Source: Candidatus Aenigmatarchaeota archaeon (GTDB lineage: Archaea > Aenigmatarchaeota > Aenigmatarchaeia > GW2011-AR5). From it: a stretch of 64,000 nt of DNA. The DNA is taken from the NCBI GenBank assembly GCA_016187335.1, contig JACPJW010000001.1, forward strand, positions 448,001 through 512,000, written 5' to 3'. How positions within the stretch are numbered: position 1 is the stretch's first letter; every line of letters begins with the position of its first letter. Below the pieces are notes generated by a model. It saw only the letters and a list, made by a program, of their open reading frames with translations, was not told where the DNA came from and did not search any database. This document shows, one piece after another, positions 1-64,000 of the stretch. The position numbers were made by a program, and so were the translations under genes.

Positions 1-423
1 CGTATTATTTCCTGCGATGATGAACTATACCCTCGCATAGCTGACGATGTAATTGCAAGCGGGACGACTTTGAATTTTCTGATGAGAGAACTTGGCCTGA
101 GGGAGTCTGATGTATATACATTGGTCCTGAGCGGAGATACGAACAGCGGCTGGAGAGATGCAACAGGCAGTACACTGGCGAATTCAAGGAATGTTTACGC
201 AGCTGCTGTTGCACTACGTCCTAACGCAAAGCCTGCAATATTTTCTACACGATATCTTTTGTACGGCGTCAAAAACAATCCAAGATACAGGGATTATTTG
301 GCAAAATACGTCGGCGGGGAGCAGAATGTTCGTAGTATTCTGCCAATGCTCAGGGAAATTGATTTGTCACCTTTTGATTTGCTGTACAAAGAACCGCGAG
401 AATTTCTCCGGAAATATGGATAG
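1..423 (+). CDS. Type I phosphoribosyltransferase-like protein, 5'-truncated by the window edge
   Basis: Frame is open from base 1 and reads RIADDVIASGTTLNFL, matching the PRPP-binding loop (hhhDDhhxSGxT). The ORF track starts it at 70, after the motif. Confidence 0.55.
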   Translation, partial: RIISCDDELYPRIADDVIASGTTLNFLMRELGLRESDVYTLVLSGDTNSGWRDATGSTLANSRNVYAAAVALRPNAKPAIFSTRYLLYGVKNNPRYRDYLAKYVGGEQNVRSILPMLREIDLSPFDLLYKEPREFLRKYG

Positions 424-430
424 TGATTCT

Positions 431-967
431 ATGAAGATTCAGGTTGGAGTTATAGGTCCTGCGGAAGAAGAGTATTCTTCTGACAAAAAAATGCGCGAAA
501 AAATTGAGATAACGGCAGAGAGATTAGGCGAACTTGTCGCAGAAAGCGGCGCTGTTTTGTTTACAGGCGGCATGAGCGGCGTAATGGAAGCTGCATCGCG
601 GGGTGCAAAAAAGAAAGGAGGTTTGACCATCGGCACGCCCGGACGAGACAGAGGAATTTCAAACAAATACGTGGATGTGGAAATATGCACGCCTATAGAC
701 ATAGGCGACTTTTTGTTTGCCGGGACGTGGAGCTGTGACGCAATTATTGTTGTTCCCGGAAGCGCAGGAACACTGGCGGAAATGTGCCTGGCTTACAGGG
801 CTAAAAAACCTATAATCGTATTGAGAGGATTTGATGAAATATACGAAAAATGGATAGATAACTACATTGACGAAGGAAAGTTCGTAAAAATCTTAGGGAC
901 AGAAACTCCAGAAGAAGCAGTTGAAATGGCTATTAAAATCGCCAAATTAAATCTAAATAAAAAGTGA
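431..967 (+). CDS. LOG/SLOG family protein (TIGR00725-like)
   Basis: GVIG N-terminus, TGGMSGVMEAASRGAK and PGSAGTLAE motifs. ATG at 431 follows the upstream stop. Confidence 0.85.
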   Translation: MKIQVGVIGPAEEEYSSDKKMREKIEITAERLGELVAESGAVLFTGGMSGVMEAASRGAKKKGGLTIGTPGRDRGISNKYVDVEICTPIDIGDFLFAGTWSCDAIIVVPGSAGTLAEMCLAYRAKKPIIVLRGFDEIYEKWIDNYIDEGKFVKILGTETPEEAVEMAIKIAKLNLNKK

Positions 968-972
968 TTATC

Positions 973-2238
973 ATGCCCAAATTCCAGACGCCACGAGGCA
1001 CCAGGGACTTTTTGCCTGAGAAGATGCTCAGAAGGCAGTTCGTTCTGGATACGCTGCGCGCTGTCTTTGAGAAATGGGGCTACGAGCCTTTGGAAACGCC
1101 TGCATTCGAGGACTGGGCCTTGCTGTCGGCGAAGCAGGGCGGCGGAGAAGAGATCAAGAAAGAGATATTTTATTTCAAGGACAAGGGCGACAGAGAAGTT
1201 GGCTTGCGTTTTGACCTGACCGTGCCGCTTGCCCGCGTTGTTGCAGGCAATCCCCAGCTGCCTAAGCCTTTCAAAAGATACGCCATCGGCAGGGTGTGGC
1301 GCTACGACGAGCCGCAGGCCGGCAGGTACAGGGAATTCTGGCAGGCTGACGTTGATATTATAGGCTCGCCCGAGAGCGACGCTGACGCCGAAATAATTGC
1401 TATAGCCTGCGAAGCCCTGCTGGTTCTAGGTTTCAAGGAATTCCAGATACGGCTGAACAACAGGAAGATTCTGGAATCCTTTGTGAAGTCTCTGGGCATC
1501 AAGGACCCTATGGCTGTTTTCCGCGCCGTTGACAAGCTGGAAAAGACAGGAGAGGAGCAGGTCAGAAAAGAGCTGAAAAAAACAGTCAGCAGCGCCCAGG
1601 CAGACGAAATAATGAAATTCCTGAAGATTAGGGAAACGGAAGAATTGCGTTCCTTGGCAAAAAGCGACGAGATGAGGGAAGCCATAGCGGAATTGGAATC
1701 GGTCCTTAACTCAATGAAGGGCTACGGCTATTCTGCTTTTGTTCGCAGCGACATGTCCCTGGTCCGCGGCCTTGAATATTATACAGGGCCGGTTTTCGAA
1801 ATAAAGGTGGGCAAAGCCAGGCTAAGCATAGGCGGCGGCGGCAGGTATGACAAGCTCATAGAATTGTTCGGCGGCAAGCCAACGCCTGCCACGGGCATTT
1901 CCTTCGGCGTTGAAAGGCTTGTGGATATCATGGAAGCGGAGAAAATGCTGGACACGCCGAAAACCATTGCAAGGGTGTTTATTGCGAGCGCCGGCGACGT
2001 CCGTCCGGCTGTCCTGAAAGCCGCCAAGGAGCTGAGAAGGCTTGGCATCAATTGCGAATACGACGTCATGCAGCGCGACTTGGGCAAGCAGCTGCAGTAC
2101 GTCAACGCCAGAAGCGTTCCTTTCGTGCTGATTATCGGCGAGAAAGAGGTTAAGGAAGGCGTTTATCGGCTAAGGGACATGAAAAGCGGCGAAGAGCAGT
2201 TGTTGAAAAGCTTGGAAGACGTGAAAAAGTGGGGTTAA
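973..2238 (+). CDS. hisS: Histidyl-tRNA synthetase
   Basis: PRGTRDF, LRFDLTVP, GRYREFWQ, RGLEYYTG and GGGRYD motifs, plus a C-terminal anticodon-binding domain. Confidence 0.97.
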   Translation: MPKFQTPRGTRDFLPEKMLRRQFVLDTLRAVFEKWGYEPLETPAFEDWALLSAKQGGGEEIKKEIFYFKDKGDREVGLRFDLTVPLARVVAGNPQLPKPFKRYAIGRVWRYDEPQAGRYREFWQADVDIIGSPESDADAEIIAIACEALLVLGFKEFQIRLNNRKILESFVKSLGIKDPMAVFRAVDKLEKTGEEQVRKELKKTVSSAQADEIMKFLKIRETEELRSLAKSDEMREAIAELESVLNSMKGYGYSAFVRSDMSLVRGLEYYTGPVFEIKVGKARLSIGGGGRYDKLIELFGGKPTPATGISFGVERLVDIMEAEKMLDTPKTIARVFIASAGDVRPAVLKAAKELRRLGINCEYDVMQRDLGKQLQYVNARSVPFVLIIGEKEVKEGVYRLRDMKSGEEQLLKSLEDVKKWG

Positions 2239-2298
2239 AGGAAAAAATTTGCAGGCCAGAAAGAGTCTCTCCTGTATCAAAGCCCTGTATCGCTGTTT

Positions 2299-2430
2299 TT
2301 ATGACTTAACCAAGATGTACGAGCACGCCATGCAGATGAATTCTTCATCCGCGCTGTAAGTCCTGTACGAGCCGCATCTCGGGCAGCCTTTTCTTGTTTT
2401 TGCTTCTGCAAGTCTTGTCTTTGCTTTCAT
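2299..2430 (-). CDS. Small zinc-ribbon protein (43 aa), missing from the ORF track
   Basis: Translates MKAKTRLAEAKTRKGCPRCGSYRTYSADEEFICMACSYILVKS with a CxxC...CxxC pattern. An AGGTGG SD-like sequence lies upstream. Confidence 0.6.
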   Translation of the reverse strand: MKAKTRLAEAKTRKGCPRCGSYRTYSADEEFICMACSYILVKS

Positions 2431-2702
2431 TTTCGTCAGCCCACCTGTTCCCACAATATCGGCATCAGAATATAAAGCTTCTAGCGGCGGAAACTATCTT
2501 TTACCCTACAATAATGCTTTTATGCGTAGTCTCTGGCAAGGGGTGAAAGCTTTAAAAAGGTTCCAGCCAAGTATAAAATGCTCTTACTTCTACGGTGTTT
2601 TAGCCAATGACAGTAAGGTTAGACAAAAATATGCAAAGCGGAAGAGCAGAACCGATTTCCGGCTTTTGGTGAGCTTCCGCCTTAGAAAAAGGTGAAAATA
2701 TT

Positions 2703-4496
2703 ATGGCAAAGGAAAAAATAGTGCCTGATACGTCAGTGATTATTTCAGGCATCTTAACGGATCTGATAGCCAAAGGCGAGCTGTCGGACGCGGAAATAAT
2801 CATGCCGGAGTTCGTTGTGGAAGAGCTTCGCGCCCAGTCGTCAAAAGGCAGGGAAATAGGCTTCAAGGGCCTGGAAGAACTGAAGAAATTGCGGGAGCTC
2901 AGCGGCGAGAAAATCAAGCTTGTCAAAATAGGCCGCAGGCAGACGATGGAGGAAATACAATTGGCAAAATACGGCAGGATAGACGCTCTAATCATTGATA
3001 TTGCCAGGGAATACGATGCCGTTCTTTACACTGCTGACTATGTCCAGTTCCTCGTGTGCGATGCCGAGGGCATCAAGACGCGCTACTTCAAGCCTTACGA
3101 AAAAAAAATAGAAACAAAGCTTTCCTCGATGCTGACCAAGGATACAATGTCCCTGCATCTGAAGGAAGGGACGGTGCCGATGGCGAAGCGAGGCCTGCCC
3201 GGTAAGTTTTCTTTAGTCAAGCTGAGGGAGGAGCTGCTGACAGAGGACGAACTGGAAGAGATTATCAAGGAGGTCATGGACGCGGCCAGGTATGAAGAGG
3301 ACACGTTCATAGAAGTGGGCGGCCACGTGGCTTCTGTCGTGCAGATGGGCGACATGAGGATAGCGATAGCACGTCCTCCTTTCTCCGACGGCGTAGAGAT
3401 TACAGTGGTCAGGCCAATAATCAAGCTGACGCTGGAAGACTACAAGCTTTCTGAAAAGCTCAAAGAGCGCCTTGCAAAGCGCGCTGACGGAATTCTCATA
3501 GCCGGCCCGCCCGGCTCAGGAAAAAGCACTTTTGCCGCCTCCCTTGCGGAGTTTTATGAAAGACAGGGCAAGATTGTGAAGACAATGGAATCACCAAGGG
3601 ACTTGCAGGTAGGCCCGGAGATAACGCAGTACAGCAAATTGAAGGGCTCTTTCGAGAATACAGCGGACATGCTCCTGCTTGTGAGACCGGACTACACTGT
3701 TTTCGACGAGGTGCGGAAAACCGAGGACTTTCTTATATTCAGCGACATGCGCCTTGCGGGAATAGGCATGATCGGCGTTGTCCATGCCACGGAGCCCGTT
3801 GACGCCGTGCAGCGCTTCATCGGCAGGATTGAACTGGGCATGGTGCCTCACATCATTGACACAATCATATACATCAAGGACGGCGTCATCAAAAATGTTT
3901 ACGTATTGTCTTTGGTCGTGAGGACGCCGACAGGCATGACAGAAGCTGACCTGGCAAGGCCTGTTGTTGAAGTCAGGGATTTTGAAACAGGAACAATGGA
4001 ATACGAAATATACACCTACGGCGAGGAGAACGTAATCATACCGGTGAAAGAGAAAAAAGAATCAGCGCTGCAAAGGCTTGCCAAAAAACACATATTCGAG
4101 GAAATCAAGCGCTTCGACAGGGACGCGCAGGTGGAATTCATGAGCGACGAGAAGATCCTCGTCAAGGTGGACAACGAAATTATCCCAAGAATCATCGGCA
4201 AGGAAGGCGTGACTATAAAGCATCTGGAAGAAAAGCTGGGATTGCACATTGACATCCTGCCGAAGGTGGAAACATTCGGAAAGGAGACGAAGTTTGACCA
4301 GGAAGAGAGCGGCGCGTACATGCAGTTCGTTTTCAGCGAGAAGCAGGGCAGGATTGTCAACTTCTACGCAGGAAAGGATTATTTGTTCTCGGCAACAATA
4401 GGCAAGAACGGCCGCATCAAGGTCAGCAAGGATTCCGATATAGGCAAGGAAGCCATGAAGGCGCTGGCCAAAGGGACCCTGAAGACGTTTGTATAA
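2703..4496 (+). CDS. PIN domain + PilT-like ATPase + KH protein (PINA family)
   Basis: N-terminal PDTSVII PIN motif, Walker A GPPGSGKST, RPDYTVFDEVR, C-terminal KH motif IIGKEG. Confidence 0.9.
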   Translation: MAKEKIVPDTSVIISGILTDLIAKGELSDAEIIMPEFVVEELRAQSSKGREIGFKGLEELKKLRELSGEKIKLVKIGRRQTMEEIQLAKYGRIDALIIDIAREYDAVLYTADYVQFLVCDAEGIKTRYFKPYEKKIETKLSSMLTKDTMSLHLKEGTVPMAKRGLPGKFSLVKLREELLTEDELEEIIKEVMDAARYEEDTFIEVGGHVASVVQMGDMRIAIARPPFSDGVEITVVRPIIKLTLEDYKLSEKLKERLAKRADGILIAGPPGSGKSTFAASLAEFYERQGKIVKTMESPRDLQVGPEITQYSKLKGSFENTADMLLLVRPDYTVFDEVRKTEDFLIFSDMRLAGIGMIGVVHATEPVDAVQRFIGRIELGMVPHIIDTIIYIKDGVIKNVYVLSLVVRTPTGMTEADLARPVVEVRDFETGTMEYEIYTYGEENVIIPVKEKKESALQRLAKKHIFEEIKRFDRDAQVEFMSDEKILVKVDNEIIPRIIGKEGVTIKHLEEKLGLHIDILPKVETFGKETKFDQEESGAYMQFVFSEKQGRIVNFYAGKDYLFSATIGKNGRIKVSKDSDIGKEAMKALAKGTLKTFV

Positions 4497-4543
4497 CGGG
4501 TTGATTCTACAAGTTTTAATACTTTAAAGTAGTAACGAGTCGT

Positions 4544-5131
4544 GTGGTTAGAATGCCCAATGAAGGTTCAGGTCTAATCGTATTTCTTAATGGCACAAGC
4601 AGTTCTGGAAAAACCAGTATAGCTGCTGAGCTGACCAGAACACTGTTTGGCTACGAGTACATGGGGGTAGATGAATATTTAACGCGTGACAGAAATTTAG
4701 ACGAACAACTTCAAAGACAGGATGAGCAAGGCATAGTTAAAGCGGCTACAGATGCCATTTATAATTTCCACAACTCAATTGCGGCCAGGGCTGCTGCAGG
4801 ACGGAACGTTGTCGCGGATCATGTTCTTTGGGATTCCGAACTGACAGAGCACGCCGCGAGAACCCTAGGGCCTTACCATGTCCTTCTCGTGGGCGTATAT
4901 TGCCCTCTTGATATCGCAAAGGAGAGGGAAAAGAAACGTGGTGACAGAATTCTAGGGATTGTGCAATGTCAATTTCCGGTTGTTCATGAAGGCAAGCTAT
5001 ATGATGTGACGGTCGATACTTCTGTTTTGAGACCCGAGCAGTGCGCAACAGAAATTATAGACGCAATTAATAGTAGGCAGTATATTTCTCGGCCTACTCG
5101 TGAAAAATTTGTTGTACCAACTGAATTATAA
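4544..5131 (+). CDS. Chloramphenicol phosphotransferase-like P-loop kinase
   Basis: LNGTSSSGKTS P-loop, VVADHV, VGVYCPL...RE..RGDR and YD.TVDTS, all typical of the CPT family. Confidence 0.75.
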   Translation: MVRMPNEGSGLIVFLNGTSSSGKTSIAAELTRTLFGYEYMGVDEYLTRDRNLDEQLQRQDEQGIVKAATDAIYNFHNSIAARAAAGRNVVADHVLWDSELTEHAARTLGPYHVLLVGVYCPLDIAKEREKKRGDRILGIVQCQFPVVHEGKLYDVTVDTSVLRPEQCATEIIDAINSRQYISRPTREKFVVPTEL

Positions 5132-5181
5132 ATAATAAGAGAAAGAAATCAAGGAAAACAAAGGAGAGGTTGGTCTTGTCT

Positions 5182-5490
5182 ATGGACATAGAGTTTTGTG
5201 GTTGCGGCGGCATGCTTGCGCCTGCCGGAAAGGGATTGCTAAGGTGCAGGTCCTGCGGCAAGGAACTGGAAAAAAAATTTCATGGCAAAATAACGGCAAA
5301 GTCCGAGAAAAAGGAAATCGTCGTGATAGAAGACAACGCTCCTGATCTGCCGACAACTGACAAGGAATGCCCGAAGTGCAAGCATGGAAAGGCTTACTGG
5401 TGGCTCATCCAGACAAGGAGCGCGGACGAGCCGCCCACGCAGTTCTTCCGATGCATAAAGTGCAGGCACGTGTGGCGGGAGTACAAGTGA
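5182..5490 (+). CDS. tfs: Transcription factor S / RpoM family
   Basis: Two zinc ribbons and the QTRSADEPPT acidic hairpin motif. Confidence 0.92.
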   Translation: MDIEFCGCGGMLAPAGKGLLRCRSCGKELEKKFHGKITAKSEKKEIVVIEDNAPDLPTTDKECPKCKHGKAYWWLIQTRSADEPPTQFFRCIKCRHVWREYK

Positions 5491-5563
5491 TTTTTTCGCA
5501 GTCTTCACGTGATTAATTAAAGTTTTCAATTTCCTTTAAGAAAATTGTTTCCAAAGGAAATTC

Positions 5564-6634
5564 ATGAATTCTTCAGATGCACTTCTCAGGGAGCTTTCTC
5601 CTTATTTCATACCGCCTGAAAAGACCCGTGCAAGGCAGCGTTTCGGCGGCTTTGATGCGGCGAAAACAACATTCAGGGATGCGAAGGTCATCGTATACGG
5701 CGTGCCGTTTGAAGGCACACAGACATATCATGCGGGCAGTCACCTCGGGCCGTGGGCAATCAGGGACGTAACGGGCAACCAGCTTGAACCCTTTGTAATC
5801 GACCAGGGAATCGATCCTTATGCCGCAGTCGGAGTTTTTGATATCGGCGACTTCAAACTTCGCGTTTATAGAAACGATAGAAAACTGATTTATGATGTAA
5901 TGCATCCTTCTGTCAGGGCAACCAAAAGGCAGATAGAAGCAGCCAAAGCCAGAGTAAACAGGGCTGTTGAAAAGCTAGGTAGCCTGGAAAGAATTACCGA
6001 AATGCTGAGGAATGAAGGCAAAGTTCCGCTCATGCTTGGAGGCGAGCATCTGGTTTCTTTGTGGCCTATCAGGGGCGTTTCCAGAGAAAATCCTGTAGTT
6101 CTTCATTTTGACGCTCATATGGACATGAAAAGACAGTATTTAGGCGTCGTTTATTCTCATACAACACCGATGTATCATGTGATTTACGGCGACAAGCCTG
6201 TTGAGGGCAGGGATTTTGTCCAGATAGGAATAAGGCAGGCGTCACCTGATGAGATTGGTAACGCCAAGGAAAAAGGCGTAAATGTTTTTTATTCGCTGAA
6301 ACACACATGGAGAGGAATAGAATCGCAGTTTTCGGATGAAATGATAGCTGATGTGAAAACCTTTGTAAGGGAAATCACGCATGGCAGGCGGGTTTACGTG
6401 ACATTTGATATGGACGTTTTGGATTGCCCTTACGTCCCATTCAGTGGAACTCCCGAGCCTTTTGGAATAACTCCGCTACAGGCTTACAAAATATTTCAGT
6501 CAATAGATGACGGTGCCGAAATAATAGGCATGGATTTTGTTGAAACAAGTTCTGATGGCAAAAGCACAATAGAAGGAGCTGTTGCCTCGCATCTGATTCT
6601 AAGAATGCTCTGCCACCCTTCACTGAGGCGCTAA
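5564..6634 (+). CDS. speB: Agmatinase / arginase-family ureohydrolase
   Basis: GGEH, HFDAHMD, TFDMDVLD and GTPEPFG metal-binding motifs. Confidence 0.8.
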   Translation: MNSSDALLRELSPYFIPPEKTRARQRFGGFDAAKTTFRDAKVIVYGVPFEGTQTYHAGSHLGPWAIRDVTGNQLEPFVIDQGIDPYAAVGVFDIGDFKLRVYRNDRKLIYDVMHPSVRATKRQIEAAKARVNRAVEKLGSLERITEMLRNEGKVPLMLGGEHLVSLWPIRGVSRENPVVLHFDAHMDMKRQYLGVVYSHTTPMYHVIYGDKPVEGRDFVQIGIRQASPDEIGNAKEKGVNVFYSLKHTWRGIESQFSDEMIADVKTFVREITHGRRVYVTFDMDVLDCPYVPFSGTPEPFGITPLQAYKIFQSIDDGAEIIGMDFVETSSDGKSTIEGAVASHLILRMLCHPSLRR

Positions 6635-7332
6635 ACCCAAACCCCCAGCAATGAGCCGATAAGGAAGCCTGTCAATGCCGCTGCCATCCCGACCAAGGAC
6701 ATCTCTATTCCGCTCTTCCACCATGTGCCCAGAGTCATCTTCGCCTTGACGGAGCCGGCGATGAACAAAGTGATAGTTGAAATTATTACGGAAACAATTA
6801 TAGCATCCTTTATCGGTATGAAGAAGAAAGGCAGCAGCGGTATCAGCGAGCCGATGATAGCTGAGAATCCTACGACGAATGCGCTTTTTGTCGGGTTCTC
6901 AGAGTCCTCAGGCGATACGTGAAGTTCCTCTGTCATCATCGTGTCCAGCCACACCTTCTTGTCGGACGTGATTTTGTCCACTATTTTTTTCAGCGGGGCG
7001 CCGCGGAATCCTTTCCTGTAATAAATGTCGCGAATTTCCTTCCTTTCGACATGCGGCAGTTCCCTTATCTCCTTCATCTCCCTTTCCTTTTCGCTTTTGT
7101 AGAAATCCCTGCTTGCCTTGAAGGACGTGTAAGCGACAGCTGCCATGGAAATGCTCTCCGCAAAGGTGGCGGCAATGCCGGCAATAATGACTATTCTGGC
7201 GTCCTGCACGGCTGTCGCGACACCGAGAATGATTCCCAGAACATTGACGAGGCCGTCCTGCCCGCCGAGGATGAAGTCGCGCAGCGTAGAGCCGCTCTTG
7301 TGCATTTCCCTGTGAACGTCTGCTGACGACAT
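6631..7332 (-). CDS. VIT1/CCC1 family metal transporter
   Basis: RDFILGGQDGLV, AESISMA and GSLIPLLPF motifs, with about 5 TM segments. Confidence 0.92.
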   Translation of the reverse strand: MSSADVHREMHKSGSTLRDFILGGQDGLVNVLGIILGVATAVQDARIVIIAGIAATFAESISMAAVAYTSFKASRDFYKSEKEREMKEIRELPHVERKEIRDIYYRKGFRGAPLKKIVDKITSDKKVWLDTMMTEELHVSPEDSENPTKSAFVVGFSAIIGSLIPLLPFFFIPIKDAIIVSVIISTITLFIAGSVKAKMTLGTWWKSGIEMSLVGMAAALTGFLIGSLLGVWV

Positions 7333-7397
7333 GGTTTTCTCTTGGCGAAAACGTGATTTAAAGATTTTAGTTGAGTTTTAGTGTAGCATTAGTTCAT

Positions 7398-7661
7398 GCG
7401 CCCGTAGCTCAGCTTGGCAAACTTTGCTACTCCAAAGTTTGATCAAAAGAGGTCTGTGACGAAGTTTGAGCAAATAGAGCACTTCTCTCCTAGAGGTGAA
7501 TTGAGCGCAACGGAAGACTGAAGTTTCTGAAGAAACTTCAGCCGGTTTTGTGCGATGATAATTTCCTGAAGTGAGGAAGGGGCCGCGCGTTCGAATGCAC
7601 CCTTTCTTGGAAAGAAAGCGTGCACGGAAAGAAAAGGGTGCCGAATATCGCGCCGGGCGCG
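7398..7661 (+). tRNA. tRNA-Arg(CCT) with three introns (7418-7473 D-loop, 7493-7573 at 37/38, 7596-7647 at 59/60)
   Basis: Exons join to a full cloverleaf: GCGCCCG/CGGGCGC acceptor stem, GCTC/GAGC D stem, CTTCT-CTCCTAA-GGAAG anticodon arm, GCGCG-TTCGAAT-CGCGC T arm. Each junction forms a BHB or relaxed BHB. Confidence 0.9.
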
Positions 7662-7664
7662 CTT

Positions 7665-7967
7665 ATGTTCCATTACAGAGATCCGATAAGGGAAATAGCG
7701 GAAGAAGACGGATATTTCCTCACCGAGACAGCCGAAGGTATGAATCTTGCCTTGAAGACAATCTTAGGCTTTGCAAGCATAATACTCAGGGAACTGGAAG
7801 GGGGGAAATGTTATGTAAAAATAGTACTTGAGCCTCCTAGAGGTTTATCAAGGACAGCCGAAGAAATTTTTGAAAGTCCTTATTCCGCGGCCGGATATGT
7901 TGCAAAATGGATGTGCGGACCTATCTATACGGATCTGGTTCAAGAAGTTGAGGCGTTAATTCTCTAA
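7665..7967 (+). CDS. Hypothetical protein
   Basis: 100-aa ORF starting 3 nt after the tRNA. The track's 7620 start lies inside the tRNA intron. Confidence 0.55.
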   Translation: MFHYRDPIREIAEEDGYFLTETAEGMNLALKTILGFASIILRELEGGKCYVKIVLEPPRGLSRTAEEIFESPYSAAGYVAKWMCGPIYTDLVQEVEALIL

Positions 7968-8001
7968 TCTTTATATTCCGCCTTCGCACAAAAGATTCAT
8001 T

Positions 8002-9339
8002 ATGAGGAAATATCTGTTATCAATAGTCCTGCTGCTGCTTTCGTCTGTACCTGTTTTTGCAGTGGGCAACCTCACGGTTTTCAGCGTTCCTTTATCACAG
8101 CCGGCTGTCTACGCAAACACCAACCAGTCCGTTAACGTCCTTAACCTGACCCTGAACGTGACGGCGGGCAGCGGCGCGGACGGCGTCATCAACATAACTG
8201 TCATCAATATTACGGTGACCAACAGCAGCGAAGGCAACCTGTCAGCGGGCAATATATCAGCGGTTGAGGTCAGGAACAGCACGGGGTTCCCGATAGCAAG
8301 GAACACAACAGTCAATCCTGCAAACAACATGACGTTCACGATTTCAATCCCGGGAGGGCTGACCATAAACACATCTAATGCGACCATATGGATTGCCATC
8401 AACATATCAAGGTCGGCGGCGCGCTTCCTGAACATATCAGTGAACATAACGGGTCCCGGGGAAATAGGCACGAACAGCTCTGTGAACAATATCACGATAT
8501 CAGGCGTTTCAATAAAGTCAAACGGCGTGCAGATACAGAATTTACATTCAAACTCAACAATATCGCCGCGCTTTGTGGACACGGGCGTTGAGAACCAGTC
8601 GTTCACTTACACCTTGGTTCCGCCGACTGGAACGGATGCAATAAAGAACGTCAGTATTTCGTTCCCGGCCAATTACACCTTGTCCAAGCTCATTTCAATA
8701 ATGGTTGGCGGCGGCGTCCCGGACGGCGCGACAAACAATACAGCCGTCAACGGCATAAACATTTCCCTGAGCACGGCCACGACCCAGACAATACAGGTAA
8801 ACTTCACCGCCAACACTTCCGTCAATCCTATCCAGAACAGGGCGTTCTCATCAACCCTGGACGGAGGAAACCTCTCTGCCGTGTCAACTGATCCCACGCT
8901 GGAAGGGGTGAATGTAAGCACACAGCCCATACTGAACCTTACGAACGTCACCCTGGTAAAAAGCACTGCAATAATCAACGGCACCGATTACTGGGAATTC
9001 AATTTCACTTTGAATTACACTGCCAACATATCAACAGGAGGCCTGATTCAGTTCAGGCTCACGGACTGGAACACTTCTTCCGGCAGCACGCTTGCATTGA
9101 ACAATTCATTGTGCGATGGCAGCAGGTGCGCGTCCCTGAGGAACGAGACAACCATGAACACCACAGGGAAATTCAACATAACGAATGATTACGAATCTTT
9201 CACAAAGGGAATCACCATATCGTCCATAACACAGGGCACCCTGACAATACTGGTCTTGAGAATGGTAATACCTTCAAATGCCCCGACATCATCCAACTGG
9301 CAGGCTGCTTACGGATTTTTGTTCAGGTCAAGCCCTTGA
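8002..9339 (+). CDS. Secreted Asn/Thr-rich surface glycoprotein
   Basis: Signal peptide, very dense N-x-S/T sequons, beta-rich, no C-terminal TM. The N-terminal module resembles the repeats of 55804-62394. Confidence 0.75.
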   Translation: MRKYLLSIVLLLLSSVPVFAVGNLTVFSVPLSQPAVYANTNQSVNVLNLTLNVTAGSGADGVINITVINITVTNSSEGNLSAGNISAVEVRNSTGFPIARNTTVNPANNMTFTISIPGGLTINTSNATIWIAINISRSAARFLNISVNITGPGEIGTNSSVNNITISGVSIKSNGVQIQNLHSNSTISPRFVDTGVENQSFTYTLVPPTGTDAIKNVSISFPANYTLSKLISIMVGGGVPDGATNNTAVNGINISLSTATTQTIQVNFTANTSVNPIQNRAFSSTLDGGNLSAVSTDPTLEGVNVSTQPILNLTNVTLVKSTAIINGTDYWEFNFTLNYTANISTGGLIQFRLTDWNTSSGSTLALNNSLCDGSRCASLRNETTMNTTGKFNITNDYESFTKGITISSITQGTLTILVLRMVIPSNAPTSSNWQAAYGFLFRSSP

Positions 9340-9360
9340 CGTTTTTAATAGTGATGCTGA

Positions 9361-10572
9361 ATGGATTATCGCCTTTCAATACTTTTAGCTGCGGCATGCC
9401 TGCTTCTGCTGTCCTTCGTTTCCAGAGGAGAAACAACCGGCAATGTAAGCATCTCAACGCAGGGAAATATTTCCCCGTCAACAGGGGTTTACGGATATGT
9501 AGCTCCCGGCGGATGCAACAGCAACGCGGAGTGCTACGACTATAAATGCTTCCAGGATTTTTTGGTGCCATCCGGAAACAAGACCGGCAGGTGCGACGTC
9601 CCGGCAACCACAAAATGCTTTCACAGCGGGACAGGCTATTCAACCGGCACTTATTATTGCTCGGCTAACACATCGTATTACCGGTGCGATACAGGCGGCA
9701 ACGGAAGCTGGACAGGCGCGTTTTCGTGCTCGTCAGGCCAGACGTGTTCTGTTGATAGTACGTCGTCTTCAGCCCCTTGCTCAACATCGTCGCCTTCAAG
9801 CAGCTCAAGCAGCAGCGGAGGCGGAGGCACAGCAATAAAGAAAGCCTCTGTCCAGCTTGTCTCGGGCATAGCCGGCTTTGAAATTTATCAGGAGGAAGAT
9901 GTCAACAAAACGGTTATCGTGAAAAACAACGGCGATTATGTCCTTGGCAATGTCTACCTTGACATACAGGGAATTCCTTTTGCTTCCGTCCTTACGGGCA
10001 GCAGCGAGATCAATTTGTCAAAAAATTACAACTTCACCGTGTCTTTCATGCCCAAAAACTCTACTGAAATCAGGACGTACCCCGCCAATGCAACGGTTTA
10101 TACCAACTTCACCAATACGACGGCAAACTTTTCCTTCACAGTCAAAGTACTCCCAAGCAACAGGACCGTTTCAGAGTCAATCATTCCCGCGTACGCAGAA
10201 TATATCAACCTTTCTCTGGAATACGAAAAGAACGTAACGGCCCTGGAAAAGGAAGGGCATAACCTCACGGATGCGAGGGCGATTCTTACGACAATAAAGG
10301 CAAAGATGCAGGACATCAACCAGTCGATATCCAAGAAGGACTACTTTTCTGCTGCATCCCAGATCAGCGAGGTGAAGGTTCTTTTTGATGAGCTCCAGAA
10401 AACCATTTCAAAATCCGAAAAGCCGAAAGGAACGGATATAATAATTTATCTGGCCGTCGCCGCTGCCATTCTGGTGGCAGTTATTCTGGCCTACCTTCTG
10501 TGGCCGTCAAAGCAGCAAAGAAGAGTTTTTCAGGGCCAGCAGTATTCGCAAGCAGCAGTAATTAAGCAATAG
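9361..10572 (+). CDS. Membrane-anchored surface protein (Cys-rich module, Ser/Gly linker, Ig/CARDB-like domain, coiled coil, C-terminal TM)
   Basis: Signal peptide, Cys cluster, SSSSSSGGGG linker, and the hydrophobic IIIYLAVAAAILVAVILAYLLWP segment. Confidence 0.75.
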   Translation: MDYRLSILLAAACLLLLSFVSRGETTGNVSISTQGNISPSTGVYGYVAPGGCNSNAECYDYKCFQDFLVPSGNKTGRCDVPATTKCFHSGTGYSTGTYYCSANTSYYRCDTGGNGSWTGAFSCSSGQTCSVDSTSSSAPCSTSSPSSSSSSSGGGGTAIKKASVQLVSGIAGFEIYQEEDVNKTVIVKNNGDYVLGNVYLDIQGIPFASVLTGSSEINLSKNYNFTVSFMPKNSTEIRTYPANATVYTNFTNTTANFSFTVKVLPSNRTVSESIIPAYAEYINLSLEYEKNVTALEKEGHNLTDARAILTTIKAKMQDINQSISKKDYFSAASQISEVKVLFDELQKTISKSEKPKGTDIIIYLAVAAAILVAVILAYLLWPSKQQRRVFQGQQYSQAAVIKQ

Positions 10573-10927
10573 AGATCCGGCCGGCGTCAGCGGCTGGTGG
10601 TTTCTTTCCCTGAACCGACCTTTCTGCGGCAAACTTGCAGAGGATGACAAATCTGCTGTTCAGTTCGCCGCGGTCAAGCTTGTTTTCAAAAATCACGGAA
10701 GCCAGTTTTCTCGCCTCTGAAATTATTTCGTCGTTGGAAAAAACCCTGTCGTTTTTCCCCCTTATCCTGCGCAGGTATTGCGATATTGCCGGCTGCGATA
10801 TTCCCATCAGCCTTGCGGCCTCGCTCTGGTTAAGATTGTAGCCCTCAATAAGCTCTCTGGCTATCAATGATCTCAGAGACGGAACTATTTCGCTGGCAAT
10901 CAGTTCCCATTCAATTTTCATTTTCAA
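10562..10927 (-). CDS. HTH transcriptional regulator (archaeal COG2522-like)
   Basis: IVPSLRSLIARELI...NQSEAARLMGISQPAISQY HTH motif. Confidence 0.8.
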   Translation of the reverse strand: MKMKIEWELIASEIVPSLRSLIARELIEGYNLNQSEAARLMGISQPAISQYLRRIRGKNDRVFSNDEIISEARKLASVIFENKLDRGELNSRFVILCKFAAERSVQGKKPPAADAGRISIA

Positions 10928-10999
10928 TCACCGATGCAAGGAGAAGCAAAGCTTCTATGATAAGAGATTGAAACAAACGTTTTTAAGCCTGATAAGTTT

Positions 11000-11107
11000 C
11001 TAGAATTTTATTATACCGAGGGCTATGAGGCCTGTCACCAGAACGATGGCCGTTATGAGTATCCAGAAATAAGTGTAAACGTAATCATGCGTCGACTTTT
11101 CTTTCAT
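11000..11107 (-). CDS. 35-aa single-TM peptide resembling a pilin-type N-terminus
   Basis: Translates MKEKSTHDYVYTYFWILITAIVLVTGLIALGIIKF. It fills the intergenic gap co-directionally with its neighbours. Confidence 0.5.
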   Translation of the reverse strand: MKEKSTHDYVYTYFWILITAIVLVTGLIALGIIKF

Positions 11108-11162
11108 AATCAGAACCCATCATGTTAATTAATTTTATTTAGTCGGTTCCGGTACCTCCGAC

Positions 11163-11687
11163 TTATTTCTTCATCATCAGGGGCTCCCCTTTTTCAGGGT
11201 AATGCACGTCAATCAGCTCGTAATCCTGCAGTACGCGGGCCCACTGCTCTACAAGGCCTTCATGGACGCCGAATTTCTTCGCGGCGTCTTTCAGTTTCAC
11301 CTTTTTGTTTTTCATCACCAGGTCAAACAGCTCGTCCAGAGGCGCCTTGTAATCCTTCTTCAAATCAGCAATAACCTTTTCATTGCTCACGATGCCTTCC
11401 TTGGCGACTCTTTCAAAGAACTTTGCATTATCAATGATTATCTGCTTTGCAGGCTTGACAATGCTTTCTTTTACCGGCTCTGAAATGCTTGGCAGCTTTC
11501 TCAGAATATCCTTGTATCTTTCAAGAAGAAAATCCCTGTCGCTTTTCAGCTCGATGTTTTCTTTTTTCAGCTTGATTATAGTATCCTTCATGATGGAGAA
11601 GGATTCCTCCATGCGCTGCATCCTCCTGTTCATTTCCCTTTCAAGTCTGGCAATTTTTTTTTCGGCGTCGTCAGCGAATAGAGGCAT
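11163..11687 (-). CDS. Coiled-coil protein with a C-terminal winged-HTH-like domain
   Basis: N-terminal heptad repeats. C-terminal LDELFDLV...DAAKKFGV...VEQWARVL. Confidence 0.65.
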   Translation of the reverse strand: MPLFADDAEKKIARLEREMNRRMQRMEESFSIMKDTIIKLKKENIELKSDRDFLLERYKDILRKLPSISEPVKESIVKPAKQIIIDNAKFFERVAKEGIVSNEKVIADLKKDYKAPLDELFDLVMKNKKVKLKDAAKKFGVHEGLVEQWARVLQDYELIDVHYPEKGEPLMMKK

Positions 11688-11747
11688 AAGAAAAAATTCT
11701 TTTGATATTTTTTAAAGCTTATAACGAACGGGAGCGAACACATATGC

Positions 11748-12548
11748 ATGTACGTTGTCAAGGCCGACGGCCGGCGCGAGACTTTCAGCAAAGAGAAAAT
11801 AATAAATACATGCCTCAAGGCCGGAACCGACAGGAAGAAGGCTGAGGAAATATCAGGAAAAGTTTTTTCGTCCGTCAAAGACGGGATTGCCACGAAGGAA
11901 ATATACAGAATGATTCTGAATCTTCTTGAAAAAGCGAGCCATAGGTCATCTTTCTTTTTCCGCCTCAGGGACGCAATAGCAAAGCTCGATTCTGAAAGCT
12001 ATGAACTCTATGTAAAAGAGCTTTTGGAATCCATGGGCTACAAATGCTCGTGGAATAAAATCATTGCCGGAAAATCCGTGGAGCATCAGGTTGATATTGT
12101 TGCAAAAAACGCGAAAGGCAGAATGTTTCTTGTTGAATGCAAAAGGCACGTGAACCCCCACAGGTTCTGCGGCCTGGGCGTCATTTTGCAGGTCCAGGCG
12201 CGCCTTGAGGACATAGATGACGGCTTCGAATCAGGGAAAAATAATTGCAGGTTTGACCAGGCGTGGATATTCAACAACACGAAATTCTCGGAGCACGCAA
12301 AGCAGTACGCTGCGGCAAAAAATATCCTCCTGAGCGGATGGGGGTACAAAGGAAGCATTTCTATAGAAAAGCTTGCTGGCAGGAACAGGATATATCCCGT
12401 GACGCTGCTGAAAGCAGACAATTCAACAATACAGCAGCTGCTCCGTCAGAAAATAATCACGGTGGAGGATGTCCTGAAAGAAAAGATAAGCATGCCGAAG
12501 AGCGTTGCCGATGAGCTCAGGAAGCAGGCACGTATCATTCTTTCTTAA
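11748..12548 (+). CDS. ATP-cone + Mrr-like PD-(D/E)xK endonuclease
   Basis: MYVVKADGRRETFSKEKI ATP cone, and QVDIVA...LVECKRH nuclease motif. Confidence 0.8.
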   Translation: MYVVKADGRRETFSKEKIINTCLKAGTDRKKAEEISGKVFSSVKDGIATKEIYRMILNLLEKASHRSSFFFRLRDAIAKLDSESYELYVKELLESMGYKCSWNKIIAGKSVEHQVDIVAKNAKGRMFLVECKRHVNPHRFCGLGVILQVQARLEDIDDGFESGKNNCRFDQAWIFNNTKFSEHAKQYAAAKNILLSGWGYKGSISIEKLAGRNRIYPVTLLKADNSTIQQLLRQKIITVEDVLKEKISMPKSVADELRKQARIILS

Positions 12549-12573
12549 AAATTATCTGTGCAGTTATTAGCAG

Positions 12574-12678
12574 GCCGGCGTCGCATAATCTGGTGGTGCA
12601 CTGATTGCATGCGAAGCAAGTGTATGTCTCGAAAACCAGCGGGCTCTGCCCATGCAGGTTCAAATCCTGCCGCCGGCG
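12574..12678 (+). tRNA. tRNA-Ser(CGA) with a 22-nt intron at 29/30 (12604-12625)
   Basis: GCCGGCG/CGCCGGC acceptor stem, CTG|GT-CTCGAAA-ACCAG anticodon arm, long variable arm, GCAGG-TTCAAAT-CCTGC T arm. BHB central helix GCAC/GTGT. Confidence 0.9.
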
Positions 12679-12682
12679 CTTT

Positions 12683-13150
12683 ATGATAGAAATAAAACTA
12701 GCTGCTGAAAAGGATAGGCAAGGCTTTGAAAATCTGGCTGCAGAAAGAGACAAAGAAATAAGGCAGCGCAGGGCAAAAAATTACTGGGGCAAAAAATTCA
12801 CGAAGCTTGTCATGGAAAAGAGGCTGGTAATTAGCCTTGACAAAGGCAAGCCATCAGGATTTCTTTATTTTACATTCGAATTTATCGACTATCCTGCGGC
12901 GTACGTTGAGCTTATTTTTGTTTCAAAGAAGAGCCGGAGAAAGGGTTCAGCCTTGTATTTGTTGAATAGATTCGAGCGGCTCGCGTCAGAAAACGGTTTT
13001 GTCAATGTATTTTCCAGCACAAATCCAAGCAACAGGATCTCGCTGAAATTGCACAAGAAGCTCGGCTACAAAGAATGCGGCTTTATCTACGGCATAGAAA
13101 ACAGGCGCAGCAAGGAGATTTTTCTCTCAAAAGAACTGAAAAAAACCTAA
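12683..13150 (+). CDS. GNAT family N-acetyltransferase
   Basis: VELIFVSKKSRRKGSA acetyl-CoA-binding motif and NRISLKLHKKLGY. Confidence 0.85.
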   Translation: MIEIKLAAEKDRQGFENLAAERDKEIRQRRAKNYWGKKFTKLVMEKRLVISLDKGKPSGFLYFTFEFIDYPAAYVELIFVSKKSRRKGSALYLLNRFERLASENGFVNVFSSTNPSNRISLKLHKKLGYKECGFIYGIENRRSKEIFLSKELKKT

Positions 13151-13191
13151 ACTTCCTTTTTAAGTTTTGAAACAAGTTCTTAGTATTTCAT

Positions 13192-13451
13192 GCCGGGATA
13201 CCGAAATCAGGTCTCTCAAGATAAGAGTGAAGAAATTCACGATGATTGCCTTTCATTGGTAAACGGGCCAGTGCAGTTCCGCTTCAAAGAAGCGGTGCGG
13301 CCAACCTTGAGAGCTGGTGCGCCTTCGGCGCGTGGGGGTTCAAAGCACCCTTTCTTTTTGCAAAAGAAAGCGTGCGCGGAAAGAAAAGCAACTTTTCAGA
13401 AAAGTTGCATCAAAAATAAAGGAAAGGGCTGTGAAATTCCCTCTCCCGGCG
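13192..13451 (+). tRNA. tRNA-Ser(TGA) with three introns (13209-13256 D-loop, 13272-13304 at 30/31, 13345-13437 at 59/60)
   Basis: Spliced product has GCCGGGA/TCCCGGC acceptor, CCAG|C-CTTGAGA-GCTGG anticodon arm, GCGCC/GGCGC variable arm and GGGGG-TTCAAA|T-CCCTC T arm. BHB central helices GAAA/TTTC, GGCC/GGCC and TTCA/TGAA. Confidence 0.9.
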
Positions 13452-13505
13452 CTTTTTTCTTGAAGATGCAAGAAGCTTTTAAAATAACCATTTCTAATTA
13501 TAAAC

Positions 13506-14030
13506 ATGGCAAGCGATTTTTACCGCCAGCTGGGGTCAGGCGTTGCCAGCCTGACGTTCGGCGTTGCGCTTTCCGTATTCATTTACGCTGCCGCTTCTGG
13601 TGCGGCAAGCAGCCTGCAGTCATGGCTGCTCTTTGCGGCATCGTTCCTGCTGATGCTCAGGTTCTGGTGGCGGTACAGCGAACTTTTCGTGCAGTTCCTG
13701 CCGTCCCGCACGTTTTCGCATTTCCTGTTTGACTTTGCGATTTCATTCTTCGGCATTCTGGCAGTGCTTTTTGTAAGCGCTATGCAGACATGGGCAGCCT
13801 TGGGGGCACTGGCTATGCTTTCAAGCGCGATACGATGCAGGCTTTCGTGGAACGAAGCATCCAAGGATGTAAAGGCAAAGCTGAAAAGAACTTTTGCAGG
13901 AGCATTGGCGATGCTTTTTGTCTTCGCTGCGATATACGCCCTTGCACCGGTCTTTGATCAGATTTTGCTTGCTGCATTAGTATTTCTCATAGTTCTGCTG
14001 TTCGTTGTTTACGCCTCAAGAAAGCCGTGA
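13506..14030 (+). CDS. Multi-pass membrane protein of unknown function
   Basis: Five to six hydrophobic segments, clean ORF. Confidence 0.75.
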   Translation: MASDFYRQLGSGVASLTFGVALSVFIYAAASGAASSLQSWLLFAASFLLMLRFWWRYSELFVQFLPSRTFSHFLFDFAISFFGILAVLFVSAMQTWAALGALAMLSSAIRCRLSWNEASKDVKAKLKRTFAGALAMLFVFAAIYALAPVFDQILLAALVFLIVLLFVVYASRKP

Positions 14031-14038
14031 TTTTGAAA

Positions 14039-14054
14039 TCTCCCGGCGCTTTTT
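14039..14054 (+). repeat. 16-bp direct repeat of the tRNA-Ser(TGA) 3' end
   Basis: TCTCCCGGCGCTTTTT occurs at 13442-13457 and 14039-14054. Confidence 0.75.
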
Positions 14055-14141
14055 ATATTCTGAAGAATATATGTCAGCCAAGACAAAAGTATTTAAATCT
14101 TTAATCACTAATAAGTAGTATCAAAATTATGAGGTGTGGAT

Positions 14142-14399
14142 ATGGTAGAACATTTCATTGGAAAGATATCAACTCAAGTTCTTACGGATTTAAATAGAGG
14201 CAGGGATACGTGGGAAGTTCCATATGAAGCCGTGATTTATGTAAAGGAAGGTCCAGAAGCATGTGGACAGGTTCTTGGAATAGTTCCGGGACTTAGCCCT
14301 GATATGAGAATGCGTACAATGAGCGTTTATGCAGGCAGAAAATTCGTGTCAAAGCCTTCAGAACACGGCTACAAAGATATTTTCGAAATCGTGGAATAG
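14142..14399 (+). CDS. Hypothetical protein
   Basis: GAGGTG SD at 14131-14136 ahead of the ATG. Confidence 0.6.
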   Translation: MVEHFIGKISTQVLTDLNRGRDTWEVPYEAVIYVKEGPEACGQVLGIVPGLSPDMRMRTMSVYAGRKFVSKPSEHGYKDIFEIVE

Positions 14400-14600
14400 A
14401 AATTTTCTAACGTAAAACAAAAACGTTGATTATTTTACAATTCTCTTTTTTATTTCACTATTTATCTTTCTTTTATTTCAAATTATAAAATTCTTTGATT
14501 AATTCTTCAAAATCCCGTGCTTCTCTCGTGCTTTCTGCGTAATTTGCGCCTTGGAAAATCTTTATTAATGGGTTTTTACAAGAACTATAAAGGTGAAGAA

Positions 14601-15236
14601 ATGGTATCCCAGATAGTAGATGTATTATCTCAGTTTACCGTTGGTACAGTGTCTTTCCTGCCAAGCCTGGTTGCTGCCGTCATTCTTCTGGTCATCGGCT
14701 TGGTTGTTGGAAAAATAGTGGGAAGGGTAGTCAAGGAAGCCTTGGAAAAGCTGAAGGTTGACTACTACGTTTCGGAAACCAAGAAGCCCGTTGTGATGCT
14801 GAGCGATTTGTTCGCCCTCATAGCAAGATGGTGGATATACCTTGCGTTCGTAACGGCGGCTTTGTCCACGAACGTTCTTGGCATACCGTCATTGGCGTTG
14901 TGGGTTTCTGAAATCAATGCATTCATCCCGCGAATCATCGGCGCAGCCGTGATTCTGATTTCGGGCTACATCCTGGCTGAGTACATCAGGGGTCACTTGG
15001 TGTCATTGAAGAAACTCTATGCAGAGGTTGTCGGCAAGATGCTATTCTTCTTCGTCATGTACGTGGCGCTTGCGCTTGCCCTGCCTATTCTAGGGGTTTC
15101 AGCAATCCTGGTGAACAACATCCTGATAGTAATCATAGCCTCGATAGGGCTTGCAATGGCAATAGCCCTGGGCCTGGGATTGAAGGACGCTGTTTCTGAC
15201 GTTTCCAAGAGATATGTCAAAAAGCTGAAAGTTTGA
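14601..15236 (+). CDS. CmpX-like / MscS TM-helix-repeat membrane protein
   Basis: FLPSLVAAVILLVIG and FIPRIIGAAVIL repeats, and AIALGLGLKD. Confidence 0.8.
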   Translation: MVSQIVDVLSQFTVGTVSFLPSLVAAVILLVIGLVVGKIVGRVVKEALEKLKVDYYVSETKKPVVMLSDLFALIARWWIYLAFVTAALSTNVLGIPSLALWVSEINAFIPRIIGAAVILISGYILAEYIRGHLVSLKKLYAEVVGKMLFFFVMYVALALALPILGVSAILVNNILIVIIASIGLAMAIALGLGLKDAVSDVSKRYVKKLKV

Positions 15237-15266
15237 TTTTTTTGCTTTCATTTCAATTTTTCATTT

Positions 15267-15611
15267 CTAATGACTAGGCCGCCAAGCAATGGGATTGAGG
15301 CCTGATATTTCCCACCATGAAAAATCCTTGCCGGTTAAAATTTCCCTCGGGTCGTGTATTCCCGCTTTTCCGGAATGAACCGGCAGTTCTACCCCTTCCA
15401 GTTCCTGCTCACTTACAACACAGTAGTGTTCGTCGGATCTGGCGTGGCTGAATACAAGCCTGATTGAAGCAATCCCCGGAGCGATATACCCTTTATCCCA
15501 TAATTGCTGGTACGGCTCAAGCCCTCTGAAAGCAAAGGGAAGGTTCGTCTCCCTGCGGTTTTTCAGATAATTTTCAATAGTTCCGTCCCTTTCAGGTTTA
15601 TAAAATGGCAT
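15267..15611 (-). CDS. Hypothetical protein
   Basis: 114-aa ORF that fills the gap with no competing feature. Confidence 0.5.
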   Translation of the reverse strand: MPFYKPERDGTIENYLKNRRETNLPFAFRGLEPYQQLWDKGYIAPGIASIRLVFSHARSDEHYCVVSEQELEGVELPVHSGKAGIHDPREILTGKDFSWWEISGLNPIAWRPSH

Positions 15612-15653
15612 ACCCTTAGTTCTTAAGAATTAAGCATAAATAGAAATCTTGAC

Positions 15654-15834
15654 GCGATGGTAGTCTAGGAACCCTTTTTCTCGTTGCGCTCGAAAAAGCG
15701 TTCACGGAAAATGGGTTGGAAGATGGTAGGATACAACCTTGCCAACGGCCCTTTTCAAAAAGCGCCGGCGGAAAATGCAAACAGGTTGAGAGGCGAAAGC
15801 CCGACAAACCCGGGTTCAAATCCCGGCCGTCGCA
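15654..15834 (+). tRNA. tRNA-Gly(GCC) with three introns (15670-15722 D-loop, 15745-15782 at 37/38, 15791-15807 variable loop)
   Basis: GCGATGG/CCGTCGC acceptor, CAACC-TTGCCA|A-GGTTG anticodon arm, AG|AC variable loop, CCGGG-TTCAAAT-CCCGG T arm. BHB central helices TCTA/TGGA, TTGC/GCAA and GTTG/CGAC. Confidence 0.9.
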
Positions 15835-15928
15835 TAAACAAGAAAAAAATAGCCGGAAACAAGGGTCCCAGTCAGGCAACGCATCTCAATTATTTATATA
15901 GCCCCCTGACAAATATTGTATTGATATC

Positions 15929-16411
15929 ATGTTCTTCAAAAAGAAAGACAATTACGAGGAAATAAAGCGCGCCGTTGAAGAGCCTGTTTCTTCCGAGCCG
16001 ACATTGCAGGACCTGGAAATAGAGGACCTGCCGCCGGAAATGCGCTACGACAAGAATTATGCGGAGCCCCGGGACAGCGCGCCTCTTTTCGTCAAGGTGG
16101 AGAAGTACAAGGAACTGATAGGCCTCATACAGGAAATGCGGGCATTTACAAACGGATTGAAGCAGACGTTTTCTGTGATACACGAGTCTGATGCGCTGCG
16201 CAACGATGCCGTTAAAATCATGCGCACGACGGTCCAGCGGCTGGACAAGACCTTGGCAGAAATTGACAGCGAGCTGGTAAGGCCGCGCGGCATTGACATG
16301 GAAAAGCCGCCTTACGCCGGCAGCGAAATGAAATACATTGAAGGATCGCTGTCAGAATTGCAGCGCCATTTGGCTGTTTTGCGCAAGGATCTGCAGGAAA
16401 TGAAGGAATGA
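15929..16411 (+). CDS. Coiled-coil hypothetical protein
   Basis: PLFVKVEKYKEL followed by long heptad repeats. Confidence 0.65.
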   Translation: MFFKKKDNYEEIKRAVEEPVSSEPTLQDLEIEDLPPEMRYDKNYAEPRDSAPLFVKVEKYKELIGLIQEMRAFTNGLKQTFSVIHESDALRNDAVKIMRTTVQRLDKTLAEIDSELVRPRGIDMEKPPYAGSEMKYIEGSLSELQRHLAVLRKDLQEMKE

Positions 16412-16460
16412 TCAGGTTATCTGGTTCTTAAATATTTCATCAAAAATTACTACATTCAGT

Positions 16461-16732
16461 GCGGCCGTCGCCAAGAGGCCCTTTTTAGAAAAAAGCGTCT
16501 ACGGAAAAACTAAAAAGCGTCTGGAAATCTGGTCAAAGGCGCGGGTTTCACTTGAGTGTTGATGCGCAAGCAGGTGAAAGCGTAACTCAAGGCAGCTGAC
16601 GAGGCTGACGCACTTCGTGCGTCATGCTGTTTGATATCCCGTCGGTTAGTCCGTTCGGCGGTTCGAATGCACCCTTTCTTAGAAAGAAAGCGTGCACGGA
16701 AAGAAATGGTGCCGAAAATCCGCCCGGCCGCA
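16461..16732 (+). tRNA. tRNA-Leu(CAA) with four introns (16476-16527 at 15/16, 16546-16584 at 30/31, 16592-16635 at about 37/38, 16668-16718 at 59/60)
   Basis: Spliced sequence GCGGCCG TC GCCAAG|TCTGGTCAAAGGC G CGGG|A CTCAAG|A TCCCG TCGGTTAGTCCGTTC GGCGG TTCGAA|T CCGCC CGGCCGC A is a standard archaeal Leu cloverleaf. The 59/60 BHB is perfect and the others are relaxed. Confidence 0.88.
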
Positions 16733-16790
16733 TTTATTCAATTTTCGCTTCACCAAAACCCTTAAAACCGCTCACTTTAAAGTAGCAACC

Positions 16791-17564
16791 ATGGATGAGT
16801 ACCTGCTGACAGTGGGCATCGGCGTATTGATTCTTGCGCTCCTGCTGCTGATAACGAATGCCCAGTTCATAACCGGCGCCGCCCCTTCAAGGCAGCTTGT
16901 CCCGGCTACGAGCGTTTTTGACCTTGGCAGTTTCAGCTCAACCTTCGTCAAGGAAACGAAAACTTATGATTTGGGCAGCAAGGAAGTGTCTAATGGTGTT
17001 TTGTTTGGCGAAAACAAGCTGGAGTTCCACGCAGAAGCGCCTGAGATCGAATCAGCACTGGTAAAATTCCGTGTCGCGCGCATGAATGACCTGGGACCTC
17101 TTTTCGTGAAGTACAACGGCGACGTCGTTGAAAAAAAGCGCTACGCTGCGGGGGATTATGCCGTAAGAGTGCCAAAAGAAATGCTTAACGAATCAAGCAC
17201 CATTGAAATGTCTGCTTCATCATCGCTTTGGCAGTTCTGGGCGCCCAATATCTACAGCCTCAGGAATATAAATCTTATAGTGAAATCCTTTGATTTCAGC
17301 CCCGCGGAGCTTAACTTCACGCTTGGCGAGGAATACACAACGCTGAAGCAGGGAAGGATTGAGTTCAGCTTAGAAGAAAACACTGGAAGAATGGCTGTTG
17401 TTCTCAACGGGAAAGAAATCATGAATGATTTTGCGCGCAACGAGCAGTCCGTGCCATTCAGCAAAGAGGAAGCGAGAGCAGGGGAAAACAAAATAAGGAT
17501 TGTGCCGCTGCAGGGCTCGCGCTTCAGCGGAACTGCGCATGTTGTCGTGTTTTGGGAGAAATAG
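16791..17564 (+). CDS. N-terminally anchored beta-sandwich surface protein
   Basis: Hydrophobic N-terminus from ATG 16791. The track's 16692 start lies inside the tRNA intron. Confidence 0.7.
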   Translation: MDEYLLTVGIGVLILALLLLITNAQFITGAAPSRQLVPATSVFDLGSFSSTFVKETKTYDLGSKEVSNGVLFGENKLEFHAEAPEIESALVKFRVARMNDLGPLFVKYNGDVVEKKRYAAGDYAVRVPKEMLNESSTIEMSASSSLWQFWAPNIYSLRNINLIVKSFDFSPAELNFTLGEEYTTLKQGRIEFSLEENTGRMAVVLNGKEIMNDFARNEQSVPFSKEEARAGENKIRIVPLQGSRFSGTAHVVVFWEK

Positions 17565-17708
17565 AAATTCGTTTTCTGTGTAATGTTTTTGCCTTACTAG
17601 TTTTCTGGAAACCTATATATTGCGCTTCTCACAAATCTATTGCAGAACAAAGTTTCTGCAATTTGTGAAACTATGGTTCCACAGTATTGCAGTTAGTCGT
17701 AACTATCT

Positions 17709-20700
17709 GTGGTAAAGATGACGCTTATACTAAGAATAAACGGGCATAACGTTGCAATAGCCCCGGGCGCTCCTTATCCGACAGGGGCGTTTCCGCCCGC
17801 AGGAGTTGTTTTGCCTGCCGGCGAGCAGGAGCTGGATTTTTATTGCGAAGTCCAGACTGGCGGTCCAGGTGCTATTCCTGCCGGCTACGGTGGAAACTGG
17901 TTCTTTAATTTCTTTTCAGTGGACGACGGGATTTCCATAAATCCCAATCCCGAAACTCCAAGGCCGACAAACGCTGTGAAATTCAAGGCAAAACTGAAGC
18001 CCGGGGCTCACCAGATACTTGTAAGGGTTCAGGGAAGCCTGAGATTGCCGGCAGGGTACCCTCCTGTTGAATACGTCATGTTAACAATAACAATCCCGCC
18101 GCCGATAACGACATTGACAGTCAAAATAAAAAGCCCTGAAAACAATTCCAACGTAGTCCTAAAAAGAACTCCTGCAGGACTGCCTTATCACGACCCCCTG
18201 AATTTTCAGTGCGAAATAAAAGGCGGAAGGTCTCCTTACATTGTCAGATGGTTTTCATATTCTGAATCAAATTTTAATGTATACACCGTGTCCAAAATAC
18301 TCGTACACGAGGAAACGACAAAAAGCGGTTCTGTATCTTTTTCGCGCGGAGGAGAAGAATACCCGGTTCCTGCAAAGACGCTTCCACCTCCTCCAGCGCT
18401 ACCTCCACCGTTTCCACCGCCTCCGGATCCAAAAATTCCGTTCAGCCTGCTTGAAGGCAGGCATACAATTAGTGTAAACGTAGTAGATTCAACTGCGCCT
18501 GCGCCAATAACAGTCGGTGATATGGTCAATATCACGGTGAGCACGGAGCCTAAAAAAGCAGGAGACATACTTCCGGGCGGCGACGAAAGCCTGGGAGGCG
18601 CTGCCCGCGGCAGGGAAGGCATGGGGCTTGCGGGCCTTCCCGGAATCAGGAAAAGGCTCGGCAAAGAAGTGGGAAGGCTTGACTGGTCAAAGCGTGCGGC
18701 AAATCCTGCATTGCGCTCAGCTATCAACAGAGGCAAGAAACTGCTTGACCAGGCGACCAATGCCGCTTACTACAGGCTCTTTGATGGCCCCGGCGGCGTC
18801 CAGCAAAGGCAGCAAAGAAGAATACGGGAGCTTGAGGACGCGAGAAAGGATTACGAAGCATCGATGAACTCACTGAGAAAATATTTCCGGAAATACAAGA
18901 TAAAGGCAGGCGTTCCGTTGCTCGTGACGGCAAGGATGGCATCCGCTCAGGACCTGACGAACATTGCAAACACGATTGCGCAGGAGCAGCCCGCGCTTCA
19001 GGCGCAGATGCAGGAGCACCAGAACGCAATAAAAAGATACCTTGAGCTGCGGGACAAATTCGACGAGACTTCCGAAAACGAAATTGATAAAGCAGGCAAG
19101 GAGCTTCAGGAATATGCAAAGCAAAGGGCAGGAACCTTTGCAACAAGGCTCGGATACCAGTACGGATTCCCTGCTAACCCTCCCGATGAAAGAAACGCCC
19201 TGAAAACCGAGCTTGAACAATACGCTGTTGATATTGCAGAAGAATTCCTGAGGCGCGGAAGGTCAAAATTTTTTGCAGCGGCGAGGTTCATGCGCCGCGT
19301 CGGACTGGGAACGGAAACAATCGCAGAAAGTTATTATAACGTTATCCGCAGCCTGTGGGACCTGATAACCGGTCCTTGGACAATCGCGTGGCTTTTCGTG
19401 GTTGCGCAGTTTTACTTCTCCTTGAGCTACATAGGCTACCAGCCTACCCTGTTGTTCACCATGCCGGCCGGCGGCGCCGTGATGATGTTCCTCATGAACT
19501 TTTCGCAGATAAAACGGCCTCTTGACGGCGTCACGCACGCGGGCGTCGGAGCGCTCTTAGGTCAGGGCATCATAATCTTCATGTTCGCCCTGGGCATCAC
19601 GCCGAACCTCTGGGGATGGGGATGGTTCGTTGGAATATGGTTCATCTTCGGCACCATAGGCGCGTTTGAGTTCTATCCCGTCGGCGGACCGCAGATAATG
19701 TTCCAGACAGCCGTGCTTGTCATCATTTTCGGCTACATAGCACTCGGCCCTTACAAGGGCTACTGGGAACTTGTAAAAGACCAGCTGAGGGCGCCTTTGT
19801 ACACCATGTACGTATCTATGAAAAACGCCGTCAATGACGTCTGGCTGCTGGCTACAAACCCCACTGCCTGGTACGCGAAGCAGCAGGTTATCAATGTCCG
19901 GCCCGAGCAGCCCATATCGTTCCCCGTGGAGATAGAAACGCCTGTTTTTGAAGGCCTGCCGCCGTCAGCGCCGGCAGGCACAGCTTTCTCCGTATCAATA
20001 GTTACGAAAAACAGCGGCAAGCTTGACGCGAAGAACATTGTCATAGAGCACGCATGCAACGAGTGGTGCGAGAACAGGGGCGCAATCGTGCCTGATGCAT
20101 ATCCGCTGCTGCATCCCGGAGAAAGCCAGGCGTTCTTCATGCAGAAGTTCGCAGCAAAGAAAGCCACGGGCCGCGAAGCGGAGTTCCGCCGTGCCCGCGT
20201 ATTCTTCAACATATCATACGTTTACCAGACCAACTCCTCTTTGCGCGTGCAGGTAATAAGCGAGGACGAGTTGAAAAGAAAGTTCCGCGACCGCGAGGAC
20301 GTTTTCAAGCCTGAGCTGGCTACGGACAAGGCAACGTCCGTGAAATTCTCGCTGAACGTAGGGCCGCAGCCGATTGTTTACAATGACAAGAAACAGGACG
20401 GGTCGGCATTCCCCAGCGAGAAGGAACGCCAGGATGCCAACAAAGGGCAGCTGCTCGTTTCCGTCAGCAACCGCAGGCCAGACGGCTTGATTATCCTGAA
20501 GTCCGAGAAGAAGAGCAACGGGGTTATTACGCAAAGAGGCAACGTGGTAATCATTCATTTCCCCGGCTCCGTCGGCAATGGCCTTAACTGCAACGGCCAG
20601 GACGCAAGGACGACAAGGGCCATGGACGGTCCGCCCGAGGACAAGGACAGGTACAGGAATATGGCGAATGAGGATGCGAAAAACGGCAAGGAGCTTGTGG

Positions 20701-22187
20701 TCTACAAAATACCGAAAGACATCGAGATGAAGCCCTTTGAGTTCCAGACGACGTTCGCGCTCTTGTGCGAGTTCAATCTGGCAAAAGTGGATACGCTCCG
20801 CACGGATTACGTTATTGCTGAATTGCCTGAGTACACCTTCAGGCTGCAAAAGACTTTGGACGTCCCAGTCACGCCTCCTATAGGCATACTGTTCGACCCT
20901 GACGAGGACACTTGCTTAAGTAAGTGCGCTGCAGGGATTGGCGTGCCGTGCATTGAAACCAGGTGCACCAGCGCGAGCAATCCTGACAGCTCTGACCAGT
21001 ATCTCCGCAGGCTTTACAACGACCCGAACACGCCGCGGTGCTGGTACGACCCGGTAGGCGGCAATATTGAAAACCCATCCGCATCTGACATACCTGGCCA
21101 GTATATCGGCTCGGCGCTCACGTTCAACAAATGCCGCTCGTGCGGCGCGTTCAGGGGCGACACTGCGTGCGAGGTTTTCTACAACAAGCAGCTCTGCGAC
21201 GAGCAAGGCAGCAAGCAATGCAACCTGAAGTGCAAGTGGACGCCTATTGAGGAGCTGAAGAAAAAGACGGCGCAGCCGACCCAGCAGGAAATCCTGCATG
21301 ACGGAAAATGCGAAAAAATGCCGGAAGCGCCTGCGCAGCCAACAACGCCCGCGGCGCCTGCAACCGGTACTGTTGGTCCTGTTTCAGCTGGCGCAAGCAA
21401 GGAACAGGTTGTAGCAAGAATAGCTGATGTATCAAAAGCAACGGGATTCAGCCAGACGGATGTTGAATGGATTTTGAAGCTTGTGATGACTGAAAGCACT
21501 CTGGCGCACTGCTGGGACGGGACAAATAGCTGCGGTGAAGACAGCAAGAATAGCGTTAAATGCGGCGACAACGGCAATTCCTGCGGATTGTTCCAGCTTA
21601 ACAAGGCTGCGCACCCGCAGTGGTACAATCCGTCGACAGCAGGATGTGATGGAAAGACAGCCTACGATATTGACTGCAACATAAGAGTAGGAGTTTCTCA
21701 CCTAAGGTCACTATACAATAGCTATTATAACAATGCGCCAAGAACGTACGCATGCAAAGGCATTCAATACAGCGGATGGGAAGCTGTGCTGAGGTATTAC
21801 AACGGCTGGCCACCATCAGGATCATCAGCATGCTCGGGAGACCCTAATTATGTCAATAATGTTGAAAGCAAAACAATTCCAGACAGCTACTTGAATATAA
21901 TTGCGTCTGTTTATCAGGGCACTCAATTCGGCGGGCCTAATTACTGCTCCTCGCTGCCAAGCAGGGCAGCGGGCGCGAAATGCCAGATAGGGGAAGGCGG
22001 ATGCAAGAGCACGAGCGAGTGCGAAGAAGTAAGGCAGGAAGTATTGATTAATGGCGAAGTGAAAGTGCTTACGCCTGACTGCAGGGACCCTGGCGCAGGA
22101 ATAAAGCTGTGCTGCTACAGCAAGGTTGAAGGCTTTGATTCCGATGCGCATTGCATAAATAAATACAACCAGAAAAAGAGCGAATGA
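17709..22187 (+). CDS. 1492-aa multidomain membrane protein with a C-terminal lytic transglycosylase (SLT/GH23)-like domain
   Basis: Ig-like and Pro-rich N-terminus, helical region, about 6 TMs, Ig-like modules, Cys-rich modules, then LVMTES / CGLFQL / DIDCNIRVGVSHL / VLRYYNG SLT motifs. Confidence 0.8.
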   Translation: MVKMTLILRINGHNVAIAPGAPYPTGAFPPAGVVLPAGEQELDFYCEVQTGGPGAIPAGYGGNWFFNFFSVDDGISINPNPETPRPTNAVKFKAKLKPGAHQILVRVQGSLRLPAGYPPVEYVMLTITIPPPITTLTVKIKSPENNSNVVLKRTPAGLPYHDPLNFQCEIKGGRSPYIVRWFSYSESNFNVYTVSKILVHEETTKSGSVSFSRGGEEYPVPAKTLPPPPALPPPFPPPPDPKIPFSLLEGRHTISVNVVDSTAPAPITVGDMVNITVSTEPKKAGDILPGGDESLGGAARGREGMGLAGLPGIRKRLGKEVGRLDWSKRAANPALRSAINRGKKLLDQATNAAYYRLFDGPGGVQQRQQRRIRELEDARKDYEASMNSLRKYFRKYKIKAGVPLLVTARMASAQDLTNIANTIAQEQPALQAQMQEHQNAIKRYLELRDKFDETSENEIDKAGKELQEYAKQRAGTFATRLGYQYGFPANPPDERNALKTELEQYAVDIAEEFLRRGRSKFFAAARFMRRVGLGTETIAESYYNVIRSLWDLITGPWTIAWLFVVAQFYFSLSYIGYQPTLLFTMPAGGAVMMFLMNFSQIKRPLDGVTHAGVGALLGQGIIIFMFALGITPNLWGWGWFVGIWFIFGTIGAFEFYPVGGPQIMFQTAVLVIIFGYIALGPYKGYWELVKDQLRAPLYTMYVSMKNAVNDVWLLATNPTAWYAKQQVINVRPEQPISFPVEIETPVFEGLPPSAPAGTAFSVSIVTKNSGKLDAKNIVIEHACNEWCENRGAIVPDAYPLLHPGESQAFFMQKFAAKKATGREAEFRRARVFFNISYVYQTNSSLRVQVISEDELKRKFRDREDVFKPELATDKATSVKFSLNVGPQPIVYNDKKQDGSAFPSEKERQDANKGQLLVSVSNRRPDGLIILKSEKKSNGVITQRGNVVIIHFPGSVGNGLNCNGQDARTTRAMDGPPEDKDRYRNMANEDAKNGKELVVYKIPKDIEMKPFEFQTTFALLCEFNLAKVDTLRTDYVIAELPEYTFRLQKTLDVPVTPPIGILFDPDEDTCLSKCAAGIGVPCIETRCTSASNPDSSDQYLRRLYNDPNTPRCWYDPVGGNIENPSASDIPGQYIGSALTFNKCRSCGAFRGDTACEVFYNKQLCDEQGSKQCNLKCKWTPIEELKKKTAQPTQQEILHDGKCEKMPEAPAQPTTPAAPATGTVGPVSAGASKEQVVARIADVSKATGFSQTDVEWILKLVMTESTLAHCWDGTNSCGEDSKNSVKCGDNGNSCGLFQLNKAAHPQWYNPSTAGCDGKTAYDIDCNIRVGVSHLRSLYNSYYNNAPRTYACKGIQYSGWEAVLRYYNGWPPSGSSACSGDPNYVNNVESKTIPDSYLNIIASVYQGTQFGGPNYCSSLPSRAAGAKCQIGEGGCKSTSECEEVRQEVLINGEVKVLTPDCRDPGAGIKLCCYSKVEGFDSDAHCINKYNQKKSE

Positions 22188-22197
22188 TTCAGAAATC

Positions 22198-22812
22198 TTA
22201 AGGCGGGCGGATGACGCCTGTCCCGCTTCTTGTGGGCTCCACTAGTCTTTGTGCGAGGTTGTACACGTCTAAAAAGTCGGGGTCGTCTATAAACAGCGTA
22301 TCTTTGCCGTCAAGTTTCTTTATCGGAGTCTCTTTCCCCGCATCAAGTTCGCTTTTAGTAAGCCTCCTTACCCTCAGCCATGCATGCCTGTCCCTAAAGC
22401 CCAAAACACTTTCTATTCTTTGCACTAATTCATCCGCTCCTTCTCTCGGGCCGTTATAACAAACAGGAAGCTCCCGTCCTGTAGGTTTCATATGAGGATT
22501 GCCATTATATGTTGTCGGGTCCCCTACATCATATGTTCTGAAGCGTATGCTGCAGGGACCTCTTCCGCCTAAAGATGGCGTATAGCCTGCAAGAAGAAAT
22601 TCTCTGGAAGTATTGTCCTGCCTTCTGTATCCGGTTATTTCTTGAACATTTTCTTCTGCTTTTCTTTCCGCGTAATTTAATCCTTCAACACCCCCGATTA
22701 ATCTGAGACCGCCAACGGCGCCTACAACTGTGAGGGACGCCAGCAGAATCCATCTAACAGCTCTGCCGTAACTTCTTCTCGGCTGATACCCTTGCGGCGG
22801 CTGCGTTGACAT
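22198..22812 (-). CDS. Single-TM hypothetical protein with a P/Q-rich N-terminus
   Basis: MSTQPPQGYQP followed by one hydrophobic helix. Confidence 0.65.
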   Translation of the reverse strand: MSTQPPQGYQPRRSYGRAVRWILLASLTVVGAVGGLRLIGGVEGLNYAERKAEENVQEITGYRRQDNTSREFLLAGYTPSLGGRGPCSIRFRTYDVGDPTTYNGNPHMKPTGRELPVCYNGPREGADELVQRIESVLGFRDRHAWLRVRRLTKSELDAGKETPIKKLDGKDTLFIDDPDFLDVYNLAQRLVEPTRSGTGVIRPP

Positions 22813-22814
22813 AT

Positions 22815-23387
22815 TTATTTCACCGAGTAAAATCTAGGCAATAAGAGGATGCACCTGTCTTCGCCGACATGACGGTCCCATGCGGATCCGTTGAGGGTGG
22901 CACTTGTTATTTCTTTTGATTCTATTCTTTGTCTTGCTCTAGCGGCTTGATTTCTTGTTCGGTATTCCAAAAAACTAACAATACCGCCCTCCAATCTTAC
23001 AGGTACGTACCTGCCTGCTGGGGCGGAAAGATATTCGTTGCACATTTCTTCCTCCGTAGGAGTTGCTATGCGCTGGATTGCTAAAGATCTGCCCCAGATG
23101 TCGGTTTCATAGCCGGCAGAGCCTACAACATAATCCCTTCCTGTTTGAACAGCCTTGGTACCTTGCCTTACGCCGTAATCCCTGATCCTGTCGGCTGATG
23201 TGCACGCCTTAATTGCTAAACCGAAAACAATTACTGCGCCAAGCCCCAGCAAAACGCGCCTAGTGGAAGGAGGAATATTCTGGTAAGCTTGTCCAGGATG
23301 CCACCAAGGCGGCTGCGGTTGTGCTGGTTGCTGTGCCTGCGGCTGTCCCTGACCAGGCGGCTGTCCCGGCGGTGGGTTGATTGCCAT
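22815..23387 (-). CDS. Single-TM hypothetical protein with a P/Q-rich N-terminus
   Basis: MAINPPPGQPPGQGQPQAQQPAQP followed by one hydrophobic helix. Confidence 0.65.
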   Translation of the reverse strand: MAINPPPGQPPGQGQPQAQQPAQPQPPWWHPGQAYQNIPPSTRRVLLGLGAVIVFGLAIKACTSADRIRDYGVRQGTKAVQTGRDYVVGSAGYETDIWGRSLAIQRIATPTEEEMCNEYLSAPAGRYVPVRLEGGIVSFLEYRTRNQAARARQRIESKEITSATLNGSAWDRHVGEDRCILLLPRFYSVK

Positions 23388-23439
23388 AACTAAACTAGCC
23401 TCATAAAGTATTTAAATGTTACCATTTAGTAATCACATT

Positions 23440-23868
23440 ATGGCAACAAGGCCTGAGGAAACACAACAACAGCTTCCCAGATCGAGGGACGCAAGTACTT
23501 ACGGAAGAGCAGCACTTTATGTTGGAGCAGGAATAGTAGCATCTTCTACATTGGGCTACGCTTTCGGAGCAGATGTCTTTAATTCAATCCCTAAAATGTT
23601 AGCTGGCTGGGGAGTTGGAGGAGTAGCGTGGGGCGTGCTTTACGCCATATCAGGGGCTTTTCCTGAACAGCGCCTCGCAGAAGCAGAACCAAGGCCTCCG
23701 GAACAAATCGAGCATCGTGCAGTGCTGAGAGAAGATGAACCTACCGAGCACGGGTTACTAGGACCCGGTGAGCCTGGTTTGCGCAGGTACGAAGAAAGAC
23801 GACCAGATGGTTCGGGTCACATAAGAACCGTAGAAATTTTACCGCCCCGGCAAAATGGAAACCCTTGA
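23440..23868 (+). CDS. Two-TM hypothetical protein
   Basis: Two Gly-rich hydrophobic segments and a charged tail. Confidence 0.6.
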   Translation: MATRPEETQQQLPRSRDASTYGRAALYVGAGIVASSTLGYAFGADVFNSIPKMLAGWGVGGVAWGVLYAISGAFPEQRLAEAEPRPPEQIEHRAVLREDEPTEHGLLGPGEPGLRRYEERRPDGSGHIRTVEILPPRQNGNP

Positions 23869-23925
23869 AGGCGAACATCTTAAGGCGTTTAAATTCTTTG
23901 CAGTTTCTTGAATTTAGGATTAAAA

Positions 23926-24753
23926 ATGACTTTACTCACTTACCTGGACAGGGCAAAGAGCTACCTTGGCGCAGGAATAGGCGGGCTTGCCGGCGGGTTC
24001 AAAGCCGCCGAAGCCTTCAAGGGTCTAAAAAGCCATGTAGAGCAGACTGTTATTGCTGATCCGCGTAAAAAGCAGAGCATCCTCAATGACCTTGAAGACG
24101 TATATAAGCAGGCACTGGATGGTCATCTGATTCAAAGCTTCAGAAGCGCTAAATATCTTATTTCTGACTTGTACGGCGAAATATTTCTCTACCCGGATTA
24201 CGTCAAGGGCAGGATTCGGGATTATATCAAGAGGGATGAAATATTAACCGATGCAGCATTTGCCGTTGACCTGGCAGAATTCTTGCCTCCTTACAAGAGA
24301 TTGGTTGAGAGGCTCTTGAAATTAAGACCGGTAAAATGGTTAAACGGTCTGGTAGGGACAGACCTGGATCCGATAGATTTGGGCATGATAACTTACATAG
24401 GCATAAAAACCGGTTATTTCAAGCACTACTGGCACGATGTTTTCGCAGAGCACGGATACACATGGCGGGCTTTGAACGAAGCGTTTCGCGGGACATTCAA
24501 GGTCATCATTCATGTCGGCATAGAAAAAGCGCTGCCAGGAGAAACGGCTGCGTTCTATCCTGACGATCTCGGGTTTGCATTAGATGCCTACAGGTCGCAA
24601 ATAGAAAGAGCCATTCCTCAGCAGGTTCATATGACCAGAGAAGAGCGGGCAAGAGCCAGACACAGCAGTTCATGGCATCCAAGCATAGAAGAAGACATAA
24701 GATGGATGCGAGAAAGAATAAACAGCTTTGCTTACGGCCCGCAACCTGCATAA
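23926..24753 (+). CDS. Hypothetical protein
   Basis: Long ORF, with a Gly/Ala-rich amphipathic N-terminus. Confidence 0.65.
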   Translation: MTLLTYLDRAKSYLGAGIGGLAGGFKAAEAFKGLKSHVEQTVIADPRKKQSILNDLEDVYKQALDGHLIQSFRSAKYLISDLYGEIFLYPDYVKGRIRDYIKRDEILTDAAFAVDLAEFLPPYKRLVERLLKLRPVKWLNGLVGTDLDPIDLGMITYIGIKTGYFKHYWHDVFAEHGYTWRALNEAFRGTFKVIIHVGIEKALPGETAAFYPDDLGFALDAYRSQIERAIPQQVHMTREERARARHSSSWHPSIEEDIRWMRERINSFAYGPQPA

Positions 24754-24794
24754 CAGAAAAATCCTGCATTTAACAATTATCATCTAGGAAAAAG

Positions 24795-26015
24795 TCAGTT
24801 GCAGCCTCCTGCTAACTTTAGTGCAGTTTCTATGGGCCCTCCGGCACCTATGGCGCCCCGTGCCATGCTTGATGCTTGTGAGCACCGGGCCTGCGTTGCT
24901 TCCCTCTTTTTTTCGCTCACAGAGTTTTGAAATTCTTTCTGGGCTTCTTCCTGGGTGCTGAAAGAACGGTACTGGTCCCCTGTCCTAAACTCGTAGCCGC
25001 CGCCAGCCGCTTGTTGCGGCCTGGAGATGTTCATCTCCTTGAGCTGCTGGTCTTCCAGACTTCTCCATTCATTAGAAGCATGATAAGCAACCCTCTGAAG
25101 AAAGAAAGTCTTCAGGTCAGGGCTTCCTATAATGTCTGATGGCGGCGGCCTAGTTATTCCTGCATCAAAAGCAGCAGCCGCGGCGATAATACTTTTGATT
25201 TCCTCGCTGTCAAAAGGATTCAGGTAGGCTTCCATTTCCTGCATTTTCCTTTCAGGCGCTGTACGGCGCTGGTTTGCTATCAGCCTGATGTTCTGCTTTG
25301 CCCTGTTTATCTGCCGGGTTGCTTCAGCGTCTTTTTCATAAACGCCCTTGCCTTCGTTCCACCTATAGGACGTCAGCTGGCTGTAATATCTCAGGTCGCT
25401 CATGGGAACATTTCTCTGCCCTGGGTAAGGGGCTTTTGATTGGCCAATAATCTCGACAGGCGACAGAAAGTTGAAAGTGTCCTCGGTTTCAGAGAGCACC
25501 CTGTTTATGCCGCTTTCATCAAAGGCATAAACGCCAAAATTTGTCCACCACCTTGTGGCGGAGAACTCCATTCTCTTTGCGCCCATGAACAGCTTTCCTT
25601 CGTATGTCTTGAAGCCGGTTTCATCCCACTTAAAACCGTCAAAAACTTCATCCTTTACTTCCTTGACTCTGGCGCCTGAGCCGTCGTAAACAAACAACGC
25701 CGCTATGCCGCCGTTATCACATTGGTCATCGTCTTTTCCATAAGTTTCAGGAGCGCAATCAATCAACTGCACTACCGTATACCTGCCGCCCCTGAATTCC
25801 ACATTGTATGCCTTTGTTGCCTTCAGCCCTTCAAGCCATGAAGAATCAACGTTGGAAACATGAAATTCGCTGACATAAAGTTCTTCTTGAGAAGGGCGCC
25901 GCCTCTGGGTGTCAGCAAAAATAGCGGCACCGATTACCAGCGTTGCTGCAGCCCCTCCGATTGACAGCGCACGGATAAAGTTTTTCGGCCACTCTGGAGG
26001 TCTTTGGTGCTGCAT
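24795..26015 (-). CDS. Type II membrane protein of unknown function
   Basis: One N-terminal TM followed by a beta-rich domain and a helical domain. Confidence 0.7.
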   Translation of the reverse strand: MQHQRPPEWPKNFIRALSIGGAAATLVIGAAIFADTQRRRPSQEELYVSEFHVSNVDSSWLEGLKATKAYNVEFRGGRYTVVQLIDCAPETYGKDDDQCDNGGIAALFVYDGSGARVKEVKDEVFDGFKWDETGFKTYEGKLFMGAKRMEFSATRWWTNFGVYAFDESGINRVLSETEDTFNFLSPVEIIGQSKAPYPGQRNVPMSDLRYYSQLTSYRWNEGKGVYEKDAEATRQINRAKQNIRLIANQRRTAPERKMQEMEAYLNPFDSEEIKSIIAAAAAFDAGITRPPPSDIIGSPDLKTFFLQRVAYHASNEWRSLEDQQLKEMNISRPQQAAGGGYEFRTGDQYRSFSTQEEAQKEFQNSVSEKKREATQARCSQASSMARGAIGAGGPIETALKLAGGCN

Positions 26016-26048
26016 AAGAAATAATATTTTTATGCCCTTATAAATCAA

Positions 26049-26930
26049 TCACACCCCCATTACGGTCCTCAGGAAATTGCGCAGTCCGGGGCCGAGGCCT
26101 AGGGCAAGTATTGCGATTTTCAGGAAATTTCTTTTTTCTGCATCGTGCTTTTCAGGCATTTCCTTGTCAAGATAGTAAAGGACCAGAAGGATTACCGGAA
26201 GCTTCAGGACATAAATCCCTGCAGGGCCGAAAATGCTGATGAAAAATCCCGCGACAACATGCTGCTCGAAGTAGGGAAAAAACTGGATGGCAACAAAAGT
26301 GGTCGTGGCGTCAAACATGTGCGCGCCCAGAAGCATTGAGTTTTCCTGTGAAAGCACCTTGTCGCGCAGGCCGAAGATGTTTTTTTCTCTAGCAAGCCAT
26401 ATAACGAAGAACCAGGCAGCTGATATTGACAGCACTGATACAAGAGCGAAGACGTCGGCAATCCTTACCTGTGAAAGCAGCATAAGGTTCAGGGCAGCGC
26501 CGATGGCAAACCATGACTTGTGGTATTCTATCCTGCTTTTTCTTTCAATGAGCAGCGCAAGCAGGAGCGCTGCCAGGGCGACAAAAAACACGAATATGTA
26601 AATCAGCGGCGAAGTGAACAGGAGGTTTCTTGCCACATTGTACGCGTCAACAAGTATGAGCGGCGAAAAGAAAGTTTTCTGCAGCGCGAAATTGGTCCCT
26701 GCTGACTCCCACAAGTCCTCAACGGCGCGCAGGATGCCGCCCATCGCGATGTAAGGTATTACTGCGAAAATGAATTTTTTGTCCACAGCAACCCCCAGTT
26801 TTTTAAGCAGCTTGTAAACGCCGAACACCATCAGCACGAAGATTATCGCGTAAACGGATGTGTTGACGATGTTGTAGCCCGCGTTGTAGCGTATCGGGTC
26901 TATGAAATACTGCTGGAAAAAACCGGCCAT
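26049..26930 (-). CDS. DUF63 family membrane protein
   Basis: GYNIVNTSVYA, AHMFDATTT, YFEQHVV and LGLGPGLRN motifs. Confidence 0.88.
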   Translation of the reverse strand: MAGFFQQYFIDPIRYNAGYNIVNTSVYAIIFVLMVFGVYKLLKKLGVAVDKKFIFAVIPYIAMGGILRAVEDLWESAGTNFALQKTFFSPLILVDAYNVARNLLFTSPLIYIFVFFVALAALLLALLIERKSRIEYHKSWFAIGAALNLMLLSQVRIADVFALVSVLSISAAWFFVIWLAREKNIFGLRDKVLSQENSMLLGAHMFDATTTFVAIQFFPYFEQHVVAGFFISIFGPAGIYVLKLPVILLVLYYLDKEMPEKHDAEKRNFLKIAILALGLGPGLRNFLRTVMGV

Positions 26931-27204
26931 GCTATCTAATTGGAAATCAAGCGTAAAAGCTTTTGTTTTAATTGTAATAACGGAAGCTTGGTCTGCTTTC
27001 AGTTTACAATTCAACAGCTAAACAGAACCCAACCGTATCTGGTTTCTCTTTCTGACTTGCTTCTTTGTTAAAAGTCTTTATACGAGGAGAATACCACTAT
27101 TTTGAAATAGTGGTATTATGGCATTCTCCTGTATAAAAGAATCCACAAATAAGATGGCGGATTCTTTTTATATTGCGGGTCAAATAATACATTTTAGTGT
27201 TATC

Positions 27205-28626
27205 ATGAATGCGTTTAGCAGTAAGAATGTGAAATTTGTTCTGCTTATTATTGCCGTCGTTTTTGCGGCCGGATGCACCTCCCAGCTGCCCACATTCGGC
27301 CTGGACGCCATAAGCGTGAACAAGGAAATCAGCATTGAGGGCGACCGCGACGTCCTTGCAATCAGGGACAAATTGACAATACCAAAATCGCCCATACTCA
27401 CGGACCAGTCCGTCCAGTTTTCTTATGTTTTGGAAAACAAGGACACGGCAAAAAAGGCTGAGAACGTAAGGATAGATTTGTTTGACGCGCCACTGATGAA
27501 AAGAAAGAGCTCTGACGGGCCTTTGTGCAATTTCGGCAGGGACTCCAGCGGGAACTTCGCGGAAAGCCGTTCGTGCTTTCCCAACGAATGCAAATCTAGG
27601 GACGGCAATGCATGCGTTTTATCGGATATACTGCCGGGCGAGCAGCGCCAGGTTACCTTTGACTTGTTCTCGCCTTCGCAGGGGCAGATAGCGGGCCTGA
27701 AAACGGATTTGAAGATGAACTTCAAGGTCACATACAATTTTGAGGGCTCCACTTCATTCACGGTTCCTGTCGTGAACCTTGAGGAAATAACAGCGAGGCA
27801 GCGCGCAGGCGACAAGATAAAGGTTGATGTGACGAAAAGCATAGGCTCGGGCCCGATACAGGTTGACCCCGAGCTTTTCGGATCTTCTTACATTTTAGGC
27901 GGCCAGTCAGGAACGTTCTTCTTCGTCATAAAAAACAAGGGAAAAGGAAATTTGCCTTCGTCGCAGGTGCCGAAAGGCGGGCTTTGCGTCTATTTCCCTA
28001 AGGAATTCTTCACTGAAAATACAATTCTGGTAAATCCTGACGGCATAGAATGCAGGGGTCCTGAGTGCCAGAAAGGCAATGCAGCAACCGGTGAAGTAAT
28101 ATCCAAATACATAAGTGATATTACGGGAACAGGCGACAAGCCGCTTGTAACCGGATACGCAACTGACGCCAGAAGTTACAGATGCTATTCTTCTTCATCC
28201 AATGCATGCCTGGAACCGTACCCAACCCTGGAAGAATGCCAGAACGCATGCTCAGACTTGGATGTTTCATGCATCCCTGCGGACGAATGCCTTCAGGACC
28301 AGGGCGGAAGCGGAACGGCGGTTCCCGCTGCAACACAGCAGAAAAAATCAGATCCCTTGTTTGATTGCATGAGCGTTTCCAGCGCACCGGATGCTGGATG
28401 CTACGAAAAAGACAAGCCCGAGCTAAGCAACATGGTTTTGTGCTACAACAGCCGCGCCATAGAGCTGTTCAGGGACGAATCGCGCGTGTCGATGAGGTTT
28501 TCAATCCACAAGATAAGCGAAATAAAGGACCAGCCTTTCAGGTCGATGACAGTCATTTCAAGGATAAAGTATCCTTACGAGCTGCGGGATTCTTTTGGAA
28601 TAACAGTAATACCAGCAAAGGAATAA
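27205..28626 (+). CDS. Lipoprotein-like surface protein, paralog 1
   Basis: FAAGC lipobox-like signal, Ig-like modules and a Cys-rich insert. Confidence 0.75.
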   Translation: MNAFSSKNVKFVLLIIAVVFAAGCTSQLPTFGLDAISVNKEISIEGDRDVLAIRDKLTIPKSPILTDQSVQFSYVLENKDTAKKAENVRIDLFDAPLMKRKSSDGPLCNFGRDSSGNFAESRSCFPNECKSRDGNACVLSDILPGEQRQVTFDLFSPSQGQIAGLKTDLKMNFKVTYNFEGSTSFTVPVVNLEEITARQRAGDKIKVDVTKSIGSGPIQVDPELFGSSYILGGQSGTFFFVIKNKGKGNLPSSQVPKGGLCVYFPKEFFTENTILVNPDGIECRGPECQKGNAATGEVISKYISDITGTGDKPLVTGYATDARSYRCYSSSSNACLEPYPTLEECQNACSDLDVSCIPADECLQDQGGSGTAVPAATQQKKSDPLFDCMSVSSAPDAGCYEKDKPELSNMVLCYNSRAIELFRDESRVSMRFSIHKISEIKDQPFRSMTVISRIKYPYELRDSFGITVIPAKE

Positions 28627-28698
28627 TGAAGCAAGAATAGAATGAAGCAGAACCTTTTGCTGGAAATTTTTGGAATAAACATCAGGGAAGTAATCTTA

Positions 28699-29520
28699 AT
28701 GGAAAGAAAAATATTTTTAAAAATATTTTTTCTTATTGCTCTTGCCGTTGCGGCGCTGGGATGCATTTCTTTCGGAGGCGTCACGAAGCTGAGCAGCGGC
28801 ACGCTTGTCATGAAGATAACTGCGGACCCGCCTGAAGTCTTCATTGACGGCCTGAGCAATGTATACGTTGACGTGGCCAACAAAGATGTGAAGACGCTGG
28901 AATCGGTAAGCATAGACGTGTTTGAAACAGGCTTAATGGACAGGAGCGGGGACTGCAGGCAGTCCGTTTCCGAGATGAAGCCGAACCAGTCGTTCACGGT
29001 GAAGTGCATGCTCAGGGCAAGGACGGAAATAACAAGCAGTGAAGTGAGCAATGATGTCCATGCCCGCGCAAAGTTCAGCGCGGTGCTGAGCATTCTGCAG
29101 CCCGTTGACTTTATCAGCAGCGACTGGTACGAGCGCCAGCGCCTTCTGGGCCTGCAGCTGAAGCCGAGAAAATTCGCTTATGCCGACCAGAATCTGCAAG
29201 CAACAGTTGAGTTCAGCGACAACATGCCCTTTGTGGTGCGCGAAGGCAAAAAATACTACATGTACATAACGGTTGAGAATGTAGGCGGCGGAATCATGAG
29301 CCAGATAGAGCCGCCTAAAATAGAATACGTTGACAAGTCGGCAAGAATAGCAAGGGAATGCGTGTTCGAAAAATTGCTTATAGTGGGGAAGAAATTCCCG
29401 CGCATTGCCTGCGAAATCACCCCGCCTGAAACGGATACGCAGAAGACTGTTGATTTAATATTGAACATAGGGTATAATTATGACATCAGGGATTCTGTTG
29501 TCGTGAAAATAAAGAAGTGA
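28699..29520 (+). CDS. Lipoprotein-like surface protein, paralog 2
   Basis: AALGC signal and the shared ENVGGG / YNYDI modules. Confidence 0.75.
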   Translation: MERKIFLKIFFLIALAVAALGCISFGGVTKLSSGTLVMKITADPPEVFIDGLSNVYVDVANKDVKTLESVSIDVFETGLMDRSGDCRQSVSEMKPNQSFTVKCMLRARTEITSSEVSNDVHARAKFSAVLSILQPVDFISSDWYERQRLLGLQLKPRKFAYADQNLQATVEFSDNMPFVVREGKKYYMYITVENVGGGIMSQIEPPKIEYVDKSARIARECVFEKLLIVGKKFPRIACEITPPETDTQKTVDLILNIGYNYDIRDSVVVKIKK

Positions 29521-29521
29521 T

Positions 29522-30994
29522 ATGATGAAGCAGAAAAAAAATCGCCTGTACTTTTTTCGTTTTGACGGAAAAAAATCTCTAGCACTTCTTCTTCTTATTA
29601 TTTTTCTCGCGCTTGGGTGCGTGCAGAAGCAGGTGAAGACAGATCCCAACGACGGGCTGAAGATATCGGAGTTCGTCATAGACCCGGACGATGTCGAGGG
29701 CTCGGATTATTTCTGGATATCCGCCCTGGTTGAGAACGTCGGCGGCACAACGGCAAGGAATGCGGAAGTCCAGGTTTACGGGATTTCATGGAAGGAAGAG
29801 AAAGTGACTTTGTTTTCCAGCAAGGAATTAAGGCCCCCCGAGCCGGAAAGGAACGTGGAAGGAGGAGTCGCTTTCGGCCAGAGGCGCATCCAGGCTCCGC
29901 AGCTTCCCGAAGGCATAACACACAAATTCAATTTCGTCGCCCGCGCATTATATGATTACTCAACGTCAGCTGTCACCCAGATTCCTGTAATGAGCAAGAC
30001 GGAGTTTGACAGGCAGAAGCTGAGGGGCAGCGTACTGCCTGCGCTGAAAATAACAAACACAAACGCGCCGATAAAGATTGACATGAGCGGCGGGAGCCCG
30101 ATAATCGCCGAGGAAGAGGATTCAGGGGAATTCTTTTTCAAGATACACCTGAAGAATACGGGGAGCGGAATTCCGATAACCAACGGCGTTACAGGTCTCA
30201 TAACAGGAACCGTAAGCATAGAGGGCGGCGGCAGGTTCAAGGAGTGCCTTGGGGTTAAAGACACGAGCAAGATAAAGCTGCCGGTTGATTCTTCCGGCAT
30301 CCTTCTGAGGCGCGGCGAATCGGTGACATTGCCCTGCTCTATTGAGCTTGATACTTCAAGGTGGGAGCAGATACCGCAGGGGGCGCTTCTGATAAGGTTT
30401 GAACTTACTTACAGGTATTTCACGGAAAATGAAGGGCAGCTTGTCGTTCACGGAAGAAGGCTGCGCAAGGGAGGAGAAACAGAGCCGGTCCCGACCGCTC
30501 CGAGCCGCGTGCCTTCGGATGTATTCCAGACGTCGACTCAATGCTATGCCCAGAAGGGCAGTTGCGTCAGCGGCGAGTGCAGCATTGACGAAGAGCAGAT
30601 AGGATACTGCGGAAATTTCAATGTAGTCTGCTGCAGGGCGCTTACGGAACCGGTCCCGGCGCCGACAGAGCCAGTACCTGCAAAGCCCACAGAGCCTGCG
30701 GAACCCACACCTTCAAAGCCTTCGTACTGCGATGTTCTTACATTCTGTGGCCCCAGGCCGGCTGACGAAAAGTGCAATCTGGATGACCAGGGCGGCCTCT
30801 ACAGGTCAGGGGCATCCAGGCCGTTCGGGACATTCTGCAATTTTGACAGCAAAGGAGATTATTTCATAGGCAGTATGCAGTCGTGGTTCAGGTGCGTTTC
30901 AGGATGTTACGACGACATCTACATAGACAAATACGACACGCCTATTCGCATAAAGGTGCCAGAATTCAACGAGTGCAGGCCTGAGTGCAAATGA
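29522..30994 (+). CDS. Lipoprotein-like surface protein, paralog 3
   Basis: LALGCVQ signal, shared modules, then a Pro-rich and Cys-rich C-terminal extension. Confidence 0.75.
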   Translation: MMKQKKNRLYFFRFDGKKSLALLLLIIFLALGCVQKQVKTDPNDGLKISEFVIDPDDVEGSDYFWISALVENVGGTTARNAEVQVYGISWKEEKVTLFSSKELRPPEPERNVEGGVAFGQRRIQAPQLPEGITHKFNFVARALYDYSTSAVTQIPVMSKTEFDRQKLRGSVLPALKITNTNAPIKIDMSGGSPIIAEEEDSGEFFFKIHLKNTGSGIPITNGVTGLITGTVSIEGGGRFKECLGVKDTSKIKLPVDSSGILLRRGESVTLPCSIELDTSRWEQIPQGALLIRFELTYRYFTENEGQLVVHGRRLRKGGETEPVPTAPSRVPSDVFQTSTQCYAQKGSCVSGECSIDEEQIGYCGNFNVVCCRALTEPVPAPTEPVPAKPTEPAEPTPSKPSYCDVLTFCGPRPADEKCNLDDQGGLYRSGASRPFGTFCNFDSKGDYFIGSMQSWFRCVSGCYDDIYIDKYDTPIRIKVPEFNECRPECK

Positions 30995-31052
30995 TTGATG
31001 CAATGCGGCCTAGATAAAAAAACTATTTAAGCGACCTCTGAGAAAAGATTAA

Positions 31053-32276
31053 TTGGTGCCGCGAGTGAGAAATTATACCATAATATTTCTTCTGATTGCT
31101 GCTGTTGCCGTGTCCGGATGCGTGCAGGGAAAGCAGGTTAAGACGGACGACAACAACGGCCTGGTCATAAACTCGTTCACAGCAGAGCCGAAGACGGCTT
31201 TTCCTACGGATTCAGTCAGCTTCTTCCTGGATGCGGAGAACGTAGGCAGCTTTACTTCTGAATGCGCAAGGGCGCAGTTGTTCAATGTAGACAGCTGGCG
31301 CCTTACTGACGGAAGAAAGGTCAGCGACGAGCTTGAGGGCGTTCCTTTCCGTGGAGTCCAAGTAAGCCCGGGAGGAATTAGCATAAACATAGTGTTCGGC
31401 AGGCCCGTAAGCGTGAGCGTGAACATCCCGTTCGGCGACGCGGATCCAATCAAGCAGCAGTTCAAGGACGTCCTGTGCGGCTTCAACAGCCTCGGCTCGT
31501 TCAGCGACCAGCTTGTCAAGACGGACATTGATATTCTTCCTCCTGATGTTGACAGGAACAGGGCGGGCAAGATATTTGCGACGTCATGGACTTTGTTCCC
31601 GCCCGTGCTTCCCGAGGGCGTTTCAACCACATTCAATCCGAAGGCGCGCGTTTATTACCTTTATCAGAGCAACGCCATTGCGAAAATACCTGTCCTCTCA
31701 ATAAACGAATTCAGGAGAAGGCAGAATACCGGCCAGGACACAACGCTTGTCGCGGACATCTCCAACCAGCACTCGCCCGTAAAAATCGCGCTGACAAGGG
31801 GAGGGGACAGGCCCATAGTTGTTGACACGAACCCGAAGCTCCTGCAGAATTTCAATACGCAGAAAGAGCGCTCTACGTTTGTCTTTGAGATGCAGAACGT
31901 CGGCAACGGCTTCGTAACACCCGCTGAATTCATAGACGGCAAGCAGGGCGGATTCATTTTCGGCAAAATAATTCTTGACGGAACCGGCGTTGAGTTCTCC
32001 GATTGCCTAGGCGTCACGGAAGACCAGCACACCAAGGAAGTTATCGTATCAGGAGATAATGCTTTGCTGCTGAAGATGCGCTCCGACAAGAAAGTTCCTT
32101 TTGCCTGTACCATAGCCGTGGACAGGAACGTATGGCAGACGCTCCCGCAGGGCGAAGTGACTCTTAGATTCCAGATGTTCTATGTTTACAATGTAGATGC
32201 AGAGGCTCCTGTGAAGGTCGTAGGCGTTGAGTCAGGGCAGACGGTGGAAGAAGTCGAAACAGGGCCGCCGGGATAA
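31053..32276 (+). CDS. Lipoprotein-like surface protein, paralog 4
   Basis: VSGCVQ signal. KTDDNNGLVI is similar to KTDPNDGLKI of paralog 3. Confidence 0.75.
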   Translation: MVPRVRNYTIIFLLIAAVAVSGCVQGKQVKTDDNNGLVINSFTAEPKTAFPTDSVSFFLDAENVGSFTSECARAQLFNVDSWRLTDGRKVSDELEGVPFRGVQVSPGGISINIVFGRPVSVSVNIPFGDADPIKQQFKDVLCGFNSLGSFSDQLVKTDIDILPPDVDRNRAGKIFATSWTLFPPVLPEGVSTTFNPKARVYYLYQSNAIAKIPVLSINEFRRRQNTGQDTTLVADISNQHSPVKIALTRGGDRPIVVDTNPKLLQNFNTQKERSTFVFEMQNVGNGFVTPAEFIDGKQGGFIFGKIILDGTGVEFSDCLGVTEDQHTKEVIVSGDNALLLKMRSDKKVPFACTIAVDRNVWQTLPQGEVTLRFQMFYVYNVDAEAPVKVVGVESGQTVEEVETGPPG

Positions 32277-32332
32277 AAACAAGATGAAATCGTTCTGCTT
32301 ATTCTCTTATTCCAGCGTTATTTCTTTCCGCT

Positions 32333-33634
32333 TTACTTTGATAAAAATTCCCCCAGATTCTTCTGCGTTTTTTTGTAAGATTCCGTTTCCTTTTGGTACA
32401 ACTTTTTGGAAAAGTTGTTTTTCTGAAAAGTTTCACCTATTACAGGCTTTCCGTAAACGCCGTCGTATCCTGGAATTACTTTGATATTGCCGTTCCTGTT
32501 TTTTATGATTGCATCGGCAATTTTCTCGTCAACAATTTTTGACAAGTCATTTTCTTCAACATTTAATAAGATGTTGAATTCATTCCCAAAACGATTAATC
32601 AATTTATTGTAGACTTCCCATACTTTCTTGCTGAACGTTTCCGTACTTAGAGTAACTGCAATTAACTCATTCAAAGGAATAAATTTCTTGAACGGAACGG
32701 CATTTTCAGGGACGAAGCCTTCTTCCCTGTCGGCCAGTTCTTCCACCCGGTGAAGCACGCCTATTGTTAATTCTTTCAGACATTTCGGGCACAAATTATT
32801 ATTAGCGATTGATTCTTTTGGAGGCAGCGATACGCCGCAGTTCCTGTGACCATCATAATGATATTTTCCCTCTTCCGGAAAAAATTCTAATGTCATCAAA
32901 AATTTTTCTTTGTCTTTGGCTCTGATTATGTCAATGAGTTCTTTGTACGTTATCTCTTTCATATCAAATACACAACATTCTCTTCCTAAGCGCCAAGGCC
33001 AATGAGAATGGGCATCGGAAAAAGACAAAATAGCTAAATCATCCAGTTCAGAAATTCTCCAGTTCATAGAGGGGTCGGAAGATAGACCTGTCTCGATAGC
33101 ATGTATATGATTTAGATGGTCGCCAAAACAGTCCTTTATAGAATTGAAACCGGACTGGGAACCGTAAAGACTGAAGAACGGAGTCCATATGTGTGCAGGT
33201 ATGATTTCTATATCCTTGGAAATGCTCATCAGATTTTCAACTAGTTCCATAGAATTGAACCCGAATATTGGACGGCCGTCATAGTCGCGCCTTCCTTTCC
33301 TGTCAAGCCATTCGTTTATCTGGTCGACTACCTCGAAATTAGGAGCAAGAATTATGTGATGTATGCGGTATTGTTTTCTGCCCTGCGTATAAATCAGGGA
33401 AATCTCTACCGAGAGCATAAAATTCATCCCAGCGTATTCATAGATGCCCTCGGAATGCTCAGAAAGATTTTGTTTCAGATGCTCCAGCCATTTCGGGTGA
33501 GTGAAGTCCGCACTACCCATCAGATTGAGGCCCTTTATTCTTCCATATTTAGCAATGTTATCAAGATCCAGATCCTTGGATGTCGCACGGGAATATTTAG
33601 AATGTAAATGTAAGTCAGCATAAACTATGGTCAT
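32333..33634 (-). CDS. endoQ: Endonuclease Q family protein (PHP domain + Zn finger)
   Basis: ADLHLHSKYSRATS, IETGLSSDP, FSDAHS, GKYHYDGHRNC and CPKC...GVLHRVEELAD motifs. Confidence 0.88.
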   Translation of the reverse strand: MTIVYADLHLHSKYSRATSKDLDLDNIAKYGRIKGLNLMGSADFTHPKWLEHLKQNLSEHSEGIYEYAGMNFMLSVEISLIYTQGRKQYRIHHIILAPNFEVVDQINEWLDRKGRRDYDGRPIFGFNSMELVENLMSISKDIEIIPAHIWTPFFSLYGSQSGFNSIKDCFGDHLNHIHAIETGLSSDPSMNWRISELDDLAILSFSDAHSHWPWRLGRECCVFDMKEITYKELIDIIRAKDKEKFLMTLEFFPEEGKYHYDGHRNCGVSLPPKESIANNNLCPKCLKELTIGVLHRVEELADREEGFVPENAVPFKKFIPLNELIAVTLSTETFSKKVWEVYNKLINRFGNEFNILLNVEENDLSKIVDEKIADAIIKNRNGNIKVIPGYDGVYGKPVIGETFQKNNFSKKLYQKETESYKKTQKNLGEFLSK

Positions 33635-33756
33635 TTTTTATCTTCTCCACTAAACTTTCATCAGAAAGGTCGAACTGATTAAGATCATTATAAGTGTTCG
33701 CAAATAAACGATTTAAATAAATTTTGCACCCCTATTAGAATTATCAACTGAGTGAT

Positions 33757-33969
33757 TTGAACATGGCAAAAGACGATTACATGCGGATAGTGAAGATAGT
33801 GCTTGTGATACTTCTGGTCATACTGGTATTCTCGCTGATTTCCAGCATCATCGAGCTTGTAATCGGCAGCTCCATAGGAAAAATTCTCACGGCGATCATC
33901 ATGATTCTTGCCGTTCTTTGGCTTCTCAGCGACGAAGGCCAGAGGAAAATCAGGGATATGGTAGATTAA
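33757..33969 (+). CDS. Small two-TM membrane protein
   Basis: 70 aa with two hydrophobic helices. Confidence 0.6.
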   Translation: MNMAKDDYMRIVKIVLVILLVILVFSLISSIIELVIGSSIGKILTAIIMILAVLWLLSDEGQRKIRDMVD

Positions 33970-33973
33970 GCCT

Positions 33974-35242
33974 TCAGCTGTAAAAAATAAAATTACTGCA
34001 CAGTTCCCTGACGTCAGCATCAATTCTTTCCTTTGCTGCTGAATCGCTGCGCAATTCTATCGCCTTTGCAATGAATTCAGCCACGGCTTTCATCTCGCTT
34101 TCCTTCATGCCACGTGTTGTCAGAAAAGGTGTTCCCAGCCTTATGCCTGATGGATCAAAAGGCTTCCTCGGGTCGAAAGGAATCATGTTCTTGTTCACGG
34201 TGATGCCCACCTCGTCCAGGGCGGTTTCAGCTTCCTTGCCTGTGATGTTCTTGCCGCGCAGGTCAAGGACCATCAGGTGGTTTTCCGTCCCGCCCGTGAC
34301 AATATCAAAGCCGTAGTCCATGAGGGAACCAGCGAGCGCTTTTGCATTGCGCACTATTTGCTTGGCGTATTCGGCGAAAGCAGGCGTTGCCGCTTCTTTC
34401 AGCGCAACTGCTATGCCTGCTGTCGTGTGGTTGTGCGGCCCGCCCTGCAATCCGGGAAATATGGCGCGGTCAATCAGTGTAGGTATATTCTCCTTGCTCC
34501 GCTCAGCGGCCTTCAGCGGCTCCGAAGGATTCCCGTTGCATAAAATCATAGCTCCCCGCGGGCCCCGCAACGTCTTGTGCGTTGTAGTTGTTGTGACGTC
34601 AGCGTAGCCCACAGGCGACGGGTGAACGCCTCCCACAATCAGGCCGGCTATATGCGCAATGTCTGCGACAAGAAAAGCGTCTGCGGACAGGGCAATTTCT
34701 GAAAGCCGCTTGAAGTCAATTATCCTTGAATAAGCCGTGGCTCCGCAGAAAATTAATTTTGGCTTCTCTTTTTTCGCCATGCTTTCTATCAAATCATAAT
34801 CAAGCCACCCGTCCTGCGTTGTTGCGTAAGGAACGGAAACATAATATTTTGCCGAAAAATTCACGGCGGCGCCGTGCGTAAGGTGCCCGCCGTGTGAAAT
34901 GCTCATGCCCATCAATTTCTCGCCGGGATTGAGCAATGCAAAGCAGACAGCATGGTTAGCGGGGCTTCCGGAATAAGGCTGCACGTTGGCATGGCTTACG
35001 CCGAACAGTTTCTTCGCCCTTTCTATTGCAATGCTTTCTATTTCGTCAATGAAGACGTTTCCGCCGTAATACCTTTTTCCCGGATAGCCTTCGGAGTATT
35101 TGTTTGTAAGGACAGAGCCCATTGCCTCCAGAACCGCTGGCGATACAAGATTCTCAGAAGGAATTAACTCAAGTCCGTTCATCTGCCGCTGCTTTTCCTT
35201 TTCAATTAAAGCATCTATGTGCGGGTCCGTTTCCCTAAGCAT
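33974..35242 (-). CDS. glyA: Serine hydroxymethyltransferase, bacterial-type
   Basis: LIPSEN, EGYPGKRYYGG, GGHLTHG and TTTHKTLRGPRG motifs. Confidence 0.96.
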   Translation of the reverse strand: MLRETDPHIDALIEKEKQRQMNGLELIPSENLVSPAVLEAMGSVLTNKYSEGYPGKRYYGGNVFIDEIESIAIERAKKLFGVSHANVQPYSGSPANHAVCFALLNPGEKLMGMSISHGGHLTHGAAVNFSAKYYVSVPYATTQDGWLDYDLIESMAKKEKPKLIFCGATAYSRIIDFKRLSEIALSADAFLVADIAHIAGLIVGGVHPSPVGYADVTTTTTHKTLRGPRGAMILCNGNPSEPLKAAERSKENIPTLIDRAIFPGLQGGPHNHTTAGIAVALKEAATPAFAEYAKQIVRNAKALAGSLMDYGFDIVTGGTENHLMVLDLRGKNITGKEAETALDEVGITVNKNMIPFDPRKPFDPSGIRLGTPFLTTRGMKESEMKAVAEFIAKAIELRSDSAAKERIDADVRELCSNFIFYS

Positions 35243-35396
35243 GCATGAAAATAAACAGCCAAAATATTTAAGGGAAGAATCCATCAGAACGGAAGCAAAG
35301 CAGAATAACAGGCTTCAATTAACAATGATCAGAGCCCGGACATCAGCTTCCGTATGATAATTTCTATTTTTATATTTTACTTTGATACTATCAGAC

Positions 35397-36218
35397 ATGC
35401 AGCAATATCTGGATTTGCTCCGGGAAATATTAGAAAAGGGCGTTGACAGGCCTACCAGAACGGGCATAAACACACGCTCCGTTTTCGGCAGGACCATGCG
35501 CTTTAAGATGGCTGATGGCTTCCCCGCCGTAACAACGAAAAAACTGGCTTTTGAATCGCTGAAGGCAGAATTATTATGGTTCATTTCCGGCAGCAGTGAT
35601 GTCAAGGAACTGCAAAAGCTCGGCAGCCGCATCTGGGACGCGAATGCCGAGGCGCCTTACTGGAAGCCGCGCGCTAAGTTTGAAGGGGATGTCGGAAGGA
35701 TTTACGGCGTTCAGTGGCGCAGATGGCGCGGTCCTGACGGGAAGGAAACAGACCAGCTGAAAAAAACCATAGAAAACATAAAGAAGAATCCGGAAAGCCG
35801 CCGGCACATAGTCAATGCATGGAACCCAGCGGAGCTTGACCAGATGGCGCTGCCGCCCTGCCACACATTTTTCCATTTCTATGTTGCTGACGGAAAATTG
35901 TCGCTGCTCATGTACCAGCGCAGCTGTGACATGTTCCTGGGAGTGCCTTTTAACATCGCATCTTATTCGTTGCTGCTTCACATGGTTGCGCAGGTATGTA
36001 ATTTGCAACCGGATGAGTTTGTTCATGTCCTCGGGGACACACACATTTACCACAACCATTTTGAGCAGGTAAAAGAGCAGCTGACAAGAAAACCTTTTCC
36101 ACTTCCGCAGCTGTGGCTGAATCCTGACGTGAAAAACATCGGCGACTTCAGGATGGACGACATAAAGCTGCTCAACTACCAGCACCACCCGCCGATAAAG
36201 GCGCCTATGGCTGTGTGA
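35397..36218 (+). CDS. thyA: Thymidylate synthase
   Basis: ELLWF, ALPPCH, YQRSCDMFLGVPFNIASY and HIYHNH motifs. Confidence 0.97.
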   Translation: MQQYLDLLREILEKGVDRPTRTGINTRSVFGRTMRFKMADGFPAVTTKKLAFESLKAELLWFISGSSDVKELQKLGSRIWDANAEAPYWKPRAKFEGDVGRIYGVQWRRWRGPDGKETDQLKKTIENIKKNPESRRHIVNAWNPAELDQMALPPCHTFFHFYVADGKLSLLMYQRSCDMFLGVPFNIASYSLLLHMVAQVCNLQPDEFVHVLGDTHIYHNHFEQVKEQLTRKPFPLPQLWLNPDVKNIGDFRMDDIKLLNYQHHPPIKAPMAV

Positions 36219-36838
36219 AAAGGATAATTATGTATTCTAATGATTTTACAAATCGTATACACCAAAAATTAATAGAAATCAACGGAAGAATAAAAGCCAA
36301 CGGCCCATCGCGGCCGGATGGAAGAAATCTGAGAATCCTGCAGAGCATTCATGGCGGGCTTGGGATGATATACAAGCCTTCCTGTAGTTTGGATTTGGAA
36401 TTGACTAGGCAATCACGGTCAGAATTAGTAAGGCTTGTTGATGATGCTGTTGTGAGGGACCCTGTTGGCTCGAAACTTTACGAATTTGGATGGCAAGACA
36501 AATTACCATCCTATGTAAATGGGGACTGGTTTATTGCAGGCGCGAGGGAGGATTGGAACCGTCTTGGAAAAACCGGTAAGACAGATTTCAAAAGAAGATA
36601 TATGATGGTTTCTGACAGCGAAACGTGGGATTTCTTGGACAAAGCTTCAGAAGAAGAGTTGTTCGGGTTTTACGTTCATACGCAAGCAATATACGAAGAA
36701 AAGCAAAAAGCTTTTGACGCCTTGTTCAGAATGGCAGGTCGAAGCATGAAAAAATCAGAATACAAAGAATGGGCAGGCAAGTTTGGAATCAAGCTGACGG
36801 AAGATTTCTACGTCGGTTATTCATCTGTTCCGTTTTAA
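36215..36838 (+). CDS. Hypothetical protein inserted between thyA and folA
   Basis: 207-aa ORF overlapping the thyA stop. It looks AT-richer than its neighbours. Confidence 0.6.
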   Translation: MKRIIMYSNDFTNRIHQKLIEINGRIKANGPSRPDGRNLRILQSIHGGLGMIYKPSCSLDLELTRQSRSELVRLVDDAVVRDPVGSKLYEFGWQDKLPSYVNGDWFIAGAREDWNRLGKTGKTDFKRRYMMVSDSETWDFLDKASEEELFGFYVHTQAIYEEKQKAFDALFRMAGRSMKKSEYKEWAGKFGIKLTEDFYVGYSSVPF

Positions 36839-36862
36839 TCCTTTTTTTGATTTAGGTTAAGC

Positions 36863-37351
36863 ATGATCATCTCCCTTATCGCCGCCATGGGCAGAAACAG
36901 GGTTATAGGCAAGGACAACGGCCAGCCGTGGGACATGCCCGCTGACTGGGCTTATTTCAAAAGAAAAACGTTGGGCAAGCCGTGCATCATGGGCAGGAAG
37001 ACACACGAGGCAATCGGCAAGCCGCTGCCTGAAAGGGCAAACATCATCATAACAAGGGACCGAAATTACAAGGCAGAGGGATGCGTAGTTGTCCATTCAA
37101 TAGACGAAGCGCTCCACGCGGCTCGTGATGCCAAGGAAATAATGGTCATCGGCGGCGCCGAGATATACAGCCAGTTCCTGATTCATGCGGACAGGCTGTA
37201 TTTGACTTTCATCGACGAGGATTTCGAAGGCGACGCTTTCTTTCCCCGGTTCAACGAATCGGAATGGACCGAGGTCAGCAGGGAAGATCATGAAGCTGAC
37301 GAGAAAAACCCTTACAAATACAGCTTTGTGACGCTGGAAAGAAAGCGCTGA
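36863..37351 (+). CDS. folA: Dihydrofolate reductase
   Basis: IAAMGRNRVIG, PW.MPAD..YFK, IMGRKT and VIGGAEIY motifs. Confidence 0.96.
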   Translation: MIISLIAAMGRNRVIGKDNGQPWDMPADWAYFKRKTLGKPCIMGRKTHEAIGKPLPERANIIITRDRNYKAEGCVVVHSIDEALHAARDAKEIMVIGGAEIYSQFLIHADRLYLTFIDEDFEGDAFFPRFNESEWTEVSREDHEADEKNPYKYSFVTLERKR

Positions 37352-37706
37352 TCATTTCCCGAATTTCTCCAGTTCAATTCCTGCTTCCTTCATCAGTTCC
37401 GTTCCAAGCTCGACAGGATAATCCGCTTCTGAAACCCTGCACGATGGCATTTTCCTCTGCATGGTTGCACGCGCACTTGTCCAGATCCTCGCCGCTGTTT
37501 ATCCTGCCTTCTTTCCTGTCCATGCACCTTTTGCAGCCGCCCTCGTTGCAGTTCTTCACGTTGCGCGGCGTTCCGTTGTAGCCCGTGGAAATAATCTGCT
37601 TGTTCTTAACGAGAATCGCCCCTTTCGGCCTGGAAAGGCAGTTGGAGCGGAGCTTAACTGCTTCAGCTATGTTCATGAAATACTCGTCCCAGGAAGGTCT
37701 TGCCAT
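37352..37706 (-). pseudogene. dCMP deaminase (ComEB-like) with an internal deletion and frameshift
   Basis: RPSWDEYFM, STGYNGTP and HAEENAI are present but PCxxC is absent. The typical C-terminus DYPVELGTELMKEAGIEL continues in another frame to a stop at 37352-37354. Confidence 0.75.
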
Positions 37707-37764
37707 GCTTTTTGATTGAAGTCAAAATTGATAAGCTTTTCACAGGCCTGAAAAAGAAATAAAG

Positions 37765-37871
37765 TGGGCTCGAGCGGATTCGAACCGCTGACCTTATATG
37801 CTGCTTTCGCATCTGCACGTCAAGCAGACGTCATATTTGGTTTTTGCTGATAGCCACTAGACTACGAGCCC
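37765..37871 (-). tRNA. tRNA-Val(GAC) with two 17-nt introns (37835-37851 D-loop, 37796-37812 at 42/43)
   Basis: GGGCTCG/CGAGCCC acceptor, TCTGC-TTGACGT-GCAG|A anticodon arm, AGCGG-TTCGAAT-CCGCT T arm. Clean BHB GTGC/GCAT at 42/43. Confidence 0.88.
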
Positions 37872-37920
37872 GCTGCAAATCTATAAGACAATTTCTTTTA
37901 ATTCTTTTAACAGAACGAAT

Positions 37921-38006
37921 GCACCAGTAGTCTAGAGCAAAAGCAGAAATTGGTATGACTTGAGCTTCCCAAGCTCAAGATCCGGGTTCGATTCCCGGCT
38001 GGTGCA
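37921..38006 (+). tRNA. tRNA-Gly(CCC) with a 15-nt D-loop intron (about 37936-37950)
   Basis: GCACCAG/CTGGTGC acceptor, TGAGC-TTCCCAA-GCTCA anticodon arm, CCGGG-TTCGATT-CCCGG T arm. Confidence 0.9.
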
Positions 38007-38501
38007 TTATTTCGTAGGCATCTCTTCTTCGCTGCGCCTTGAGGATAAGGAGAACCGCAGCTCAGGTTTTTTCAGGTTTTTCAGGAAATCCGTGCTTATT
38101 CCGCTTTCTTTTTTCGGCTTTTTTTCAGAAGTATCCTGCTTTTTCAGGAAGTTTGAGAAAAATTTCCACAAGCCTGCGGGGAACTCGTCGCGCTGCGCAG
38201 CGCTTTCCCATTCGTTCATGTGTATATGCTTGTTGCCGCAGAATTCGCAGCTTCTCACTTTCGAATTTGTCATGAAATTCCTTTCGCATACAGGGCAGTA
38301 GTACCTGTATTTTGCTGAAGTTGATTTTTTGCTGCTTATTACCTGCACGTCTTCGGAATCGCAGAATTTGCATTGGGTGATTTTGCTGACAGTGTCAAAG
38401 CTCCTTGCGCAGTTCCTGCAGAGATAAAGGCGGCTGAATTTCTGGCCTCGGAACTCATCTAGGTCGTTCAGCGAGCCGGCAGGATACTGGTCAACGCGCA
38501 T
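38007..38501 (-). CDS. Double zinc-ribbon protein
   Basis: CRNC...CKFC and CPVC...CEFC motifs. Confidence 0.75.
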   Translation of the reverse strand: MRVDQYPAGSLNDLDEFRGQKFSRLYLCRNCARSFDTVSKITQCKFCDSEDVQVISSKKSTSAKYRYYCPVCERNFMTNSKVRSCEFCGNKHIHMNEWESAAQRDEFPAGLWKFFSNFLKKQDTSEKKPKKESGISTDFLKNLKKPELRFSLSSRRSEEEMPTK

Positions 38502-38505
38502 AAAA

Positions 38506-38796
38506 TCACCCTAAAATGTTCCCGAAGCCCTCTGTGGCGCGGTCTTCCTGTTCCTGTATTCTTTTCAGGACGGTTTCGGAATCCTTGTATATTTCCGCAA
38601 TGCCTTTCAGCAGCTGTTCCGCTTGTTTCAGTGCCTGCTCCGACGCATCCAGCACGATAAAGTAGCCGTCTTCCTTCATGTCCAAGGATGATGCCAGCCT
38701 TATTAGAATGCTGCCCCTGCTTACCAGGTCGTCTTTCTTCAGGGCATCCTCCGCCTTCTGCTTGCTGTCGGCACTTACGAGGTATACAGATTTCAT
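38506..38796 (-). CDS. Conserved archaeal-type hypothetical protein
   Basis: Compact ORF ending RATEGFGNILG. Confidence 0.65.
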   Translation of the reverse strand: MKSVYLVSADSKQKAEDALKKDDLVSRGSILIRLASSLDMKEDGYFIVLDASEQALKQAEQLLKGIAEIYKDSETVLKRIQEQEDRATEGFGNILG

Positions 38797-38916
38797 GCTC
38801 AGATATTGTAGGCAAGGCTTTATAAATCTTTCCATATTTTCACCACTTTTAAGTGAATATAAGTCGCCAAAGCGGTTACATGGGTACAGAAAATATATTA
38901 TTCAGAATTGCCGGCT

Positions 38917-39090
38917 TTACACGCCAATTTTTATCTTGTTCAAATTCTCAGGAGTAAGCTCGACCATCTCGCCCCTTTCAAGTCCGTACAATTCAACAAT
39001 CTCCTTTGGCAGCGTGATGACAAGACTTTGCCCTACCGTACGCACTTTTACTTTTATGCCGCTTTTCTTTAGAGCCTCAATTTTGCTTAT
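38917..39090 (-). CDS. AbrB/MazE/SpoVT-family small DNA-binding protein (start codon uncertain)
   Basis: KVKVRTVGQSLVITLPKEIVELYGLERGEMVEL is an AbrB fold. The frame has no upstream ATG and is absent from the ORF track. Confidence 0.7.
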   Translation of the reverse strand: MSKIEALKKSGIKVKVRTVGQSLVITLPKEIVELYGLERGEMVELTPENLNKIKIGV

Positions 39091-39179
39091 CTAAAACTAT
39101 AGTTAGTATAAATTCATAGTTGTGCGAAAAGACGCGCCGTGTGGACAAAAGTTATATATCAGCCCGATGAAAAGGAATT

Positions 39180-40385
39180 ATGGAAAGGGCGCTGACGCTG
39201 GTTCTATTGGCTGCAGTTCTGGTTTCCGGCTGCATATCAGGCTCGGACAAACCCGCCGTGAATCCGCTTGCCGCAGAGGCGGGCGCCACTGGAACCAACC
39301 AGCCCGCGCCGTGGCCGTTTGGTCCGGCAAGAGAGGAAAGAAGCACTTATGAGATGATAACCGAGAAGGAGCGCGCACTTCTGCCGGAATGCTCGGACGC
39401 AATGCTTACGCTGCCGCCGGTTGATCTCGGAAGGATAACCGCCATAGAGCCAATAGGCTCGAGCAATCCGCCGGAGCATACCCTGGCGAGCAGCAGCACC
39501 GACACGTACATAGCTGTCGACACCCAGAACACCGAGAGCACGGTCCCGCTGTACGCCCCGGGAAAGATATGGATCACGGTTATCCAGCCGAGGTACGGCG
39601 TGACCCAGGACCCGGAAGACCACGTGATACATTACGCGCTGTGCAGGGACGTGTTCGGCATAGTGGACCATGTGAAGTCATTCTCGCCTGAAATGATGAA
39701 AATTGTGGAAAACTACAAGTGCCCGTACGGGGGAACGCCGGGCGACAGCAGATGCCCCATCCTTCTGCTTGAGCCGGTGGAAGCGGGAACAAAGCTGGGA
39801 GAGGTCGGGAGGAAGCAGGGCAACTTCAATTTCGGGACATGGGATTTGAGGCACACGAATAATTTCGTGAATCCGGCCAGGTACGGGGTAAGGTCGCTTC
39901 ATTCGACGTGCCCTTTCGGCTATTACTCGAGCCCGCTTAGGGAGCAGCTTGCAGGGATGCTGGACAGGGAAGACAGGGACTGCGGAACCGTGGAATACGA
40001 CGTCCCGGGAACGCTGCAGGGGGAATGGTTCTACAACAACGCCACGAACAGGATGCGCGGGGACTGGTTCAACCAGCTGTTCCTCGGCTACAGCAACAGG
40101 CTCCCGGAGGCGGCTGTCATTTCCGTGGGCGGCGTGATTTCGGAGCCGATCAAGTGGATGTTCGTCCCGGAAAAGAGCGGCACGAGGAATGCAGGCTTCG
40201 AAACGGTGTCCGGCAGCGGGATATACTGCTACGAAAGCGACAGGAGCTACTGGAATTACGAAAAAGGCCCGGGCGGAAGAATCATCATACAGCTGATAAG
40301 CCCGCAGAAGCTCCGGATAGAGCACCAGCAGGGAACGTGCTCCGGGGCATATTCCTTCGCGAGCCCGAAGATCTATGAAAGGTGA
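39180..40385 (+). CDS. Lipoprotein with a peptidase M23-like fold (possibly inactive)
   Basis: VSGC signal. PEHT...DTYI, PLYAPG, DHV and VEAGTKLGEVG follow the M23/hybrid-barrel pattern, but the HxH motif is replaced by NFN. Confidence 0.5.
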   Translation: MERALTLVLLAAVLVSGCISGSDKPAVNPLAAEAGATGTNQPAPWPFGPAREERSTYEMITEKERALLPECSDAMLTLPPVDLGRITAIEPIGSSNPPEHTLASSSTDTYIAVDTQNTESTVPLYAPGKIWITVIQPRYGVTQDPEDHVIHYALCRDVFGIVDHVKSFSPEMMKIVENYKCPYGGTPGDSRCPILLLEPVEAGTKLGEVGRKQGNFNFGTWDLRHTNNFVNPARYGVRSLHSTCPFGYYSSPLREQLAGMLDREDRDCGTVEYDVPGTLQGEWFYNNATNRMRGDWFNQLFLGYSNRLPEAAVISVGGVISEPIKWMFVPEKSGTRNAGFETVSGSGIYCYESDRSYWNYEKGPGGRIIIQLISPQKLRIEHQQGTCSGAYSFASPKIYER

Positions 40386-40529
40386 AGAGTTAGCATAGAC
40401 TAAAGATCATTTTACGCCTAAATACGAAGATGCTGTTAAATTTATAATTCAGATCGGCGCAGGTAACGAGACACCCAAGGACATAGAAAAGTGGATAGAG
40501 TTGGAAGATTGGAAGAAAGAGCAACAAGA

Positions 40530-40640
40530 CTAATGCTTTGCAAGCTTTCTAAGCAGTTTTTTATCTTCAACTATAATGGCTTTGGCAGCTTTCCTGAATT
40601 TTCTAAGTTCATTCTTCTGGGTTTTTGTCATTAAAATCAT
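40530..40640 (-). CDS. 36-aa small basic protein
   Basis: Translates MILMTKTQKNELRKFRKAAKAIIVEDKKLLRKLAKH. Confidence 0.4.
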   Translation of the reverse strand: MILMTKTQKNELRKFRKAAKAIIVEDKKLLRKLAKH

Positions 40641-40818
40641 CTCTAGTTTGTTGCTTTACTTGAAACTTATAGGAAGGTAAATTATTTTAAGCCTTCGAGA
40701 GTCACCGAAGAGCGAGAACCAACAACTTCGAAGTCCAAGACTCCTTTAATCATGAATTTTTCTTGATATCTAATATATGACACCGCTAGGATAAAAAGAT
40801 TTCAAGCAAGTAGAAAAT

Positions 40819-42345
40819 ATGGACTATATAATTGAAGGGTCTATCGTTCAAGATGGCCGTAAGAATGAATATGAGGTTCTTGAACTTTTAGGGTCTGGTG
40901 GTTTTGGTAATGTATTCAAATTAAAAAGAAAAAGTGATGGAGAAATTTTTGCACTTAAGACATTGCAAGTAGGGTTTTCAGCGCAAGAGTATATAGATAG
41001 CTTCAGACACGAAAGCGAAGCGGCAACTACAATTTCTAATGCTAACGTCTTGAAGTATGTGTTTTTTCATGATGGAAGCTTGTTTGAACAGCTTCCTCCG
41101 TACATCATTATGGAGTTTGCTGACGGGGGTTCATTGCAACAGTTTCTCGAAGAGCAAAAAATGAAAGGCTACTTCTCAAATTCAGAGATTAAGTCGATGT
41201 TCAAACAACTTATATCTGGAATGAATGCAATTAATGAAAAAATTATACATAGAGACCTCAAACCTGCAAATGTTCTTATTTCTCAAAAAACTTTTAAGAT
41301 AAGCGATTTTGGACTTTCAAAAATTTCTGAGGATGATACGAGAACATGTACCTTTAAGGGAAGTGGCACTTACTCGTATATGTCACCTGAAGCATGGCGG
41401 CTGGAAAAAAATACAGTTCTAATGGACATATATTCTATGGGCTTGATATTTTTTGAAATAGCGACTCTTAAACATGCACTTACTGATGAAAAGACAGAAA
41501 GTGTGGAAAGTTGGAGAACACTACATTTATACACAGCTCCTAAGAATTTGATGCAACTCAATAAGGACTTGAGTCCTCTTATAGTACGACTGATTCAGCG
41601 AATGATTGCTAAAAATTCAACAGACCGCTTTAAGTCTTGGAAAGAAATTGAAGATTTTTTAGAAAAGGATAATTTACCTCAAACAGAGAATAGCGAGACG
41701 ATACGTCAGATACTTGAAAAAAAGTCGGAAGCTGATTACAAAAAAAATCAGGAAATAGCAAGGCTAGAATCAGAGGAAAAGGAAAGAATAGAGAAGAAAA
41801 AGCTCGTAGAATACATGTTTCATGAAAAGGTCGTGAGACCTGTAGAAAAATTTGTTGATGAGTTAAATCAAAAACTATTGCCCCAAGAAAAAATAACACT
41901 TTCAGAAGAAGACTTATTTGTTCGTATTGAATTTTCTAATAGTAAGAGTATAACAATAGAATGCACACCTGTATTAGAAGAAAATCTAACAAGTCGGGTA
42001 TACATGGATGGACACGGAATTCCACGAAAACCGCCAATAGAAATGCCTAAATTAAGACATAAAAGTGTAATAGCTTGGGGTATTATTAACTCGTCTTCTG
42101 AAAAAGGTTACAACTTATTGTTAACTGAAAAAGAAGATGATCCATATGGTGAATGGATTATACTTACAAATACGAGCAGTGCCCTTTATTCTGGTAGAAG
42201 ACAACAACCAGAACCATTTCCTTTTGACTATGATCAATTAGAAAGTGAACTACCAAATATAACTGCAATGCACATTTATGATATGAAAGATGAGATGTTA
42301 AATTTGAGTAAAATTTATGATTTGATTTCAGAGACACTAGTTTAG
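40819..42345 (+). CDS. Hanks-type Ser/Thr protein kinase with an uncharacterised C-terminal domain
   Basis: GSGGFGNV, ALK, HRDLKPAN, DFG and GTYSYMSPE motifs. AT-rich DNA. Confidence 0.92.
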   Translation: MDYIIEGSIVQDGRKNEYEVLELLGSGGFGNVFKLKRKSDGEIFALKTLQVGFSAQEYIDSFRHESEAATTISNANVLKYVFFHDGSLFEQLPPYIIMEFADGGSLQQFLEEQKMKGYFSNSEIKSMFKQLISGMNAINEKIIHRDLKPANVLISQKTFKISDFGLSKISEDDTRTCTFKGSGTYSYMSPEAWRLEKNTVLMDIYSMGLIFFEIATLKHALTDEKTESVESWRTLHLYTAPKNLMQLNKDLSPLIVRLIQRMIAKNSTDRFKSWKEIEDFLEKDNLPQTENSETIRQILEKKSEADYKKNQEIARLESEEKERIEKKKLVEYMFHEKVVRPVEKFVDELNQKLLPQEKITLSEEDLFVRIEFSNSKSITIECTPVLEENLTSRVYMDGHGIPRKPPIEMPKLRHKSVIAWGIINSSSEKGYNLLLTEKEDDPYGEWIILTNTSSALYSGRRQQPEPFPFDYDQLESELPNITAMHIYDMKDEMLNLSKIYDLISETLV

Positions 42346-42350
42346 TTTTT

Positions 42351-42830
42351 TCATTTCATCCAAACGCTCTTCGTATTTATCCTAATAACAAGCCCATAAT
42401 TTTTCATCTCTTTTAACACTTGAAGCCTGTTATCTTTTTTGACCCGAAAGAAAGAAACTAAAATATAGCTCACATCTGGCATAGTGATAAACCCATGCAT
42501 GTTCGCTTTGAGTGAAAGACGTTCAGCAAGCACTCTATAGAAGTATGGACAAGTTTGACTTCTATTCAATGAGCTAGAAACTAGTATACTATTCATCCTT
42601 ATCATCTCGATTTCAGCCATTACCTTTTCTACGTCTTTTTTCGCAATTTCCCTAAAAGGCTTGCCAAAGCGTCTTGAGAGGCTCCGTAATGTATAGAGAT
42701 ATTTTACCACTCTTTTGGCAGTTTTCTGGGTAGCTAGCATATATTGTACAAAGTTCTGAATATCCTCTTTGTCGGATTTCAGCATTTCCCTGTCTTCCAG
42801 TACTGTTTTCAGTACGTTTTCCATTTCCAT
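42351..42830 (-). pseudogene. Truncated tyrosine-recombinase N-terminal domain fused in frame to a small ORF (42351-42596)
   Basis: IQNFVQYML...RVVKYLYTL...KPFREIAKKDVEKVMAEI resembles an integrase N-terminal domain. No catalytic domain follows. It lies directly beside a tRNA-derived att site. Confidence 0.5.
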
Positions 42831-42885
42831 GCCTTTCCACTCTCCTCGCATCAAATAAAGGAGAGTGACTTAGAAGTCGGTATTC

Positions 42886-42936
42886 AAGAGCCACCGGAGG
42901 GAATTGAACCCCCAACCTTCTGTTTACAAGGCAGAT
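42886..42936 (-). mobile_element. att-like partial tRNA-Thr copy
   Basis: 42886-42918 is identical to 43727-43759 (33 bp). It continues into a different anticodon arm (TGT) and has no 5' half. Confidence 0.85.
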
Positions 42937-42944
42937 GATCATGA

Positions 42945-43127
42945 TCATTCGGTCTTTCTAGCGGGAACTCTTTTCATCTCAAGAAACTGTTCTTTTGTCA
43001 ATGATGCGCTCTTCAGGCATGAGTTGATTATGACATTCTGCTGTCTGGACCATTCGGAATCCGGATGAGTCCTTACATATTCGGCCCAGGCATCCACGAA
43101 TTTCATTCTCTGCTCTTGATTGTTCAT
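42945..43127 (-). CDS. Small protein coupled to a nucleotidyltransferase (toxin-antitoxin-like partner)
   Basis: 60 aa, with an ATGA overlap with the upstream gene. Confidence 0.6.
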   Translation of the reverse strand: MNNQEQRMKFVDAWAEYVRTHPDSEWSRQQNVIINSCLKSASLTKEQFLEMKRVPARKTE

Positions 43128-43687
43128 CTGATCATCTTCTCAAATTCTCTAAGCTTCTTGGTGCTTAAATTGCTTCCAAGCATCAGCCTCAGATGCCTCG
43201 CGTCTTCCAGGTCCTTCGGTGATCCAAGTGCCTTTTCTTTATATGCTATCTGAAGCTCAAGGTTGGATATATGAAGAGTTTCTTTTCTGATATTTACCTT
43301 GATAGCTGAGGAAAGAGCCATTTTCTGAACAGGGGCCAGCGCGAACAATATTTCCATGTTTGGAATCACCACGCCTTCCGATGCAAATCTAACAGCTATC
43401 TTGTCGTTTAACAGTTCAAATGAACCATTTGGATCAGAGGCATTGAGGCAGTAGTATCCGCTTTTCAGAAGATGTTCATAGACAGACTTCCACTTTTCCG
43501 CGCTCATTTTGGGAATAATCATGTCTATGTCTTCGCTTGCTCTCGCCCTTCCCAGAAGGATAGAAACATAGCCGCTTACAATAACGTAATCTGTCTTCTT
43601 TGAAATAGTTTTGCAGAAATTAACTGCAAAATTATCAAGCTCTGACAACTCCCTGTCAAGAATAATCGCGCTTTTCGTTATCTCCAT
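43124..43687 (-). CDS. Nucleotidyltransferase-fold protein
   Basis: YVIVSGYVSILLGRARASEDIDMI motif and K...LGSPKDLED. Confidence 0.75.
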   Translation of the reverse strand: MEITKSAIILDRELSELDNFAVNFCKTISKKTDYVIVSGYVSILLGRARASEDIDMIIPKMSAEKWKSVYEHLLKSGYYCLNASDPNGSFELLNDKIAVRFASEGVVIPNMEILFALAPVQKMALSSAIKVNIRKETLHISNLELQIAYKEKALGSPKDLEDARHLRLMLGSNLSTKKLREFEKMIR

Positions 43688-43729
43688 GAATACTAATTAC
43701 GAGAACTTTATTTATACGGTTTTTTAAAG

Positions 43730-43854
43730 AGCCACCGGAGGGAATTGAACCCCCAACCTATTGCTAGTTCTTTTGGGGTATGCAAAGACCTTTTCTTTCA
43801 AGAAAAGGGATTTGCTTACGAAGCAATCGCTCTGCCAGGTTGAGCTACGGTGGC
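43730..43854 (-). tRNA. tRNA-Thr(CGT) with a 51-nt intron at 37/38 (43766-43816)
   Basis: GCCACCG/CGGTGGC acceptor, ATTGC-TTCGTA|A-GCAAT anticodon arm, GGGGG-TTCAATT-CCCTC T arm. Confidence 0.92.
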
Positions 43855-43952
43855 GGCAGCAGTATGATAATTGATGAAAAGAAATTAAAGAGCAAATGAA
43901 AAGTAATATGTTTCTTTTTTCCGAGGGTTTTTCTTTTTGAAAGAAAAAAGCT

Positions 43953-44246
43953 CTACTTCTTCTTCCTGACCCAGATGTCCTGCGCGGAGTAGTAGATCAT
44001 GCCCAGCGAGACGGCAAGCACGGACAATGCCCAGAGCCACCCTATGTTTACGTAGGCGAGTATCTGCCTTGCAAATTCCTGGGTTTCTTCGACAGGGGCC
44101 CCGGCATTGGGCACCGCCGATGGTTCCGCGGATGCTAAGGCGTTCAGGCCGCCGCCTAGCTGCATCAGCATGTACATGAACACCACATTCCCGAGGAATG
44201 CGATGATGCCCACTATAAGGAACGCAACTGAAGATGTCCTTGCCAT
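43953..44246 (-). CDS. Two-TM membrane protein
   Basis: Two hydrophobic helices. Confidence 0.65.
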   Translation of the reverse strand: MARTSSVAFLIVGIIAFLGNVVFMYMLMQLGGGLNALASAEPSAVPNAGAPVEETQEFARQILAYVNIGWLWALSVLAVSLGMIYYSAQDIWVRKKK

Positions 44247-44296
44247 TTTGTGACACATCCCTTGTTTTGATTAAACTTTTTCTAAAAGTTTAAAAA

Positions 44297-44866
44297 TTAC
44301 CCTCCGAGGAGCGAAGCAAAATTGAAAACAATCATGGAATAAAACATCACGAAAAATGAAAGCATCAGAATGGACACGATGATGTACGATGTCAGCGTAT
44401 CGACTTTTGCAAGCTCCTTTGTCGACCTGTACAATGACGCGAGGCCTGTGGAGAAAGTCAGCGCAACGATGAATGACCCAAGGATGATGCCCACATAAGG
44501 AACGAAAAGGAGCAGCGATGTAATGAATAAACCCACCGAAGGCGCCGCCCAGAAAAACGATATGGCAGTGAGCGATTCATAGTATTTTCCGCGGCCGCCC
44601 ATTATCCCTGATATCATCTCGTGCACAAGCCCGAGGCCCAGCGAGACGAGAATAACAAGGGCGAAAACCGCCAGCAGAAAACCTGCAAAAATGCCGGGTG
44701 AAAACGCGCCTGCCAGGAACGCTATTTTTGAAACAAGCAGCGAAGCTCCCAGGGAAAAGAAAAACGCGGAAGTTATCAGCAGCTTCAGCGTCCTGCGAAG
44801 GTCGTGCTTCCTGTAGCTGTTCAGTGCTGACGCCGGCTTCCTGACAGCGTCCCAGTAATCTCTCAT
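44297..44866 (-). CDS. Yip1-family membrane protein
   Basis: About 5 TMs with a Yip1-like layout (KP...F, GGRGKYYESL, LLLFVPYVG). Confidence 0.7.
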   Translation of the reverse strand: MRDYWDAVRKPASALNSYRKHDLRRTLKLLITSAFFFSLGASLLVSKIAFLAGAFSPGIFAGFLLAVFALVILVSLGLGLVHEMISGIMGGRGKYYESLTAISFFWAAPSVGLFITSLLLFVPYVGIILGSFIVALTFSTGLASLYRSTKELAKVDTLTSYIIVSILMLSFFVMFYSMIVFNFASLLGG

Positions 44867-44992
44867 TTTTAAAACCCTAGGTTTTGAAAAGAAGTGATCT
44901 CTTTAGAGGGCACTTCATGGATTATTCTTGTTGACGGCGGTTTTTAAAGGTAAGAATGGCTTAAATAATTAGCAGCTTTATTCTGAGCCAAT

Positions 44993-45334
44993 ATGGCAAT
45001 CTATGTGCCTCGTTTTGTAAAGGAACTCAGATTACTGGAAAGGGGATTTGTTCCTGACACATTTGGCGGGCGCGATTTCTACAGCCATTTTTCGTACGGA
45101 CCCATAGAGATTATTGTAGATGAAATTCAAGTGCCCGGCGGCGACGTTGTATGCGACATAATTTACAGGCACGAAGAGCCCGGTATTCCCGGTATTCGCG
45201 AAGAATATCGCGGGAGATTTATCAATGGTATAGCAGACGATGGGGCTGCCAGGAGAGTTGAAGAGAGAATAACCAGCATGCCAGTAATAAGACCGCGCGC
45301 GGAGGCTACTTATTCACGTCCTTCGGCGTTATGA
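44993..45334 (+). CDS. Hypothetical protein
   Basis: 113-aa ORF downstream of a TATA-like TTTTTAAA. Confidence 0.5.
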   Translation: MAIYVPRFVKELRLLERGFVPDTFGGRDFYSHFSYGPIEIIVDEIQVPGGDVVCDIIYRHEEPGIPGIREEYRGRFINGIADDGAARRVEERITSMPVIRPRAEATYSRPSAL

Positions 45335-45743
45335 CGATGCCGCCCATGCCGCTGGCAGCGAACTGGTGAAGAACGCCTGCAAGGATGTTGACAATATTCT
45401 GCACCTCGTCTATGCGGATTTCTTTTCTTTCAGGGCCAAGAATTTCCACTGCCGAAGGCCCGTAAAGTATGACGGCGTTGAGAAGCAGGAACAGCGTCTT
45501 GGTGACAAATTTTACCTCTACGAACTGGGAATAGCCTGTCTCCAGCCCCTCTATGGGCTTTTCAACCTGCTGCACGTCGCTGTAGTTCGTCTCGTAGATG
45601 ATTGTATCCGGCGTTTTGCTCAGCTTTTCCACGTGCTCTTTGAGGGTCTTGGTAAGGATTTCCTCCTTTGCGCCAAGCGCCTCTATGAGAAATACTACGT
45701 CGTACCAGCCGTCCCTCTTTTTCTTGTCAATGTCTTCTTTCAT
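45306..45743 (-). CDS. Conserved archaeal hypothetical protein
   Basis: IEALG...L...VEKL and YGPSAVEIL. Start moved to ATG 45743 because the upstream extension is a hairpin region. Confidence 0.7.
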   Translation of the reverse strand: MKEDIDKKKRDGWYDVVFLIEALGAKEEILTKTLKEHVEKLSKTPDTIIYETNYSDVQQVEKPIEGLETGYSQFVEVKFVTKTLFLLLNAVILYGPSAVEILGPERKEIRIDEVQNIVNILAGVLHQFAASGMGGIVITPKDVNK

Positions 45744-45845
45744 GCGCAACACATCCGCGGCAATCTTTTTATCCGAGAATACGTTGAAAACTGCTGTCTT
45801 CAGACAGCAGATGAAACACAACGTATTCTGGATAACATGCACATA

Positions 45846-45869
45846 AACCCACGACTTTAGTCGTGGGTT
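45846..45869. mobile_element. IS200/IS605-like terminal hairpin remnant
   Basis: Perfect inverted repeat AACCCACGAC-TTTA-GTCGTGGGTT, with no transposase nearby. Confidence 0.5.
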
Positions 45870-46048
45870 CATATTAAAGCATGTTATTTAGCTTTTTTGC
45901 GCTTCAATCTTTTCAGCTTCTCCTTGTATGTTCCCGGATTTCCCTCAAGCTTATAGACCTTGCAATCCTTCCCTGGCCGATTAAGCGTTCCATTGCTCTC
46001 CCTAAATTCTCACATCTTTTTAAACCCTCTACCTTGTTAATTATATTC

Positions 46049-46972
46049 ATGAAAAAGGCGGTTTGGATCTTCCTCGTGCTGGCTGCGGCAGCGCTTTTCG
46101 CTGTTCCTGCCTATGCCGTGTCCATAAGGGACTGGGAAGTGGAAGTATCCTTGGAGCAGGACAGCTCTGTCTGGACAGCCGTGCTACGGTACAAGGAGAA
46201 CATAACCAAGAGCGACTACTTTGTCCTCGGGAAAATGACTGACCTGGACGTCATAGCTGACGAGCTTCCCATAAAATGCACTGTCACCGAACGGGTCGGC
46301 ACGAGCATTGTCTGCGACAACATCAATGCCAGGAAAATGACCTATAAGTTCAGGCTGCTGCACTCGTCTGACACTTTCCGCAATCTTAACGTCTTCAGGT
46401 ACAGGCAGTCCGTGACGCAGATAACCGACAGGTTCTCTTTTCTTGTCAAACTGCCTTTAGGGGCCGCCCTGGCTGAAAACAGCAGCCTGGAAGGGACTTC
46501 TCTCCAGCGCTTTGAGCCTGGCTGGGGTCATGAGGGCTCTGACGGCCGCCGGATTTTCGTGGAATGGGTTGCCAACGACCCGCCTCTTGGCGAAACGTAT
46601 GATTTTTCCGTGGTTTACGAAAGCATCTTCCCCCAGGGAGGGCTGCCTTTTTCCCCTCTCGTCGGATTTTTGCTGATGGCCGCGGCTATAGCTGCCATTA
46701 TATTATATTCCCGCCGCTCGGATATGCGCGAAATCCTCCCTGTTCTTACGGAAGGCGAAAGGAAGCTTGTTGAGATATTGCTCAGGGAGAAGAAGGATGT
46801 TGACCAGCGCGTTGTTGTCAAGGAGCTGGATTACAGCAAGTCAAAGGTGTCCAGAATAGTCAAGAACCTCATAGACCGGGGGCTTCTTGAAAAAACGCCG
46901 AAGGGCAGGACCAACCTGCTGAGGCTCAAAAAACCCTCTAAAACAGCGGAAAAACACGAAAAATCACAATAG
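46049..46972 (+). CDS. Membrane-bound transcriptional regulator (extracellular domain, TM, C-terminal wHTH; COG2512-like)
   Basis: Signal peptide, a TM, then LTEGERKLVEIL...YSKSKVSRIVKNLIDRGLLEK. Confidence 0.8.
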   Translation: MKKAVWIFLVLAAAALFAVPAYAVSIRDWEVEVSLEQDSSVWTAVLRYKENITKSDYFVLGKMTDLDVIADELPIKCTVTERVGTSIVCDNINARKMTYKFRLLHSSDTFRNLNVFRYRQSVTQITDRFSFLVKLPLGAALAENSSLEGTSLQRFEPGWGHEGSDGRRIFVEWVANDPPLGETYDFSVVYESIFPQGGLPFSPLVGFLLMAAAIAAIILYSRRSDMREILPVLTEGERKLVEILLREKKDVDQRVVVKELDYSKSKVSRIVKNLIDRGLLEKTPKGRTNLLRLKKPSKTAEKHEKSQ

Positions 46973-47122
46973 AAAATTTACAGAAAAAATAAAGCTTTAT
47001 TTTTGTTAAAAAGAAAAAATATGGCGATTGAAACTTTTATAGAGTTGTTTCTTTGTGAATAAACTTTTTCTATCCAATATGAAATTGTGGTTAAGAGATA
47101 GTGAAACTGTTTCAAGTCAGTC

Positions 47123-47133
47123 TTATATATATA
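47123..47133 (+). promoter_or_regulatory. Putative TATA box of the S-layer gene
   Basis: TTATATATATA about 210 nt upstream of the ATG. Confidence 0.45.
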
Positions 47134-47344
47134 GCAGGTTCATAGATAGAGTATCAATACATCGCATAGCGGAGCAGATATCTCTATCCGTATCTACCTG
47201 ATTTCTGCTCCTCTTATGCTCAAACCGTAAGGTTTGGCCAAACCGAACTGTCAGGCAAATATAAGACATTGAAGGCGTTGGCATGCAGCGCCTGAAAGCC
47301 TTGTTTGCCTGGCTTGTACCAATTCAGGAAGGAGGTTGCAAATA

Positions 47345-50053
47345 ATGCAACTCAAAAAAATCGCTGCAGGTTCTTTGGGCCTTTTAATGGTAGGTTCATC
47401 GCTGGCCTTTGCAGCCTTGCAAGATCTCCCGGCGCCATTCGTCGGTTCTTCCGGCGTACAGAGCCTGATAGTAGTGGGTTCTGCCGCAGCTCCAAGTGAC
47501 GTTGTCGGTGCAATAGACATCGCAGCCCGCTGGGGAGGGGAAGTGACCACGGAAGTCTCGGTGCCAGGAGCAGCAGGCGTGCCAACAGTTAGTGGCGAGG
47601 GCAAGGCGCTATGGACAGACACTACAAAGGTCTTCCTGCAGGACAATCTAGGAAAAACTGGTCTAAGAACTACCCTGACAAAGGACGACTTGCCGACAAT
47701 CTTGGCAAGAAGCTCTTTTGACGATGCAGATGGAACGCACAAGTATAACCAGTTCATTGACCTGACACCTGTCGGAACAGCTGCGAACTACAGGATGGAT
47801 TACGACAAGCCTGGTTCCAGCTCTTCAGCCGACCCGACATACAACTTCGGGCGATTCACGACATCACCATCAGACACGGAATATCTGTACCGAACAAGAA
47901 TCGTCTTTGACGTCGGGGTCAACGGCTCCAAGGCAGTTGGCAAGATAATGAACATCTTCGGAGGCAAGTACACCATCGACTCCACTACAACAGCAAACTT
48001 TGCCGGCACGACATCTGACAAGGTCGTCTTGCTGGGAAGTTCTGATACCAAGACACTGTCTGGTGGTCAGACAATAACAACTACCATCAGCGGCAAGGAA
48101 TATACAATAAAACTGCTCGGCGTAACAAGCACTCCCGCAGCTTCAATTCAGGTAGGAGACACAACCGAGACGGTCACCAAACAGGCAACATCCACAAAAT
48201 TCGGCGACCTGAAGATCTACGTTGACGACGCAGCTCAGTTGTCCACGACGGACCAGACGCAGAACTTTGCTACTCTGCTGATAGGTGCTGACAGAATCAC
48301 ACTGCAGCATGGGGCAAAGGTCAAGAAAGGTACGTCTGACGACCCTGTCGACGGAACGTATGTCAACCTGACGGTAAGCAGCAGCTTGCTTAGCCAGATA
48401 ACAGTATGGGCAGGCGGTTCATCCTCAACAGCCGATTACATCGCGCTTGGTGGGGAGACCTACATGTCGCCCATCTGGAAGAACTTTGGCATAGGGTTCC
48501 CATCCACGTCACCGTCTGTTGGCGGCAGCCTGGACGACAAGGTTGACATCAGAAACTCTGGTGACAACAACATGCAGGTTGCGTTCACGGACTTCAACGG
48601 CAACTCAGGAACCGTGAACTGGGCTTACAAGGCAACAAGCGCTGGCACAACACTGAGCATTGCAGACAGCAGCGGTAACGTAATCCACGTCGCTGAAAAC
48701 GAGTCAGTAGCACGAGACGAATACATCGTCCTGGATGCAGGCGGCTTCCCTCACATGTTCAAGGTGTCCGGAGTGACCCTTGACGGAAGCACTTCGGCGT
48801 CCATAGACCTTCAGGATGTGTTCTCGGGCTCCACGACAAAGGTCACGACAGGAAACGACAACCGCGAAGGATTCGTAATTGACGGGCAAACGTACAACTT
48901 CGTGAACCTGACAAGTACGACATTCGCTGTCACATGGGGCACTTCAGCAGGCCTGGGAACATCCACGACATCAAGCGGTATCGTGGGTACATACCTGACA
49001 GTATTCCCGACGCTGAAGACAAAGAACGGCGCCAGAGTAGCTTTGACAAAGCCGTCACAGAGGGTCTACTACGCAAACCAGAACACCACCATACAACTGC
49101 CAACGGGTGCAATACTCCTGACAAACGCAAACGCTACAGTCCTCAACATAACAGCCGCATCACAGGAGGACGGAACTGCATCAGCTTGTGCGTCATCCCC
49201 TTGCGTGCTGAACTTTGACGAGACCGCTGCAACAAACACGACATTCACGCTAGGCAGAACAACGGCAGGCGGTGTTACTTACAACATCGTCCGTGACGTT
49301 GCAAACTCGGCCTTCAACATATCCATTGCAGACGGCGCTCAGTTAAACCAGCCTGCAATCATTGTCTGGGAAGAAAAAGATGACAACGGAAACCAGGCAG
49401 GCGTGATAGTTCAGTCACAGACAGGCGCATCCGGAAGCAACAACCTTGCAGGCGCAGGAACACCAAACTTCACTGCATCAGTAAGCGCGGGAGCGCAGTC
49501 ATGGGGAAGCAACTCGAACAAAGCGTCCAATGCAGACTACTGGGGTACAGTATCAACGCGTGATACAAGCACATCCGCGCAGCCGACTGTGACGCTCTGG
49601 TATCCAGACACACAGCGCTATGCGAATGTCTTCGTATTGGCGAAGGGTGCCACAGTGTCTTCAAGCGGAGTTTCAGGCACTGTCAAATCAGCCGTGCCGA
49701 TAAAGACACCGCTTGGTAAGCTGGACTCTGAGGTAACATCAGCTGACAAGTCAACAAAGAACCTAGTCCTCGTAGGTGGTCCTGTTGTCAACACACTTGT
49801 CGCGGAATTAGCAGCCGCAGGCAAGTCAAGAGACACCGCATGGTACCGCACACAGGGCGCAGGAACGGCGTTGATAGACTATGTAAGCGACGCATTTACC
49901 GCCGGCAAGGTGGCACTGGTCGTTGCAGGTCATTCAGCTGCTGACACGAGAACAGCTGCTTCATGGGTGCAGAACTTCGACGCGCACGCCAGCGATCTGA
50001 AGGGCATGAGAGTTGTCCTGAAGAACGGCGTGCTGCAGACATCCGCAGCCTAA
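47345..50053 (+). CDS. S-layer protein
   Basis: MQLKKIAAGSLGLLMVGSSL signal, VVGSAAAPSDVVGAIDIA N-terminal motif and NLVLVGGPVVNTLV C-terminal motif. Strongly biased codon use. Confidence 0.9.
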   Translation: MQLKKIAAGSLGLLMVGSSLAFAALQDLPAPFVGSSGVQSLIVVGSAAAPSDVVGAIDIAARWGGEVTTEVSVPGAAGVPTVSGEGKALWTDTTKVFLQDNLGKTGLRTTLTKDDLPTILARSSFDDADGTHKYNQFIDLTPVGTAANYRMDYDKPGSSSSADPTYNFGRFTTSPSDTEYLYRTRIVFDVGVNGSKAVGKIMNIFGGKYTIDSTTTANFAGTTSDKVVLLGSSDTKTLSGGQTITTTISGKEYTIKLLGVTSTPAASIQVGDTTETVTKQATSTKFGDLKIYVDDAAQLSTTDQTQNFATLLIGADRITLQHGAKVKKGTSDDPVDGTYVNLTVSSSLLSQITVWAGGSSSTADYIALGGETYMSPIWKNFGIGFPSTSPSVGGSLDDKVDIRNSGDNNMQVAFTDFNGNSGTVNWAYKATSAGTTLSIADSSGNVIHVAENESVARDEYIVLDAGGFPHMFKVSGVTLDGSTSASIDLQDVFSGSTTKVTTGNDNREGFVIDGQTYNFVNLTSTTFAVTWGTSAGLGTSTTSSGIVGTYLTVFPTLKTKNGARVALTKPSQRVYYANQNTTIQLPTGAILLTNANATVLNITAASQEDGTASACASSPCVLNFDETAATNTTFTLGRTTAGGVTYNIVRDVANSAFNISIADGAQLNQPAIIVWEEKDDNGNQAGVIVQSQTGASGSNNLAGAGTPNFTASVSAGAQSWGSNSNKASNADYWGTVSTRDTSTSAQPTVTLWYPDTQRYANVFVLAKGATVSSSGVSGTVKSAVPIKTPLGKLDSEVTSADKSTKNLVLVGGPVVNTLVAELAAAGKSRDTAWYRTQGAGTALIDYVSDAFTAGKVALVVAGHSAADTRTAASWVQNFDAHASDLKGMRVVLKNGVLQTSAA

Positions 50054-50077
50054 GTAGAAAACCGCTGATTTAAACCG

Positions 50078-50106
50078 TTTTTTCTTTTTTCTTTTTCTTT
50101 CATTTT
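50078..50106 (+). terminator. Oligo-T terminator after the S-layer gene
   Basis: Long T-rich run immediately downstream of the stop. Confidence 0.55.
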
Positions 50107-50180
50107 GCAAGAACTAGAGGGGAGAATGTTCTCTAAAGATTTTGCTAAAAATTCCTTTCTAAGAAAATTGCAGGAACAGA

Positions 50181-50579
50181 TCAGTCTTTATACAAAGTAG
50201 ACGGGAACAGTCCCGGTAAAATTATATCCCAAAAAGAGAGACCGCCTTCGGGTTGAGGATTGTCTGAAAGTAATTTCACCCCAACTTGAATGCCGTGGGA
50301 CTGTGTAATTTTGTCTGCCAATGCCGCCATTTTTGGAAGCTCGTCTTTTCCATGGACTTCCAGAAGGCACCCGCTGTCATATAATGGCCAGGACTGGCCT
50401 TCGGGGCATAAAGTTCCTACATACAAAGGCTTTTGCCTTCTAGGTAATCCTAAAAAGCCTCTGGTAGGTTCCCGTGGTTTTAGGATTCCGATACGGCCTG
50501 ATTCTGCATAACCCCAATCTGTAATCTGATAGCCTGCACTTCTAATATCAGTTTCCAGAGCGCGTCTTGCAACAACCAT
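50181..50579 (-). CDS. Hypothetical protein
   Basis: 132-aa ORF. Confidence 0.55.
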   Translation of the reverse strand: MVVARRALETDIRSAGYQITDWGYAESGRIGILKPREPTRGFLGLPRRQKPLYVGTLCPEGQSWPLYDSGCLLEVHGKDELPKMAALADKITQSHGIQVGVKLLSDNPQPEGGLSFWDIILPGLFPSTLYKD

Positions 50580-50691
50580 TTTCTCACTTGCTTATAAATT
50601 AAGCACGCTAACTTTTAAAAATCAATTTTTCCTTTTCCAGAAAGTCTGATGAAAAAATAGATATATCTTTTCACGTTTTCATCTTAGCAAA

Positions 50692-51234
50692 TTATTTCTT
50701 AACCGCCCTCAGCTTGAAGTAAACTGCTTCCGCGCCGCCGACCCAGTAGCACCAGAGCCGCTCGAAGCTCATCGGGAACCTGTTGGCAAGCCATTCTATG
50801 GGCATAAGAAAGAAATGCCACCTTGTCCTTGATTTATTGTGTGGATATTCCCTGCCTTCCACAAGGATCCTTGTTTCAATTGGTTCAAAAGTAAAGCCGT
50901 ATTCCTCCGGCTTGTGCGAGCGGAACGTGAAGTAAGAGCCGCCGCGCCTGTGCTGCAGGTGCGTCCATGCCTGGTGAGAGGAGAAGTGCGGCATCCATAC
51001 CTCGACAACAGCGCCGTTCCTGCATACCCTGTGGACCTCTTTCATCGCGTTGAAAGCGTCAACGTGCTCAAGGATTGAGCGCATGTAGACCTTTGTGAAA
51101 GTATTGTCCTTGAACGGTATGCCATGGTTGATGTCGCATATAACGTCGGCATCGCTGCTTTTGTCTACGTCAATACCCAGTGCGTTGCCCTTTCTGGTGC
51201 CGCAGCCCACCTCAAGCGTTTGGAATTTCATCAA
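50692..51234 (-). CDS. Class I SAM-dependent methyltransferase
   Basis: LEVGCG motif, PFKDNTF and LEHV...EVHRVCR. Confidence 0.88.
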   Translation of the reverse strand: MMKFQTLEVGCGTRKGNALGIDVDKSSDADVICDINHGIPFKDNTFTKVYMRSILEHVDAFNAMKEVHRVCRNGAVVEVWMPHFSSHQAWTHLQHRRGGSYFTFRSHKPEEYGFTFEPIETRILVEGREYPHNKSRTRWHFFLMPIEWLANRFPMSFERLWCYWVGGAEAVYFKLRAVKK

Positions 51235-51277
51235 TTATCTTCTGAACCAAGATTTTTAAAGCGGATTCATTCTTGCT

Positions 51278-54200
51278 CTATTTTCTTAGCAGTTTTGTTT
51301 TGCGCGAATAAAGGAAAGCGCCGCCGACAACGACAGCAGCGGCTGCAAAAACAATGGTAAAATCTGCTATATTATAAGGTTTTGCAGTGACCTGCCCTGT
51401 GGGCGCTGTTTGATTGGCAGTTTTATTTTCGTTTTCCTGGTGCGGTGCAGCGGAGGCATTCACTGTTTGATTGACAGCTGTACTGGTTGTGTTCAGGGTT
51501 TGTCCTGCCGTATTGTTTCTGGATGTGTTTGTCGCCGCAGGCGGCGGGCTGCCGCTGCTGCTTGATGACGATGATGAGGAAGACGATGACGAAGATGAAG
51601 GCTGCGAAGGCGGCGTGTAGGTGAAAGTCACGTTCGTCTGGTTTACGTTGCTGGATGTGTCGTTCGCATAAAGAACAAGCGTGTTGCTGCCTGACGAAGC
51701 CGTTATCGTTGTGTTTGCGCAGCTGTCCAAAGTTGTGTTGGAGCCCGAATTCAGCCTGTACCAGCATTTGTCAACAGCAGCATTGTCGCTGACCGTGTAT
51801 GTTAACGATACGTTAGATGACGAATAAGTCGTTGCAGCCGGCAATGTCATTGTCAAAGAAGGCGCTGCCGTGTCGTTCCCGCCGGCGCCGCCCGAGAACG
51901 ACGGCAGAAAGAGAGTAGAGCTGTTGGCTGACAAATTGTAGCACGGCTTGTTGGTAACGTTGGCGTTGCAGGCGTTTGATATTCTTGTCGTTGTGACATT
52001 GATGCTCGTGCCGTTCAGGTAGAAATAAAGCGCGTAAGCGCGCGGGAAAGTTATTTTTGCCGTGAAGTTATCTGCTGGCAGCATGTCATTAAGGTCAACC
52101 CATACGTAGCTGTCCAATGCGCCACCAGAGTTGATGAACGCCCTTGATATATTCTGCTCTGATGTTATGTTTTTTGTCATGTTTATTGCCGCAGAAGAAT
52201 TGAGATTTCCTACAATGAAATCAGAGGTTTCTACCAGAATATTTGATATGTTGAACCGCAAGGTATAGTTATCAAATGAGGTGAGATTGTCGCTGTCAGC
52301 AAGTCCGCCTGTTGAATTGAGGAGCAGCAGCGTTATGTTCAGTCCTGACAAGCTTTGGTTAAGGCTCTTTATCACGGAAGTTATGTTTCTTGTCACGTTA
52401 ACGAAGACCCACCGCGCTTCCGTTGAATTCATATTGCCGAAGGAATCTGTGGCATTGACCCTGAAAGTATAGTTTCCTTCAGCCAGCTTTGTTTTCACCT
52501 TGAACCAGCTCAGCCCCGAGCCGTTCATTGATTCATTCACACCGTTCCATTCCAAGAATATTGAAGAAGGCACGTCGCTTGTCGTGACATTTACAGTAAA
52601 GGAATTGCTTGTGTTCAGGAAAAAATTAACTGGATTTTCAAAGGACATCTCCACGAATGCTACGTCGACGGTCACTGTTCGCGTGAGGTTCGTGGCATTT
52701 ATATTGCCTGCCTTGTCGGTCATCTGGATTTCTATTTTGTAAATGCCATCCGAAGGCACTCCCGTGCAGTACGTAGATGTGCAGGATCCATTCCATGTTT
52801 TAAGAATTGACAATGTGTTCTTCACTGTCTGGAAAGTCTTCACCCTGCTGCCGTTCTGCGCAAGAATGTACGTCGTGCTGAAATTGACAACTTCGTTAGC
52901 AGTCACATTGAAGCTTATTTCATCATAAAAGCCGTCGTTGTTCGGCGAGAAAATATTTCCCCTTGCGCCGCTGAAGCTGACATTAGCCTGCGGCACTGTC
53001 ATGTCAAAAGTTACATTTTTTTCAGTGAACGCGCTGTTTGACGCGGAATCGTTCACGTATATTTTGTATGAATGAAAGCCTTCCGAAGAGGACTTGTTGA
53101 TGAAGCAGTTAGCAGCAGAAGAGTTCATCGTCTCATTTGTTCCGTCCCATTCTAAAAAGCACCGGAACGGATTCGTTTCGTTCACTGTAACGTTAACAAA
53201 AGTGTAGTTTCTGTTCAAGAAGCGTCCGTTGTCATCGCTTATGTTTGTTATCGCAGGAAATATAGTGTCCACAAAGAACCTGATGGAGGAAAACGATGAT
53301 AATCCGTTGTCATCGATACAGGTCACGTTTACTTCATTAGAACCTTCAGGCAATACCTCATTAATGAATCCATAAGCCGAATCGAAATTATACGTGAAAT
53401 TTATTTTCAGGTTGTTCATATTGTACGTGCATTCCTGGGATGTCTGTACCCTCCTGTTGAGCAATACTTTATGTATTATGAGACTGGATTCGTTAAGATA
53501 AGTCCCGTTAGTTATGTTCGTTATATTTATTTTCGTCGCGGCGTTTGCCAGTTGATTTAGTATTTTATTATTCGATGTTACCGAGTAGCTGAGTGTCTGG
53601 TTCGGAATTATTTTCAAGATCCATAAGCCGGTCCCGCCGGAAAGGGAAAAATTAAGCCGCGTCCTGTTTTCCGGCAATACAGAAACTAACGACGAATAAT
53701 TGTAGAGCAAGGCGTTCACCGTCGCATTTCCAGTCCAGTCAATGCTGATTTCTATCGTCGTGTTCGTTACATTCAGTTCATGATACGTTGTTTCATTGAT
53801 TGAAGCGCTGAAGAGAAAGAGCTGGCCTGAAAGAGCAATGCTTGATGCCAAGGCGTATTTCTGCGTCCCGTTGACGTAAGTGCCATTCACAACCAGCTTC
53901 CAGTATCCTGATGACGGATTGGAAAAAATTATCTTTTCGTCCGTGTTGTTTATTGATAGCGAAGCGTTTCGCTGCGTGCCGGAGGGATCATAGAGCAGCA
54001 AATCCAGGTTGTTGTGCTCGCTGTAATTCTCCGGCCAGTAGAGGGTCGCGCGAAGCTCGCTGCTGCCGTCAGGCACGAAAATATTGTGCGCGCGGGAATA
54101 GTTGCCGATGATTGCTGACACGGTATAATTTATCTCACCGAGCAGCCGTGAGACATTTACAACGCCCGCCCCGTAGCTGTTGTTCTTCTCACGCCCGTCC

Positions 54201-55333
54201 GCCGTGTTCATCAGCAGTGCCTTGAACTCAGCCGGCGTAAGGTTGCCTCTCGCCTGCAATGCGAGCGCGGCAACGCCGGCTATGTGCGGCGCGGCCATGC
54301 TCGTGCCTCGCAGCGTAACAAAGCCGCCGTCGCTTGATGCGGAAGTTATCCACTCACCTGGTGCAATGATATCGGGCTTGATGCGGCCATCCCCTGTCGG
54401 GCCGCGGCTGCTGAACTCGCTTACGACATTTTTCTGTGTTCCGAGTGATCCGTTCTGCAGTTTGCCAGTCTGCCCGGAGCCCACAGTTATTGCCTTGTGC
54501 GACAGACCCGGGCTCTGTATGGACATAGCATCCGGACCTGCGTTTCCAGCGGAAACAGTAACGATTTTTTCCTGGTCCACGGCGTAATCCAAATACTGCG
54601 AAAGAGCATCGCTTCCGTCGTTATTGCCGTCAGCGCCGCCCAGGCTCAGCGTCAGCACATGCGCGCCCTGCGCTATGCACCAGTCAATACCTCTCATTAT
54701 GTCAGGATCAGGAGCGAACGAGTTTTCTGTTACGTTATCGACATTATAGAAAACTTTGGCATTGAGCAGTGACACACCCGGCGCGATCCCCCTGTAAGTA
54801 TTGTCGCCGCTTCCAACAATGCCCGCGACGTGTGTCCCGTGGCCAGTGCCGATATCATTCGTGCTGTTGCCGTCTTCATCATCCAGAACAAAATCTCTTT
54901 CTGCGACAATTCTGCCGGCGAGAGCAGGATGACTGCTGTTCATGCCCGTGTCAATGACGCACACCTTGACGCCGAAGCCGTTGTAGTATTGCCATATACC
55001 GCTTGCACCGATAAGCGGCGCAGAAACGTCAAGAAGCGGCCTGCTTTTTCTTTCAAGCCATACTTTTTTCACGCCTGCAGAATTTTCCAGGAAGGCGAAG
55101 TTAATTTTGCTTATGTTCGCGGCATAGAAGCCGCCGGTAAAATTTTCATATTCATGCGATACGGAAGCTATCAGCGGAAGCGCGGTTTCATCCGCCTTGA
55201 TGATGACCTTTACGTAATCAGTGCTCTGCCGGTAAACAGACGGCTCTATCTTGTCAGCGCTTGCAGCGGCGGCAATCAGCAGAACAGCAAAAATGAATAC
55301 AACAGGTCTCATTAACAAAAATAAGCAGGGCAC
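51278..55333 (-). CDS. Membrane-anchored S8 (subtilisin-like) serine protease
   Basis: Catalytic [11 protein letters not shown] and [11 protein letters not shown]-like and Ig-like domains, Ser-rich linker, C-terminal TM. Confidence 0.93.
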
Positions 55334-55548
55334 AAGGATTTAACCAAAAAAGTGCGGCTTTGGAAGGAGGTTTTTTGTTAATAAGAGCGATAAGAATTCC
55401 TTTGAAGTTCTTTTTCCCATCAAGGATTTTTCTTTCAAGAAAAATGCTTGTGTCATACTTTTTCATACACTTTAGCATTACAAAGCCATTACCATTGCAA
55501 CTCCATAGTGATTAAATAGCGTCAATGTCGCCGCAATAAAGCTTAAAT

Positions 55549-55767
55549 ATGAATGTTACCAAAAGAATTTTGATGTCTGAAGGTAAGGGTGTGGAAAAGA
55601 AGATTATTACCATACTAAACCAGAGACTCCTTTCTACTTCTCAGATTGCGAAAAAACTGGACATGCGAAGAGAAGTCACTACAGGATATCTCGAAGCCCT
55701 CGTCCACCAAGGAAAAATCAGGAAAGATAAGGTGGGGCGCTCAAACGTTTACACTGTAAAGCACTGA
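55549..55767 (+). CDS. Small winged-HTH protein
   Basis: STSQIAKKLDM...YLEALV..GKI...KVGRSNVY. Confidence 0.8.
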   Translation: MNVTKRILMSEGKGVEKKIITILNQRLLSTSQIAKKLDMRREVTTGYLEALVHQGKIRKDKVGRSNVYTVKH

Positions 55768-55803
55768 ACAAATATATACGGGTAAAACCAATAGTTTAGA
55801 AGG

Positions 55804-58800
55804 ATGATGTTGCCGATGGATATGCGAAAAGGCGTTGTCAAAGGGTTCGTAGCAGTCAGCGCAATATTCCTGCTTGCGCTAGCCGTTTTCTTCGTTGCAA
55901 ATTACGTCTTCACGGTTTTCGCAACAGCTTCTTTGTCTTCCAACAATGTCGCGGCAGGACAGGGCAATGCGACCTTTGACACGAACCAGACGGGCATAGA
56001 CATAAACATAACGATAAACATCACGTCAATAAGCGGCGGCGTGAGCCAGGCGATTCAGGCGATAGATGTCAACATTACGCAGGCAGGATTTGTAAATGTA
56101 ACGGCAGAAAATCTGAGGTGTCCTGACAGTGCAACACTGACATGGGTTAATTCTTCTCTCACCGCAGGCACTGATGTTGTGCTCCGCTGCGCGAACGGAA
56201 CAGCGGCAGGCGCAGCACAGCTTAACAACACAGTTACGCAGCTCCGAATTGTCGGATTGACAGCAAGGAACAGCCCGGGAACTCCTACGTTTAACGTAAG
56301 CCTGAAGTACAACTCTTCAATGGCTGTTGAAAACAGCACTTTGATGACATTGACAATCCTTGAACTCCAGGCATCATCTTCTTTGAATGATACGACATCG
56401 CGCATAGACGAGCAGCGCAGCTACAACTTCACCATAACAAATAACGCGACAGAAAACGAGAACTACGAAAAAATAGATGAAATCAGAATAGATTATACGC
56501 TTTCAGGATTCACGGATACAGGCGGCGCGAATGTAACGTGCCCTACAAACTTGGGAACTCCTGCATGGGACCTGGTGAACAGCTCGGCAAGCAATGTCAT
56601 AAGATGTTCAAAGCCTGCAAGCGGAGGTTCGTCTTTGGACAAAGGTTCGTCCACTAACATTGTCATCAGAAACTGGGGCGCTTCGCCGATAGCCCAGACA
56701 AGAAGGTTTATCATAATTGTCAACGGCACCAACGCCAACGGCACATACACGGTTGCAAACCAATCAAGCCCTAGCGTTGTTGTGAACGGAACAATTAATG
56801 TTACGGGAACATCTGTCACGCCTTCCACGGTTGCGAGGAACGCGACAAATGTCACTTTGATGCGTTATGCATTCAACACGGTCGGCGAGCAGTTCAACGT
56901 GTCTTTGATAAAGCTCACGCTGAGCGGCTCTGCGGCAGAAAGCGACTTTGACGGGATAAGGCTTGTAAACGACTCCAACGCCGACGGCGCGTATGACGCA
57001 ACAGACACACCTGTTTTGAACGCTTCAGCCCTTTCTGCTGCGAGGCAATACGAGTTCGTCGGCAACCTCAGGATTTCCGACAACAACACTTTGCTTTTGG
57101 TTGCAAACTTTTCCGGCTCTGCGGTGGGCGGGCGCACTTTCAGGTTCAATCTCAATGCAACATCCGACATAGATTCCCTTGGCGGGAATTCCGGCGCTAA
57201 CGTCACGGAATCATTGGTAACAACGCAGTCAAACCAGGGCACGATACACGGCACCCTTGTGGTGAAGGGATACAACCTGGTGCCTACAACGAAAGCGATA
57301 AACACTGCAAACCTTGCCTTTGCTTACCTTGAATTCAACGCGACCGGCGAGGGCATGAACATATCACTGTTCAATATTACAAGAACAGGCTCTGCAACAG
57401 ACAGCGACGTTGTCCTTGTCCGTCTGTTCAACGACACGAACGCAAATGCTGCATTTGACGCGGGAACGGACACCCAGCTCGGCGCCGCGCTGAACGCAAG
57501 CTCCAGCAGCCAATATACATTCACAGGCTTCCAGTACAACATTTCAGCAGGCAGCGAAAGCAGGATATTCATTGTCGCGAACATAACATCGGCAACAGGC
57601 GGCCGGCTTGTTTCCTTCGGCCTGAACAGGACGGGCGACTTGCAGGTTGTCGGCGCAGCGACCAACGAAAACTTCACAGCCACGAAAAACATATCGTTTG
57701 TCACCGCGCAGTCCGGGACGACAAAAATACACGGAACGCTCAATATTATAGGAAAGGCCTTGAACCCTAATACGACGGCGATAAACACAGCAGGCTTGGC
57801 TGTATTGCTCCTGAACTTTACCGCAGAGGGCGAAACGATCAACGTGACGCAGATTAATCTTACAAGGACGGGATCGGTAACTGACGGCGACGGCATATTC
57901 AACGTGAGCCTGTACAACGACACGGACAGGAGCGGAACATGGAATTCCGCGGATATAGTTGTCACAAACGACACAGCGAATGCGCTGAACGTGACAACAT
58001 CAAGCCAGTACATTTTCCTGACATTGAATGATCAATCTGGGGACCTTGCCGGCAACGGCTACAACGTAACGACCGCGGGCTCTTCCCTGCTTGTGGTTGT
58101 AACAACAAACGCCTCCACGTCAACAGGCGGCAAGACGTTCAACCTGACCCTTAACGGCTCGGGCAGCGTGCAGGCATTCACCAATACATCCGCAGTGAAC
58201 CTCACAGGCTCCACAAATGTGACGCTGACGACCACGAACGGGAATCTGACGACAATATTCGGTACCCTTGCTGTATCCGGCACGCACATAGCGCCCGCGA
58301 CAGCTGATGCGGGCCAGCTTGCCGTCGCAATATTAAATGTCACGTTCGCAGCGACGGGCGAGCAGATGAACATAACCCAGATCAACATAACGCTGAACAA
58401 TACAAACAACAACGACGCATCTGCCGTCAAGCTGTACAACGACACGGACAGGAGCGGCTCTGTGAATGCCGGCGATTTACTTGTGGCAACAGCGACGGTC
58501 TCAGGCAGCATAGCAAGGTTCGGCACAGGAGCGGGTCAGCTGTTCAACGTCAGCGCCGGCGCGCAGAAAACCATGCTTGTGGCTTACGACATTAACTCAA
58601 CGGCAACGGGCGGCGACACATTGGATGCACACTTGGATGCAGCAGGAAACTTGACCGTGACCAGCGGCACGTCAGGCTTGTCAATAACCGCGTCAGGAAC
58701 TCCGGTGAACCCTGCTGGCAGCACGCAGGTAGTTGCGTTAGTTGCTACGGTCACTCTTGATTTCACATCCACGACGATAACGGCAACCGACAACTACAAT

Positions 58801-61800
58801 TTCACTATACAGAACACGGGCGGCGAGGAAATAAACAGCATGATGATAGATTACACGGCTTCAGGCTACTTTGACCCGCTCGGAAGCGATGTGACATGCC
58901 CGACGATAGCAGGAGGGGCATGGACCAAAACGAATGTGACCACAATAAACACACTAAACTGCACTTCGCCGGGCGGTGCCAACAACCTTGCCGTAAACGG
59001 CAAGGCAAACATAACCGTAAAGAACTTCCAGGCTGGCACATCAGCGGGCATCAAGACGTTCATTGTGCAGGTGCGCGGAACATCAGGCGGATTCTTCAAT
59101 GCGACGTCCAGCAACGTTACTGTTTCCGGATTCCTGAACATAACAGGAGCGAACCAGATCGCGGCAGCAGTTGCTGTTAATTCGACAAACGTTTCCGTCA
59201 TCAGGTACAACTTCACAGCAAGTGGCGAGCAGATGAACATAACGGTGATAAAGCTCACCCGCGCGGGAACATCGCGAGAAAGCGACATTGTCAGCGTGAA
59301 ATTGTTCAACGATACTAATGCTGACCAGCTGTATACACAAGCAACGGACGCGACCCAGATAGGAACGACAAAGACAGCAAACAACACCGGTGGCCAGTAT
59401 GAATTCACCGGCTTGTCGTTCTTCGTGCCTACAGACGGCAACATGTCCCTGTTCGCTGTGGTTGAAACAGGCGGCACGACGTCAACAGGCGGAAAGACGC
59501 TGATACTTAACCTGAACGGAACAGGCGATGTCAACGCCGCCGGCTCGTCAACCGGAGCGAATATCACGGAAAACCTTACCGGAACGGCATCAACAGCGTC
59601 AACGATATTCAGCAAGTTAGTAGTCTTAGGAAAGAGCCTTGTTTCATCAACGGTTGGCCTGAACACGAGCGGCTTAGCAGTTGTCCAGTTCAACCTGACA
59701 TCGCAGGGCGGCGAGCAGATAAACATAACTGAAATAAATCTTTCAAGGGTCGGCTCCGTAGTTGACGGCGACGTATTCAACGTGTCGCTTTACAACGACA
59801 CCGACCTCTCAGGAACGTTCAACGGCGGCGACACTGCCATAGGAACTGTAGGCCTGAATACAACAGCATCACCAGGATTGTACAGATTCACGGCCATAAA
59901 CTTCAACATGACGACAGCAACGAAGACGCTGTTCGTTGTGCTTACTGTCAATGATACGGGCTCGGGCAGGACATTCAACGTGAGCATAAACTCAACAGGC
60001 AGCATCCACGCATGGGCAACGACATCAAACATCAACCTGACCGGCACAACAAACCTCACATTGACGACGGCATCATCGTCAACAACCACGATAGCAGGCG
60101 GTTTCACAGTAACAGGAAAGAACCTAGCGCCTTCAACGAAGGTCATCAGCACCGCAGGCCTGCCGGTATTGCAGCTCAACTTCACCGCGACTGGGGAAAT
60201 GATGAACGTCACAGTGATAAAGATAACGCAAAAAGGAAGTGTTACAGCCGGCGAGGTTTACAATGTTTCGCTTTATAAGGACACGGATGCCTCAGGCACC
60301 TTCAACGCAGGCGATACGTTGCTAGGAAGCCCTCAGAATACCACATCAGCTAGCCAGTATGTGTTCACAGGATTCCTGTATAACATCACAACAACGGCCC
60401 AGGGCAACAGTACCCTGTTTGTTATAGTTACTATAAACAATACTGCCGGAAACGCATTCAATCTGAGCCTTAATTCAACAGGCGATATTGATACATTATC
60501 AGACACAACCCAACAGAATGTGAGCGAAACAATAACGACAGCAGAATCTTCAACGACGACAATACACGGAACGCTCACGGTCACAGGAAAGACAATCGCG
60601 CCGCTGACGAAGGTGATAGGTACTGCGAACCTTTCCGTGCTGCAGCTCAACTTCACGGCATCAGGCGAAGCCATGAATATATCGCTTGTAAATTTCAGCC
60701 TGATAGGAACAGCAACAGAAGCTAACCTGACAAACGTCAGGCTTGTGAACGACACCAACGGCAACGGCCAGTATGACGCAACCACGGATACGCTGCTGAG
60801 CCCTGTGCTGAACACGACGTCCGGAGTATTATTCAGATTCGGCTCGCTGACTTACTTCGCGAACACGGGCGGCGTGAACACGATATTTGTAGTGGTCAAC
60901 ATTACAGGAGTAACCGCAGGCACAGGCGGCAACTTCTTCAACTTCAGCATAAACACCACCAATGACATGCATGTTGTCGGAAGAAGTTCCATAATCAACA
61001 TAACAGCCACGACAAACATAACGCTTACAAGCACGGCTTCGTCCGTGAACACGACAATACACGGAACATTGAACGTAACCGGCAAGAGCCTTGCTATTTC
61101 GGCAACAACGCCTTCAACGGCAAACTACACCGTGATGCTTATCAACTTCACGGCAGTCGGCGAGGGCATGAACATAACCAAGATAAACATAACGCGTTCA
61201 GGAACGGCAACTGACGGCAACTTCACGCTGCTGAGATTATTCAACGACACCGACCTCTCAGGAACGTTCAACGGCGGCGACCTCCAGATGCTCGGCGCCA
61301 TAAACTCGTCGACAAACGGAGAATACGTGTTCAGCGGCCTCTTCAACATCACGGGAGGAGCTAGCAACACGCTGATACTTGTAATAAACATAACAAACAC
61401 AGCCTCCGGCGGCGCAACGTTCAACTTCAGCGTGACGGGCACAGACAAGTTGCAGGTGTTCACAACATCATCAAATGTGAACCTGACCGCCTCGAGCAAC
61501 ATTACCGTAAGCAATGTGTCATCATCAACAACGACAATCAATTCAGTCACACTGCAGGGACTAAGCCTGATAGAAACAGCTACAAACAAGACGTTGGACA
61601 GCGGGACCGGCTTTTATGAAATCCCTTCAAACGAGGCTAACATAGCTGTCATGCGCATAAACCTGACTGCCGTCGGCGAGAACATGAACCTGTCAGTCAT
61701 CAAACTTACACGGGCAGGATCAAGCGGACTTTCAGATGACAACATTGTAAATGTAAGGTTATTCAACGACACCAACGGCAACGGAAGGTTTGATTCCGGA

Positions 61801-62394
61801 AGCGATACGCAGATCGGCTCGGCGGTAAACGGGGTAGTTTCCAACAAATATGAGCTGACAGGATTCCAGTATAATGTGACGACAAGCGGCGTCAACACGC
61901 TGTTCGTTGTCCTTAACACGACAGCAAAGCCTTCATGGAATCCCGAGGTGTACTTTAACCTGAGCATCGCGTCAACGGATGACGTGAACATAATAGGCGC
62001 CGTAACGGCAACCAACATGTCGGAAACGCTGACGACAGTGCTTATGAACTCAACAAAGATAACTTACAGGGGATGGTATAATTTCACCTTCACAAGCAGT
62101 GGAACCATTACCGCGTTTGGAGTCGGGTGGAACAGTTTCACTTTGCCTATACAGACGGATATAGAAGGGACTGGAAGAAACGCTTCAAGCACAGGCAACT
62201 TTAATGTATCGTCCATAATGTCGAGCTTAGGCTCAAACTGGAGGTACATACGCTACAACACGAATGGCTCAAGTACAGGCTGGGTGCTTGCCGACAGGAC
62301 AGATCCTGGAGGCTCAACGCTTCAGTACATGAACAACACGAACAGCAATCCTTACTGGATAAACATGGCTGCGACAGACAGGCTTGAGCTGTGA
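55804..62394 (+). CDS. 2196-aa repetitive Asn/Thr-rich surface glycoprotein
   Basis: N-terminal signal/TM and about 10 repeats of about 130 aa, each with an (N/K)D(T/S)(D/N)xxGxF/Y-type loop. C-terminal GWNSFTLP...YWINM domain. Confidence 0.88.
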   Translation: MMLPMDMRKGVVKGFVAVSAIFLLALAVFFVANYVFTVFATASLSSNNVAAGQGNATFDTNQTGIDINITINITSISGGVSQAIQAIDVNITQAGFVNVTAENLRCPDSATLTWVNSSLTAGTDVVLRCANGTAAGAAQLNNTVTQLRIVGLTARNSPGTPTFNVSLKYNSSMAVENSTLMTLTILELQASSSLNDTTSRIDEQRSYNFTITNNATENENYEKIDEIRIDYTLSGFTDTGGANVTCPTNLGTPAWDLVNSSASNVIRCSKPASGGSSLDKGSSTNIVIRNWGASPIAQTRRFIIIVNGTNANGTYTVANQSSPSVVVNGTINVTGTSVTPSTVARNATNVTLMRYAFNTVGEQFNVSLIKLTLSGSAAESDFDGIRLVNDSNADGAYDATDTPVLNASALSAARQYEFVGNLRISDNNTLLLVANFSGSAVGGRTFRFNLNATSDIDSLGGNSGANVTESLVTTQSNQGTIHGTLVVKGYNLVPTTKAINTANLAFAYLEFNATGEGMNISLFNITRTGSATDSDVVLVRLFNDTNANAAFDAGTDTQLGAALNASSSSQYTFTGFQYNISAGSESRIFIVANITSATGGRLVSFGLNRTGDLQVVGAATNENFTATKNISFVTAQSGTTKIHGTLNIIGKALNPNTTAINTAGLAVLLLNFTAEGETINVTQINLTRTGSVTDGDGIFNVSLYNDTDRSGTWNSADIVVTNDTANALNVTTSSQYIFLTLNDQSGDLAGNGYNVTTAGSSLLVVVTTNASTSTGGKTFNLTLNGSGSVQAFTNTSAVNLTGSTNVTLTTTNGNLTTIFGTLAVSGTHIAPATADAGQLAVAILNVTFAATGEQMNITQINITLNNTNNNDASAVKLYNDTDRSGSVNAGDLLVATATVSGSIARFGTGAGQLFNVSAGAQKTMLVAYDINSTATGGDTLDAHLDAAGNLTVTSGTSGLSITASGTPVNPAGSTQVVALVATVTLDFTSTTITATDNYNFTIQNTGGEEINSMMIDYTASGYFDPLGSDVTCPTIAGGAWTKTNVTTINTLNCTSPGGANNLAVNGKANITVKNFQAGTSAGIKTFIVQVRGTSGGFFNATSSNVTVSGFLNITGANQIAAAVAVNSTNVSVIRYNFTASGEQMNITVIKLTRAGTSRESDIVSVKLFNDTNADQLYTQATDATQIGTTKTANNTGGQYEFTGLSFFVPTDGNMSLFAVVETGGTTSTGGKTLILNLNGTGDVNAAGSSTGANITENLTGTASTASTIFSKLVVLGKSLVSSTVGLNTSGLAVVQFNLTSQGGEQINITEINLSRVGSVVDGDVFNVSLYNDTDLSGTFNGGDTAIGTVGLNTTASPGLYRFTAINFNMTTATKTLFVVLTVNDTGSGRTFNVSINSTGSIHAWATTSNINLTGTTNLTLTTASSSTTTIAGGFTVTGKNLAPSTKVISTAGLPVLQLNFTATGEMMNVTVIKITQKGSVTAGEVYNVSLYKDTDASGTFNAGDTLLGSPQNTTSASQYVFTGFLYNITTTAQGNSTLFVIVTINNTAGNAFNLSLNSTGDIDTLSDTTQQNVSETITTAESSTTTIHGTLTVTGKTIAPLTKVIGTANLSVLQLNFTASGEAMNISLVNFSLIGTATEANLTNVRLVNDTNGNGQYDATTDTLLSPVLNTTSGVLFRFGSLTYFANTGGVNTIFVVVNITGVTAGTGGNFFNFSINTTNDMHVVGRSSIINITATTNITLTSTASSVNTTIHGTLNVTGKSLAISATTPSTANYTVMLINFTAVGEGMNITKINITRSGTATDGNFTLLRLFNDTDLSGTFNGGDLQMLGAINSSTNGEYVFSGLFNITGGASNTLILVINITNTASGGATFNFSVTGTDKLQVFTTSSNVNLTASSNITVSNVSSSTTTINSVTLQGLSLIETATNKTLDSGTGFYEIPSNEANIAVMRINLTAVGENMNLSVIKLTRAGSSGLSDDNIVNVRLFNDTNGNGRFDSGSDTQIGSAVNGVVSNKYELTGFQYNVTTSGVNTLFVVLNTTAKPSWNPEVYFNLSIASTDDVNIIGAVTATNMSETLTTVLMNSTKITYRGWYNFTFTSSGTITAFGVGWNSFTLPIQTDIEGTGRNASSTGNFNVSSIMSSLGSNWRYIRYNTNGSSTGWVLADRTDPGGSTLQYMNNTNSNPYWINMAATDRLEL

Positions 62395-62481
62395 TAAACT
62401 TTCTTAGAAAGAAAGTTTAATCAAAGAAATAATCCCTTTTATTTTTATTTGCATTATATTCATCAGAACGGGTGTGGAAAA

Positions 62482-63810
62482 GTGAAGAATAAATTTTTTT
62501 TATCACTGACGGTATTTTTAGTTCTGCTTGCTTCCGTTTCATTTGCATCGCCTTACTTCTTCAAAGGCATTGCCCATGTCAACGGCTCCCTGGCGCCTAA
62601 CGGCACTGTGATAGAAGTTTTTATCCCATCCAACGCTTCAACCCCGCGAAGTTCCGTGACAATAGGAGAAGGTAATCTGGCCGGCCTTGACCCCGGCAAA
62701 TACGTCATTTCATTTGACGCCGACGCCGGCAATACGCTTTCGTTCAGGGTCAACGGATTAAACATGACCACAGGCAACGGGACGGACAACACAACGCAGA
62801 CACTGGGCGCGGATATTGTATCAGGCTTCAATCTTTCAATAAACAAGTCAGCCAACGCCGCGGCGTGCACTTTTGCTAATGCATGCACAGGCGGCTTCTG
62901 CGTGCATTCCCTATGCAGGAGCGCGTCAACCTTCTGCGGCGACGGATTCTGCGATTCGGGCGAATCCACGTCCAGCTGCAGCGCTGACTGCGGCTCATCA
63001 TCAAGCAGCAGCAGTAGCACCAGCGGAGGCGGCGGAGGCGGGGGGACAGGGCCTTCAACAACGCTGCCGTCAACAACGACATCGCCTGTGACCGTAACGG
63101 CAAATACGCCGGCAGCAGTTGCAATCACGGAAACAAAGCTGCCCGTGAGCGAGATAGTTTTGACAACGAATGCTGATGTGACGAATGTCCAGGTTACTGT
63201 CAAGGAAGTTTCGCAGCCTTCCGGCGCGAGCGTTGCAATTTCCTCGGATGTCGGCAAAGTTTTCAAATACATTGAAATAACAACGACCGCCGCCGTCGCT
63301 CAGGTCAGCAAGGCAAAAGTGAAATTCAAGGTTGACAAGGTATGGCTAAGCTCGAATAATATTGATTCGTCAACAGTCGCTTTGAACAGGCTTGTCGGCA
63401 CTTCATGGACCAAGCTGCCTACGACAAAGACGTCGGAGGATTTCGCCGTCGTATATTTCGAAGCAGAAACGCCGGGCTTTTCAACCTTTGCTATTACCGG
63501 AGAGAAAGTAACCGCTGCGCCCGCGTGCGGCAACAATATTATTGAATCGGGCGAGGAATGCGACAGTCAGCAGCTTTCAGGGCAGACGTGCGTGACAAAA
63601 GGATTCACGGGCGGAACGCTGAAGTGCACTTCGTGCAGGTTTGATACAAGCGGATGCACGGGTCCCGGGCCAGCGCCGCCGCCGGGCGAAGAAAAGCCGC
63701 CTGAGGAAAAGCCAATAACTGCTGTCCCAGACATAACACTTTACGCTGCGATAGCTGTTGTGATCCTGCTGGTTTACTACTTCTTTTTCCGCAAAAAGGG
63801 GAAGAAATAG
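62482..63810 (+). CDS. PGF-pre-PGF domain surface protein with a C-terminal TM
   Basis: Cys-rich module, Ser/Gly linker, AETPGFSTFAI, CGNNIIESGEECD, then a TM and RKKGKK. Confidence 0.85.
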   Translation: MKNKFFLSLTVFLVLLASVSFASPYFFKGIAHVNGSLAPNGTVIEVFIPSNASTPRSSVTIGEGNLAGLDPGKYVISFDADAGNTLSFRVNGLNMTTGNGTDNTTQTLGADIVSGFNLSINKSANAAACTFANACTGGFCVHSLCRSASTFCGDGFCDSGESTSSCSADCGSSSSSSSSTSGGGGGGGTGPSTTLPSTTTSPVTVTANTPAAVAITETKLPVSEIVLTTNADVTNVQVTVKEVSQPSGASVAISSDVGKVFKYIEITTTAAVAQVSKAKVKFKVDKVWLSSNNIDSSTVALNRLVGTSWTKLPTTKTSEDFAVVYFEAETPGFSTFAITGEKVTAAPACGNNIIESGEECDSQQLSGQTCVTKGFTGGTLKCTSCRFDTSGCTGPGPAPPPGEEKPPEEKPITAVPDITLYAAIAVVILLVYYFFFRKKGKK

Positions 63811-63835
63811 GAAAATTACATGATACGAGAACATA

Positions 63836-63855
63836 CCACCGACTTTAGTCAGTGG
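63836..63855. mobile_element. Second IS200/IS605-like hairpin remnant
   Basis: CCACCGAC-TTTA-GTCAGTGG, with the same GAC-TTTA-GTC core as 45846-45869. Confidence 0.4.
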
Positions 63856-63905
63856 ATTATGTTTATATCACTTTCTTAAATTTTCATCTTAATCTTATTT
63901 GCATT

Positions 63906-64000
63906 ATGTTGCCAAAAAAAGTTGTGCGAAGCAAATTATTATTTGTCTTTATGCTGTTTTCCGTTCTTCTCGTATCCGGCTGCGTCCAGCAGCAGAGGGA
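63906..64000 (+). CDS. Lipoprotein-like protein, 3'-truncated by the window edge
   Basis: Translates MLPKKVVRSKLLFVFMLFSVLLVSGCVQQQR, with the same SGCVQ signal as 31053-32276. Confidence 0.65.
   Translation, partial: MLPKKVVRSKLLFVFMLFSVLLVSGCVQQQR

Follow-up and report, generated by a model that had tools for sequence, protein, structure and literature searches.

The window analysed here is a 64,000-nucleotide stretch of genomic DNA from a Candidatus Aenigmatarchaeota archaeon (genome G000). It contains four intron-bearing tRNA genes, encoding tRNA-Arg(CCU), tRNA-Ser(UGA), tRNA-Gly(GCC) and tRNA-Leu (Table 1). Introns were delimited by manual splicing followed by ARAGORN; an automatic bulge-helix-bulge (BHB) search combined with ARAGORN over all intron combinations was too noisy. 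The features of archaeal BHB tRNA introns are present: splicing restores the cloverleaf of all four tRNAs (ARAGORN), and a BHB can be folded at the boundaries (strict in the T-loop introns of tRNA-Arg and tRNA-Leu, relaxed in the T-loop intron of tRNA-Ser and the D-loop intron of tRNA-Gly). Spliced tRNA-Gly has the canonical D-loop AGGAUGGUA and is called tRNA-Gly(gcc). These introns would be cut out by the splicing endonuclease at the predicted BHBs, and RtcB would ligate the exons. When the window is left unspliced, neither ARAGORN nor Rfam recovers any of the four genes; standard finders overlook them because introns bearing the element described below interrupt them.

Table 1. Interrupted tRNA genes, predicted introns and element copies in the window. 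N3, upstream triplet; core, 16-base motif.
Feature	Position	Strand	N3	CCC	Core	Details
tRNA-Arg(CCU) gene	7398..7661	+				Introns 7418-7474, 7493-7573 and 7596-7647; spliced product a 75-nt tRNA-Arg(cct) (ARAGORN)
tRNA-Arg(CCU) T-loop (59/60) intron	7596..7647	+	GCA, 7597-7599	7600-7602	7615-7630	Strict hBHBh', 4/4/4 pairs; GGGTGC 7636-7641; exon-pairing CGAA plus 2 nt 7642-7647
tRNA-Ser(UGA) gene	13192-13451	+				tRNA-Ser(tga) (ARAGORN) after removal of T-loop and upstream introns
tRNA-Ser(UGA) T-loop (59/60) intron	13345..13437	+	GCA, 13345-13347	13348-13350	13367-13382	Relaxed BHB; second hairpin module at ~13385-13415
tRNA-Gly(GCC) gene	15654-15834	+				Two introns, D-loop (15670-15722) and 37/38 (15745-15782)
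tRNA-Gly D-loop (16/17) intron	15670..15722	+	GAA, 15669-15671 (first base is last exon base)	15672-15674	15695-15710	Relaxed BHB candidate
tRNA-Gly canonical 37/38 intron	15745..15782	+	CGG, 15746-15748	15749-15751	15759-15774	MFE fold a long hairpin with C.C mismatch
tRNA-Leu gene	16461-16732	+				tRNA-Leu (ARAGORN) after removal of ~16475-16527, ~16551-16633 and 16668-16718
tRNA-Leu D-loop (~15/16) intron	16475..16527 (boundaries +/- ~2 nt)	+	AGG, 16476-16478	16479-16481	16492-16507	Manual splicing and ARAGORN
tRNA-Leu T-loop (59/60) intron	16668..16718	+	GCA, 16669-16671	16672-16674	16687-16702	Strict hBHBh'; MFE fold a long hairpin
Stand-alone shorter variant, same architecture	43905..43957	-	GAG			Begins at the TAG stop codon of an ORF (sequence reading); single C opposite C; pyrimidine/purine hairpin; CTC-G-G; mirrored A-rich tail; CATATTA

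The motif AAAGCG-NNNN-CGGAAA occurs six times in the window, always on the + strand. An initial annotation had placed all six copies in introns of these tRNAs, and they were found there, at the coordinates it gave and at splice positions 59/60, 15/16, 16/17 and 37/38. No copy is expected by chance (none arose in 100 dinucleotide-preserving shuffles). The whole-genome search proposed in the same annotation yielded 48 exact copies in 1.0 Mb, many of them beyond the tRNA genes of the window, against 0 for the reversed control pattern, a frequency far above chance. The upstream CCCTTT that had been noted is also general: 40 of the 48 copies have CCCTT in the 60 nt before them (7% background). The 16-base motif is the 3' half of a structured non-coding repeat element of 35-60 nt with the layout N3-CCC-UUU(U)-[variable hairpin tip]-(A)AAA-GCG-N3'-R-CGG-AAA(A)-[purine tail, often ending ATATTA], in which N3' is the reverse complement of N3. 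CCCTTT/AAAGGG ends are confined to intron copies. In many archaeal lineages the element makes up a dispersed family that is strand-specific and numbers tens of copies in each genome. Its repetitive nature is apparent in four DNA sequencing runs, whose contigs over 7300-16800 break or jump between copies; assemblies break at these tRNA loci because the element is repeated. These contigs contain no clean empty allele and are uninformative on polymorphism.

The central bases of the motif had been described as a variable NN. This description was abandoned, since YNN (bases one to three of the four) matches the reverse complement of the 3 nt immediately 5' of the upstream CCC. The complementarity is present in 45 of 48 copies in this genome (shuffle mean 10.9, maximum 19) and in 154 of 177 pooled copies that represent 18 distinct triplets and many phyla. 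Chance matches to the motif in bacteria show it in 2/11 cases versus approximately 112/119 in archaeal contigs. When 25 gap-free copies, each from another genome, are aligned, pairing reaches 100% of cells and both sides vary at the three outer pairs (slid controls: 44-63% pairing). Near-identical copies carry >10-fold more differences at N3/N3' than elsewhere, a ratio that comes from only 8 pairs. The covariation shows a conserved predicted fold: a long hairpin, N3-CCC-UUU...AAA-GCG-N3', with an invariant C.C mismatch and three freely covarying outer pairs. The mini-hairpin originally proposed is correct in that its Y-R pair covaries (47/48 in this genome, 154/154 pooled), but the main fold is the longer hairpin, which uses the bases once taken as variable. 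The two can compete, since GCG-N3' can pair with either N3-CCC or R-CGG. Pairing of R with the base preceding N3 was also considered and is at chance level (37/154).

The purine tracts of the element show a second regularity. Of 36 distinct elements, 33 have A-runs of the same length on the two sides (shuffle mean 16, maximum 27), and where the tracts are asymmetric (4+6 vs 6+4, 3+4 vs 4+3) they are ordered as mirror repeats and not as direct repeats. Two purine tracts around a short turn thus have the mirror symmetry of an intramolecular triplex. To our knowledge, purine-motif triplexes have not been established for natural RNAs. Rfam 15 at the gathering score returned only tRNA matches for the window and ten loci, and a permissive scan of 15600-16800 gave a single sub-threshold tRNA-like match. 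K-turn, box C/D sRNA and ribozyme identities were rejected based on Rfam and inspection by eye (no RUGAUGA/CUGA box).

In the tRNA introns, the BHB search and MFE folding predict that the N3-CCC arm is paired with a GGG-N3' segment further 3', which gives the BHB its helix inside the intron (in the tRNA-Arg T-loop intron, the 3' GGGUGC is paired with the 5' arm). The statement that splicing does not explain the conservation of the element is accordingly too strong for this arm, although it holds for the AAAGCG...CGGAAA core. Inside a tRNA gene the insert would be harmless: N3-CCC and the downstream GGG-N3' would provide the inner helix, a short exon-complementary 3' adaptor would complete the BHB, and the host splicing endonuclease would then remove the entire insert. 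The element probably survives in tRNA genes because it supplies this helix. The N3/N3' pairing is also retained in stand-alone copies that have no 3' GGG-N3' partner.

A count of intronic and non-intronic copies, also suggested in the initial annotation, gave a mixed outcome. Most copies in this genome, and all 17 in the related genome G188, are in tRNA genes. In addition, a native in-frame stop codon, which pairs with YNN(R), precedes approximately 12 copies in this genome and at least 5 in G180 by 0-2 nt, and one copy is a 36-nt in-frame insert (12 aa) in prolyl-tRNA synthetase (ProRS). This segment was called an insert because it is absent from 13 family orthologues; solved ProRS structures were indecisive. 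The degenerate minus-strand copy reported outside any tRNA is real and is a shorter variant of the same architecture (43905-43957), with a tRNA gene ~50 nt downstream of it. In a relative, G190, this variant fills the T-loop intron of tRNA-Gly. At least 5 of 12 stand-alone copies lie between convergent genes, and 8 of 12 have an ATATTA-like word 5-6 nt past the core. This precise placement right after native stop codons is as compatible with a selected host function as with selfish spread. It is a trait of some lineages (this genome and G180) and not a rule across phyla: among 109 elements from the global scan, only 6 have an ORF of 80 codons or more that ends within 10 nt. Copies outside tRNAs imply that the element is able to insert elsewhere.

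The stand-alone copies bear directly on two explanations of the element. It had been suggested that the element is a module specific to introns, which either offers proteins a binding platform on excised, circular introns or moves among introns only. The concentration of copies in tRNA genes in this genome and G188 and the covarying Y-R pair agree with such a module, but the same element occurs behind stop codons, between convergent genes and in frame in ProRS, and it keeps its N3/N3' pairing where there is no intron partner to bind. The idea that it acts on excised circular introns was consequently dropped, and we regard the module as a whole as very unlikely. The element might alternatively be a mobile cassette in which the T-rich 5' arm terminates the upstream gene and the purine tract and ATATTA serve as BRE/TATA for the next. 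T-runs directly after stop codons and the frequent ATATTA-like word would suit this arrangement. The distance from ATATTA to the start codon is inconsistent, however, and neighbouring genes are often convergent, such that the tail was rejected as a promoter; the same tail is present within tRNA introns, and the tRNA in the window has a TATA-like word of its own at the usual distance. A cassette of this type is likewise very unlikely.

Comparison of close relatives shows that element copies come and go, as judged from orthologous loci. Among three congeners, the orthologous tRNA-Gly(GCC) gene has only a motif-bearing T-loop intron in G188, an intact T-loop in G189 and, in G190, four introns made of other hairpin modules. 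In a filled/empty tRNA pair, N3 comes with the insert and is not present in the empty site. The hairpin tip has been swapped in one orthologous T-loop intron, and the tRNA-Ser genes of this genome and G191 have different intron bodies at the same two sites. G191, of the same genus, is too diverged for DNA-level synteny; across 9.5 kb between congeners, DNA-level matches are limited to short modules. Outside tRNA genes, G180 has a filled spacer in which a 14-nt duplication borders the element, and the site is empty in both G178 and G179. Direct target-site duplications (14 nt and 9 nt) were found at only 2 of 16 stand-alone copies. In one orthologous spacer, four congeners all have the element, in which TAA-G is found with CTTG and TAG-G with CCTG, a compensatory change from CTT to CCT. 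This change at an orthologous site fits host function equally well as selfish spread.

At a wider scale, the element is present in 157 of 371 genomes of the phylum (0-61 copies each, patchy by family, control near 0) and in at least 14 other archaeal lineages. Its core hardly differs between phyla, suggesting that a conserved partner acts on it in trans. Many families of the phylum have no element at all (0/21, 0/23 and 0/19 genomes).

The main alternative to mobility is a host-functional cis-element, such as a hairpin that defines 3' ends, terminates transcription or stabilises RNA, or a site bound by a conserved archaeal protein. Selection would place the element at gene ends, gene conversion would homogenise the loci, and introns would be secondary. 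The stop codons paired with YNN(R), the spacer at which four congeners retain the element with TAA to TAG matched by CTT to CCT, and the conservation of the core across phyla are all compatible with this function, as is the presence of some pyrimidine-loop-purine hairpin within 7 nt of the stop in 10 of 30 TFS orthologues. A gene-end role explains neither the in-frame ProRS copy nor a genome with every copy in tRNA genes, and it is at odds with the families that lack the element, with orthologous empty sites, and with the copies between convergent genes, where the ATATTA tail is no promoter. Pyrimidine-arm hairpins are also not enriched at stop codons genome-wide (74 matches vs 93 at random positions), as judged by a loose test. 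The broader idea that every gene ends in such a hairpin was set aside because this detector matched random positions as often as stops. We consider host function rather unlikely.

The search for a co-distributed transposase, which the initial annotation had proposed, was negative. The Y1 transposase domain (Pfam Y1_Tnp, PF01797) was not found in this genome (90.8% complete) or in five genomes with 32-61 copies, and no related autonomous transposase-encoding element was found with this model; the genomes searched are 80-91% complete, and positive controls matched. Reverse transcriptase (PF00078) is absent from this genome and was found in only one of four to five high-copy genomes. These results argue against a REP or IS200/IS605-type element that is moved by a Y1 (RAYT/TnpA) transposase and uses an internal guide tetranucleotide to read its target. 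The match of YNN(R) to the bases abutting the 5' end would resemble a guide/target pair as in IS608, and extragenic, stop-proximal placement is typical of REPs; in the tRNA filled/empty pair, however, N3 arrives with the insert. A Y1-dependent mechanism is highly improbable.

With moderate confidence, we propose that the element is a small non-autonomous insertion element of REP/MITE type that has adapted to splicing in tRNA genes. Two expectations of the initial annotation agree with this model: one structured, covarying element is common to introns with unrelated exon contexts and has many further copies, and it behaves like a non-autonomous spreading element, with filled and empty sites and intron bodies swapped between relatives. 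The proposed model is as follows. The element would persist only where insertion does no harm, which inside tRNA genes would be as a spliceable intron. An intron adapted to one loop would spread to the same loop of other tRNAs and, probably through gene conversion, trade segments with other copies. Outside tRNAs, copies would survive right after stop codons, where the stop becomes part of the stem, and in rare cases as in-frame inserts. The AAAGCG...CGGAAA core may be kept since the element's own fold or propagation needs it. A description of the motif was not found in the literature searched, which included PMC3239211 and lay mostly outside subscription journals, and the element is best read as an undescribed REP/MITE-like structured insertion element.

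A more speculative and rather improbable extension is that the element lacks a transposase altogether and is moved by universal host machinery, with YNN templated from or selecting the bases of the 5' junction and the hairpin/triplex acting as a "clip"; it could then be a vehicle that creates protein-spliced introns de novo in tRNAs and occasionally in other genes. If so, it would answer how archaeal BHB introns arrive. A 2026 preprint surveying Asgard tRNA introns states that "how they arrive remains open" (doi 10.64898/2026.10.13.758758). For the arrival of short ORF-less introns at new archaeal tRNA positions, the element is a concrete and widespread candidate: it is searchable by a defined structure, brings its own inner BHB helix and has filled and empty sites between close relatives. 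It may thus help to explain the origin of archaeal tRNA introns. The complementary hypervariable junction triplet, conserved C.C mismatch, mirrored purine tracts and stop codon in the stem are traits that can be tested at the bench.

The element can be compared to several known systems. The order pyrimidine tract, loop, purine tract, short turn and mirrored purine tract would correspond to the intramolecular R.R:Y triplex layout of H-DNA and fold-back triplexes. Rickettsia palindromic elements (RPE) and similar MITEs insert in frame; like RPE, the archaeal element is a small palindromic repeat tolerated in frame in an essential protein (12 aa in ProRS), but this is a single case and its main niche is tRNA introns and spacers. 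IS608 (IS200/IS605) carries a short internal guide sequence complementary to bases flanking the element end. The internal YNN(R) is possibly analogous; unlike in IS608, its pairing is a plain hairpin extension, the flank arrives with the element in tRNA inserts and no Y1 transposase was found. Bacterial REP/BIME sequences, which have RAYT transposases, are short imperfect palindromes that number tens to hundreds, are strand-specific and lie for the most part immediately downstream of genes (PMC2817692). The archaeal element is likewise short, multi-copy, strand-specific and palindromic; it differs in its host, in the lack of a detectable RAYT/Y1 gene, in that its copies form spliceable introns, and in an outer stem that is hypervariable yet always complementary. 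In the accounts consulted (PMC3239211 and PMC4090602, which cite Fujishima et al. 2010, Mol Biol Evol 27:2233), the transposed tRNA introns of Thermoproteales are short and ORF-less, with near-identical copies at various positions of various tRNA genes; a BHB is needed at each new site, and gains were late and repeated. As far as those accounts go, the resemblance lies in similar introns in distinct tRNAs, the element of the window being found in four tRNAs at four positions and at many more sites genome-wide. Unlike those introns as reported in the literature searched, it has a covarying C.C-mismatch hairpin and mirrored purine tracts, and a single structured core extends over many archaeal phyla and is found at stop codons and in coding sequence as well as in tRNA genes.

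The core AAAGCG-NNNN-CGGAAA occurs six times on the plus strand of the window (7615-7630, 13367-13382, 15695-15710, 15759-15774, 16492-16507 and 16687-16702), as the initial annotation had described, and is absent from 100 dinucleotide-preserving shuffles of the same DNA. According to the spliced gene models, all six copies are intronic: three at position 59/60 and one each at 16/17, approximately 15/16 and 37/38. Each of the four host tRNA genes is interrupted by several introns. None is detected by ARAGORN or Rfam in the unspliced window, and ARAGORN calls all four once the introns are cut out manually (see table). Strict hBHBh' motifs are found for the T-loop introns of tRNA-Arg and tRNA-Leu. 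The tRNA-Gly gene is still 90 nt long after removal of its two motif-bearing introns, and a third short insert of approximately 16 nt is likely to lie between its anticodon stem and T-stem (within 15783-15834).

Host genes of the element in the window and the in-frame copy elsewhere in the genome
Feature	Coordinates	Strand	Introns or insert	Basis
tRNA-Arg(CCU)	7398-7661		introns 7418-7474, 7493-7573, 7596-7647	manual splicing + ARAGORN
tRNA-Ser(UGA)	13192-13451		T-loop intron 13345-13437	manual splicing + ARAGORN
tRNA-Gly(GCC)	15654-15834		introns 15670-15722, 15745-15782	manual splicing + ARAGORN
tRNA-Leu	16461-16732		introns ~16475-16527, ~16551-16633, 16668-16718	manual splicing + ARAGORN
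ProRS locus carrying the element	G000:C2:578008-578499 (locus L127)	minus	in-frame insert	

The genome-wide search proposed with that description returns 48 exact copies in the window's genome (G000; 1.01 Mb, two contigs, 90.8% complete) and none of a reversed control pattern. CCCTT lies no more than 60 nt upstream of 40 of these copies, compared to a background of 7%. The four central bases start with the triplet YNN, and the triplet immediately 5' of the upstream CCC (N3) is its reverse complement; pairs seen when the 48 copies are listed with their flanks include GCA-TGC, AGA-TCT, AAG-CTT, CAG-CTG and GAA-TTC. This rule holds for 45 of the 48 (shuffled partners: mean 10.9, maximum 19), and 18 of the 21 distinct N3/YNN types in G000 are complementary. 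Once the G000 set is enlarged by copies from over 100 further contigs, it holds for 154/177, with 18 different triplets. The central bases had been regarded as variable; YNN instead pairs with the 5' flank.

Twenty-five gap-free minimal copies from different genomes were aligned and tested against the long hairpin N3-CCC-UUUU...AAAA-GCG-N3', which pairs in 100% of 225 cells (slid controls: only 44-63%). All three outer pairs vary on both sides (first: CG 10, GC 8, AU 5, UA 2; second: AU 21, GC 3, CG 1; third: AU 15, GC 10), and a C.C mismatch between the middle C of CCC and the C of GCG is invariant. The mini-hairpin originally proposed, CG-YNNR-CG with a compensatory Y-R pair, is also supported: the pair is kept in 154/154 copies and reads UA 13, CG 10 and UG 2 in the 25-copy alignment. 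Because the GCG-YNN strand is common to both folds, the two hairpins are mutually exclusive. In introns the core is often followed by a third segment, AAAGGG-N3', which pairs with N3-CCC to form an intron-internal BHB helix. The predicted energies of the alternative folds are close together; the minimum free energy fold is the BHB-compatible pairing for the Arg intron and the long hairpin for the Leu T-loop and Gly 37/38 introns. Near-identical G000 copies (8 pairs only) show 0.46 differences per site in N3 and YNN versus 0.03-0.04 elsewhere in the element, and N3 and YNN stay complementary throughout. Elements whose hairpin has the form pyrimidine-loop-purine make up a subclass in which the purine tracts before and after the core mirror each other. 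Of 36 distinct elements, 33 have core-adjacent A-runs of the same length on both sides (mean of 16 and maximum of 27 on shuffling), and asymmetric tracts (e.g. 6+4 versus 4+6) follow mirror rather than direct order, which is the layout of a putative fold-back triplex.

The element is not confined to introns: copies are also found behind stop codons and in frame in prolyl-tRNA synthetase (ProRS). With up to one core mismatch allowed, G000 contains 58 copies, of which approximately 30 lie in recognisable tRNA genes (D-, anticodon- and T-loops). Approximately 12 begin 0-2 nt past an in-frame stop on the same strand, behind ORFs of 77-827 codons (junctions TAG-A-CCC, TAG-G-CCC, TAA-G-CCC, TAG-AA-CCC and TGA-CCC). 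The stop codon thus forms one strand of the stem, with YNN(R) as its partner. The abutted stops are native: all 30 family orthologues of transcription factor S (TFS) end at the same residues (WREYK/R); only the G000 orthologue is followed by the element. The window encodes a second, more divergent TFS paralogue (5137-5487; 50% identical to the copy at G000:C2:883894). In G180, which belongs to another genus of the same family, TAA-G-CCC...CTTG is found in four clear cases where an ORF with 104 or more open codons terminates; in a fifth stop-adjacent case (L203) just 7 codons are open. Across distant phyla, placement next to a stop is not the rule (6/109 elements versus 2.6% of random positions).

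At least five of the 12 stand-alone G000 copies lie between convergent genes, an arrangement that excludes a promoter role for the ATATTA-like tail at these sites. Two copies lie head to head in opposite orientation beside a tRNA-like D-arm (G000:C2:236768-236822). In ProRS, the element makes up an in-frame insert of 12 residues (36 nt) after RCLPF; each of the 13 family orthologues in the alignment lacks it. The insert has no evident BHB partner and is therefore probably translated.

Orthologous tRNA-Gly(GCC) genes differ sharply among the congeners G188, G189 and G190, which are 84-96% identical across long syntenic stretches. The single intron in G188 is the T-loop intron that carries the motif. 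In G189 the T-loop is intact (TTCGAAT), with a 20-nt insert at another place. G190 has four introns from other hairpin modules, one of them the shorter variant that stands alone at 43905-43957 in the window. At the filled site, N3 (AAG) and an exon-complementary adaptor (CGAA plus 2 nt) come in with the insert, which speaks against simple guide-target recognition of tRNA sites. In another orthologous T-loop intron the hairpin tip differs, with N3 and YNNR kept. The orthologous tRNA-Ser genes of G000 and its congener G191 share two intron sites filled with different bodies, and over 9.5 kb these genomes match at the DNA level only in short modules (84-97% identity). Such filled and empty sites and swapped bodies fit the original mobile-element idea, which is broadly right, but the element also occurs outside introns.

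In genus g7, the element lies directly behind the same stop codon in 4/5 genomes, with TAA-G paired with CTTG and TAG-G with CCTG. This matched change at an orthologous site shows that gene-end copies either keep the pairing or regain it. A selected host function at gene ends is the main rival explanation, one that we consider rather unlikely. The next gene end is filled in G180, where the insert is followed by a second copy of 14 nt from the end of the upstream gene, and empty in G178 and G179, where the next start codon lies 0-1 nt past the stop. Flanking duplications accompany only 2/16 stand-alone copies. The junction complementarity could arise from selection for the stem, from quasi-palindrome (template-switch) correction or from base-pair-guided site choice.

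Other hairpin modules accompany the element. The second, CAAACTTTT-loop-AAAAGTTTG followed by ATCAAAA, makes up the Arg D-loop intron (7418-7474) and part of the Ser T-loop intron (13385-13415). It is repeated across G000, is 90-97% identical to copies in G191 (L163, L165) and in that genome takes the place of the motif element at site 37/38 in an orthologous tRNA-Ser. A further short repeat just past a gene end (11105-11163) has at least five matches in G191 (81-90% identity), and its flanking genes have no DNA-level match. On the minus strand, a tRNA gene at 43730-43854 (Rfam, 53 bits) has a canonical intron with a CCCUUUUCUU-loop-AGAAAAGG hairpin and tail; in G190 (L129) this unit immediately follows the stop codon of TFS. 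A second element family thus occupies the same two niches, introns and post-stop positions. Around 6300-6700 of L230 (L230/L239; G188 versus G189, approximately 92% identical), several other small palindromic inserts (approximately 27 nt and 54 nt) adjoin a conserved element copy in one genome and are missing from the other. Comparison of these two sequences shows that several hairpin-repeat families turn over rapidly.

Of 371 genomes from the phylum, 157 carry the core (copy numbers 0-61; control pattern approximately 0), with a very uneven spread: 37/43 genomes in the window's own family and 0/21, 0/23 and 0/19 in other families. In a collection spanning 185,579 species, at least 120 contigs match a composite pattern (CCCTTT, gap, core). 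Among the matches listed, approximately 69/80 contigs are archaeal, and these include DPANN (Aenigmatarchaeota, Nanoarchaeota/Woesearchaeota, Micrarchaeota, Iainarchaeum, Undinarchaeota, Altiarchaeales), methanogens and relatives (ANME-1, Methanosarcinales, Methanocellales, Methanobacteriota) and other archaea (Bathyarchaeia, Nitrosotalea, Hadesarchaea, Thermococcaceae). The bacterial matches provide a built-in control: N3 and N3' are complementary in 2/11 of them versus approximately 112/119 of the remainder, again among the matches listed. A Candidatus Altarchaeum contig (L010, 4889-5070) carries three tandem copies with a 71-nt period, an array-like arrangement; copies elsewhere are dispersed. 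The window's DNA occurs in groundwater metagenomes.

The co-distributed transposase that had been suggested was sought in genomes 80-91% complete. Pfam Y1_Tnp (IS200/IS605 and RAYT family) was not found in G000 or in five relatives with 32-61 copies, with positive controls found; reverse transcriptase was not found in G000 and is present in one of four high-copy relatives.

The element matches no Rfam family, and its motif description was not found in the full-text literature searched. We lean towards the view that these are small, structured insertion elements of a pan-archaeal family, so far undescribed, whose members can make themselves spliceable; this reading and a host function at gene ends are not mutually exclusive. 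None of the five closest concepts fits the element fully, and each fits it in part: the transposed intron groups of Thermoproteales, bacterial REP elements, the in-frame palindromic elements of Rickettsia, IS608-type guide pairing and mirror-repeat triplexes.

Follow-up and report, generated by a model that had tools for sequence, protein, structure and literature searches.

A hairpin-plus-tail repeat common to tRNA introns, gene spacers and one coding tail in an Aenigmarchaeota-like genome

The hairpin module in the window and in its tRNA introns

The window, by which we mean the whole 64,000-nucleotide stretch of DNA analyzed here, contains a tRNA-Arg(CCU) gene with three introns, two further tRNA genes with T-loop introns, an EndoQ-like ORF, and two intergenic sites in which the same short hairpin, or its core, is found (Table 1). 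We searched the window with the strict pattern AACTTT-N0-12-AAAGTT-N2-4-CAAA, using dinucleotide shuffles as the null. Exactly five matches were found, compared with a mean of 0.02 in the shuffles. A search for the 3' half with at most one mismatch recovered the same five copies, with 0.94 expected. The original prediction, a hairpin family common to tRNA introns, intergenic gaps and a protein-coding tail and more frequent than in shuffled DNA, is thus supported for five of its six listed copies. The sixth, described as degenerate, lies outside one mismatch of the 3' half and outside three mismatches of the whole module. A 17-nt identity said to link copy 5 to a T-loop intron was also confirmed: CTTTCTTAGAAAGAAAG is present at 62399-62415 and at 16674-16690, and it occurs only three times genome-wide.

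Table 1. Features of the window that carry or resemble the hairpin module
Feature	Coordinates	Strand	Strict-pattern match	Context
tRNA-Arg(CCU) gene	7398..7660	+		three introns: D-loop, 3' side of anticodon stem, T-loop 59/60
Module copy 1, CAAACTTTG-ctactc-CAAAGTTTG + ATCAAAA	7418..7448	+	7420-7447	D-loop intron of tRNA-Arg(CCU)
Module copy 2, GCAACTTTTC-a-GAAAAGTTGC + ATCAAAA	13388..13415	+	13390-13414	T-loop intron, directly 3' of a family-1 module
Family-1 hairpin core, CTTTCTTAGAAAGAAAG	16674..16690	+		T-loop intron; identical to the core of copy 5
Module copy 3, ACAACTTTT-cca-AAAAGTTGT + ACCAAAA	32391..32418	-	32392-32416	C-terminal tail of EndoQ-like ORF
Module copy 4, TAAACTTTT-aga-AAAAGTTTA + ATCAAAA	44265..44292	-	44266-44290	fills the spacer of two co-oriented genes
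"Degenerate copy"	50140..50169	-		loose resemblance only; left out of the family count
Module copy 5, TAAACTTTCTT-aga-AAGAAAGTTTA + ATCAAAG	62395..62426	+	62397-62425	intergenic

Copy 1 is followed by a subfamily extension, GAGGTCTGTGACGA, and then by a second copy of the 3' arm (AAGTTTG), which ends at about position 7470. The gene that hosts copy 2 has a 7-bp acceptor stem and a T arm; its assignment to Ser, like the assignment to Leu of the gene with the intron at 16674, is the isotype call of the original prediction. The module at 16674 belongs to another hairpin family, family 1, and reads CCCTTTCTT-aga-AAGAAAGCG followed by TGCACGGAAAG. Copy 3 lies within an ORF at 32333-33634 on the minus strand and is translated as NNFSKKLYQK. 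It falls beyond the match to TIGR00375 (residues 6 to 396 of 433), in a nonconserved C-terminal tail, and belongs to a 33-nt in-frame stretch that is missing in a congener (G001). Copy 4 starts 3 nt past the TAA of the upstream gene; the congener has no module at this locus, and its two genes adjoin directly (TAAAATG). The endoQ tail and the 44265 gap had been named in advance as the places to compare relatives, and both are empty in G001, so that two of the refutation tests set with the original prediction are passed. The first base of copy 5 is directly 3' of the TGA of a 2196-amino-acid ORF (55804-62394), and an identical twin of this copy is found outside the window, at C2:155825.

The tRNA-Arg gene was missed by both Infernal and ARAGORN, and nothing was reported at two other intron-rich tRNA loci. 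After the gene was spliced by hand, ARAGORN called it as tRNA-Arg(CCT). Its T-loop intron, formed by a family-1 hairpin, shows a textbook hBHBh' motif (GCGCG TTCG AAT GCACCC ... GGGTGC CGAA TAT CGCGC), and hBHBh' motifs are present in the T-loop introns. The copies in RNA genes, as a subset, thus have the features of archaeal BHB introns. In these introns, the 5' arm of the module pairs with the distal second copy of the 3' arm to form the inner BHB helix, and the module therefore supplies most of the intron. Apparent BHBs in tandem dimers were rejected as pseudo-BHBs, which arise only via slippage of A/T runs, and the intergenic copies are not enriched in BHBs.

Genome-wide copies, their slots and their turnover

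The module forms a real, oriented hairpin family of high copy number, as had been proposed. The host genome (G000) is Aenigmarchaeota-like, 1.01 Mb in size, 90.8% complete and essentially closed, with two contig ends that overlap as in a circle. It contains 106 strict matches and 120 3' halves, and a reversed control pattern gave 0 matches in 41 genomes. The module consists of a hairpin with arms of 8 to 12 bp, NN-AACTTT(T)-loop-(A)AAAGTT-N'N', which is perfect in 99 of the 120 copies, and a fixed ATCAAAA tail; some subfamilies add an extension of 10 to 20 nt. At the outer two base pairs, 10 of the 16 possible dinucleotides occur, each with its complementary partner, and their choice shows no dependence on the type of loop (MI test, p = 0.13). 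The bases on either side of the stem can pair with one another and form no direct repeats, the 5' flanks show no consensus target motif, and the outer stem bases are independent of the flanks. Identical 28-mers occur up to six times with unrelated flanks. Tandem arrays of copies are present, and eight copies are nested within family-1 modules, between CCCTTT and AAAGCG..CGGAAA. No Rfam family was found at any copy in this genome or at 16 foreign loci, and a triple-helix reading was rejected, as the ATCAAAA tail is no mirror repeat of the purine arm.

The same module is found in tRNA introns of Methanocellales, Micrarchaeota, Altiarchaeota, Woesearchaeota, Nanoarchaeota and Methanosarcinales, with the letters of core and tail conserved across archaeal phyla. 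Viral matches come mostly from very AT-rich giant-virus MAGs; the outer pairing is kept in only 56 of 127, and we took these matches partly as low-complexity look-alikes.

More than 100 copies are placed into transcribed noncoding slots of this 1-Mb genome. The slots lie after stop codons, upstream of Shine-Dalgarno and start sites, in RNA-gene introns and in other repeat modules, and one copy is in an ORF tail; another is directly 3' of the 16S end. At least 17 of the 120 copies are in tRNA genes; applied to random positions, the test used here flags 0.75%. The ratio of sense to antisense copies in tRNA genes is 17:0 in G000, 5:1 in G001 and 13:1 in other archaea, and in the spacers of tandem genes 34 copies are sense and 9 antisense. 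All types of spacer are occupied (18 convergent, 18 divergent and 43 tandem), roughly as expected for the filling of free space. Among the 44 copies with a co-oriented upstream ORF, the stop codon of that ORF abuts or overlaps the hairpin start in 20, and the antisense control is flat; in some cases the copy itself provides that stop. A Shine-Dalgarno-like GGTG or GAGG usually stands between the tail and the next ATG, which puts the module inside the transcript. On C2, where 26 copies are on the plus strand and 83 on the minus strand, a replication-strand bias is inseparable from the gene effect because gene orientation and GC skew covary with it. The earlier idea of insertion at neutral sites is incomplete: the strictness of the sense orientation and the way copies abut stop codons point to a constraint or to a mechanism tied to transcription.

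Copies are also gained and lost between congeners. We compared 178 syntenic gene spacers of G000 and G001 and found 30 to be occupied, 18 in G000 only, 8 in G001 only and 4 in both; with a median protein identity of 73%, this comparison does not distinguish deletions from insertions. Copies were orthologous in two of the four doubly filled spacers. Thus, only 2 of the 30 occupied spacers are shared, and the copies are not fixed at orthologous loci. In the cleanest filled/empty pair (C2:892620), 52 nt are inserted exactly between TGA and ATG, and no target-site duplication is seen. The ATCAAAA tail does not preexist at empty sites, and the empty site at C2:437219 looks like a deletion remnant. 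We also compared contigs of four groundwater DNA runs with the densest 20 kb, which holds 13 copies. These contigs break at repeats, no difference from the 2017 population is seen in the parts it covers, and indels occur only in a tandem pair. Since no empty/filled allele separates the 2017 and 2020 populations in this region, the case for mobility comes only from the comparison of G000 with G001.

Candidate explanations for the spread of the module

A RAYT/TnpA(Y1)-like partner, which had been put forward for testing, was not found. Y1/RAYT (PF01797) has no match in the 90.8% complete G000 or in G001, and Y1 is not associated with the motif in 41 relatives (4 with both, 11 with the motif only, 8 with Y1 only and 18 with neither). 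TnpB and reverse transcriptase are absent from G000, which has a single tyrosine recombinase and no multicopy ORFs. Its only DNA repeats of at least 250 bp are a 1.6-kb duplicate diverged to 74% identity and the overlapping contig ends, in a screen that covered multicopy ORFs, long repeats and the Y1, TnpB and reverse transcriptase families. That no mobilizing enzyme was seen, despite contig ends that overlap as in a closed circle, speaks against a mobile repeat. An ORF adjoining the gene for this organism's EndA, which is 202 aa long and lies at C2:410.5 kb, has no similarity to EndA. Two bacterial contigs bounded by inverted copies (L034 and L124) carry housekeeping genes only and no transposase.

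We favor, with a probability of about 0.6, the reading that the module is a very small nonautonomous palindromic repeat, REP/MITE-like, that also builds BHB introns. With more than 100 copies, predominantly sense oriented, at stops, starts and tRNA introns, it behaves like a small mobile repeat. Its spread would occur by copy-and-insert at the DNA level, without target-site duplication, and would depend on a trans-acting driver other than a Y1/RAYT, TnpB or reverse transcriptase of G000; that driver might be an enzyme of the host, one since lost or one that is extrachromosomal. In so compact a genome, selection would then keep those copies that exactly fit the gap from stop to gene or that can be spliced, and the perfect but variable stems may reflect a constraint on a folded single strand, either RNA or ssDNA. 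The tRNA introns might serve as reservoirs of the element, as had been suggested. From the original prediction of a REP/MITE-like oriented element, orientation, high copy number and turnover are retained, whereas no support was found for a Y1 partner or for target-site duplication.

Alternatively, the hairpin and its A-rich tail could be a functional RNA signal that is read in transcripts and selected at gene boundaries and in introns, with duplication being secondary. Candidate roles include 3'-end protection, processing, translation coupling and the site of a conserved RNA-binding protein. Orientation that is sense-only or sense-biased, hairpins that begin exactly at stop codons, Shine-Dalgarno-like sequences downstream of the tail, perfectly covarying stems, the letters shared across archaeal phyla and the copy 3' of the 16S end are all consistent with such a signal. 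Sense orientation and identical letters across phyla are in fact equally expected for a selected RNA signal and for a mobile repeat. However, 28 of the 30 occupied spacers have no copy in common with G001, where the orthologous genes lack the element; all spacer types are filled roughly as free space; and copies are also found within an ORF tail, nested in other repeats and arrayed in tandem. We consider this explanation unlikely, though far from negligible.

A more speculative proposal, to which we give a small chance, is that archaeal BHB introns originate from the hairpin-plus-tail module. The palindrome would be transposase independent or moved by a housekeeping enzyme, and its insertion would be coupled to transcription and sense specific, into any transcribed DNA. 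Landing in a self-complementary loop (TTCGAA in the T-loop or AGCU in the D-loop) would yield a spliceable BHB almost free. Such events would have been repeated across archaeal phyla, with look-alike families in bacteria.

The module could also be a mobile mini-intron, if excised BHB introns reverse-splice into other transcripts and are then copied back into DNA. The strictly sense orientation in RNA genes, the inner BHB helix formed by the module, the strong BHB-flanked copies in non-tRNA RNA genes (C2:242574 and C2:209926) and the lack of a visible target duplication would fit this route. It is nevertheless highly improbable, because the closed genome has no reverse transcriptase, BHB-like flanks at non-tRNA copies are not enriched in the sense orientation (32 of 103 sense versus 44 of 103 antisense), and the in-frame copy in the ORF tail has no need of splicing.

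Also highly improbable is a terminator-promoter cassette, in which the upstream transcript would end at the T-run of the 5' arm and AAAAG-TTNNATCA would resemble the BRE/TATA of the next gene. In its favor, the genome has a general promoter signal, TTTAAA, located 30 to 23 nt upstream of start codons and immediately preceded by A-rich positions, TA-type copies read AAAAGTTTAATCA (at -29 from the ATG in the 44266 copy), and a small cluster of copies lies 30 to 34 nt upstream of first ATGs. Against it, most clustered copies have a Shine-Dalgarno between tail and ATG, on which ground we rejected the promoter reading for most copies; 18 copies lie between convergent genes; a terminator or promoter would do harm in the tRNA introns, which hold at least 17 copies, and in the rRNA spacer, which holds one; the T-run is just 3 to 4 nt in many copies; and the need for a perfect covarying stem is left unexplained.

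Relation to known introns and repeats

In a 2026 survey of the tRNA introns of Asgard archaea, introns were found to have been gained repeatedly, but no way in which they arrive was identified (bioRxiv 10.64898/2026.10.13.758758), and for the "intron transposition" of Thermoproteales no mechanism has been established (PMC4090602). In the closed genome studied here, one short module connects what introns contain with an abundant repeat of intergenic DNA. Its gains and losses can be counted, it follows a strict strand rule, and no classical transposase was found. The question of intron origin thereby becomes a set of testable predictions on landing sites, strand and host factor binding. The module also matters for annotation, as it breaks tRNA detection, supplies stop codons and adds protein residues. 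The present analysis adds whole-genome turnover, orientation and stop-codon statistics for the repeat.

The BHB tRNA introns of Thermoproteales are described as transposed (Fujishima et al. 2010, as summarized in PMC4090602), and the Asgard preprint tests them as a positive control. In these accounts, near-identical introns occupy different tRNA genes and positions of one genome, as they do here, and a DNA-level mechanism is presumed. In contrast to those introns, the shared unit here is a 28-nt module that is commoner outside tRNA genes (at most about 100 of 120 copies), lies also between protein genes and in an ORF tail, and recurs across archaeal phyla.

With REP/REPIN sequences, the module shares its form as a short palindrome (20 to 40 nt, mostly extragenic) with a fixed tag beside the stem, a high copy number (hundreds in REP and about 120 here), orientation, compensatory stem changes, the lack of target duplication and frequent placement at gene 3' ends. 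It differs in that its tag is a 3' ATCAAAA, following heterogeneous 5' flanks, rather than the 5' GTAG/CGTC of REP; in that no RAYT/Y1 gene is present and Y1 is uncorrelated with the motif in relatives; and in that copies also occur in tRNA/rRNA introns, in an archaeal host. Archaeal MITEs and PATEs are IS-derived, nonautonomous, short, dispersed elements with palindromic ends. The module is likewise short, dispersed, palindromic and nonautonomous, but no target-site duplication (C2:892620 pair) was seen, no related full-length IS or transposase was found in the screens described above, and the element is nearly the hairpin alone.

Rickettsia palindromic elements (RPE) are small palindromes tolerated in frame within protein-coding genes, and the Correia elements of Neisseria are small palindromic repeats at gene boundaries, within transcripts. 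The in-frame ORF copy and the gene-boundary copies of the module are their respective counterparts. Both RPE and Correia elements are 100 to 150 bp long, the latter with TA duplications and long terminal inverted repeats, and to our knowledge neither has been reported as a building block of introns, whereas the module described here is far smaller, at 28 nt, and forms part of introns.

A dispersed hairpin module and its anatomy

The original prediction placed a REP/MITE-like oriented hairpin in tRNA introns, intergenic gaps and one protein-coding tail of the window. When the window was searched for AACTTT-N0-12-AAAGTT-N2-4-CAAA, the same five copies that had been predicted were recovered, compared with an average of 0.02 per window in dinucleotide-preserving shuffles. 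The 3' half by itself, with at most one mismatch, identified the same five copies (0.94 expected). A sixth, "degenerate" copy proposed at 50140-50169 differs from the module by more than three mismatches and was excluded from the count. That the copy at 62399 has a 17-mer in common with the Leu T-loop intron, as predicted, was confirmed by sequence; this 17-mer occurs three times in the whole genome and no more.

Features of the window and dispersed repeats elsewhere (positions in window coordinates)
Feature	Position or locus	Strand	Context
Module copy	7420	+	D-loop intron of three-intron tRNA gene
Module copy	13390	+	T-loop intron; host gene with 7-bp acceptor stem and T arm
Module copy	32392	-	Within ORF 32333-33634 (-); codes for NNFSKKLYQK
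Module copy	44266		Gap at 44265
Module copy	62399		17-mer shared with Leu T-loop intron 16674-16690
Family-1 copies	16670-16715, 7585-7640, 13348-13385		About 45 more in genome
Very long ORF	55804-62394		2196 aa
Very long ORF	17709-22187		1492 aa
Very long ORF	51278-55333		1351 aa
Bacterial dispersed repeats	L027, L033, L088, L121		Aminicenantes MAG
Bacterial dispersed repeats	L016, L034, L124 and others		Oscillospiraceae/Clostridia

The tRNA gene around the 7420 copy was missed by both ARAGORN and Infernal when unspliced and was identified by ARAGORN as tRNA-Arg(CCT) after hand splicing. The ORF around the 32392 copy matches TIGR00375, the EndoQ family, over residues 6-396 of 433, with a score under the curated cut-off. 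Because the match stops at residue 396, this module lies in a non-conserved C-terminal extension. The 2196-aa ORF had zero Pfam matches at E<=0.001; the gene after it (62449-63810) has a PGF-pre-PGF domain.

The host assembly, derived from groundwater metagenomes, comprises 1,014,551 bp in two contigs (C1 and C2) at 47% GC, and the window corresponds to C2:448001-512000. The contig ends overlap at 95-98% identity (C1 1-250 with C2 917793-918042; C1 96133-96509 with C2 1-362), so the assembly is effectively a single closed circle of about 1.01 Mb. It contains 106 strict matches, and the 3' half AAAGTTNNAYCAAA is present in 120 copies. Perfect hairpins with arms of 8-12 bp are formed by 99 copies, with loops of 1-3 nt (6 nt in the ctgctc subfamily) and an ATCAAAA tail directly 3' of the hairpin. 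The stem boundary is sharp. At the outer two stem positions, 10 of the 16 possible dinucleotides are used and the opposite arm is always the exact complement; which dinucleotide occurs does not depend on the loop or inner stem (p=0.13) or on the flanks. The loop strongly predicts the three bases 3' of the tail (p<0.0005). Beyond these bases the 3' arm is often repeated, and this repeat can base-pair with the 5' arm and loop. When the module sits in an intron, this distal pairing forms the inner BHB helix, whose loop contains the proximal 3' arm and the tail. Full modules come in 74 distinct versions, the most frequent identical 28-mer occurring six times with unrelated flanks, and some modules are arrayed in tandem, in twos or threes. 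Eight are nested in the other repeat family of the genome, family 1, between its CCCTTT and AAAGCG..CGGAAA halves. Family 1 (CCCTTT-Y-run-loop-R-run-AAAGCG-N3-5-CGGAAAG) is abundant and forms T-loop introns with textbook hBHBh' motifs.

Placement and orientation of copies

According to a crude ORF map, from which gene context was taken, the majority of copies are intergenic (43 in tandem, 18 in convergent and 18 in divergent spacers). What stands out is that copy orientation follows the transcript. Spacers between tandem genes hold 34 sense and 9 antisense copies, and tRNA genes hold 17 and 0, respectively. The tRNA genes were recognized by acceptor-stem and T-arm pairing, a test that flags 3 of 400 random positions. 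Sense copies also prevail in the tRNA genes of the congener (5 versus 1) and, among the matches listed, of other archaea (13 versus 1), counts in which about one false positive is expected. For 44 copies, an ORF of 80 or more codons on the same strand ends no more than 60 nt upstream. In 20 of these, the last base of its stop codon falls within -3 to +2, counted from the base where the hairpin begins, and in eight the hairpin's own TAA or TGA serves as the stop. The antisense control gave a flat distribution. One copy directly follows the 16S 3' end. On the best-supported reading, the module's strand rule is tied to transcription.

Promoter and terminator roles were also considered. Promoters of this genome are generally marked by TTTAAA, located at -30 to -23 relative to the start codon and preceded by A-rich positions. 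Among 348 ORFs with spacers of at least 70 nt, TTTAAA is 13.6-fold enriched upstream of predicted starts, and the start-relative signal is T-rich at -30 to -27 and then A-rich at -26 to -22. This start-proximal signal suggests that many mRNAs are leaderless; operon-internal genes carry GGTG/GAGG Shine-Dalgarno motifs. TA-type modules read AAAAGTTTAATCA, which the 44266 copy places at -29, and in a small group of copies the distance to the first ATG is 30-34 nt. However, the stretch from the tail to the following ATG usually contains a Shine-Dalgarno-like GGTG/GAGG, and this sequence 3' of the tail would put the module within the transcript for most copies of the group. Copies also occur in tRNA introns, the rRNA spacer and convergent-gene spacers. 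These positions likewise make a general role as promoter or terminator unlikely.

Turnover between congeners and candidate movers

In a scan of 41 genomes, the strict pattern matched 56 times in the host genome, 14 times in its 56%-complete congener G001 and 1-6 times in 13 further members of the family or order, and the remaining 26 had no match. Reversed, the pattern served as a control and matched in none of the genomes scanned. We compared the host with all 88 contigs of G001, using 333 reciprocal-best orthologues (median identity, 73%) and 178 syntenic spacers. The module was absent from both genomes in 148 spacers, present only in the host in 18, only in G001 in 8 and in both in 4. In only two of these four are the copies orthologues: one pair lies in a tRNA intron and shows compensatory stem changes, and the other lies at C2:377888. 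Both sites nominated in the original prediction for an empty-versus-filled comparison lacked the module in G001: the two endoQ-like tails differ in an in-frame stretch of 33 nt, and at the 44265 gap the flanking genes abut (TAAAATG). The cleanest allele is C2:892620, where G001 reads TGAATG; in the host, 52 nt (the module plus a GTGGTGA extension) separate this TGA precisely from the ATG, and target duplication is absent. Losses also take place, as the empty site at C2:437219 resembles a deletion remnant. No strain-level polymorphism was found: the 2017 population was identical where covered, and public contigs break at the repeats. The tRNA orthologues at 43730-43854 and on G001:C11 share an intron position, with unrelated content and very different lengths; what an intron contains therefore changes more quickly than where it sits.

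Spread through RNA would be one route. Outside tRNA genes, strong BHBs (inner helix, 10-11 bp; outer, 4-6 bp) bound only two copies, C2:242574 and C2:209926, which probably mark introns in an rRNA or other unannotated structured RNA gene. However, BHB-like flanks of non-tRNA copies are not commoner on the sense strand (32/103 versus 44/103 antisense), and the host has no match to the reverse transcriptase family PF00078. The predicted RAYT/TnpA(Y1) partner failed its defining test, as PF01797 is likewise absent from the host and Y1 and motif occurrence are unrelated among 41 relatives (both, 4; motif only, 11, including the two richest genomes; Y1 only, 8; neither, 18). TnpB (PF07282) also gave no match there; positive controls worked for all three profiles. 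The assembly has no multi-copy ORFs and no IS-like multi-copy genes; apart from one diverged 1.6-kb duplicate and the overlapping contig ends, it has no long DNA repeats.

The sole tyrosine recombinase hit (L218, C2:737809-738315) falls in a 461-aa open frame, roughly 600 bp away from a tRNA gene with two module copies (C2:738924-739023). One splicing endonuclease gene was found (L321, C2:409032-412310; PF02778 and PF01974), encoding a 202-aa alpha-type subunit, in contrast to the many non-canonical introns in tRNA genes. An adjoining 187-aa ORF on the same strand had no Pfam match and no BLASTP similarity to the endonuclease.

Distribution and comparison with known systems

Scanning one genome per prokaryotic species yielded at least 118 loci. 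The archaeal matches listed include Methanosarcinales, Methanocellales, Methanomicrobiales, Methanocaldococcus, Methanobrevibacter and ANME-1, as well as Altiarchaeota, Hydrothermarchaeota and several DPANN phyla. At least 13 are within tRNA genes; several of these occupy the canonical 37/38 position, and Rfam confirms three of the 13. Methanosarcinales MAGs (L050, L090, L091, L097, L104, L105) carry the module within a composite repeat of ~120 nt (CCCGAAGGGCATTTCTTACTCG ... module ... second similar arm), in tandem and across several MAGs. The bacterial matches listed are from Oscillospiraceae, other Clostridia and one Aminicenantes MAG (>15 copies), with the same 25 letters within longer GC-hairpin repeats, followed by CTTTT; contigs bounded by them hold only housekeeping genes. 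Two GC-rich hairpins with compensatory changes lie 5' of the 25 letters in a three-arm, GATC-centred palindrome, at which assemblies break. These repeats may be an undescribed REP-like or structured-RNA family. Viral matches (102 loci, chiefly AT-rich giant-virus MAGs) keep the outer pairing in only 56 of 127 and are regarded as partly low-complexity look-alikes. Four viral loci (L233, L241, L239 and L312; IMG/VR, some giant-virus MAGs) hold tandem arrays of 3-5 module-like units with a period of 29-38 nt in AT-rich contigs.

The best-supported classification is a REP/MITE-like, non-autonomous palindromic repeat. Such a repeat would occupy the few places where a compact genome tolerates insertions and would also be the chief component from which BHB introns are made. 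It is not a REP/RAYT family member, because two defining features failed, nor, probably, a classical MITE, because the cleanest allele shows no target duplication and no parent element was found among multi-copy ORFs and long repeats. No such module is described in the literature searched, and a 2026 census leaves the route of intron arrival open (bioRxiv 10.64898/2026.10.13.758758, section 2.5). New here are the comparison of spacers across the genome, the statistics on orientation and stop codons, the table relating Y1 to the motif, and the BHB control. Whereas the "intron transposition" of Thermoproteales (PMC4090602) takes place in tRNA introns, these findings extend that type of process to a module living mostly outside tRNA genes.

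Follow-up and report, generated by a model that had tools for sequence, protein, structure and literature searches.

Near-identical introns at position 59/60 of non-homologous tRNA-Arg and tRNA-Leu genes point to gene-to-gene intron copying in an Aenigmatarchaeote

Clusters of transposed BHB introns are known from the tRNA genes of Thermoproteales (Fujishima, Sugahara, Tomita and Kanai 2010, Mol Biol Evol 27:2233), here taken as they are summarized in a review (PMC4090602), in which a DNA-level process is favoured. As far as that summary goes, the present locus resembles these clusters in that very similar introns occupy the same position, canonical or non-canonical, in tRNA genes with unrelated bodies, with the BHB kept, and in that related species lack the introns in their orthologous genes. 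Unlike those clusters, the introns described here belong to the DPANN phylum Aenigmatarchaeota, with genomes of about 1 Mb, and form a family centred on the T-loop site 59/60, whose hairpin/mirror-repeat module is also found outside tRNA genes; in addition, there is turnover of several introns at a single site. ARMAN-2/Micrarchaeota and other DPANN archaea (PMC3239211, PMC5829648) are similar to our organism in having a small genome with heavily disrupted tRNA genes, in using the 59/60 site and in carrying genes that standard tRNA finders miss. Those papers cover intron positions and the endonuclease, but not near-identical families across tRNA species, and give a maximum of three introns per gene as compared with the four found here in tRNA-Leu(CAA). 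The intrastrand triplex-type repeats of bacteria, which are intergenic and linked to local genome rearrangement (Holder et al. 2015, PMC4666352), and the bacterial REP-like hairpin repeats are, like the module, short and abundant, with one pyrimidine and two purine arms in mirrored arrangement; unlike it, they are bacterial, intergenic and unspliced, and the likeness would seem to be architectural alone.

The window, i.e. the whole stretch of 64,000 nucleotides that was analysed, comes from a groundwater archaeon with a genome of 1.01 Mb (completeness 91%). Although the initial annotation had set the introns against intron transposition in Thermoproteales, the organism is an Aenigmatarchaeote and not a member of that order. 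Neither the tRNA-Arg(CCU) nor the tRNA-Leu(CAA) gene was detected by Rfam at the gathering threshold, and default ARAGORN missed both in unspliced form, returning one doubtful tRNA call in the whole window. We recovered the genes with a custom BHB finder followed by ARAGORN on the spliced candidate sequences; the intron load accounts for the fact that standard tRNA finders overlook a large share of the tRNA genes that such genomes contain. The features are as follows.

7398-7661, + strand: tRNA-Arg(CCU) gene with three introns; called by ARAGORN as tRNA-Arg(cct), 76 nt, after intron removal
7418-7473, + strand: Arg D-loop intron, 56 nt, of the hairpin-plus-ATCAAAAG repeat family ('module B'); BHB geometry
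7493-7573, + strand: Arg canonical 37/38 intron, 81 nt; homologous introns in orthologs
7596-7647, + strand: Arg 59/60 intron, 52 nt, subtype 'A1', with the CCCTTT-hairpin-AAAGCG-NNNN-CGGAAAG module; strict hBHBh' motif
13192-13451, + strand: third tRNA gene of the window with a T-loop intron, Ser-UGA-like by eye; found by the 59/60 scan
16461-16732, + strand: tRNA-Leu(CAA) gene with four introns; called by ARAGORN as tRNA-Leu(caa) only once all four are removed
16476-16527, + strand: Leu D-loop intron, about 52 nt, module A type, ends uncertain by a few bases; relaxed BHB
16546-16584, + strand: Leu 30/31 intron, 39 nt, with conserved counterparts in other genera; from the spliced ARAGORN call and orthologs
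16585-16592, + strand: 8-nt micro-exon, A31 plus the anticodon loop CTCAAGG; required for a complete anticodon arm
16593-16636, + strand: Leu 38/39 intron, 44 nt; relaxed BHB
16668-16718, + strand: Leu 59/60 intron, 51 nt, subtype A1; strict hBHBh'

The D-loop intron of the Arg gene, with a BHB of a 4-bp central and an 8-bp inner helix, has many copies elsewhere in the genome (89-97% identical), was not found in the Arg(CCU) orthologs of G004, G008, G009 and G011, and is matched at about the same place by a different intron in the Arg gene of R1, a syntenic close relative in which a neighbouring protein is 82% identical. The 37/38 intron is vertically inherited: homologs lie at 37/38 in the orthologs of five other genera and R1, and 52/56 positions are identical to R1, plus one 25-nt insertion. 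The 59/60 intron forms an hBHBh' with a 5-bp outer helix, a 4-bp central helix, 3-nt bulges and an inner helix of at least 8 bp, and this BHB fold is the predicted minimum-free-energy (MFE) fold (-25.3 kcal/mol).

In the Leu(CAA) gene, the central helix of the D-loop intron carries one mismatch, and the intron has a homolog in the D-loop of a second Leu gene, which lies beyond the window (C2:161412-161680). The 30/31 intron has orthologs in G008, G014 and GCA_053529875, with 35/39 positions matching, and the 38/39 intron has a perfect 4-bp central helix (TCAA/TTGA) with weak flanking helices. An anticodon micro-exon likewise lies between introns in Leu(CAA) orthologs of other genera, and the 8-nt arrangement itself is present in G014 and GCA_053529875. 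For the 59/60 intron, the strict hBHBh' is again the predicted MFE fold (-22.3 kcal/mol).

The coordinates and sequences of the Arg and Leu(CAA) 59/60 introns, and the count of differences between them, had been given exactly in the initial annotation: by MAFFT alignment and pairwise count they share 48 matches over 51 aligned positions, with three substitutions and one one-base indel. A third copy, in the second Leu gene, matches the Arg intron at 49/52 positions, and its predicted BHB fold is less stable than the MFE fold by 1.7 kcal/mol. Pairwise identities within the trio are 48/51, 49/52 and 48/51 (92-94% for Arg against the two Leu genes). The match between the Arg and Leu introns has an E value of 3.6e-14 (blastn-short against the 1.01 Mb genome; 1e-14 to 1e-18 within the trio), which excludes chance resemblance, and when 67 module copies from this genome and its relatives are compared, each of the three has the other two as its closest. 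All are inserted between tRNA positions 59 and 60, in the loop TTCGAA/T. As had been noted, the hosts are otherwise unrelated: the T-stems differ (GCGCG in Arg, GGCGG in Leu) and match at just two to three of five positions per strand, the variable arm is short in tRNA-Arg and long in tRNA-Leu, and the anticodons differ. Given these differences in T-stem and variable-arm class, the identity stops at the splice sites and the universally conserved T-loop and does not reach into the T-stems. The few differences within the trio affect the positions that look least constrained, namely those of the hairpin loop, a linker and the 3' bulge, together with an arm position that remains paired as G-U.

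These introns consist of a 5' T, the conserved module and a 3' adaptor (CGAA plus two bases), the module being made up of a pyrimidine arm, a short hairpin, a CGTGCACG centre and a purine arm. Using the 59/60 introns listed for the genome by a tightened T-loop scan (looser scans gave mostly noise), we found that intron bases -6 to -3 track the host loop in 11 of the 12 genes, a host TTCG being paired with CGAA and a host TTCA with TGAA. The module core is 75-86% identical across deeply diverged genera, with RpoB tips of 0.2-0.5 substitutions per site, and complementarity between 5' arm and centre is kept through 11 different arm sequences; 25 copies have a fully paired arm and centre as against 4.5 expected (maximum 11 in 1000 shuffles). 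Module copies are also present in intergenic DNA, beside stop codons and gene starts. We considered whether the introns act as promoters for separately transcribed exons, as some copies contain a TATA-like AAATATTA box, but did not adopt this reading, because the Arg and Leu introns both lack the AAATATTA box and, in copies that have it, the box lies too close to the 3' exon.

The 59/60 site is empty in three of six Arg(CCU) orthologs (G004, G008 and G009), and the other three (G011, G015 and R1) have other introns there, divergent in G011 and G015. The exons of the Arg gene differ by one base between R1 and this genome (manual reading), whereas the R1 59/60 intron is another variant, 67 nt long, whose alignment to the intron of this genome shows 7 mismatches and six gaps. 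In 15 related assemblies we examined 20 Leu genes: the 59/60 site is unoccupied in 17, and the remaining three carry three different introns; a syntenic Leu(CAA) ortholog has yet another variant. Introns of the same type occur in the T-loops of 45/301 sampled genomes of the phylum, the other 256 being intron-poor, with one hit in the control, and genomes that have them often contain 10-15 copies of a genome-specific, near-identical variant in many different tRNA genes. The 59/60 sites of related genomes are subject to intron turnover. Since the RpoB tree of 18 genera is a star without resolved order, the gains and losses are not placeable on it. Scanning of metagenomes with the Arg exon pattern gave zero matches, and with the T-loop plus intron-start pattern 38, every one of them a fortuitous match to unrelated DNA.

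These comparisons lend good support to the proposal of the initial annotation that an intron was copied between non-homologous tRNA genes at a shared site, given the third copy, the empty or differently filled orthologous sites and the genome-specific 59/60 families. We consider it probable that the trio are copies of one BHB tRNA intron, passed between these genes at 59/60 within the lineage. The locus adds a case from another phylum to the gene-to-gene copying of tRNA introns, which had been described only in Thermoproteales. Such an intron would arrive by insertion at an empty site or by replacing an older intron. In the transcript, its pyrimidine arm would pair with the 3' purine arm and its adaptor with TTCG, T-loop bases 54-57, to give a perfect hBHBh', which EndA would cleave, the RtcB ligase then resealing the ends to restore the TTCGAAT loop. 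Both enzymes are encoded in the genome (EndA, PF01974 match, 97 bits, endonuclease gene at C2:410532-410810; RtcB, PF01139 match, 528 bits), and in silico splicing restores the cloverleaf, giving canonical Arg(cct) and Leu(caa). On these models, the Arg and Leu 59/60 introns are presumably spliced in the cell.

As to when the copying occurred, the shared origin claimed in the initial annotation stands, but the recency is not readable from the identity alone: as the core is conserved across deeply diverged genera, the high identity partly reflects constraint and not youth, and 'recent' would be valid only in a relative sense. Divergence within the trio is about 6%, similar to the value of about 7% between the vertically inherited 37/38 intron and that of the closest sampled relative, and the copying probably dates from about the time of separation from that relative, or from later. 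In the same-genus genome G001 (56% complete) we found neither the Arg(CCU) nor the Leu(CAA) gene; because no congeneric genome holds both, the time is only loosely bounded.

The same conservation raises the alternative that no recent exchange took place and that the trio are old, independently acquired members of the module family, held alike by purifying selection on structure and BHB. The 75-86% identity between genera would fit with this, as would the excess of copies with paired arm and centre, the confinement of the trio's differences to loop, linker and bulge positions, and a module-B 59/60 intron of species L038 that is about 41/44 identical to one in a different tRNA here (manual reading). 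However, the trio are closest to each other over their full length, arms and adaptor included, and the equivalent sites of the closest relatives are either empty or filled by other variants; nor would purifying selection alone predict that in each genome many tRNA genes share one homogeneous variant specific to that genome. We therefore regard independent acquisition as unlikely. It would be extremely improbable that the repeat was collapsed or mis-joined into two tRNA genes during assembly or binning. The Arg-locus contigs of independent assemblies do stop within the intron core, a common effect of repeats, but independent Logan assemblies contain the Leu locus uninterrupted and identical, two more runs show the same Arg exon-to-intron junction and both spliced products are canonical tRNAs; as both loci are identical in the independent Logan assemblies of three sequencing runs, they are not an assembly artefact. 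The runs SRR12113420, SRR12113430 and SRR12113431 are from the organism's site.

Two routes for copying had been suggested in the initial annotation, reverse splicing and gene conversion through the shared T-loop, and neither was borne out. In an RNA-level transfer, the excised intron would be reverse-spliced, or mis-ligated by RtcB, into a cleaved pre-tRNA, which would then be reverse-transcribed and recombined into the gene. The constant position of all copies and the end of identity exactly at the splice sites and universal T-loop are as such a route would leave them, and the endonuclease and ligase act on precisely the BHB motif; against this, no reverse transcriptase domain (PF00078, RVT_1) was found in the 91%-complete genome, a path through splice sites leaves the intergenic module copies unexplained, and the review literature, as summarized in PMC4090602, prefers a DNA-level process, all of which makes this route very unlikely. 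With regard to gene conversion, the ordinary process would require longer stretches of shared exon sequence than the 7 nt and 2 nt that flank the Arg and Leu introns, and alignment of the Arg and Leu T-arms revealed no co-converted exon sequence beyond the intron. We infer that the intron was exchanged at the DNA level. A search of the genome for a Y1 (TnpA/RAYT) transposase found none, only a sub-threshold fragment of 16.7 bits with a stop codon.

The copying of one intron between genes would have a wider setting if the module-bearing 59/60 intron were a small non-autonomous mobile DNA element aimed specifically at the T-loop-coding GTTCRAAT, bringing its adaptor or quickly gaining it, and if enzyme-driven bursts had time and again remodelled many Aenigmatarchaeota tRNA sets. 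We offer this reading tentatively and hold it to be rather doubtful; if true, archaeal tRNA intron gain would for the first time have a defined element and a defined target. With regard to how introns are gained at odd positions of archaeal tRNA genes, the locus and the pattern across the phylum show a process like that of Thermoproteales in DPANN, and the question is more tractable here, with a clearly bounded element, a single preferred target at 59/60 and varied occupants in relatives.

Automatic naming of all 12 host tRNAs with 59/60 introns led to many alternative pseudo-solutions and was not used. The Ser-UGA anticodon of the third gene in the window was likewise assigned by manual reading, without support from a tRNA caller. 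Its 59/60 intron (13345-13437) is a longer composite with the same module as the Arg and Leu copies, and an ortholog of the gene that also has this intron is present in the same-genus G001.

Default ARAGORN and Rfam searches detected neither a tRNA-Arg(CCU) nor a tRNA-Leu(CAA) gene in the window, and both were recovered by use of a finder for bulge-helix-bulge (BHB) splice motifs and ARAGORN on the spliced candidates.

Two interrupted tRNA genes and their introns (window positions)
7398-7661: tRNA-Arg(CCU) gene, three introns (ARAGORN on spliced sequence)
7418-7473: Arg(CCU) D-loop intron
7493-7573: Arg(CCU) 37/38 intron
7596-7647: Arg(CCU) 59/60 intron
16461-16732: tRNA-Leu(CAA) gene, four introns to be removed (BHB finder and ARAGORN on spliced sequence)
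about 16476-16527: Leu(CAA) D-loop intron
16546-16584: Leu(CAA) 30/31 intron
16585-16592: Leu(CAA) micro-exon of 8 nt, bearing the anticodon loop
16593-16636: Leu(CAA) 38/39 intron
16668-16718: Leu(CAA) 59/60 intron

Four introns must be removed from Leu(CAA), whereas an upper limit of three per archaeal tRNA gene is given in PMC3239211. The initial annotation had reported the sequences and coordinates of the two 59/60 introns exactly, and its count of three substitutions and one indel between them was confirmed (48 matches in 51 aligned positions; E = 3.6e-14 in a whole-genome search). It had also called the host tRNAs unrelated, and indeed the Arg and Leu genes have only the universal GTTCGAAT loop in common outside the intron, with different T-stems (GCGCG and GGCGG respectively) and a variable arm that is short in Arg and long in Leu. 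Both introns fold as a strict hBHBh' motif, which is their minimum-free-energy fold, with the 5-bp T-stem as outer helix, a 4-bp central helix of TTCG paired with CGAA, two 3-nt bulges and a long inner helix. Identical loci were found in independent Logan assemblies of three runs, in which the Arg-locus contigs end within the intron core, as expected of a repeat.

The window spans C2:448001-512000, and a third copy lies outside it on the same contig, at C2:161608-161659; 49 of its 52 positions are identical with those of the Arg intron. It occupies the 59/60 site of a second Leu gene (C2:161412-161680) that has a homologous D-loop intron in common with Leu(CAA). Of 67 module-A copies taken from this genome and its relatives, the Arg intron and the two Leu introns are mutual nearest neighbours; same-genus copies found in different contexts rank next, ahead of those from other genera. 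The genome (1.01 Mb, 47% GC, two contigs) has 59/60 introns in 12 or more of its tRNA genes: six have module A (CCCTTT, then a short hairpin, AAAGCG, four bases and CGGAAAG), five have module B (a hairpin and, after it, ATCAAAAG) and one has a different intron. Three of the module-B introns, whose host tRNAs differ in their acceptor stems, are identical at 41-44 of 46 positions. The intron bases pairing with T-loop positions 54-57 track the host in 11 of the 12 genes (TTCG with CGAA, TTCA with TGAA), and this covariation supports the BHB. Where the module takes its long hairpin form (e.g. 7600-7625), CCC lies opposite GCG, giving a central C-C mismatch that is kept in nearly all copies. A Gly(GCC)-like gene at 15655-15838 has two module-A introns, in the D-loop and just 3' of the anticodon, and an intron-free T-loop; together with the other tRNA genes found, it makes 7398-16732 a cluster in which the tRNA genes are heavily interrupted.

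Orthologous tRNAs without the intron, which the initial annotation had proposed to look for, were found for both genes. The Arg(CCU) orthologs of three other genera (G004, G008 and G009) have a homologous 37/38 intron and lack the D-loop and 59/60 introns, and those of G011 and G015 have introns at 59/60 whose general architecture is the same and whose sequence is very different. The closest sampled relative, R1 (L158), was located via the neighbouring VIT1 gene (82% identical, same gene order).

about 2150-2436, minus strand, Logan SRR22388212 contig: tRNA-Arg(CCU) of R1, four introns (D-loop, 29/30, 37/38, 59/60)

Its exons differ from ours by one base (read by eye), and the common 37/38 intron matches at 52 of 56 positions with one 25-nt insertion. 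The D-loop intron is unlike ours, the 28-nt intron at 29/30 is additional and the 59/60 occupant is a different 67-nt variant, with seven mismatches and six gaps relative to the intron of this genome. With three of its four introns differing between nearly identical exons, this comparison shows very fast intron turnover. Among 20 Leu genes with the same variable arm and T-stem, from 15 assemblies, the 59/60 site was empty in 17 and held three different introns in the others; a syntenic Leu(CAA) ortholog (GCA_053529875) has a module-B composite there. The only same-genus genome compared (G001, 56% complete) contained neither gene. The ortholog comparisons thus show vertical inheritance for the canonical and 30/31 introns, and turnover at the 59/60 site. 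The canonical Arg(CCU) 37/38 intron (7493-7573; orthologs in L003, L006, L007, L028 and L158) is conserved in at least six genera and keeps GGTGA..CTGA and GATGA..CTGA boxes resembling a kink-turn or box C/D-like motif.

The near-identity had been read as recent transfer. Copying between genes is supported by these data, but its recency is not established, as intron identity alone is a poor clock, for three reasons. First, the core of the module shows 75-86% identity between genera separated, in a star-like and unresolved RpoB protein tree, by tips of 0.2-0.5 substitutions per site each. Second, complementarity of the 5' arm and palindromic centre is maintained through 11 different arm sequences; fully paired copies numbered 25 against 4.5 expected (maximum 11 in 1000 shuffles), an excess indicative of structural selection. 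Third, where the Arg and two Leu introns differ, the changes fall in the hairpin loop, a linker and the 3' bulge, and at a single arm position still paired as G-U. Divergence among these three introns, about 6%, is close to the approx. 7% measured between this genome and R1 for the 37/38 intron, which is inherited vertically. We therefore date the copying approximately to that split or later; it is not very recent.

Reverse splicing or gene conversion had been proposed as the route, and neither is established. Identity stops at the splice sites and the universal loop, with no exon sequence co-converted, and the flanks common to both sites (7 and 2 nt) are too short to have let ordinary homologous conversion fill an empty site; two introns that were both present beforehand may have undergone conversion. 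Neither a reverse transcriptase nor a Y1 transposase was detected in the 91%-complete genome, and copies of the module are found in intergenic DNA as well. We favour a DNA-level insertion or replacement process and give RNA-mediated transfer of the intron a low weight. As genes for the splicing endonuclease EndA and the ligase RtcB are present, splicing by the standard pathway is a natural inference.

A phylum-wide scan for T-loop, 3-7 bases, CCCTTT, hairpin and AAAGCG gave matches in 45 of the 301 genomes sampled, which represent 32 of 151 genera, with up to 15 copies per genome; the reversed control pattern gave one match. Among the copies listed for G150 and G109, an identical or near-identical intron start stands behind many different T-stems. 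Such homogeneity within and difference between genomes is what copying bursts or concerted evolution would produce. It matches a phenomenon described for Thermoproteales, as far as PMC4090602 relays it (Fujishima et al. 2010), and the literature searched held no description of it for Aenigmatarchaeota. The initial annotation had cited Thermoproteales; the host is not one of these but a DPANN archaeon, as every relative recovered through an exact tRNA-exon match bears the label Candidatus Aenigmatarchaeota or that of an unclassified archaeon metagenome-assembled genome, many of them groundwater-derived.

Module copies occur in intergenic DNA too, often starting directly after the stop codon of the upstream gene or a tRNA 3' end. 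In some intergenic module-A copies a TATA-like AAATATTA box follows the module by 3 nt, with an ORF start codon 10-40 nt further.

Module-A copies for this observation, outside the window
C1:15489-15513
C2:256523-256543
C2:78234-78248
C2:520232-520254

The AAATATTA box is also present inside some 59/60 introns (C2:717639 and C2:259484). In addition, a D-loop intron at C1:26064-26161, outside the window, carries the module and, behind it, its GAATGCACGGAAAGAAAAA tail as four tandem 19-nt repeats.

Follow-up and report, generated by a model that had tools for sequence, protein, structure and literature searches.

The largest number of introns in an archaeal tRNA gene has been given as three, both by Fujishima et al. 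(2011; PMC3239211) and in the paper on tRNAscan-SE 2.0 (2021; PMC8450103). Four-intron tRNAs are also on record, since they are tabulated for the Asgard archaea Freyarchaeia and Atabeyarchaeia (Valentin-Alvarado et al., 2024; PMC11291895, Supplementary Data 4). In the present work a stretch of 64,000 nucleotides (hereafter the window, to which the positions of the gene refer) from the genome of a groundwater archaeon of the Candidatus Aenigmatarchaeota, a DPANN lineage, was analysed. Positions 16461–16732 of its forward strand, which have to be read in five pieces, very probably constitute a working tRNA-Leu(CAA) gene of this organism, whose genome is of about 1 Mb. The original prediction placed the gene, with its four introns, at or beyond the known extreme. 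It is indeed at the extreme, but not beyond it: because PMC11291895 lists four-intron tRNAs, the number found here ties the tabulated maximum and is no record, and genes with four introns (the tRNA-Leu(UAA) gene of the same genome) and with four and five introns (orthologues in related genomes) were also identified by us.

The Asgard genes, represented by the Freyarchaeia tRNA-Ile2(CAT) and tRNA-Arg(TCT), have in common with this locus four endonuclease-type introns, exons shorter than 10 nt and a genome in which most tRNA genes are split (PMC11291895). However, here the lineage is Aenigmatarchaeota, the isoacceptor is another one, and the introns are long (39–52 nt), two being copies of a dispersed module. 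The Asgard genes, for their part, are listed in a table in which neither their motifs nor their splicing order are analysed (PMC11291895). In Thermoproteales, as reported by Sugahara et al. (2008) according to the accounts in PMC8450103 and PMC3239211, several bulge-helix-bulge introns likewise occupy canonical and non-canonical sites of one tRNA gene, and some motifs form only after removal of a neighboring intron. Nevertheless, the published maximum in that order is, by the same accounts, three introns and, unlike there, the genome studied here has one single-unit endonuclease gene with a different, C-terminal insertion. Near-identical introns in different tRNA genes, as introns 1 and 4 are here (92–97%), were described as transposed families of the Thermoproteales by Fujishima et al. 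(2010; as cited in PMC3239211). The module found here differs in being common to many genera too.

Candidatus Micrarchaeum ARMAN-2 (PMC3239211) is also a DPANN archaeon of about 1 Mb with most of its tRNA genes split, and its introns lie at 59/60 and other non-canonical sites and have relaxed motifs. However, the endonuclease of our organism is a one-unit enzyme and not of the three-unit epsilon2 type, and a four-intron tRNA was not reported in ARMAN-2 (PMC3239211). Outside the archaea, the nuclear tRNA-Ile(UAU) gene of Cyanidioschyzon merolae has introns in the D-arm, at 37/38 and in the T-loop, as the gene studied here does, and RT-PCR demonstrated that the outer introns are removed first and that at 37/38 last (PMC3728597). 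This order agrees with that predicted below. The algal gene, however, is a eukaryotic one with three introns, and for the archaeal gene the order is a prediction only. The mechanism is a known one; the novelty of this case resides in its lineage and isoacceptor, in its association with a one-unit endonuclease and in the dense comparative data.

All pieces of the gene lie on the forward strand. Exon 1 (16461–16475, 15 nt) supplies tRNA positions 1–15, that is, the 5' strand of the acceptor, the 5' strand of the D-stem and the start of the D-loop. It is followed at 15/16 by intron 1 (16476–16527, 52 nt), which has a relaxed HBh' motif and belongs to the dispersed intron-module family. In the orthologues without a 15/16 intron, exon 1 is directly continuous with exon 2. 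Exon 2 (16528–16545, 18 nt; positions 16–30) contains the D-loop, the 3' strand of the D-stem and the first four bases of the anticodon stem, and ends at intron 2 (16546–16584, 39 nt), located at 30/31 and also with a relaxed motif. Exon 3 (16585–16591) is a micro-exon of only 7 nt, ACTCAAG, which corresponds to positions 31–37 and carries the anticodon CAA. Intron 3 (16592–16635, 44 nt) is at the canonical 37/38 site. Exon 4 (16636–16667, 32 nt; positions 38–59) comprises the 3' strand of the anticodon stem, the long variable arm, the 5' strand of the T-stem and most of the T-loop. Finally, intron 4 (16668–16718, 51 nt), at 59/60, shows a strict hBHBh' motif and is of the same module family as intron 1, and exon 5 (16719–16732, 14 nt; positions 60–73) provides the end of the T-loop, the 3' strands of the T-stem and the acceptor, and A73. 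No CCA is encoded after A73. The gene is thus interrupted by four introns, three of them at non-canonical sites. The borders of introns 1–3 are unable to slide; those of intron 4 could by sequence alone be placed from 57/58 to 59/60, and only at 59/60 are they in the bulge-helix-bulge register. The coordinates, lengths and positions of the introns had all been predicted exactly, and the reading of the locus as a tRNA-Leu(CAA) with four endonuclease-type introns and a 7-nt anticodon exon is supported by the fold of the spliced product, the motifs and the orthologues.

Once the exons are joined in silico, ARAGORN recognizes an 86-nt tRNA-Leu(CAA) with a perfect cloverleaf: an acceptor paired 7/7, an anticodon stem and a T stem of 5 bp each, a long variable arm and A73. 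The product presents the features of a class II tRNA-Leu, with U33 and a purine at position 37 in a 7-nt anticodon loop, G18-G19 and the T-loop TTCGAAT, and all of these are common to the orthologues. On the unspliced gene ARAGORN made no call, nor did it match the Rfam tRNA model, either at the gathering score or with E values up to 10. The expectation that standard finders miss the gene is therefore true for ARAGORN and the Rfam tRNA model. A search of 16380–16820 against the Rfam families gave no match at E<0.1, so no small RNA was detected in an intron.

The tRNA gene occupies a gap of 380 nt, bounded on one side by the end (16411) of a 160-aa ORF and on the other by the in-frame ATG (16791) of the next gene. 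The frames that cross it are of 44–53 aa, plus a 290-aa frame which is GTG-extended from 16692 and has the in-frame ATG at 16791; as originally predicted, these are spurious calls over the gene. A putative TATA-like box, the A/T-rich TTAAATATTT, was recognized by eye at 16428–16437 (+), about 24–33 nt upstream of the tRNA 5' end, and the T-rich tract TTTATTCAATTTTC at 16733–16746 (+), directly after A73, would be the likely transcription stop.

The splice motifs were scored at the four fixed junction pairs, taking as geometry a 4-bp helix with a 3-nt bulge at either end, one on each strand. Intron 4 has a complete bulge-helix-bulge, with an outer helix of 5 bp (the T stem), a central helix of 4/4 pairs and an inner helix of 5 bp. 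Relaxed motifs were found for intron 1, in which the outer helix is absent, the central one has 3/4 pairs and the inner one 3+4 bp, and for intron 2, with 2 bp in the outer helix, 3/4 pairs in the central one and an inner hairpin of 8 bp. The orthologous introns at both sites have the same registers. In intron 3 the anticodon stem and a 4-bp inner helix are separated by a 7x7 spacing, and only 2/4 pairs form in the central helix: C32:G and A35:U flank the mismatches U-U and C-U. This is the poorest central helix among the orthologues, the others having 3–4 pairs, and for this reason the removal of intron 3 could be slow or fail. Its outer helix grows from 1 bp to 6 bp, becoming the anticodon stem, when intron 2 is removed. 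The minimum-free-energy fold of the whole precursor does not by itself display the four motifs.

The order of splicing was estimated by computing, for each splicing intermediate, how much ensemble free energy it costs to impose each motif. The cost was about 2 kcal/mol for intron 4 and about 3 for intron 1, whatever else had been removed, and 7–9 kcal/mol for intron 2. For intron 3 it was 16 kcal/mol with intron 2 present and 11–12 after its removal. When introns 1, 2 and 4 are out, the anticodon stem is followed in the centroid structure by a 7x7 internal loop, beyond which lies the inner helix of intron 3 (4 bp). In this modeled fold the layout has exactly the spacing of a bulge-helix-bulge motif, and would represent one whose central helix has decayed to two pairs.

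According to the proposed pathway, a precursor transcript of about 272 nt with the four introns would be cut by the single splicing endonuclease at the 3-nt bulges of every exon-intron border, after which RtcB would join the exon ends and CCA would be added. Introns 4 and 1, with their low-cost motifs, could be removed at any time, and intron 2 would already have its relaxed motif in the primary transcript. Intron 3 would most likely be removed last, after the joining of exons 2 and 3, because its outer helix, the anticodon stem, needs both exons. If intron 2 leaves before intron 3, the 7-nt anticodon exon would never be a free fragment. The original prediction also proposed an ordered splicing, arguing that the motifs at 30/31 and 37/38 compete for the same bases. 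Such competition affects C32-U33 only, which the 30/31 motif takes for its weak 2-bp outer helix while the 37/38 motif needs C32-A35, and it is not the main reason for the order. The stronger one is the need of the 37/38 motif for the joined anticodon stem.

Intron 2 also contains the heptamer CTTGAGT (16551–16557, +), which is the full complement of the 7-nt anticodon exon. A complement of the micro-exon, of 6–9 nt, is found in 12 of the 14 distinct orthologous 30/31 introns, whose lengths range from 20 to 90 nt. Pairing of CTTGAGT with the micro-exon has a predicted probability of 0.25 in the primary transcript, which falls to about 0 once introns 1 and 4 have been removed, whereas that of the inner hairpin of intron 2 is 0.74–1.0. 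The element could be a relic of the origin of the intron. It could alternatively hide the 37/38 signal for as long as intron 2 is in place, a role that we rate low because in this genome the pairing is a minor conformer (at most 0.25). A further and rather unlikely idea is that the 30/31 and 37/38 introns form a 7-nt anticodon cassette, in which the complement would act as an RNA-encoded order lock, or which would permit the exchange of anticodons or an alternative choice between them among leucine genes. If true, the order lock would keep the 7-nt exon from release and loss. The arrangement is conserved across the family, and in this genome it occurs in the leucine genes for both CAA and UAA. 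Another leucine gene of the genome has two anticodon-like segments within the same borders. In the gene studied here the sole candidate for a second anticodon exon, ACTTGAG, would give the anticodon UGA (serine) and lacks splice motifs, and it was rejected.

To find relatives of the gene, 70 genomes of the same order were searched for the exact core of the variable arm, which is conserved in 33 of them, and the loci were aligned with a spliced aligner using their own stem sequences. Loci were taken as orthologues when ARAGORN accepted the spliced product as a tRNA-Leu(CAA). This gave 22 loci and 15 distinct mature sequences (14 besides that of this gene), and in these the tRNA was recovered only after splicing. 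The doubtful 'CAA' calls of one genus, with the anticodon stem CAAGG/CCTTG (e.g., L109), were left out of the covariation count. The spliced sequence is 81–90% identical to the spliced orthologues (over 20 related loci). Among the 15 distinct mature sequences, compensatory changes occur in the acceptor (4:69, 5:68 and 6:67), the anticodon stem (28:42 and 29:41) and the T stem (50:64 and 51:63), and both strands of the acceptor GCGGCCG/CGGCCGC and of the anticodon stem CGGGA/TCCCG of this gene differ from the common forms. Since the stems differ among orthologues by compensatory changes, the spliced product would be what selection sees, which is evidence both against a chance assembly and against a long-standing decay.

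The orthologues have from one to five introns per gene, at seven sites (15/16, 17/17a, 20a/20b, 21/22, 30/31, 37/38 and 59/60). One of them (L111) has four introns and another (L123) five, with central helices of 4/4, 4/4, 4/4, 4/4 and 3/4 pairs. For every one of the four intron sites of this gene there is some relative that lacks the intron, and sister genomes within one genus have differing intron sets. Judged from these alignments, the intron content of tRNA-Leu(CAA) turns over quickly among relatives. The 30/31 and 37/38 introns enclosing an identical ACTCAAG micro-exon are shared by at least 12 related genomes, so this pair is old in the family.

Introns 1 and 4 are related to one another and, each of them, to about 20 other sites of the genome. 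In the tRNA-Leu(UAA) gene, the 15/16 intron matches intron 1 with 92% identity over 36 nt (C2:161429-161464) and the 59/60 intron matches intron 4 with 94% over 48 nt (C2:161612-161659); a further match to intron 4, of 97% over 39 nt, lies at C2:455596-455634. By contrast, exon 4 of the two leucine genes is only 75% identical. The introns are thus more alike than the exons that surround them, as in a repeated intron family, and this difference indicates that the introns of the module type were exchanged or inserted after the two leucine genes diverged. Matches to the module were also found in many related genomes. On the basis of sequence similarity, introns 1 and 4 are members of a repeated module family that occurs in many tRNA genes. 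Intron 2 lacks paralogues in the genome. Intron 3 has a 6-bp hairpin with a CUUCG loop which is also present at two other loci.

The genome, of 1.01 Mb and 47% GC in two contigs, is estimated to be 90.8% complete. Only 12 matches in the whole of it pass the cut-off of the Rfam tRNA model, for which reason most of its tRNA genes must be split, and ARAGORN and the Rfam tRNA model recover only about 12–23 tRNA genes. No second Leu(CAA) gene was found in this 90.8% complete genome by ARAGORN, Rfam, a scan by spliced alignment or the variable-arm pattern, searches that are blind to a strongly diverged and heavily split copy; the original prediction had suggested looking for another such gene. The tRNA-Leu(UAA) gene (C2:161412-161673) is interrupted by four introns of 52, 30, 44 and 52 nt at the same four positions as the CAA gene, and its micro-exon, ACTTAAG, also has 7 nt.

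A gene for each of the two enzymes of archaeal tRNA splicing is present in the genome, one for a splicing endonuclease (C2:410.5-411.0 kb; 202 aa, PF01974 and PF02778) and one for an RtcB ligase (C2:765.2-766.4 kb; PF01139). The closest relatives of the endonuclease (54–90% identity) come nearly all from Candidatus Aenigmatarchaeota or from MAGs named 'archaeon', many of them from groundwater. Its best relatives of solved structure are the subunit of the M. jannaschii homotetramer (alpha4) and the catalytic alpha subunit of N. equitans. The enzyme has a lysine-rich insertion that is common to the N. equitans and ARMAN-2 enzymes and absent in those of M. jannaschii and M. kandleri: its alignment with the N. 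equitans alpha subunit (3iey_A) is free of gaps over GVQLKKGPKSAKEH, while 1a79 and 5x89 have 6-residue gaps. It is therefore a single unit of about the size (170–200 aa) of the one-unit enzymes with the 'L3' insertion, with the lysine-rich segment before the catalytic His region as in these, and presumably a homotetramer. Kaneta et al. (2018; PMC5829648) described this insertion as the L3 loop and reported one-unit L3 enzymes in several DPANN lineages with heavy disruption of tRNA genes.

Several explanations other than a working gene were considered. It is exceedingly improbable that five unrelated fragments form a cloverleaf by chance. Exons as short as 7 nt are in general easy to find, but here the fragments are collinear within an intergenic gap, their spliced product has the identity to orthologues given above and splice motifs stand at the fixed junctions. 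Random genome sites with the same spacing score as well as the gene with a frequency of less than 5e-6 for intron 4, 0.0014 for intron 2, 0.046 for intron 1 and 0.044 for intron 3 (0.0012 with intron 2 out), and the product of the four values (0.046, 0.0014, 0.0012 and <5e-6) is below 1e-12, if they are independent. Only slightly less remote is an artefact of the assembly, in which repeated modules would have caused a chimeric join and the true gene would have fewer introns. Introns 1 and 4 are indeed dispersed repeats, each having about 20 related copies, and the contigs of an independent study of low coverage (3–5x depth) break within the gene: they cover 16351–16519 and 16624–17000, and the gap between them, 16520–16623, holds exon 2, intron 2, exon 3 and the start of intron 3. 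However, the covered parts have no differences and confirm the junctions of exon 1 with intron 1 and of intron 4 with exons 4 and 5, and introns 2 and 3, which fall in the gap, are not of the repeated kind that invites mis-joining, intron 2 being unique. Moreover, single contigs from two runs of one study, which may be the source of this DNA, span 16200–17000 and cross the whole gene without differences, and introns occupy the same sites in orthologues. Four runs of that study contain all the sampled sequence words. An exact 20-nt pattern over the exon 3 junctions had no match in JGI metagenome contigs. A joint of 16632 with 16686 in the read layout, skipping 53 nt, was traced to a paralogous module (C2:8214xx) and was discarded as a spliced form.

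A decaying gene is the alternative that deserves more attention, and yet it is also improbable. It supposes that the gene was functional until recently, that the degenerate motif of intron 3 now blocks maturation and that tRNA-Leu(UAA) reads UUG by wobble. The weak central helix of this intron (2/4 pairs, against 3–4/4 in orthologues), a motif cost which is still 11–12 kcal/mol after the removal of intron 2 and the existence of the tRNA-Leu(UAA) gene agree with such a state, and since this tRNA might wobble-read UUG the CAA gene is maybe not strictly essential. Nevertheless, the gene shows no broken stem, no loss of an invariant base and no substitution left uncompensated, as would be expected of a pseudogene; all the stems of the mature tRNA are perfect and the lineage-specific changes are compensated on both strands. 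The anticodon stem and the inner helix lie 7x7 apart, precisely as a bulge-helix-bulge requires, and good motifs are kept in the other three introns. Furthermore, no other source of the anticodon CAA was found by the searches described above, and UUG, with 12% of the leucine codons, is commoner than UUA. All these results favor the reading of the locus as a working tRNA-Leu(CAA) gene.

This gene adds a well-documented four-intron tRNA from a DPANN lineage to those on record. Given that the tRNA genes of such archaea are largely invisible to ARAGORN and Rfam, their annotations and the inferences of 'missing tRNAs' made from them are unreliable. The combination of a degenerate 37/38 motif and a 7-nt exon offers a test substrate for the limits of specificity of a one-unit endonuclease with the DPANN insertion and for an enforced order of splicing. 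Finally, a single tRNA with one to five introns at seven sites in sister genera constitutes a compact natural data set on the gain and loss of tRNA introns in archaea.

The four-intron tRNA-Leu(CAA) gene (16461–16732, plus strand) has a counterpart outside the window, a tRNA-Leu(UAA) at 161412–161673 of the second contig (C2) of the same genome (G000), which is the second four-intron leucine gene of this organism. Its introns of 52, 30, 44 and 52 nt occupy the identical four sites (15/16, 30/31, 37/38 and 59/60), and its 7-nt micro-exon is ACTTAAG. Introns 1 and 4, which belong to a dispersed repeated intron family (the module), each share 92–94% identity with their counterparts in tRNA-Leu(CAA), the exons being far less similar. 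Intron 3 of tRNA-Leu(UAA) was also seen to contain additional anticodon-like hairpins (CTTAAG and CTAAGA/CTTAGC). A third class II leucine-type gene of G000 (C2:49182–49340, minus strand) carries two segments that look like anticodons, CTTAGG (for UAG) and CCTGAGG (for GAG), between its anticodon-stem halves; the two are complementary to each other.

The module is found in the window as well. A tRNA-Gly(GCC) is located on the plus strand at 15654–15834, about 630 nt upstream of tRNA-Leu(CAA), and it appears to be split by three introns, one lying in the D-loop, one close to 37/38 and one in the variable region. Of these putative introns, two are copies of the module.

The core of intron 3 of tRNA-Leu(CAA), a hairpin with a 6-bp stem and a CUUCG loop, has further copies at C2:821340–821580 (minus strand) and, on the first contig, at C1:32898–32921. 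The former (C2:8214xx) is nested within an intron of the module type, which interrupts a further tRNA-like split gene, and this locus was the cause of a false 'joint' in the read layout of tRNA-Leu(CAA). In the orthologue of the related genome G017, the 59/60 intron (L005:1536–1566) starts GCAGACTGACG; by eye, its hairpin resembles that of the 37/38 intron of tRNA-Leu(CAA) (16592–16635, GCAGCTGACG...). This resemblance suggests that a single intron family may occupy different sites in different genomes.

After splicing and alignment, an orthologue from another genus of the same family (L123:1298–1591, corresponding to about 2667–2960 of G016:C15, plus strand) was found to contain five introns, of 84 nt at 17/17a, 13 nt at 21/22, 20 nt at 30/31, 41 nt at 37/38 and 50 nt at 59/60, each showing three to four of the four possible base pairs in the central helix of the bulge-helix-bulge motif. 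The 2024 table for Asgard archaea (PMC11291895, Supplementary Data 4) lists four introns, a number that this orthologue exceeds by one. Another orthologue (L111:1477–1749, G051:C37, minus strand) has four introns (124 nt at 15/16, 14 nt at 20a/20b, 37 nt at 30/31 and 12 nt at 37/38), its set of sites differing from that of tRNA-Leu(CAA), and two congeneric genomes have only three of them.

Only 12 tRNA matches exceeded the Rfam cut-off in the whole G000 genome. ARAGORN reported 23 tRNAs, several with implausible single 'introns' of 100–1000 nt, and miscalled tRNA-Gly(GCC) as Glu(CTC) with a single 104-nt intron. A full tRNA inventory of this archaeon requires a search aware of split genes.
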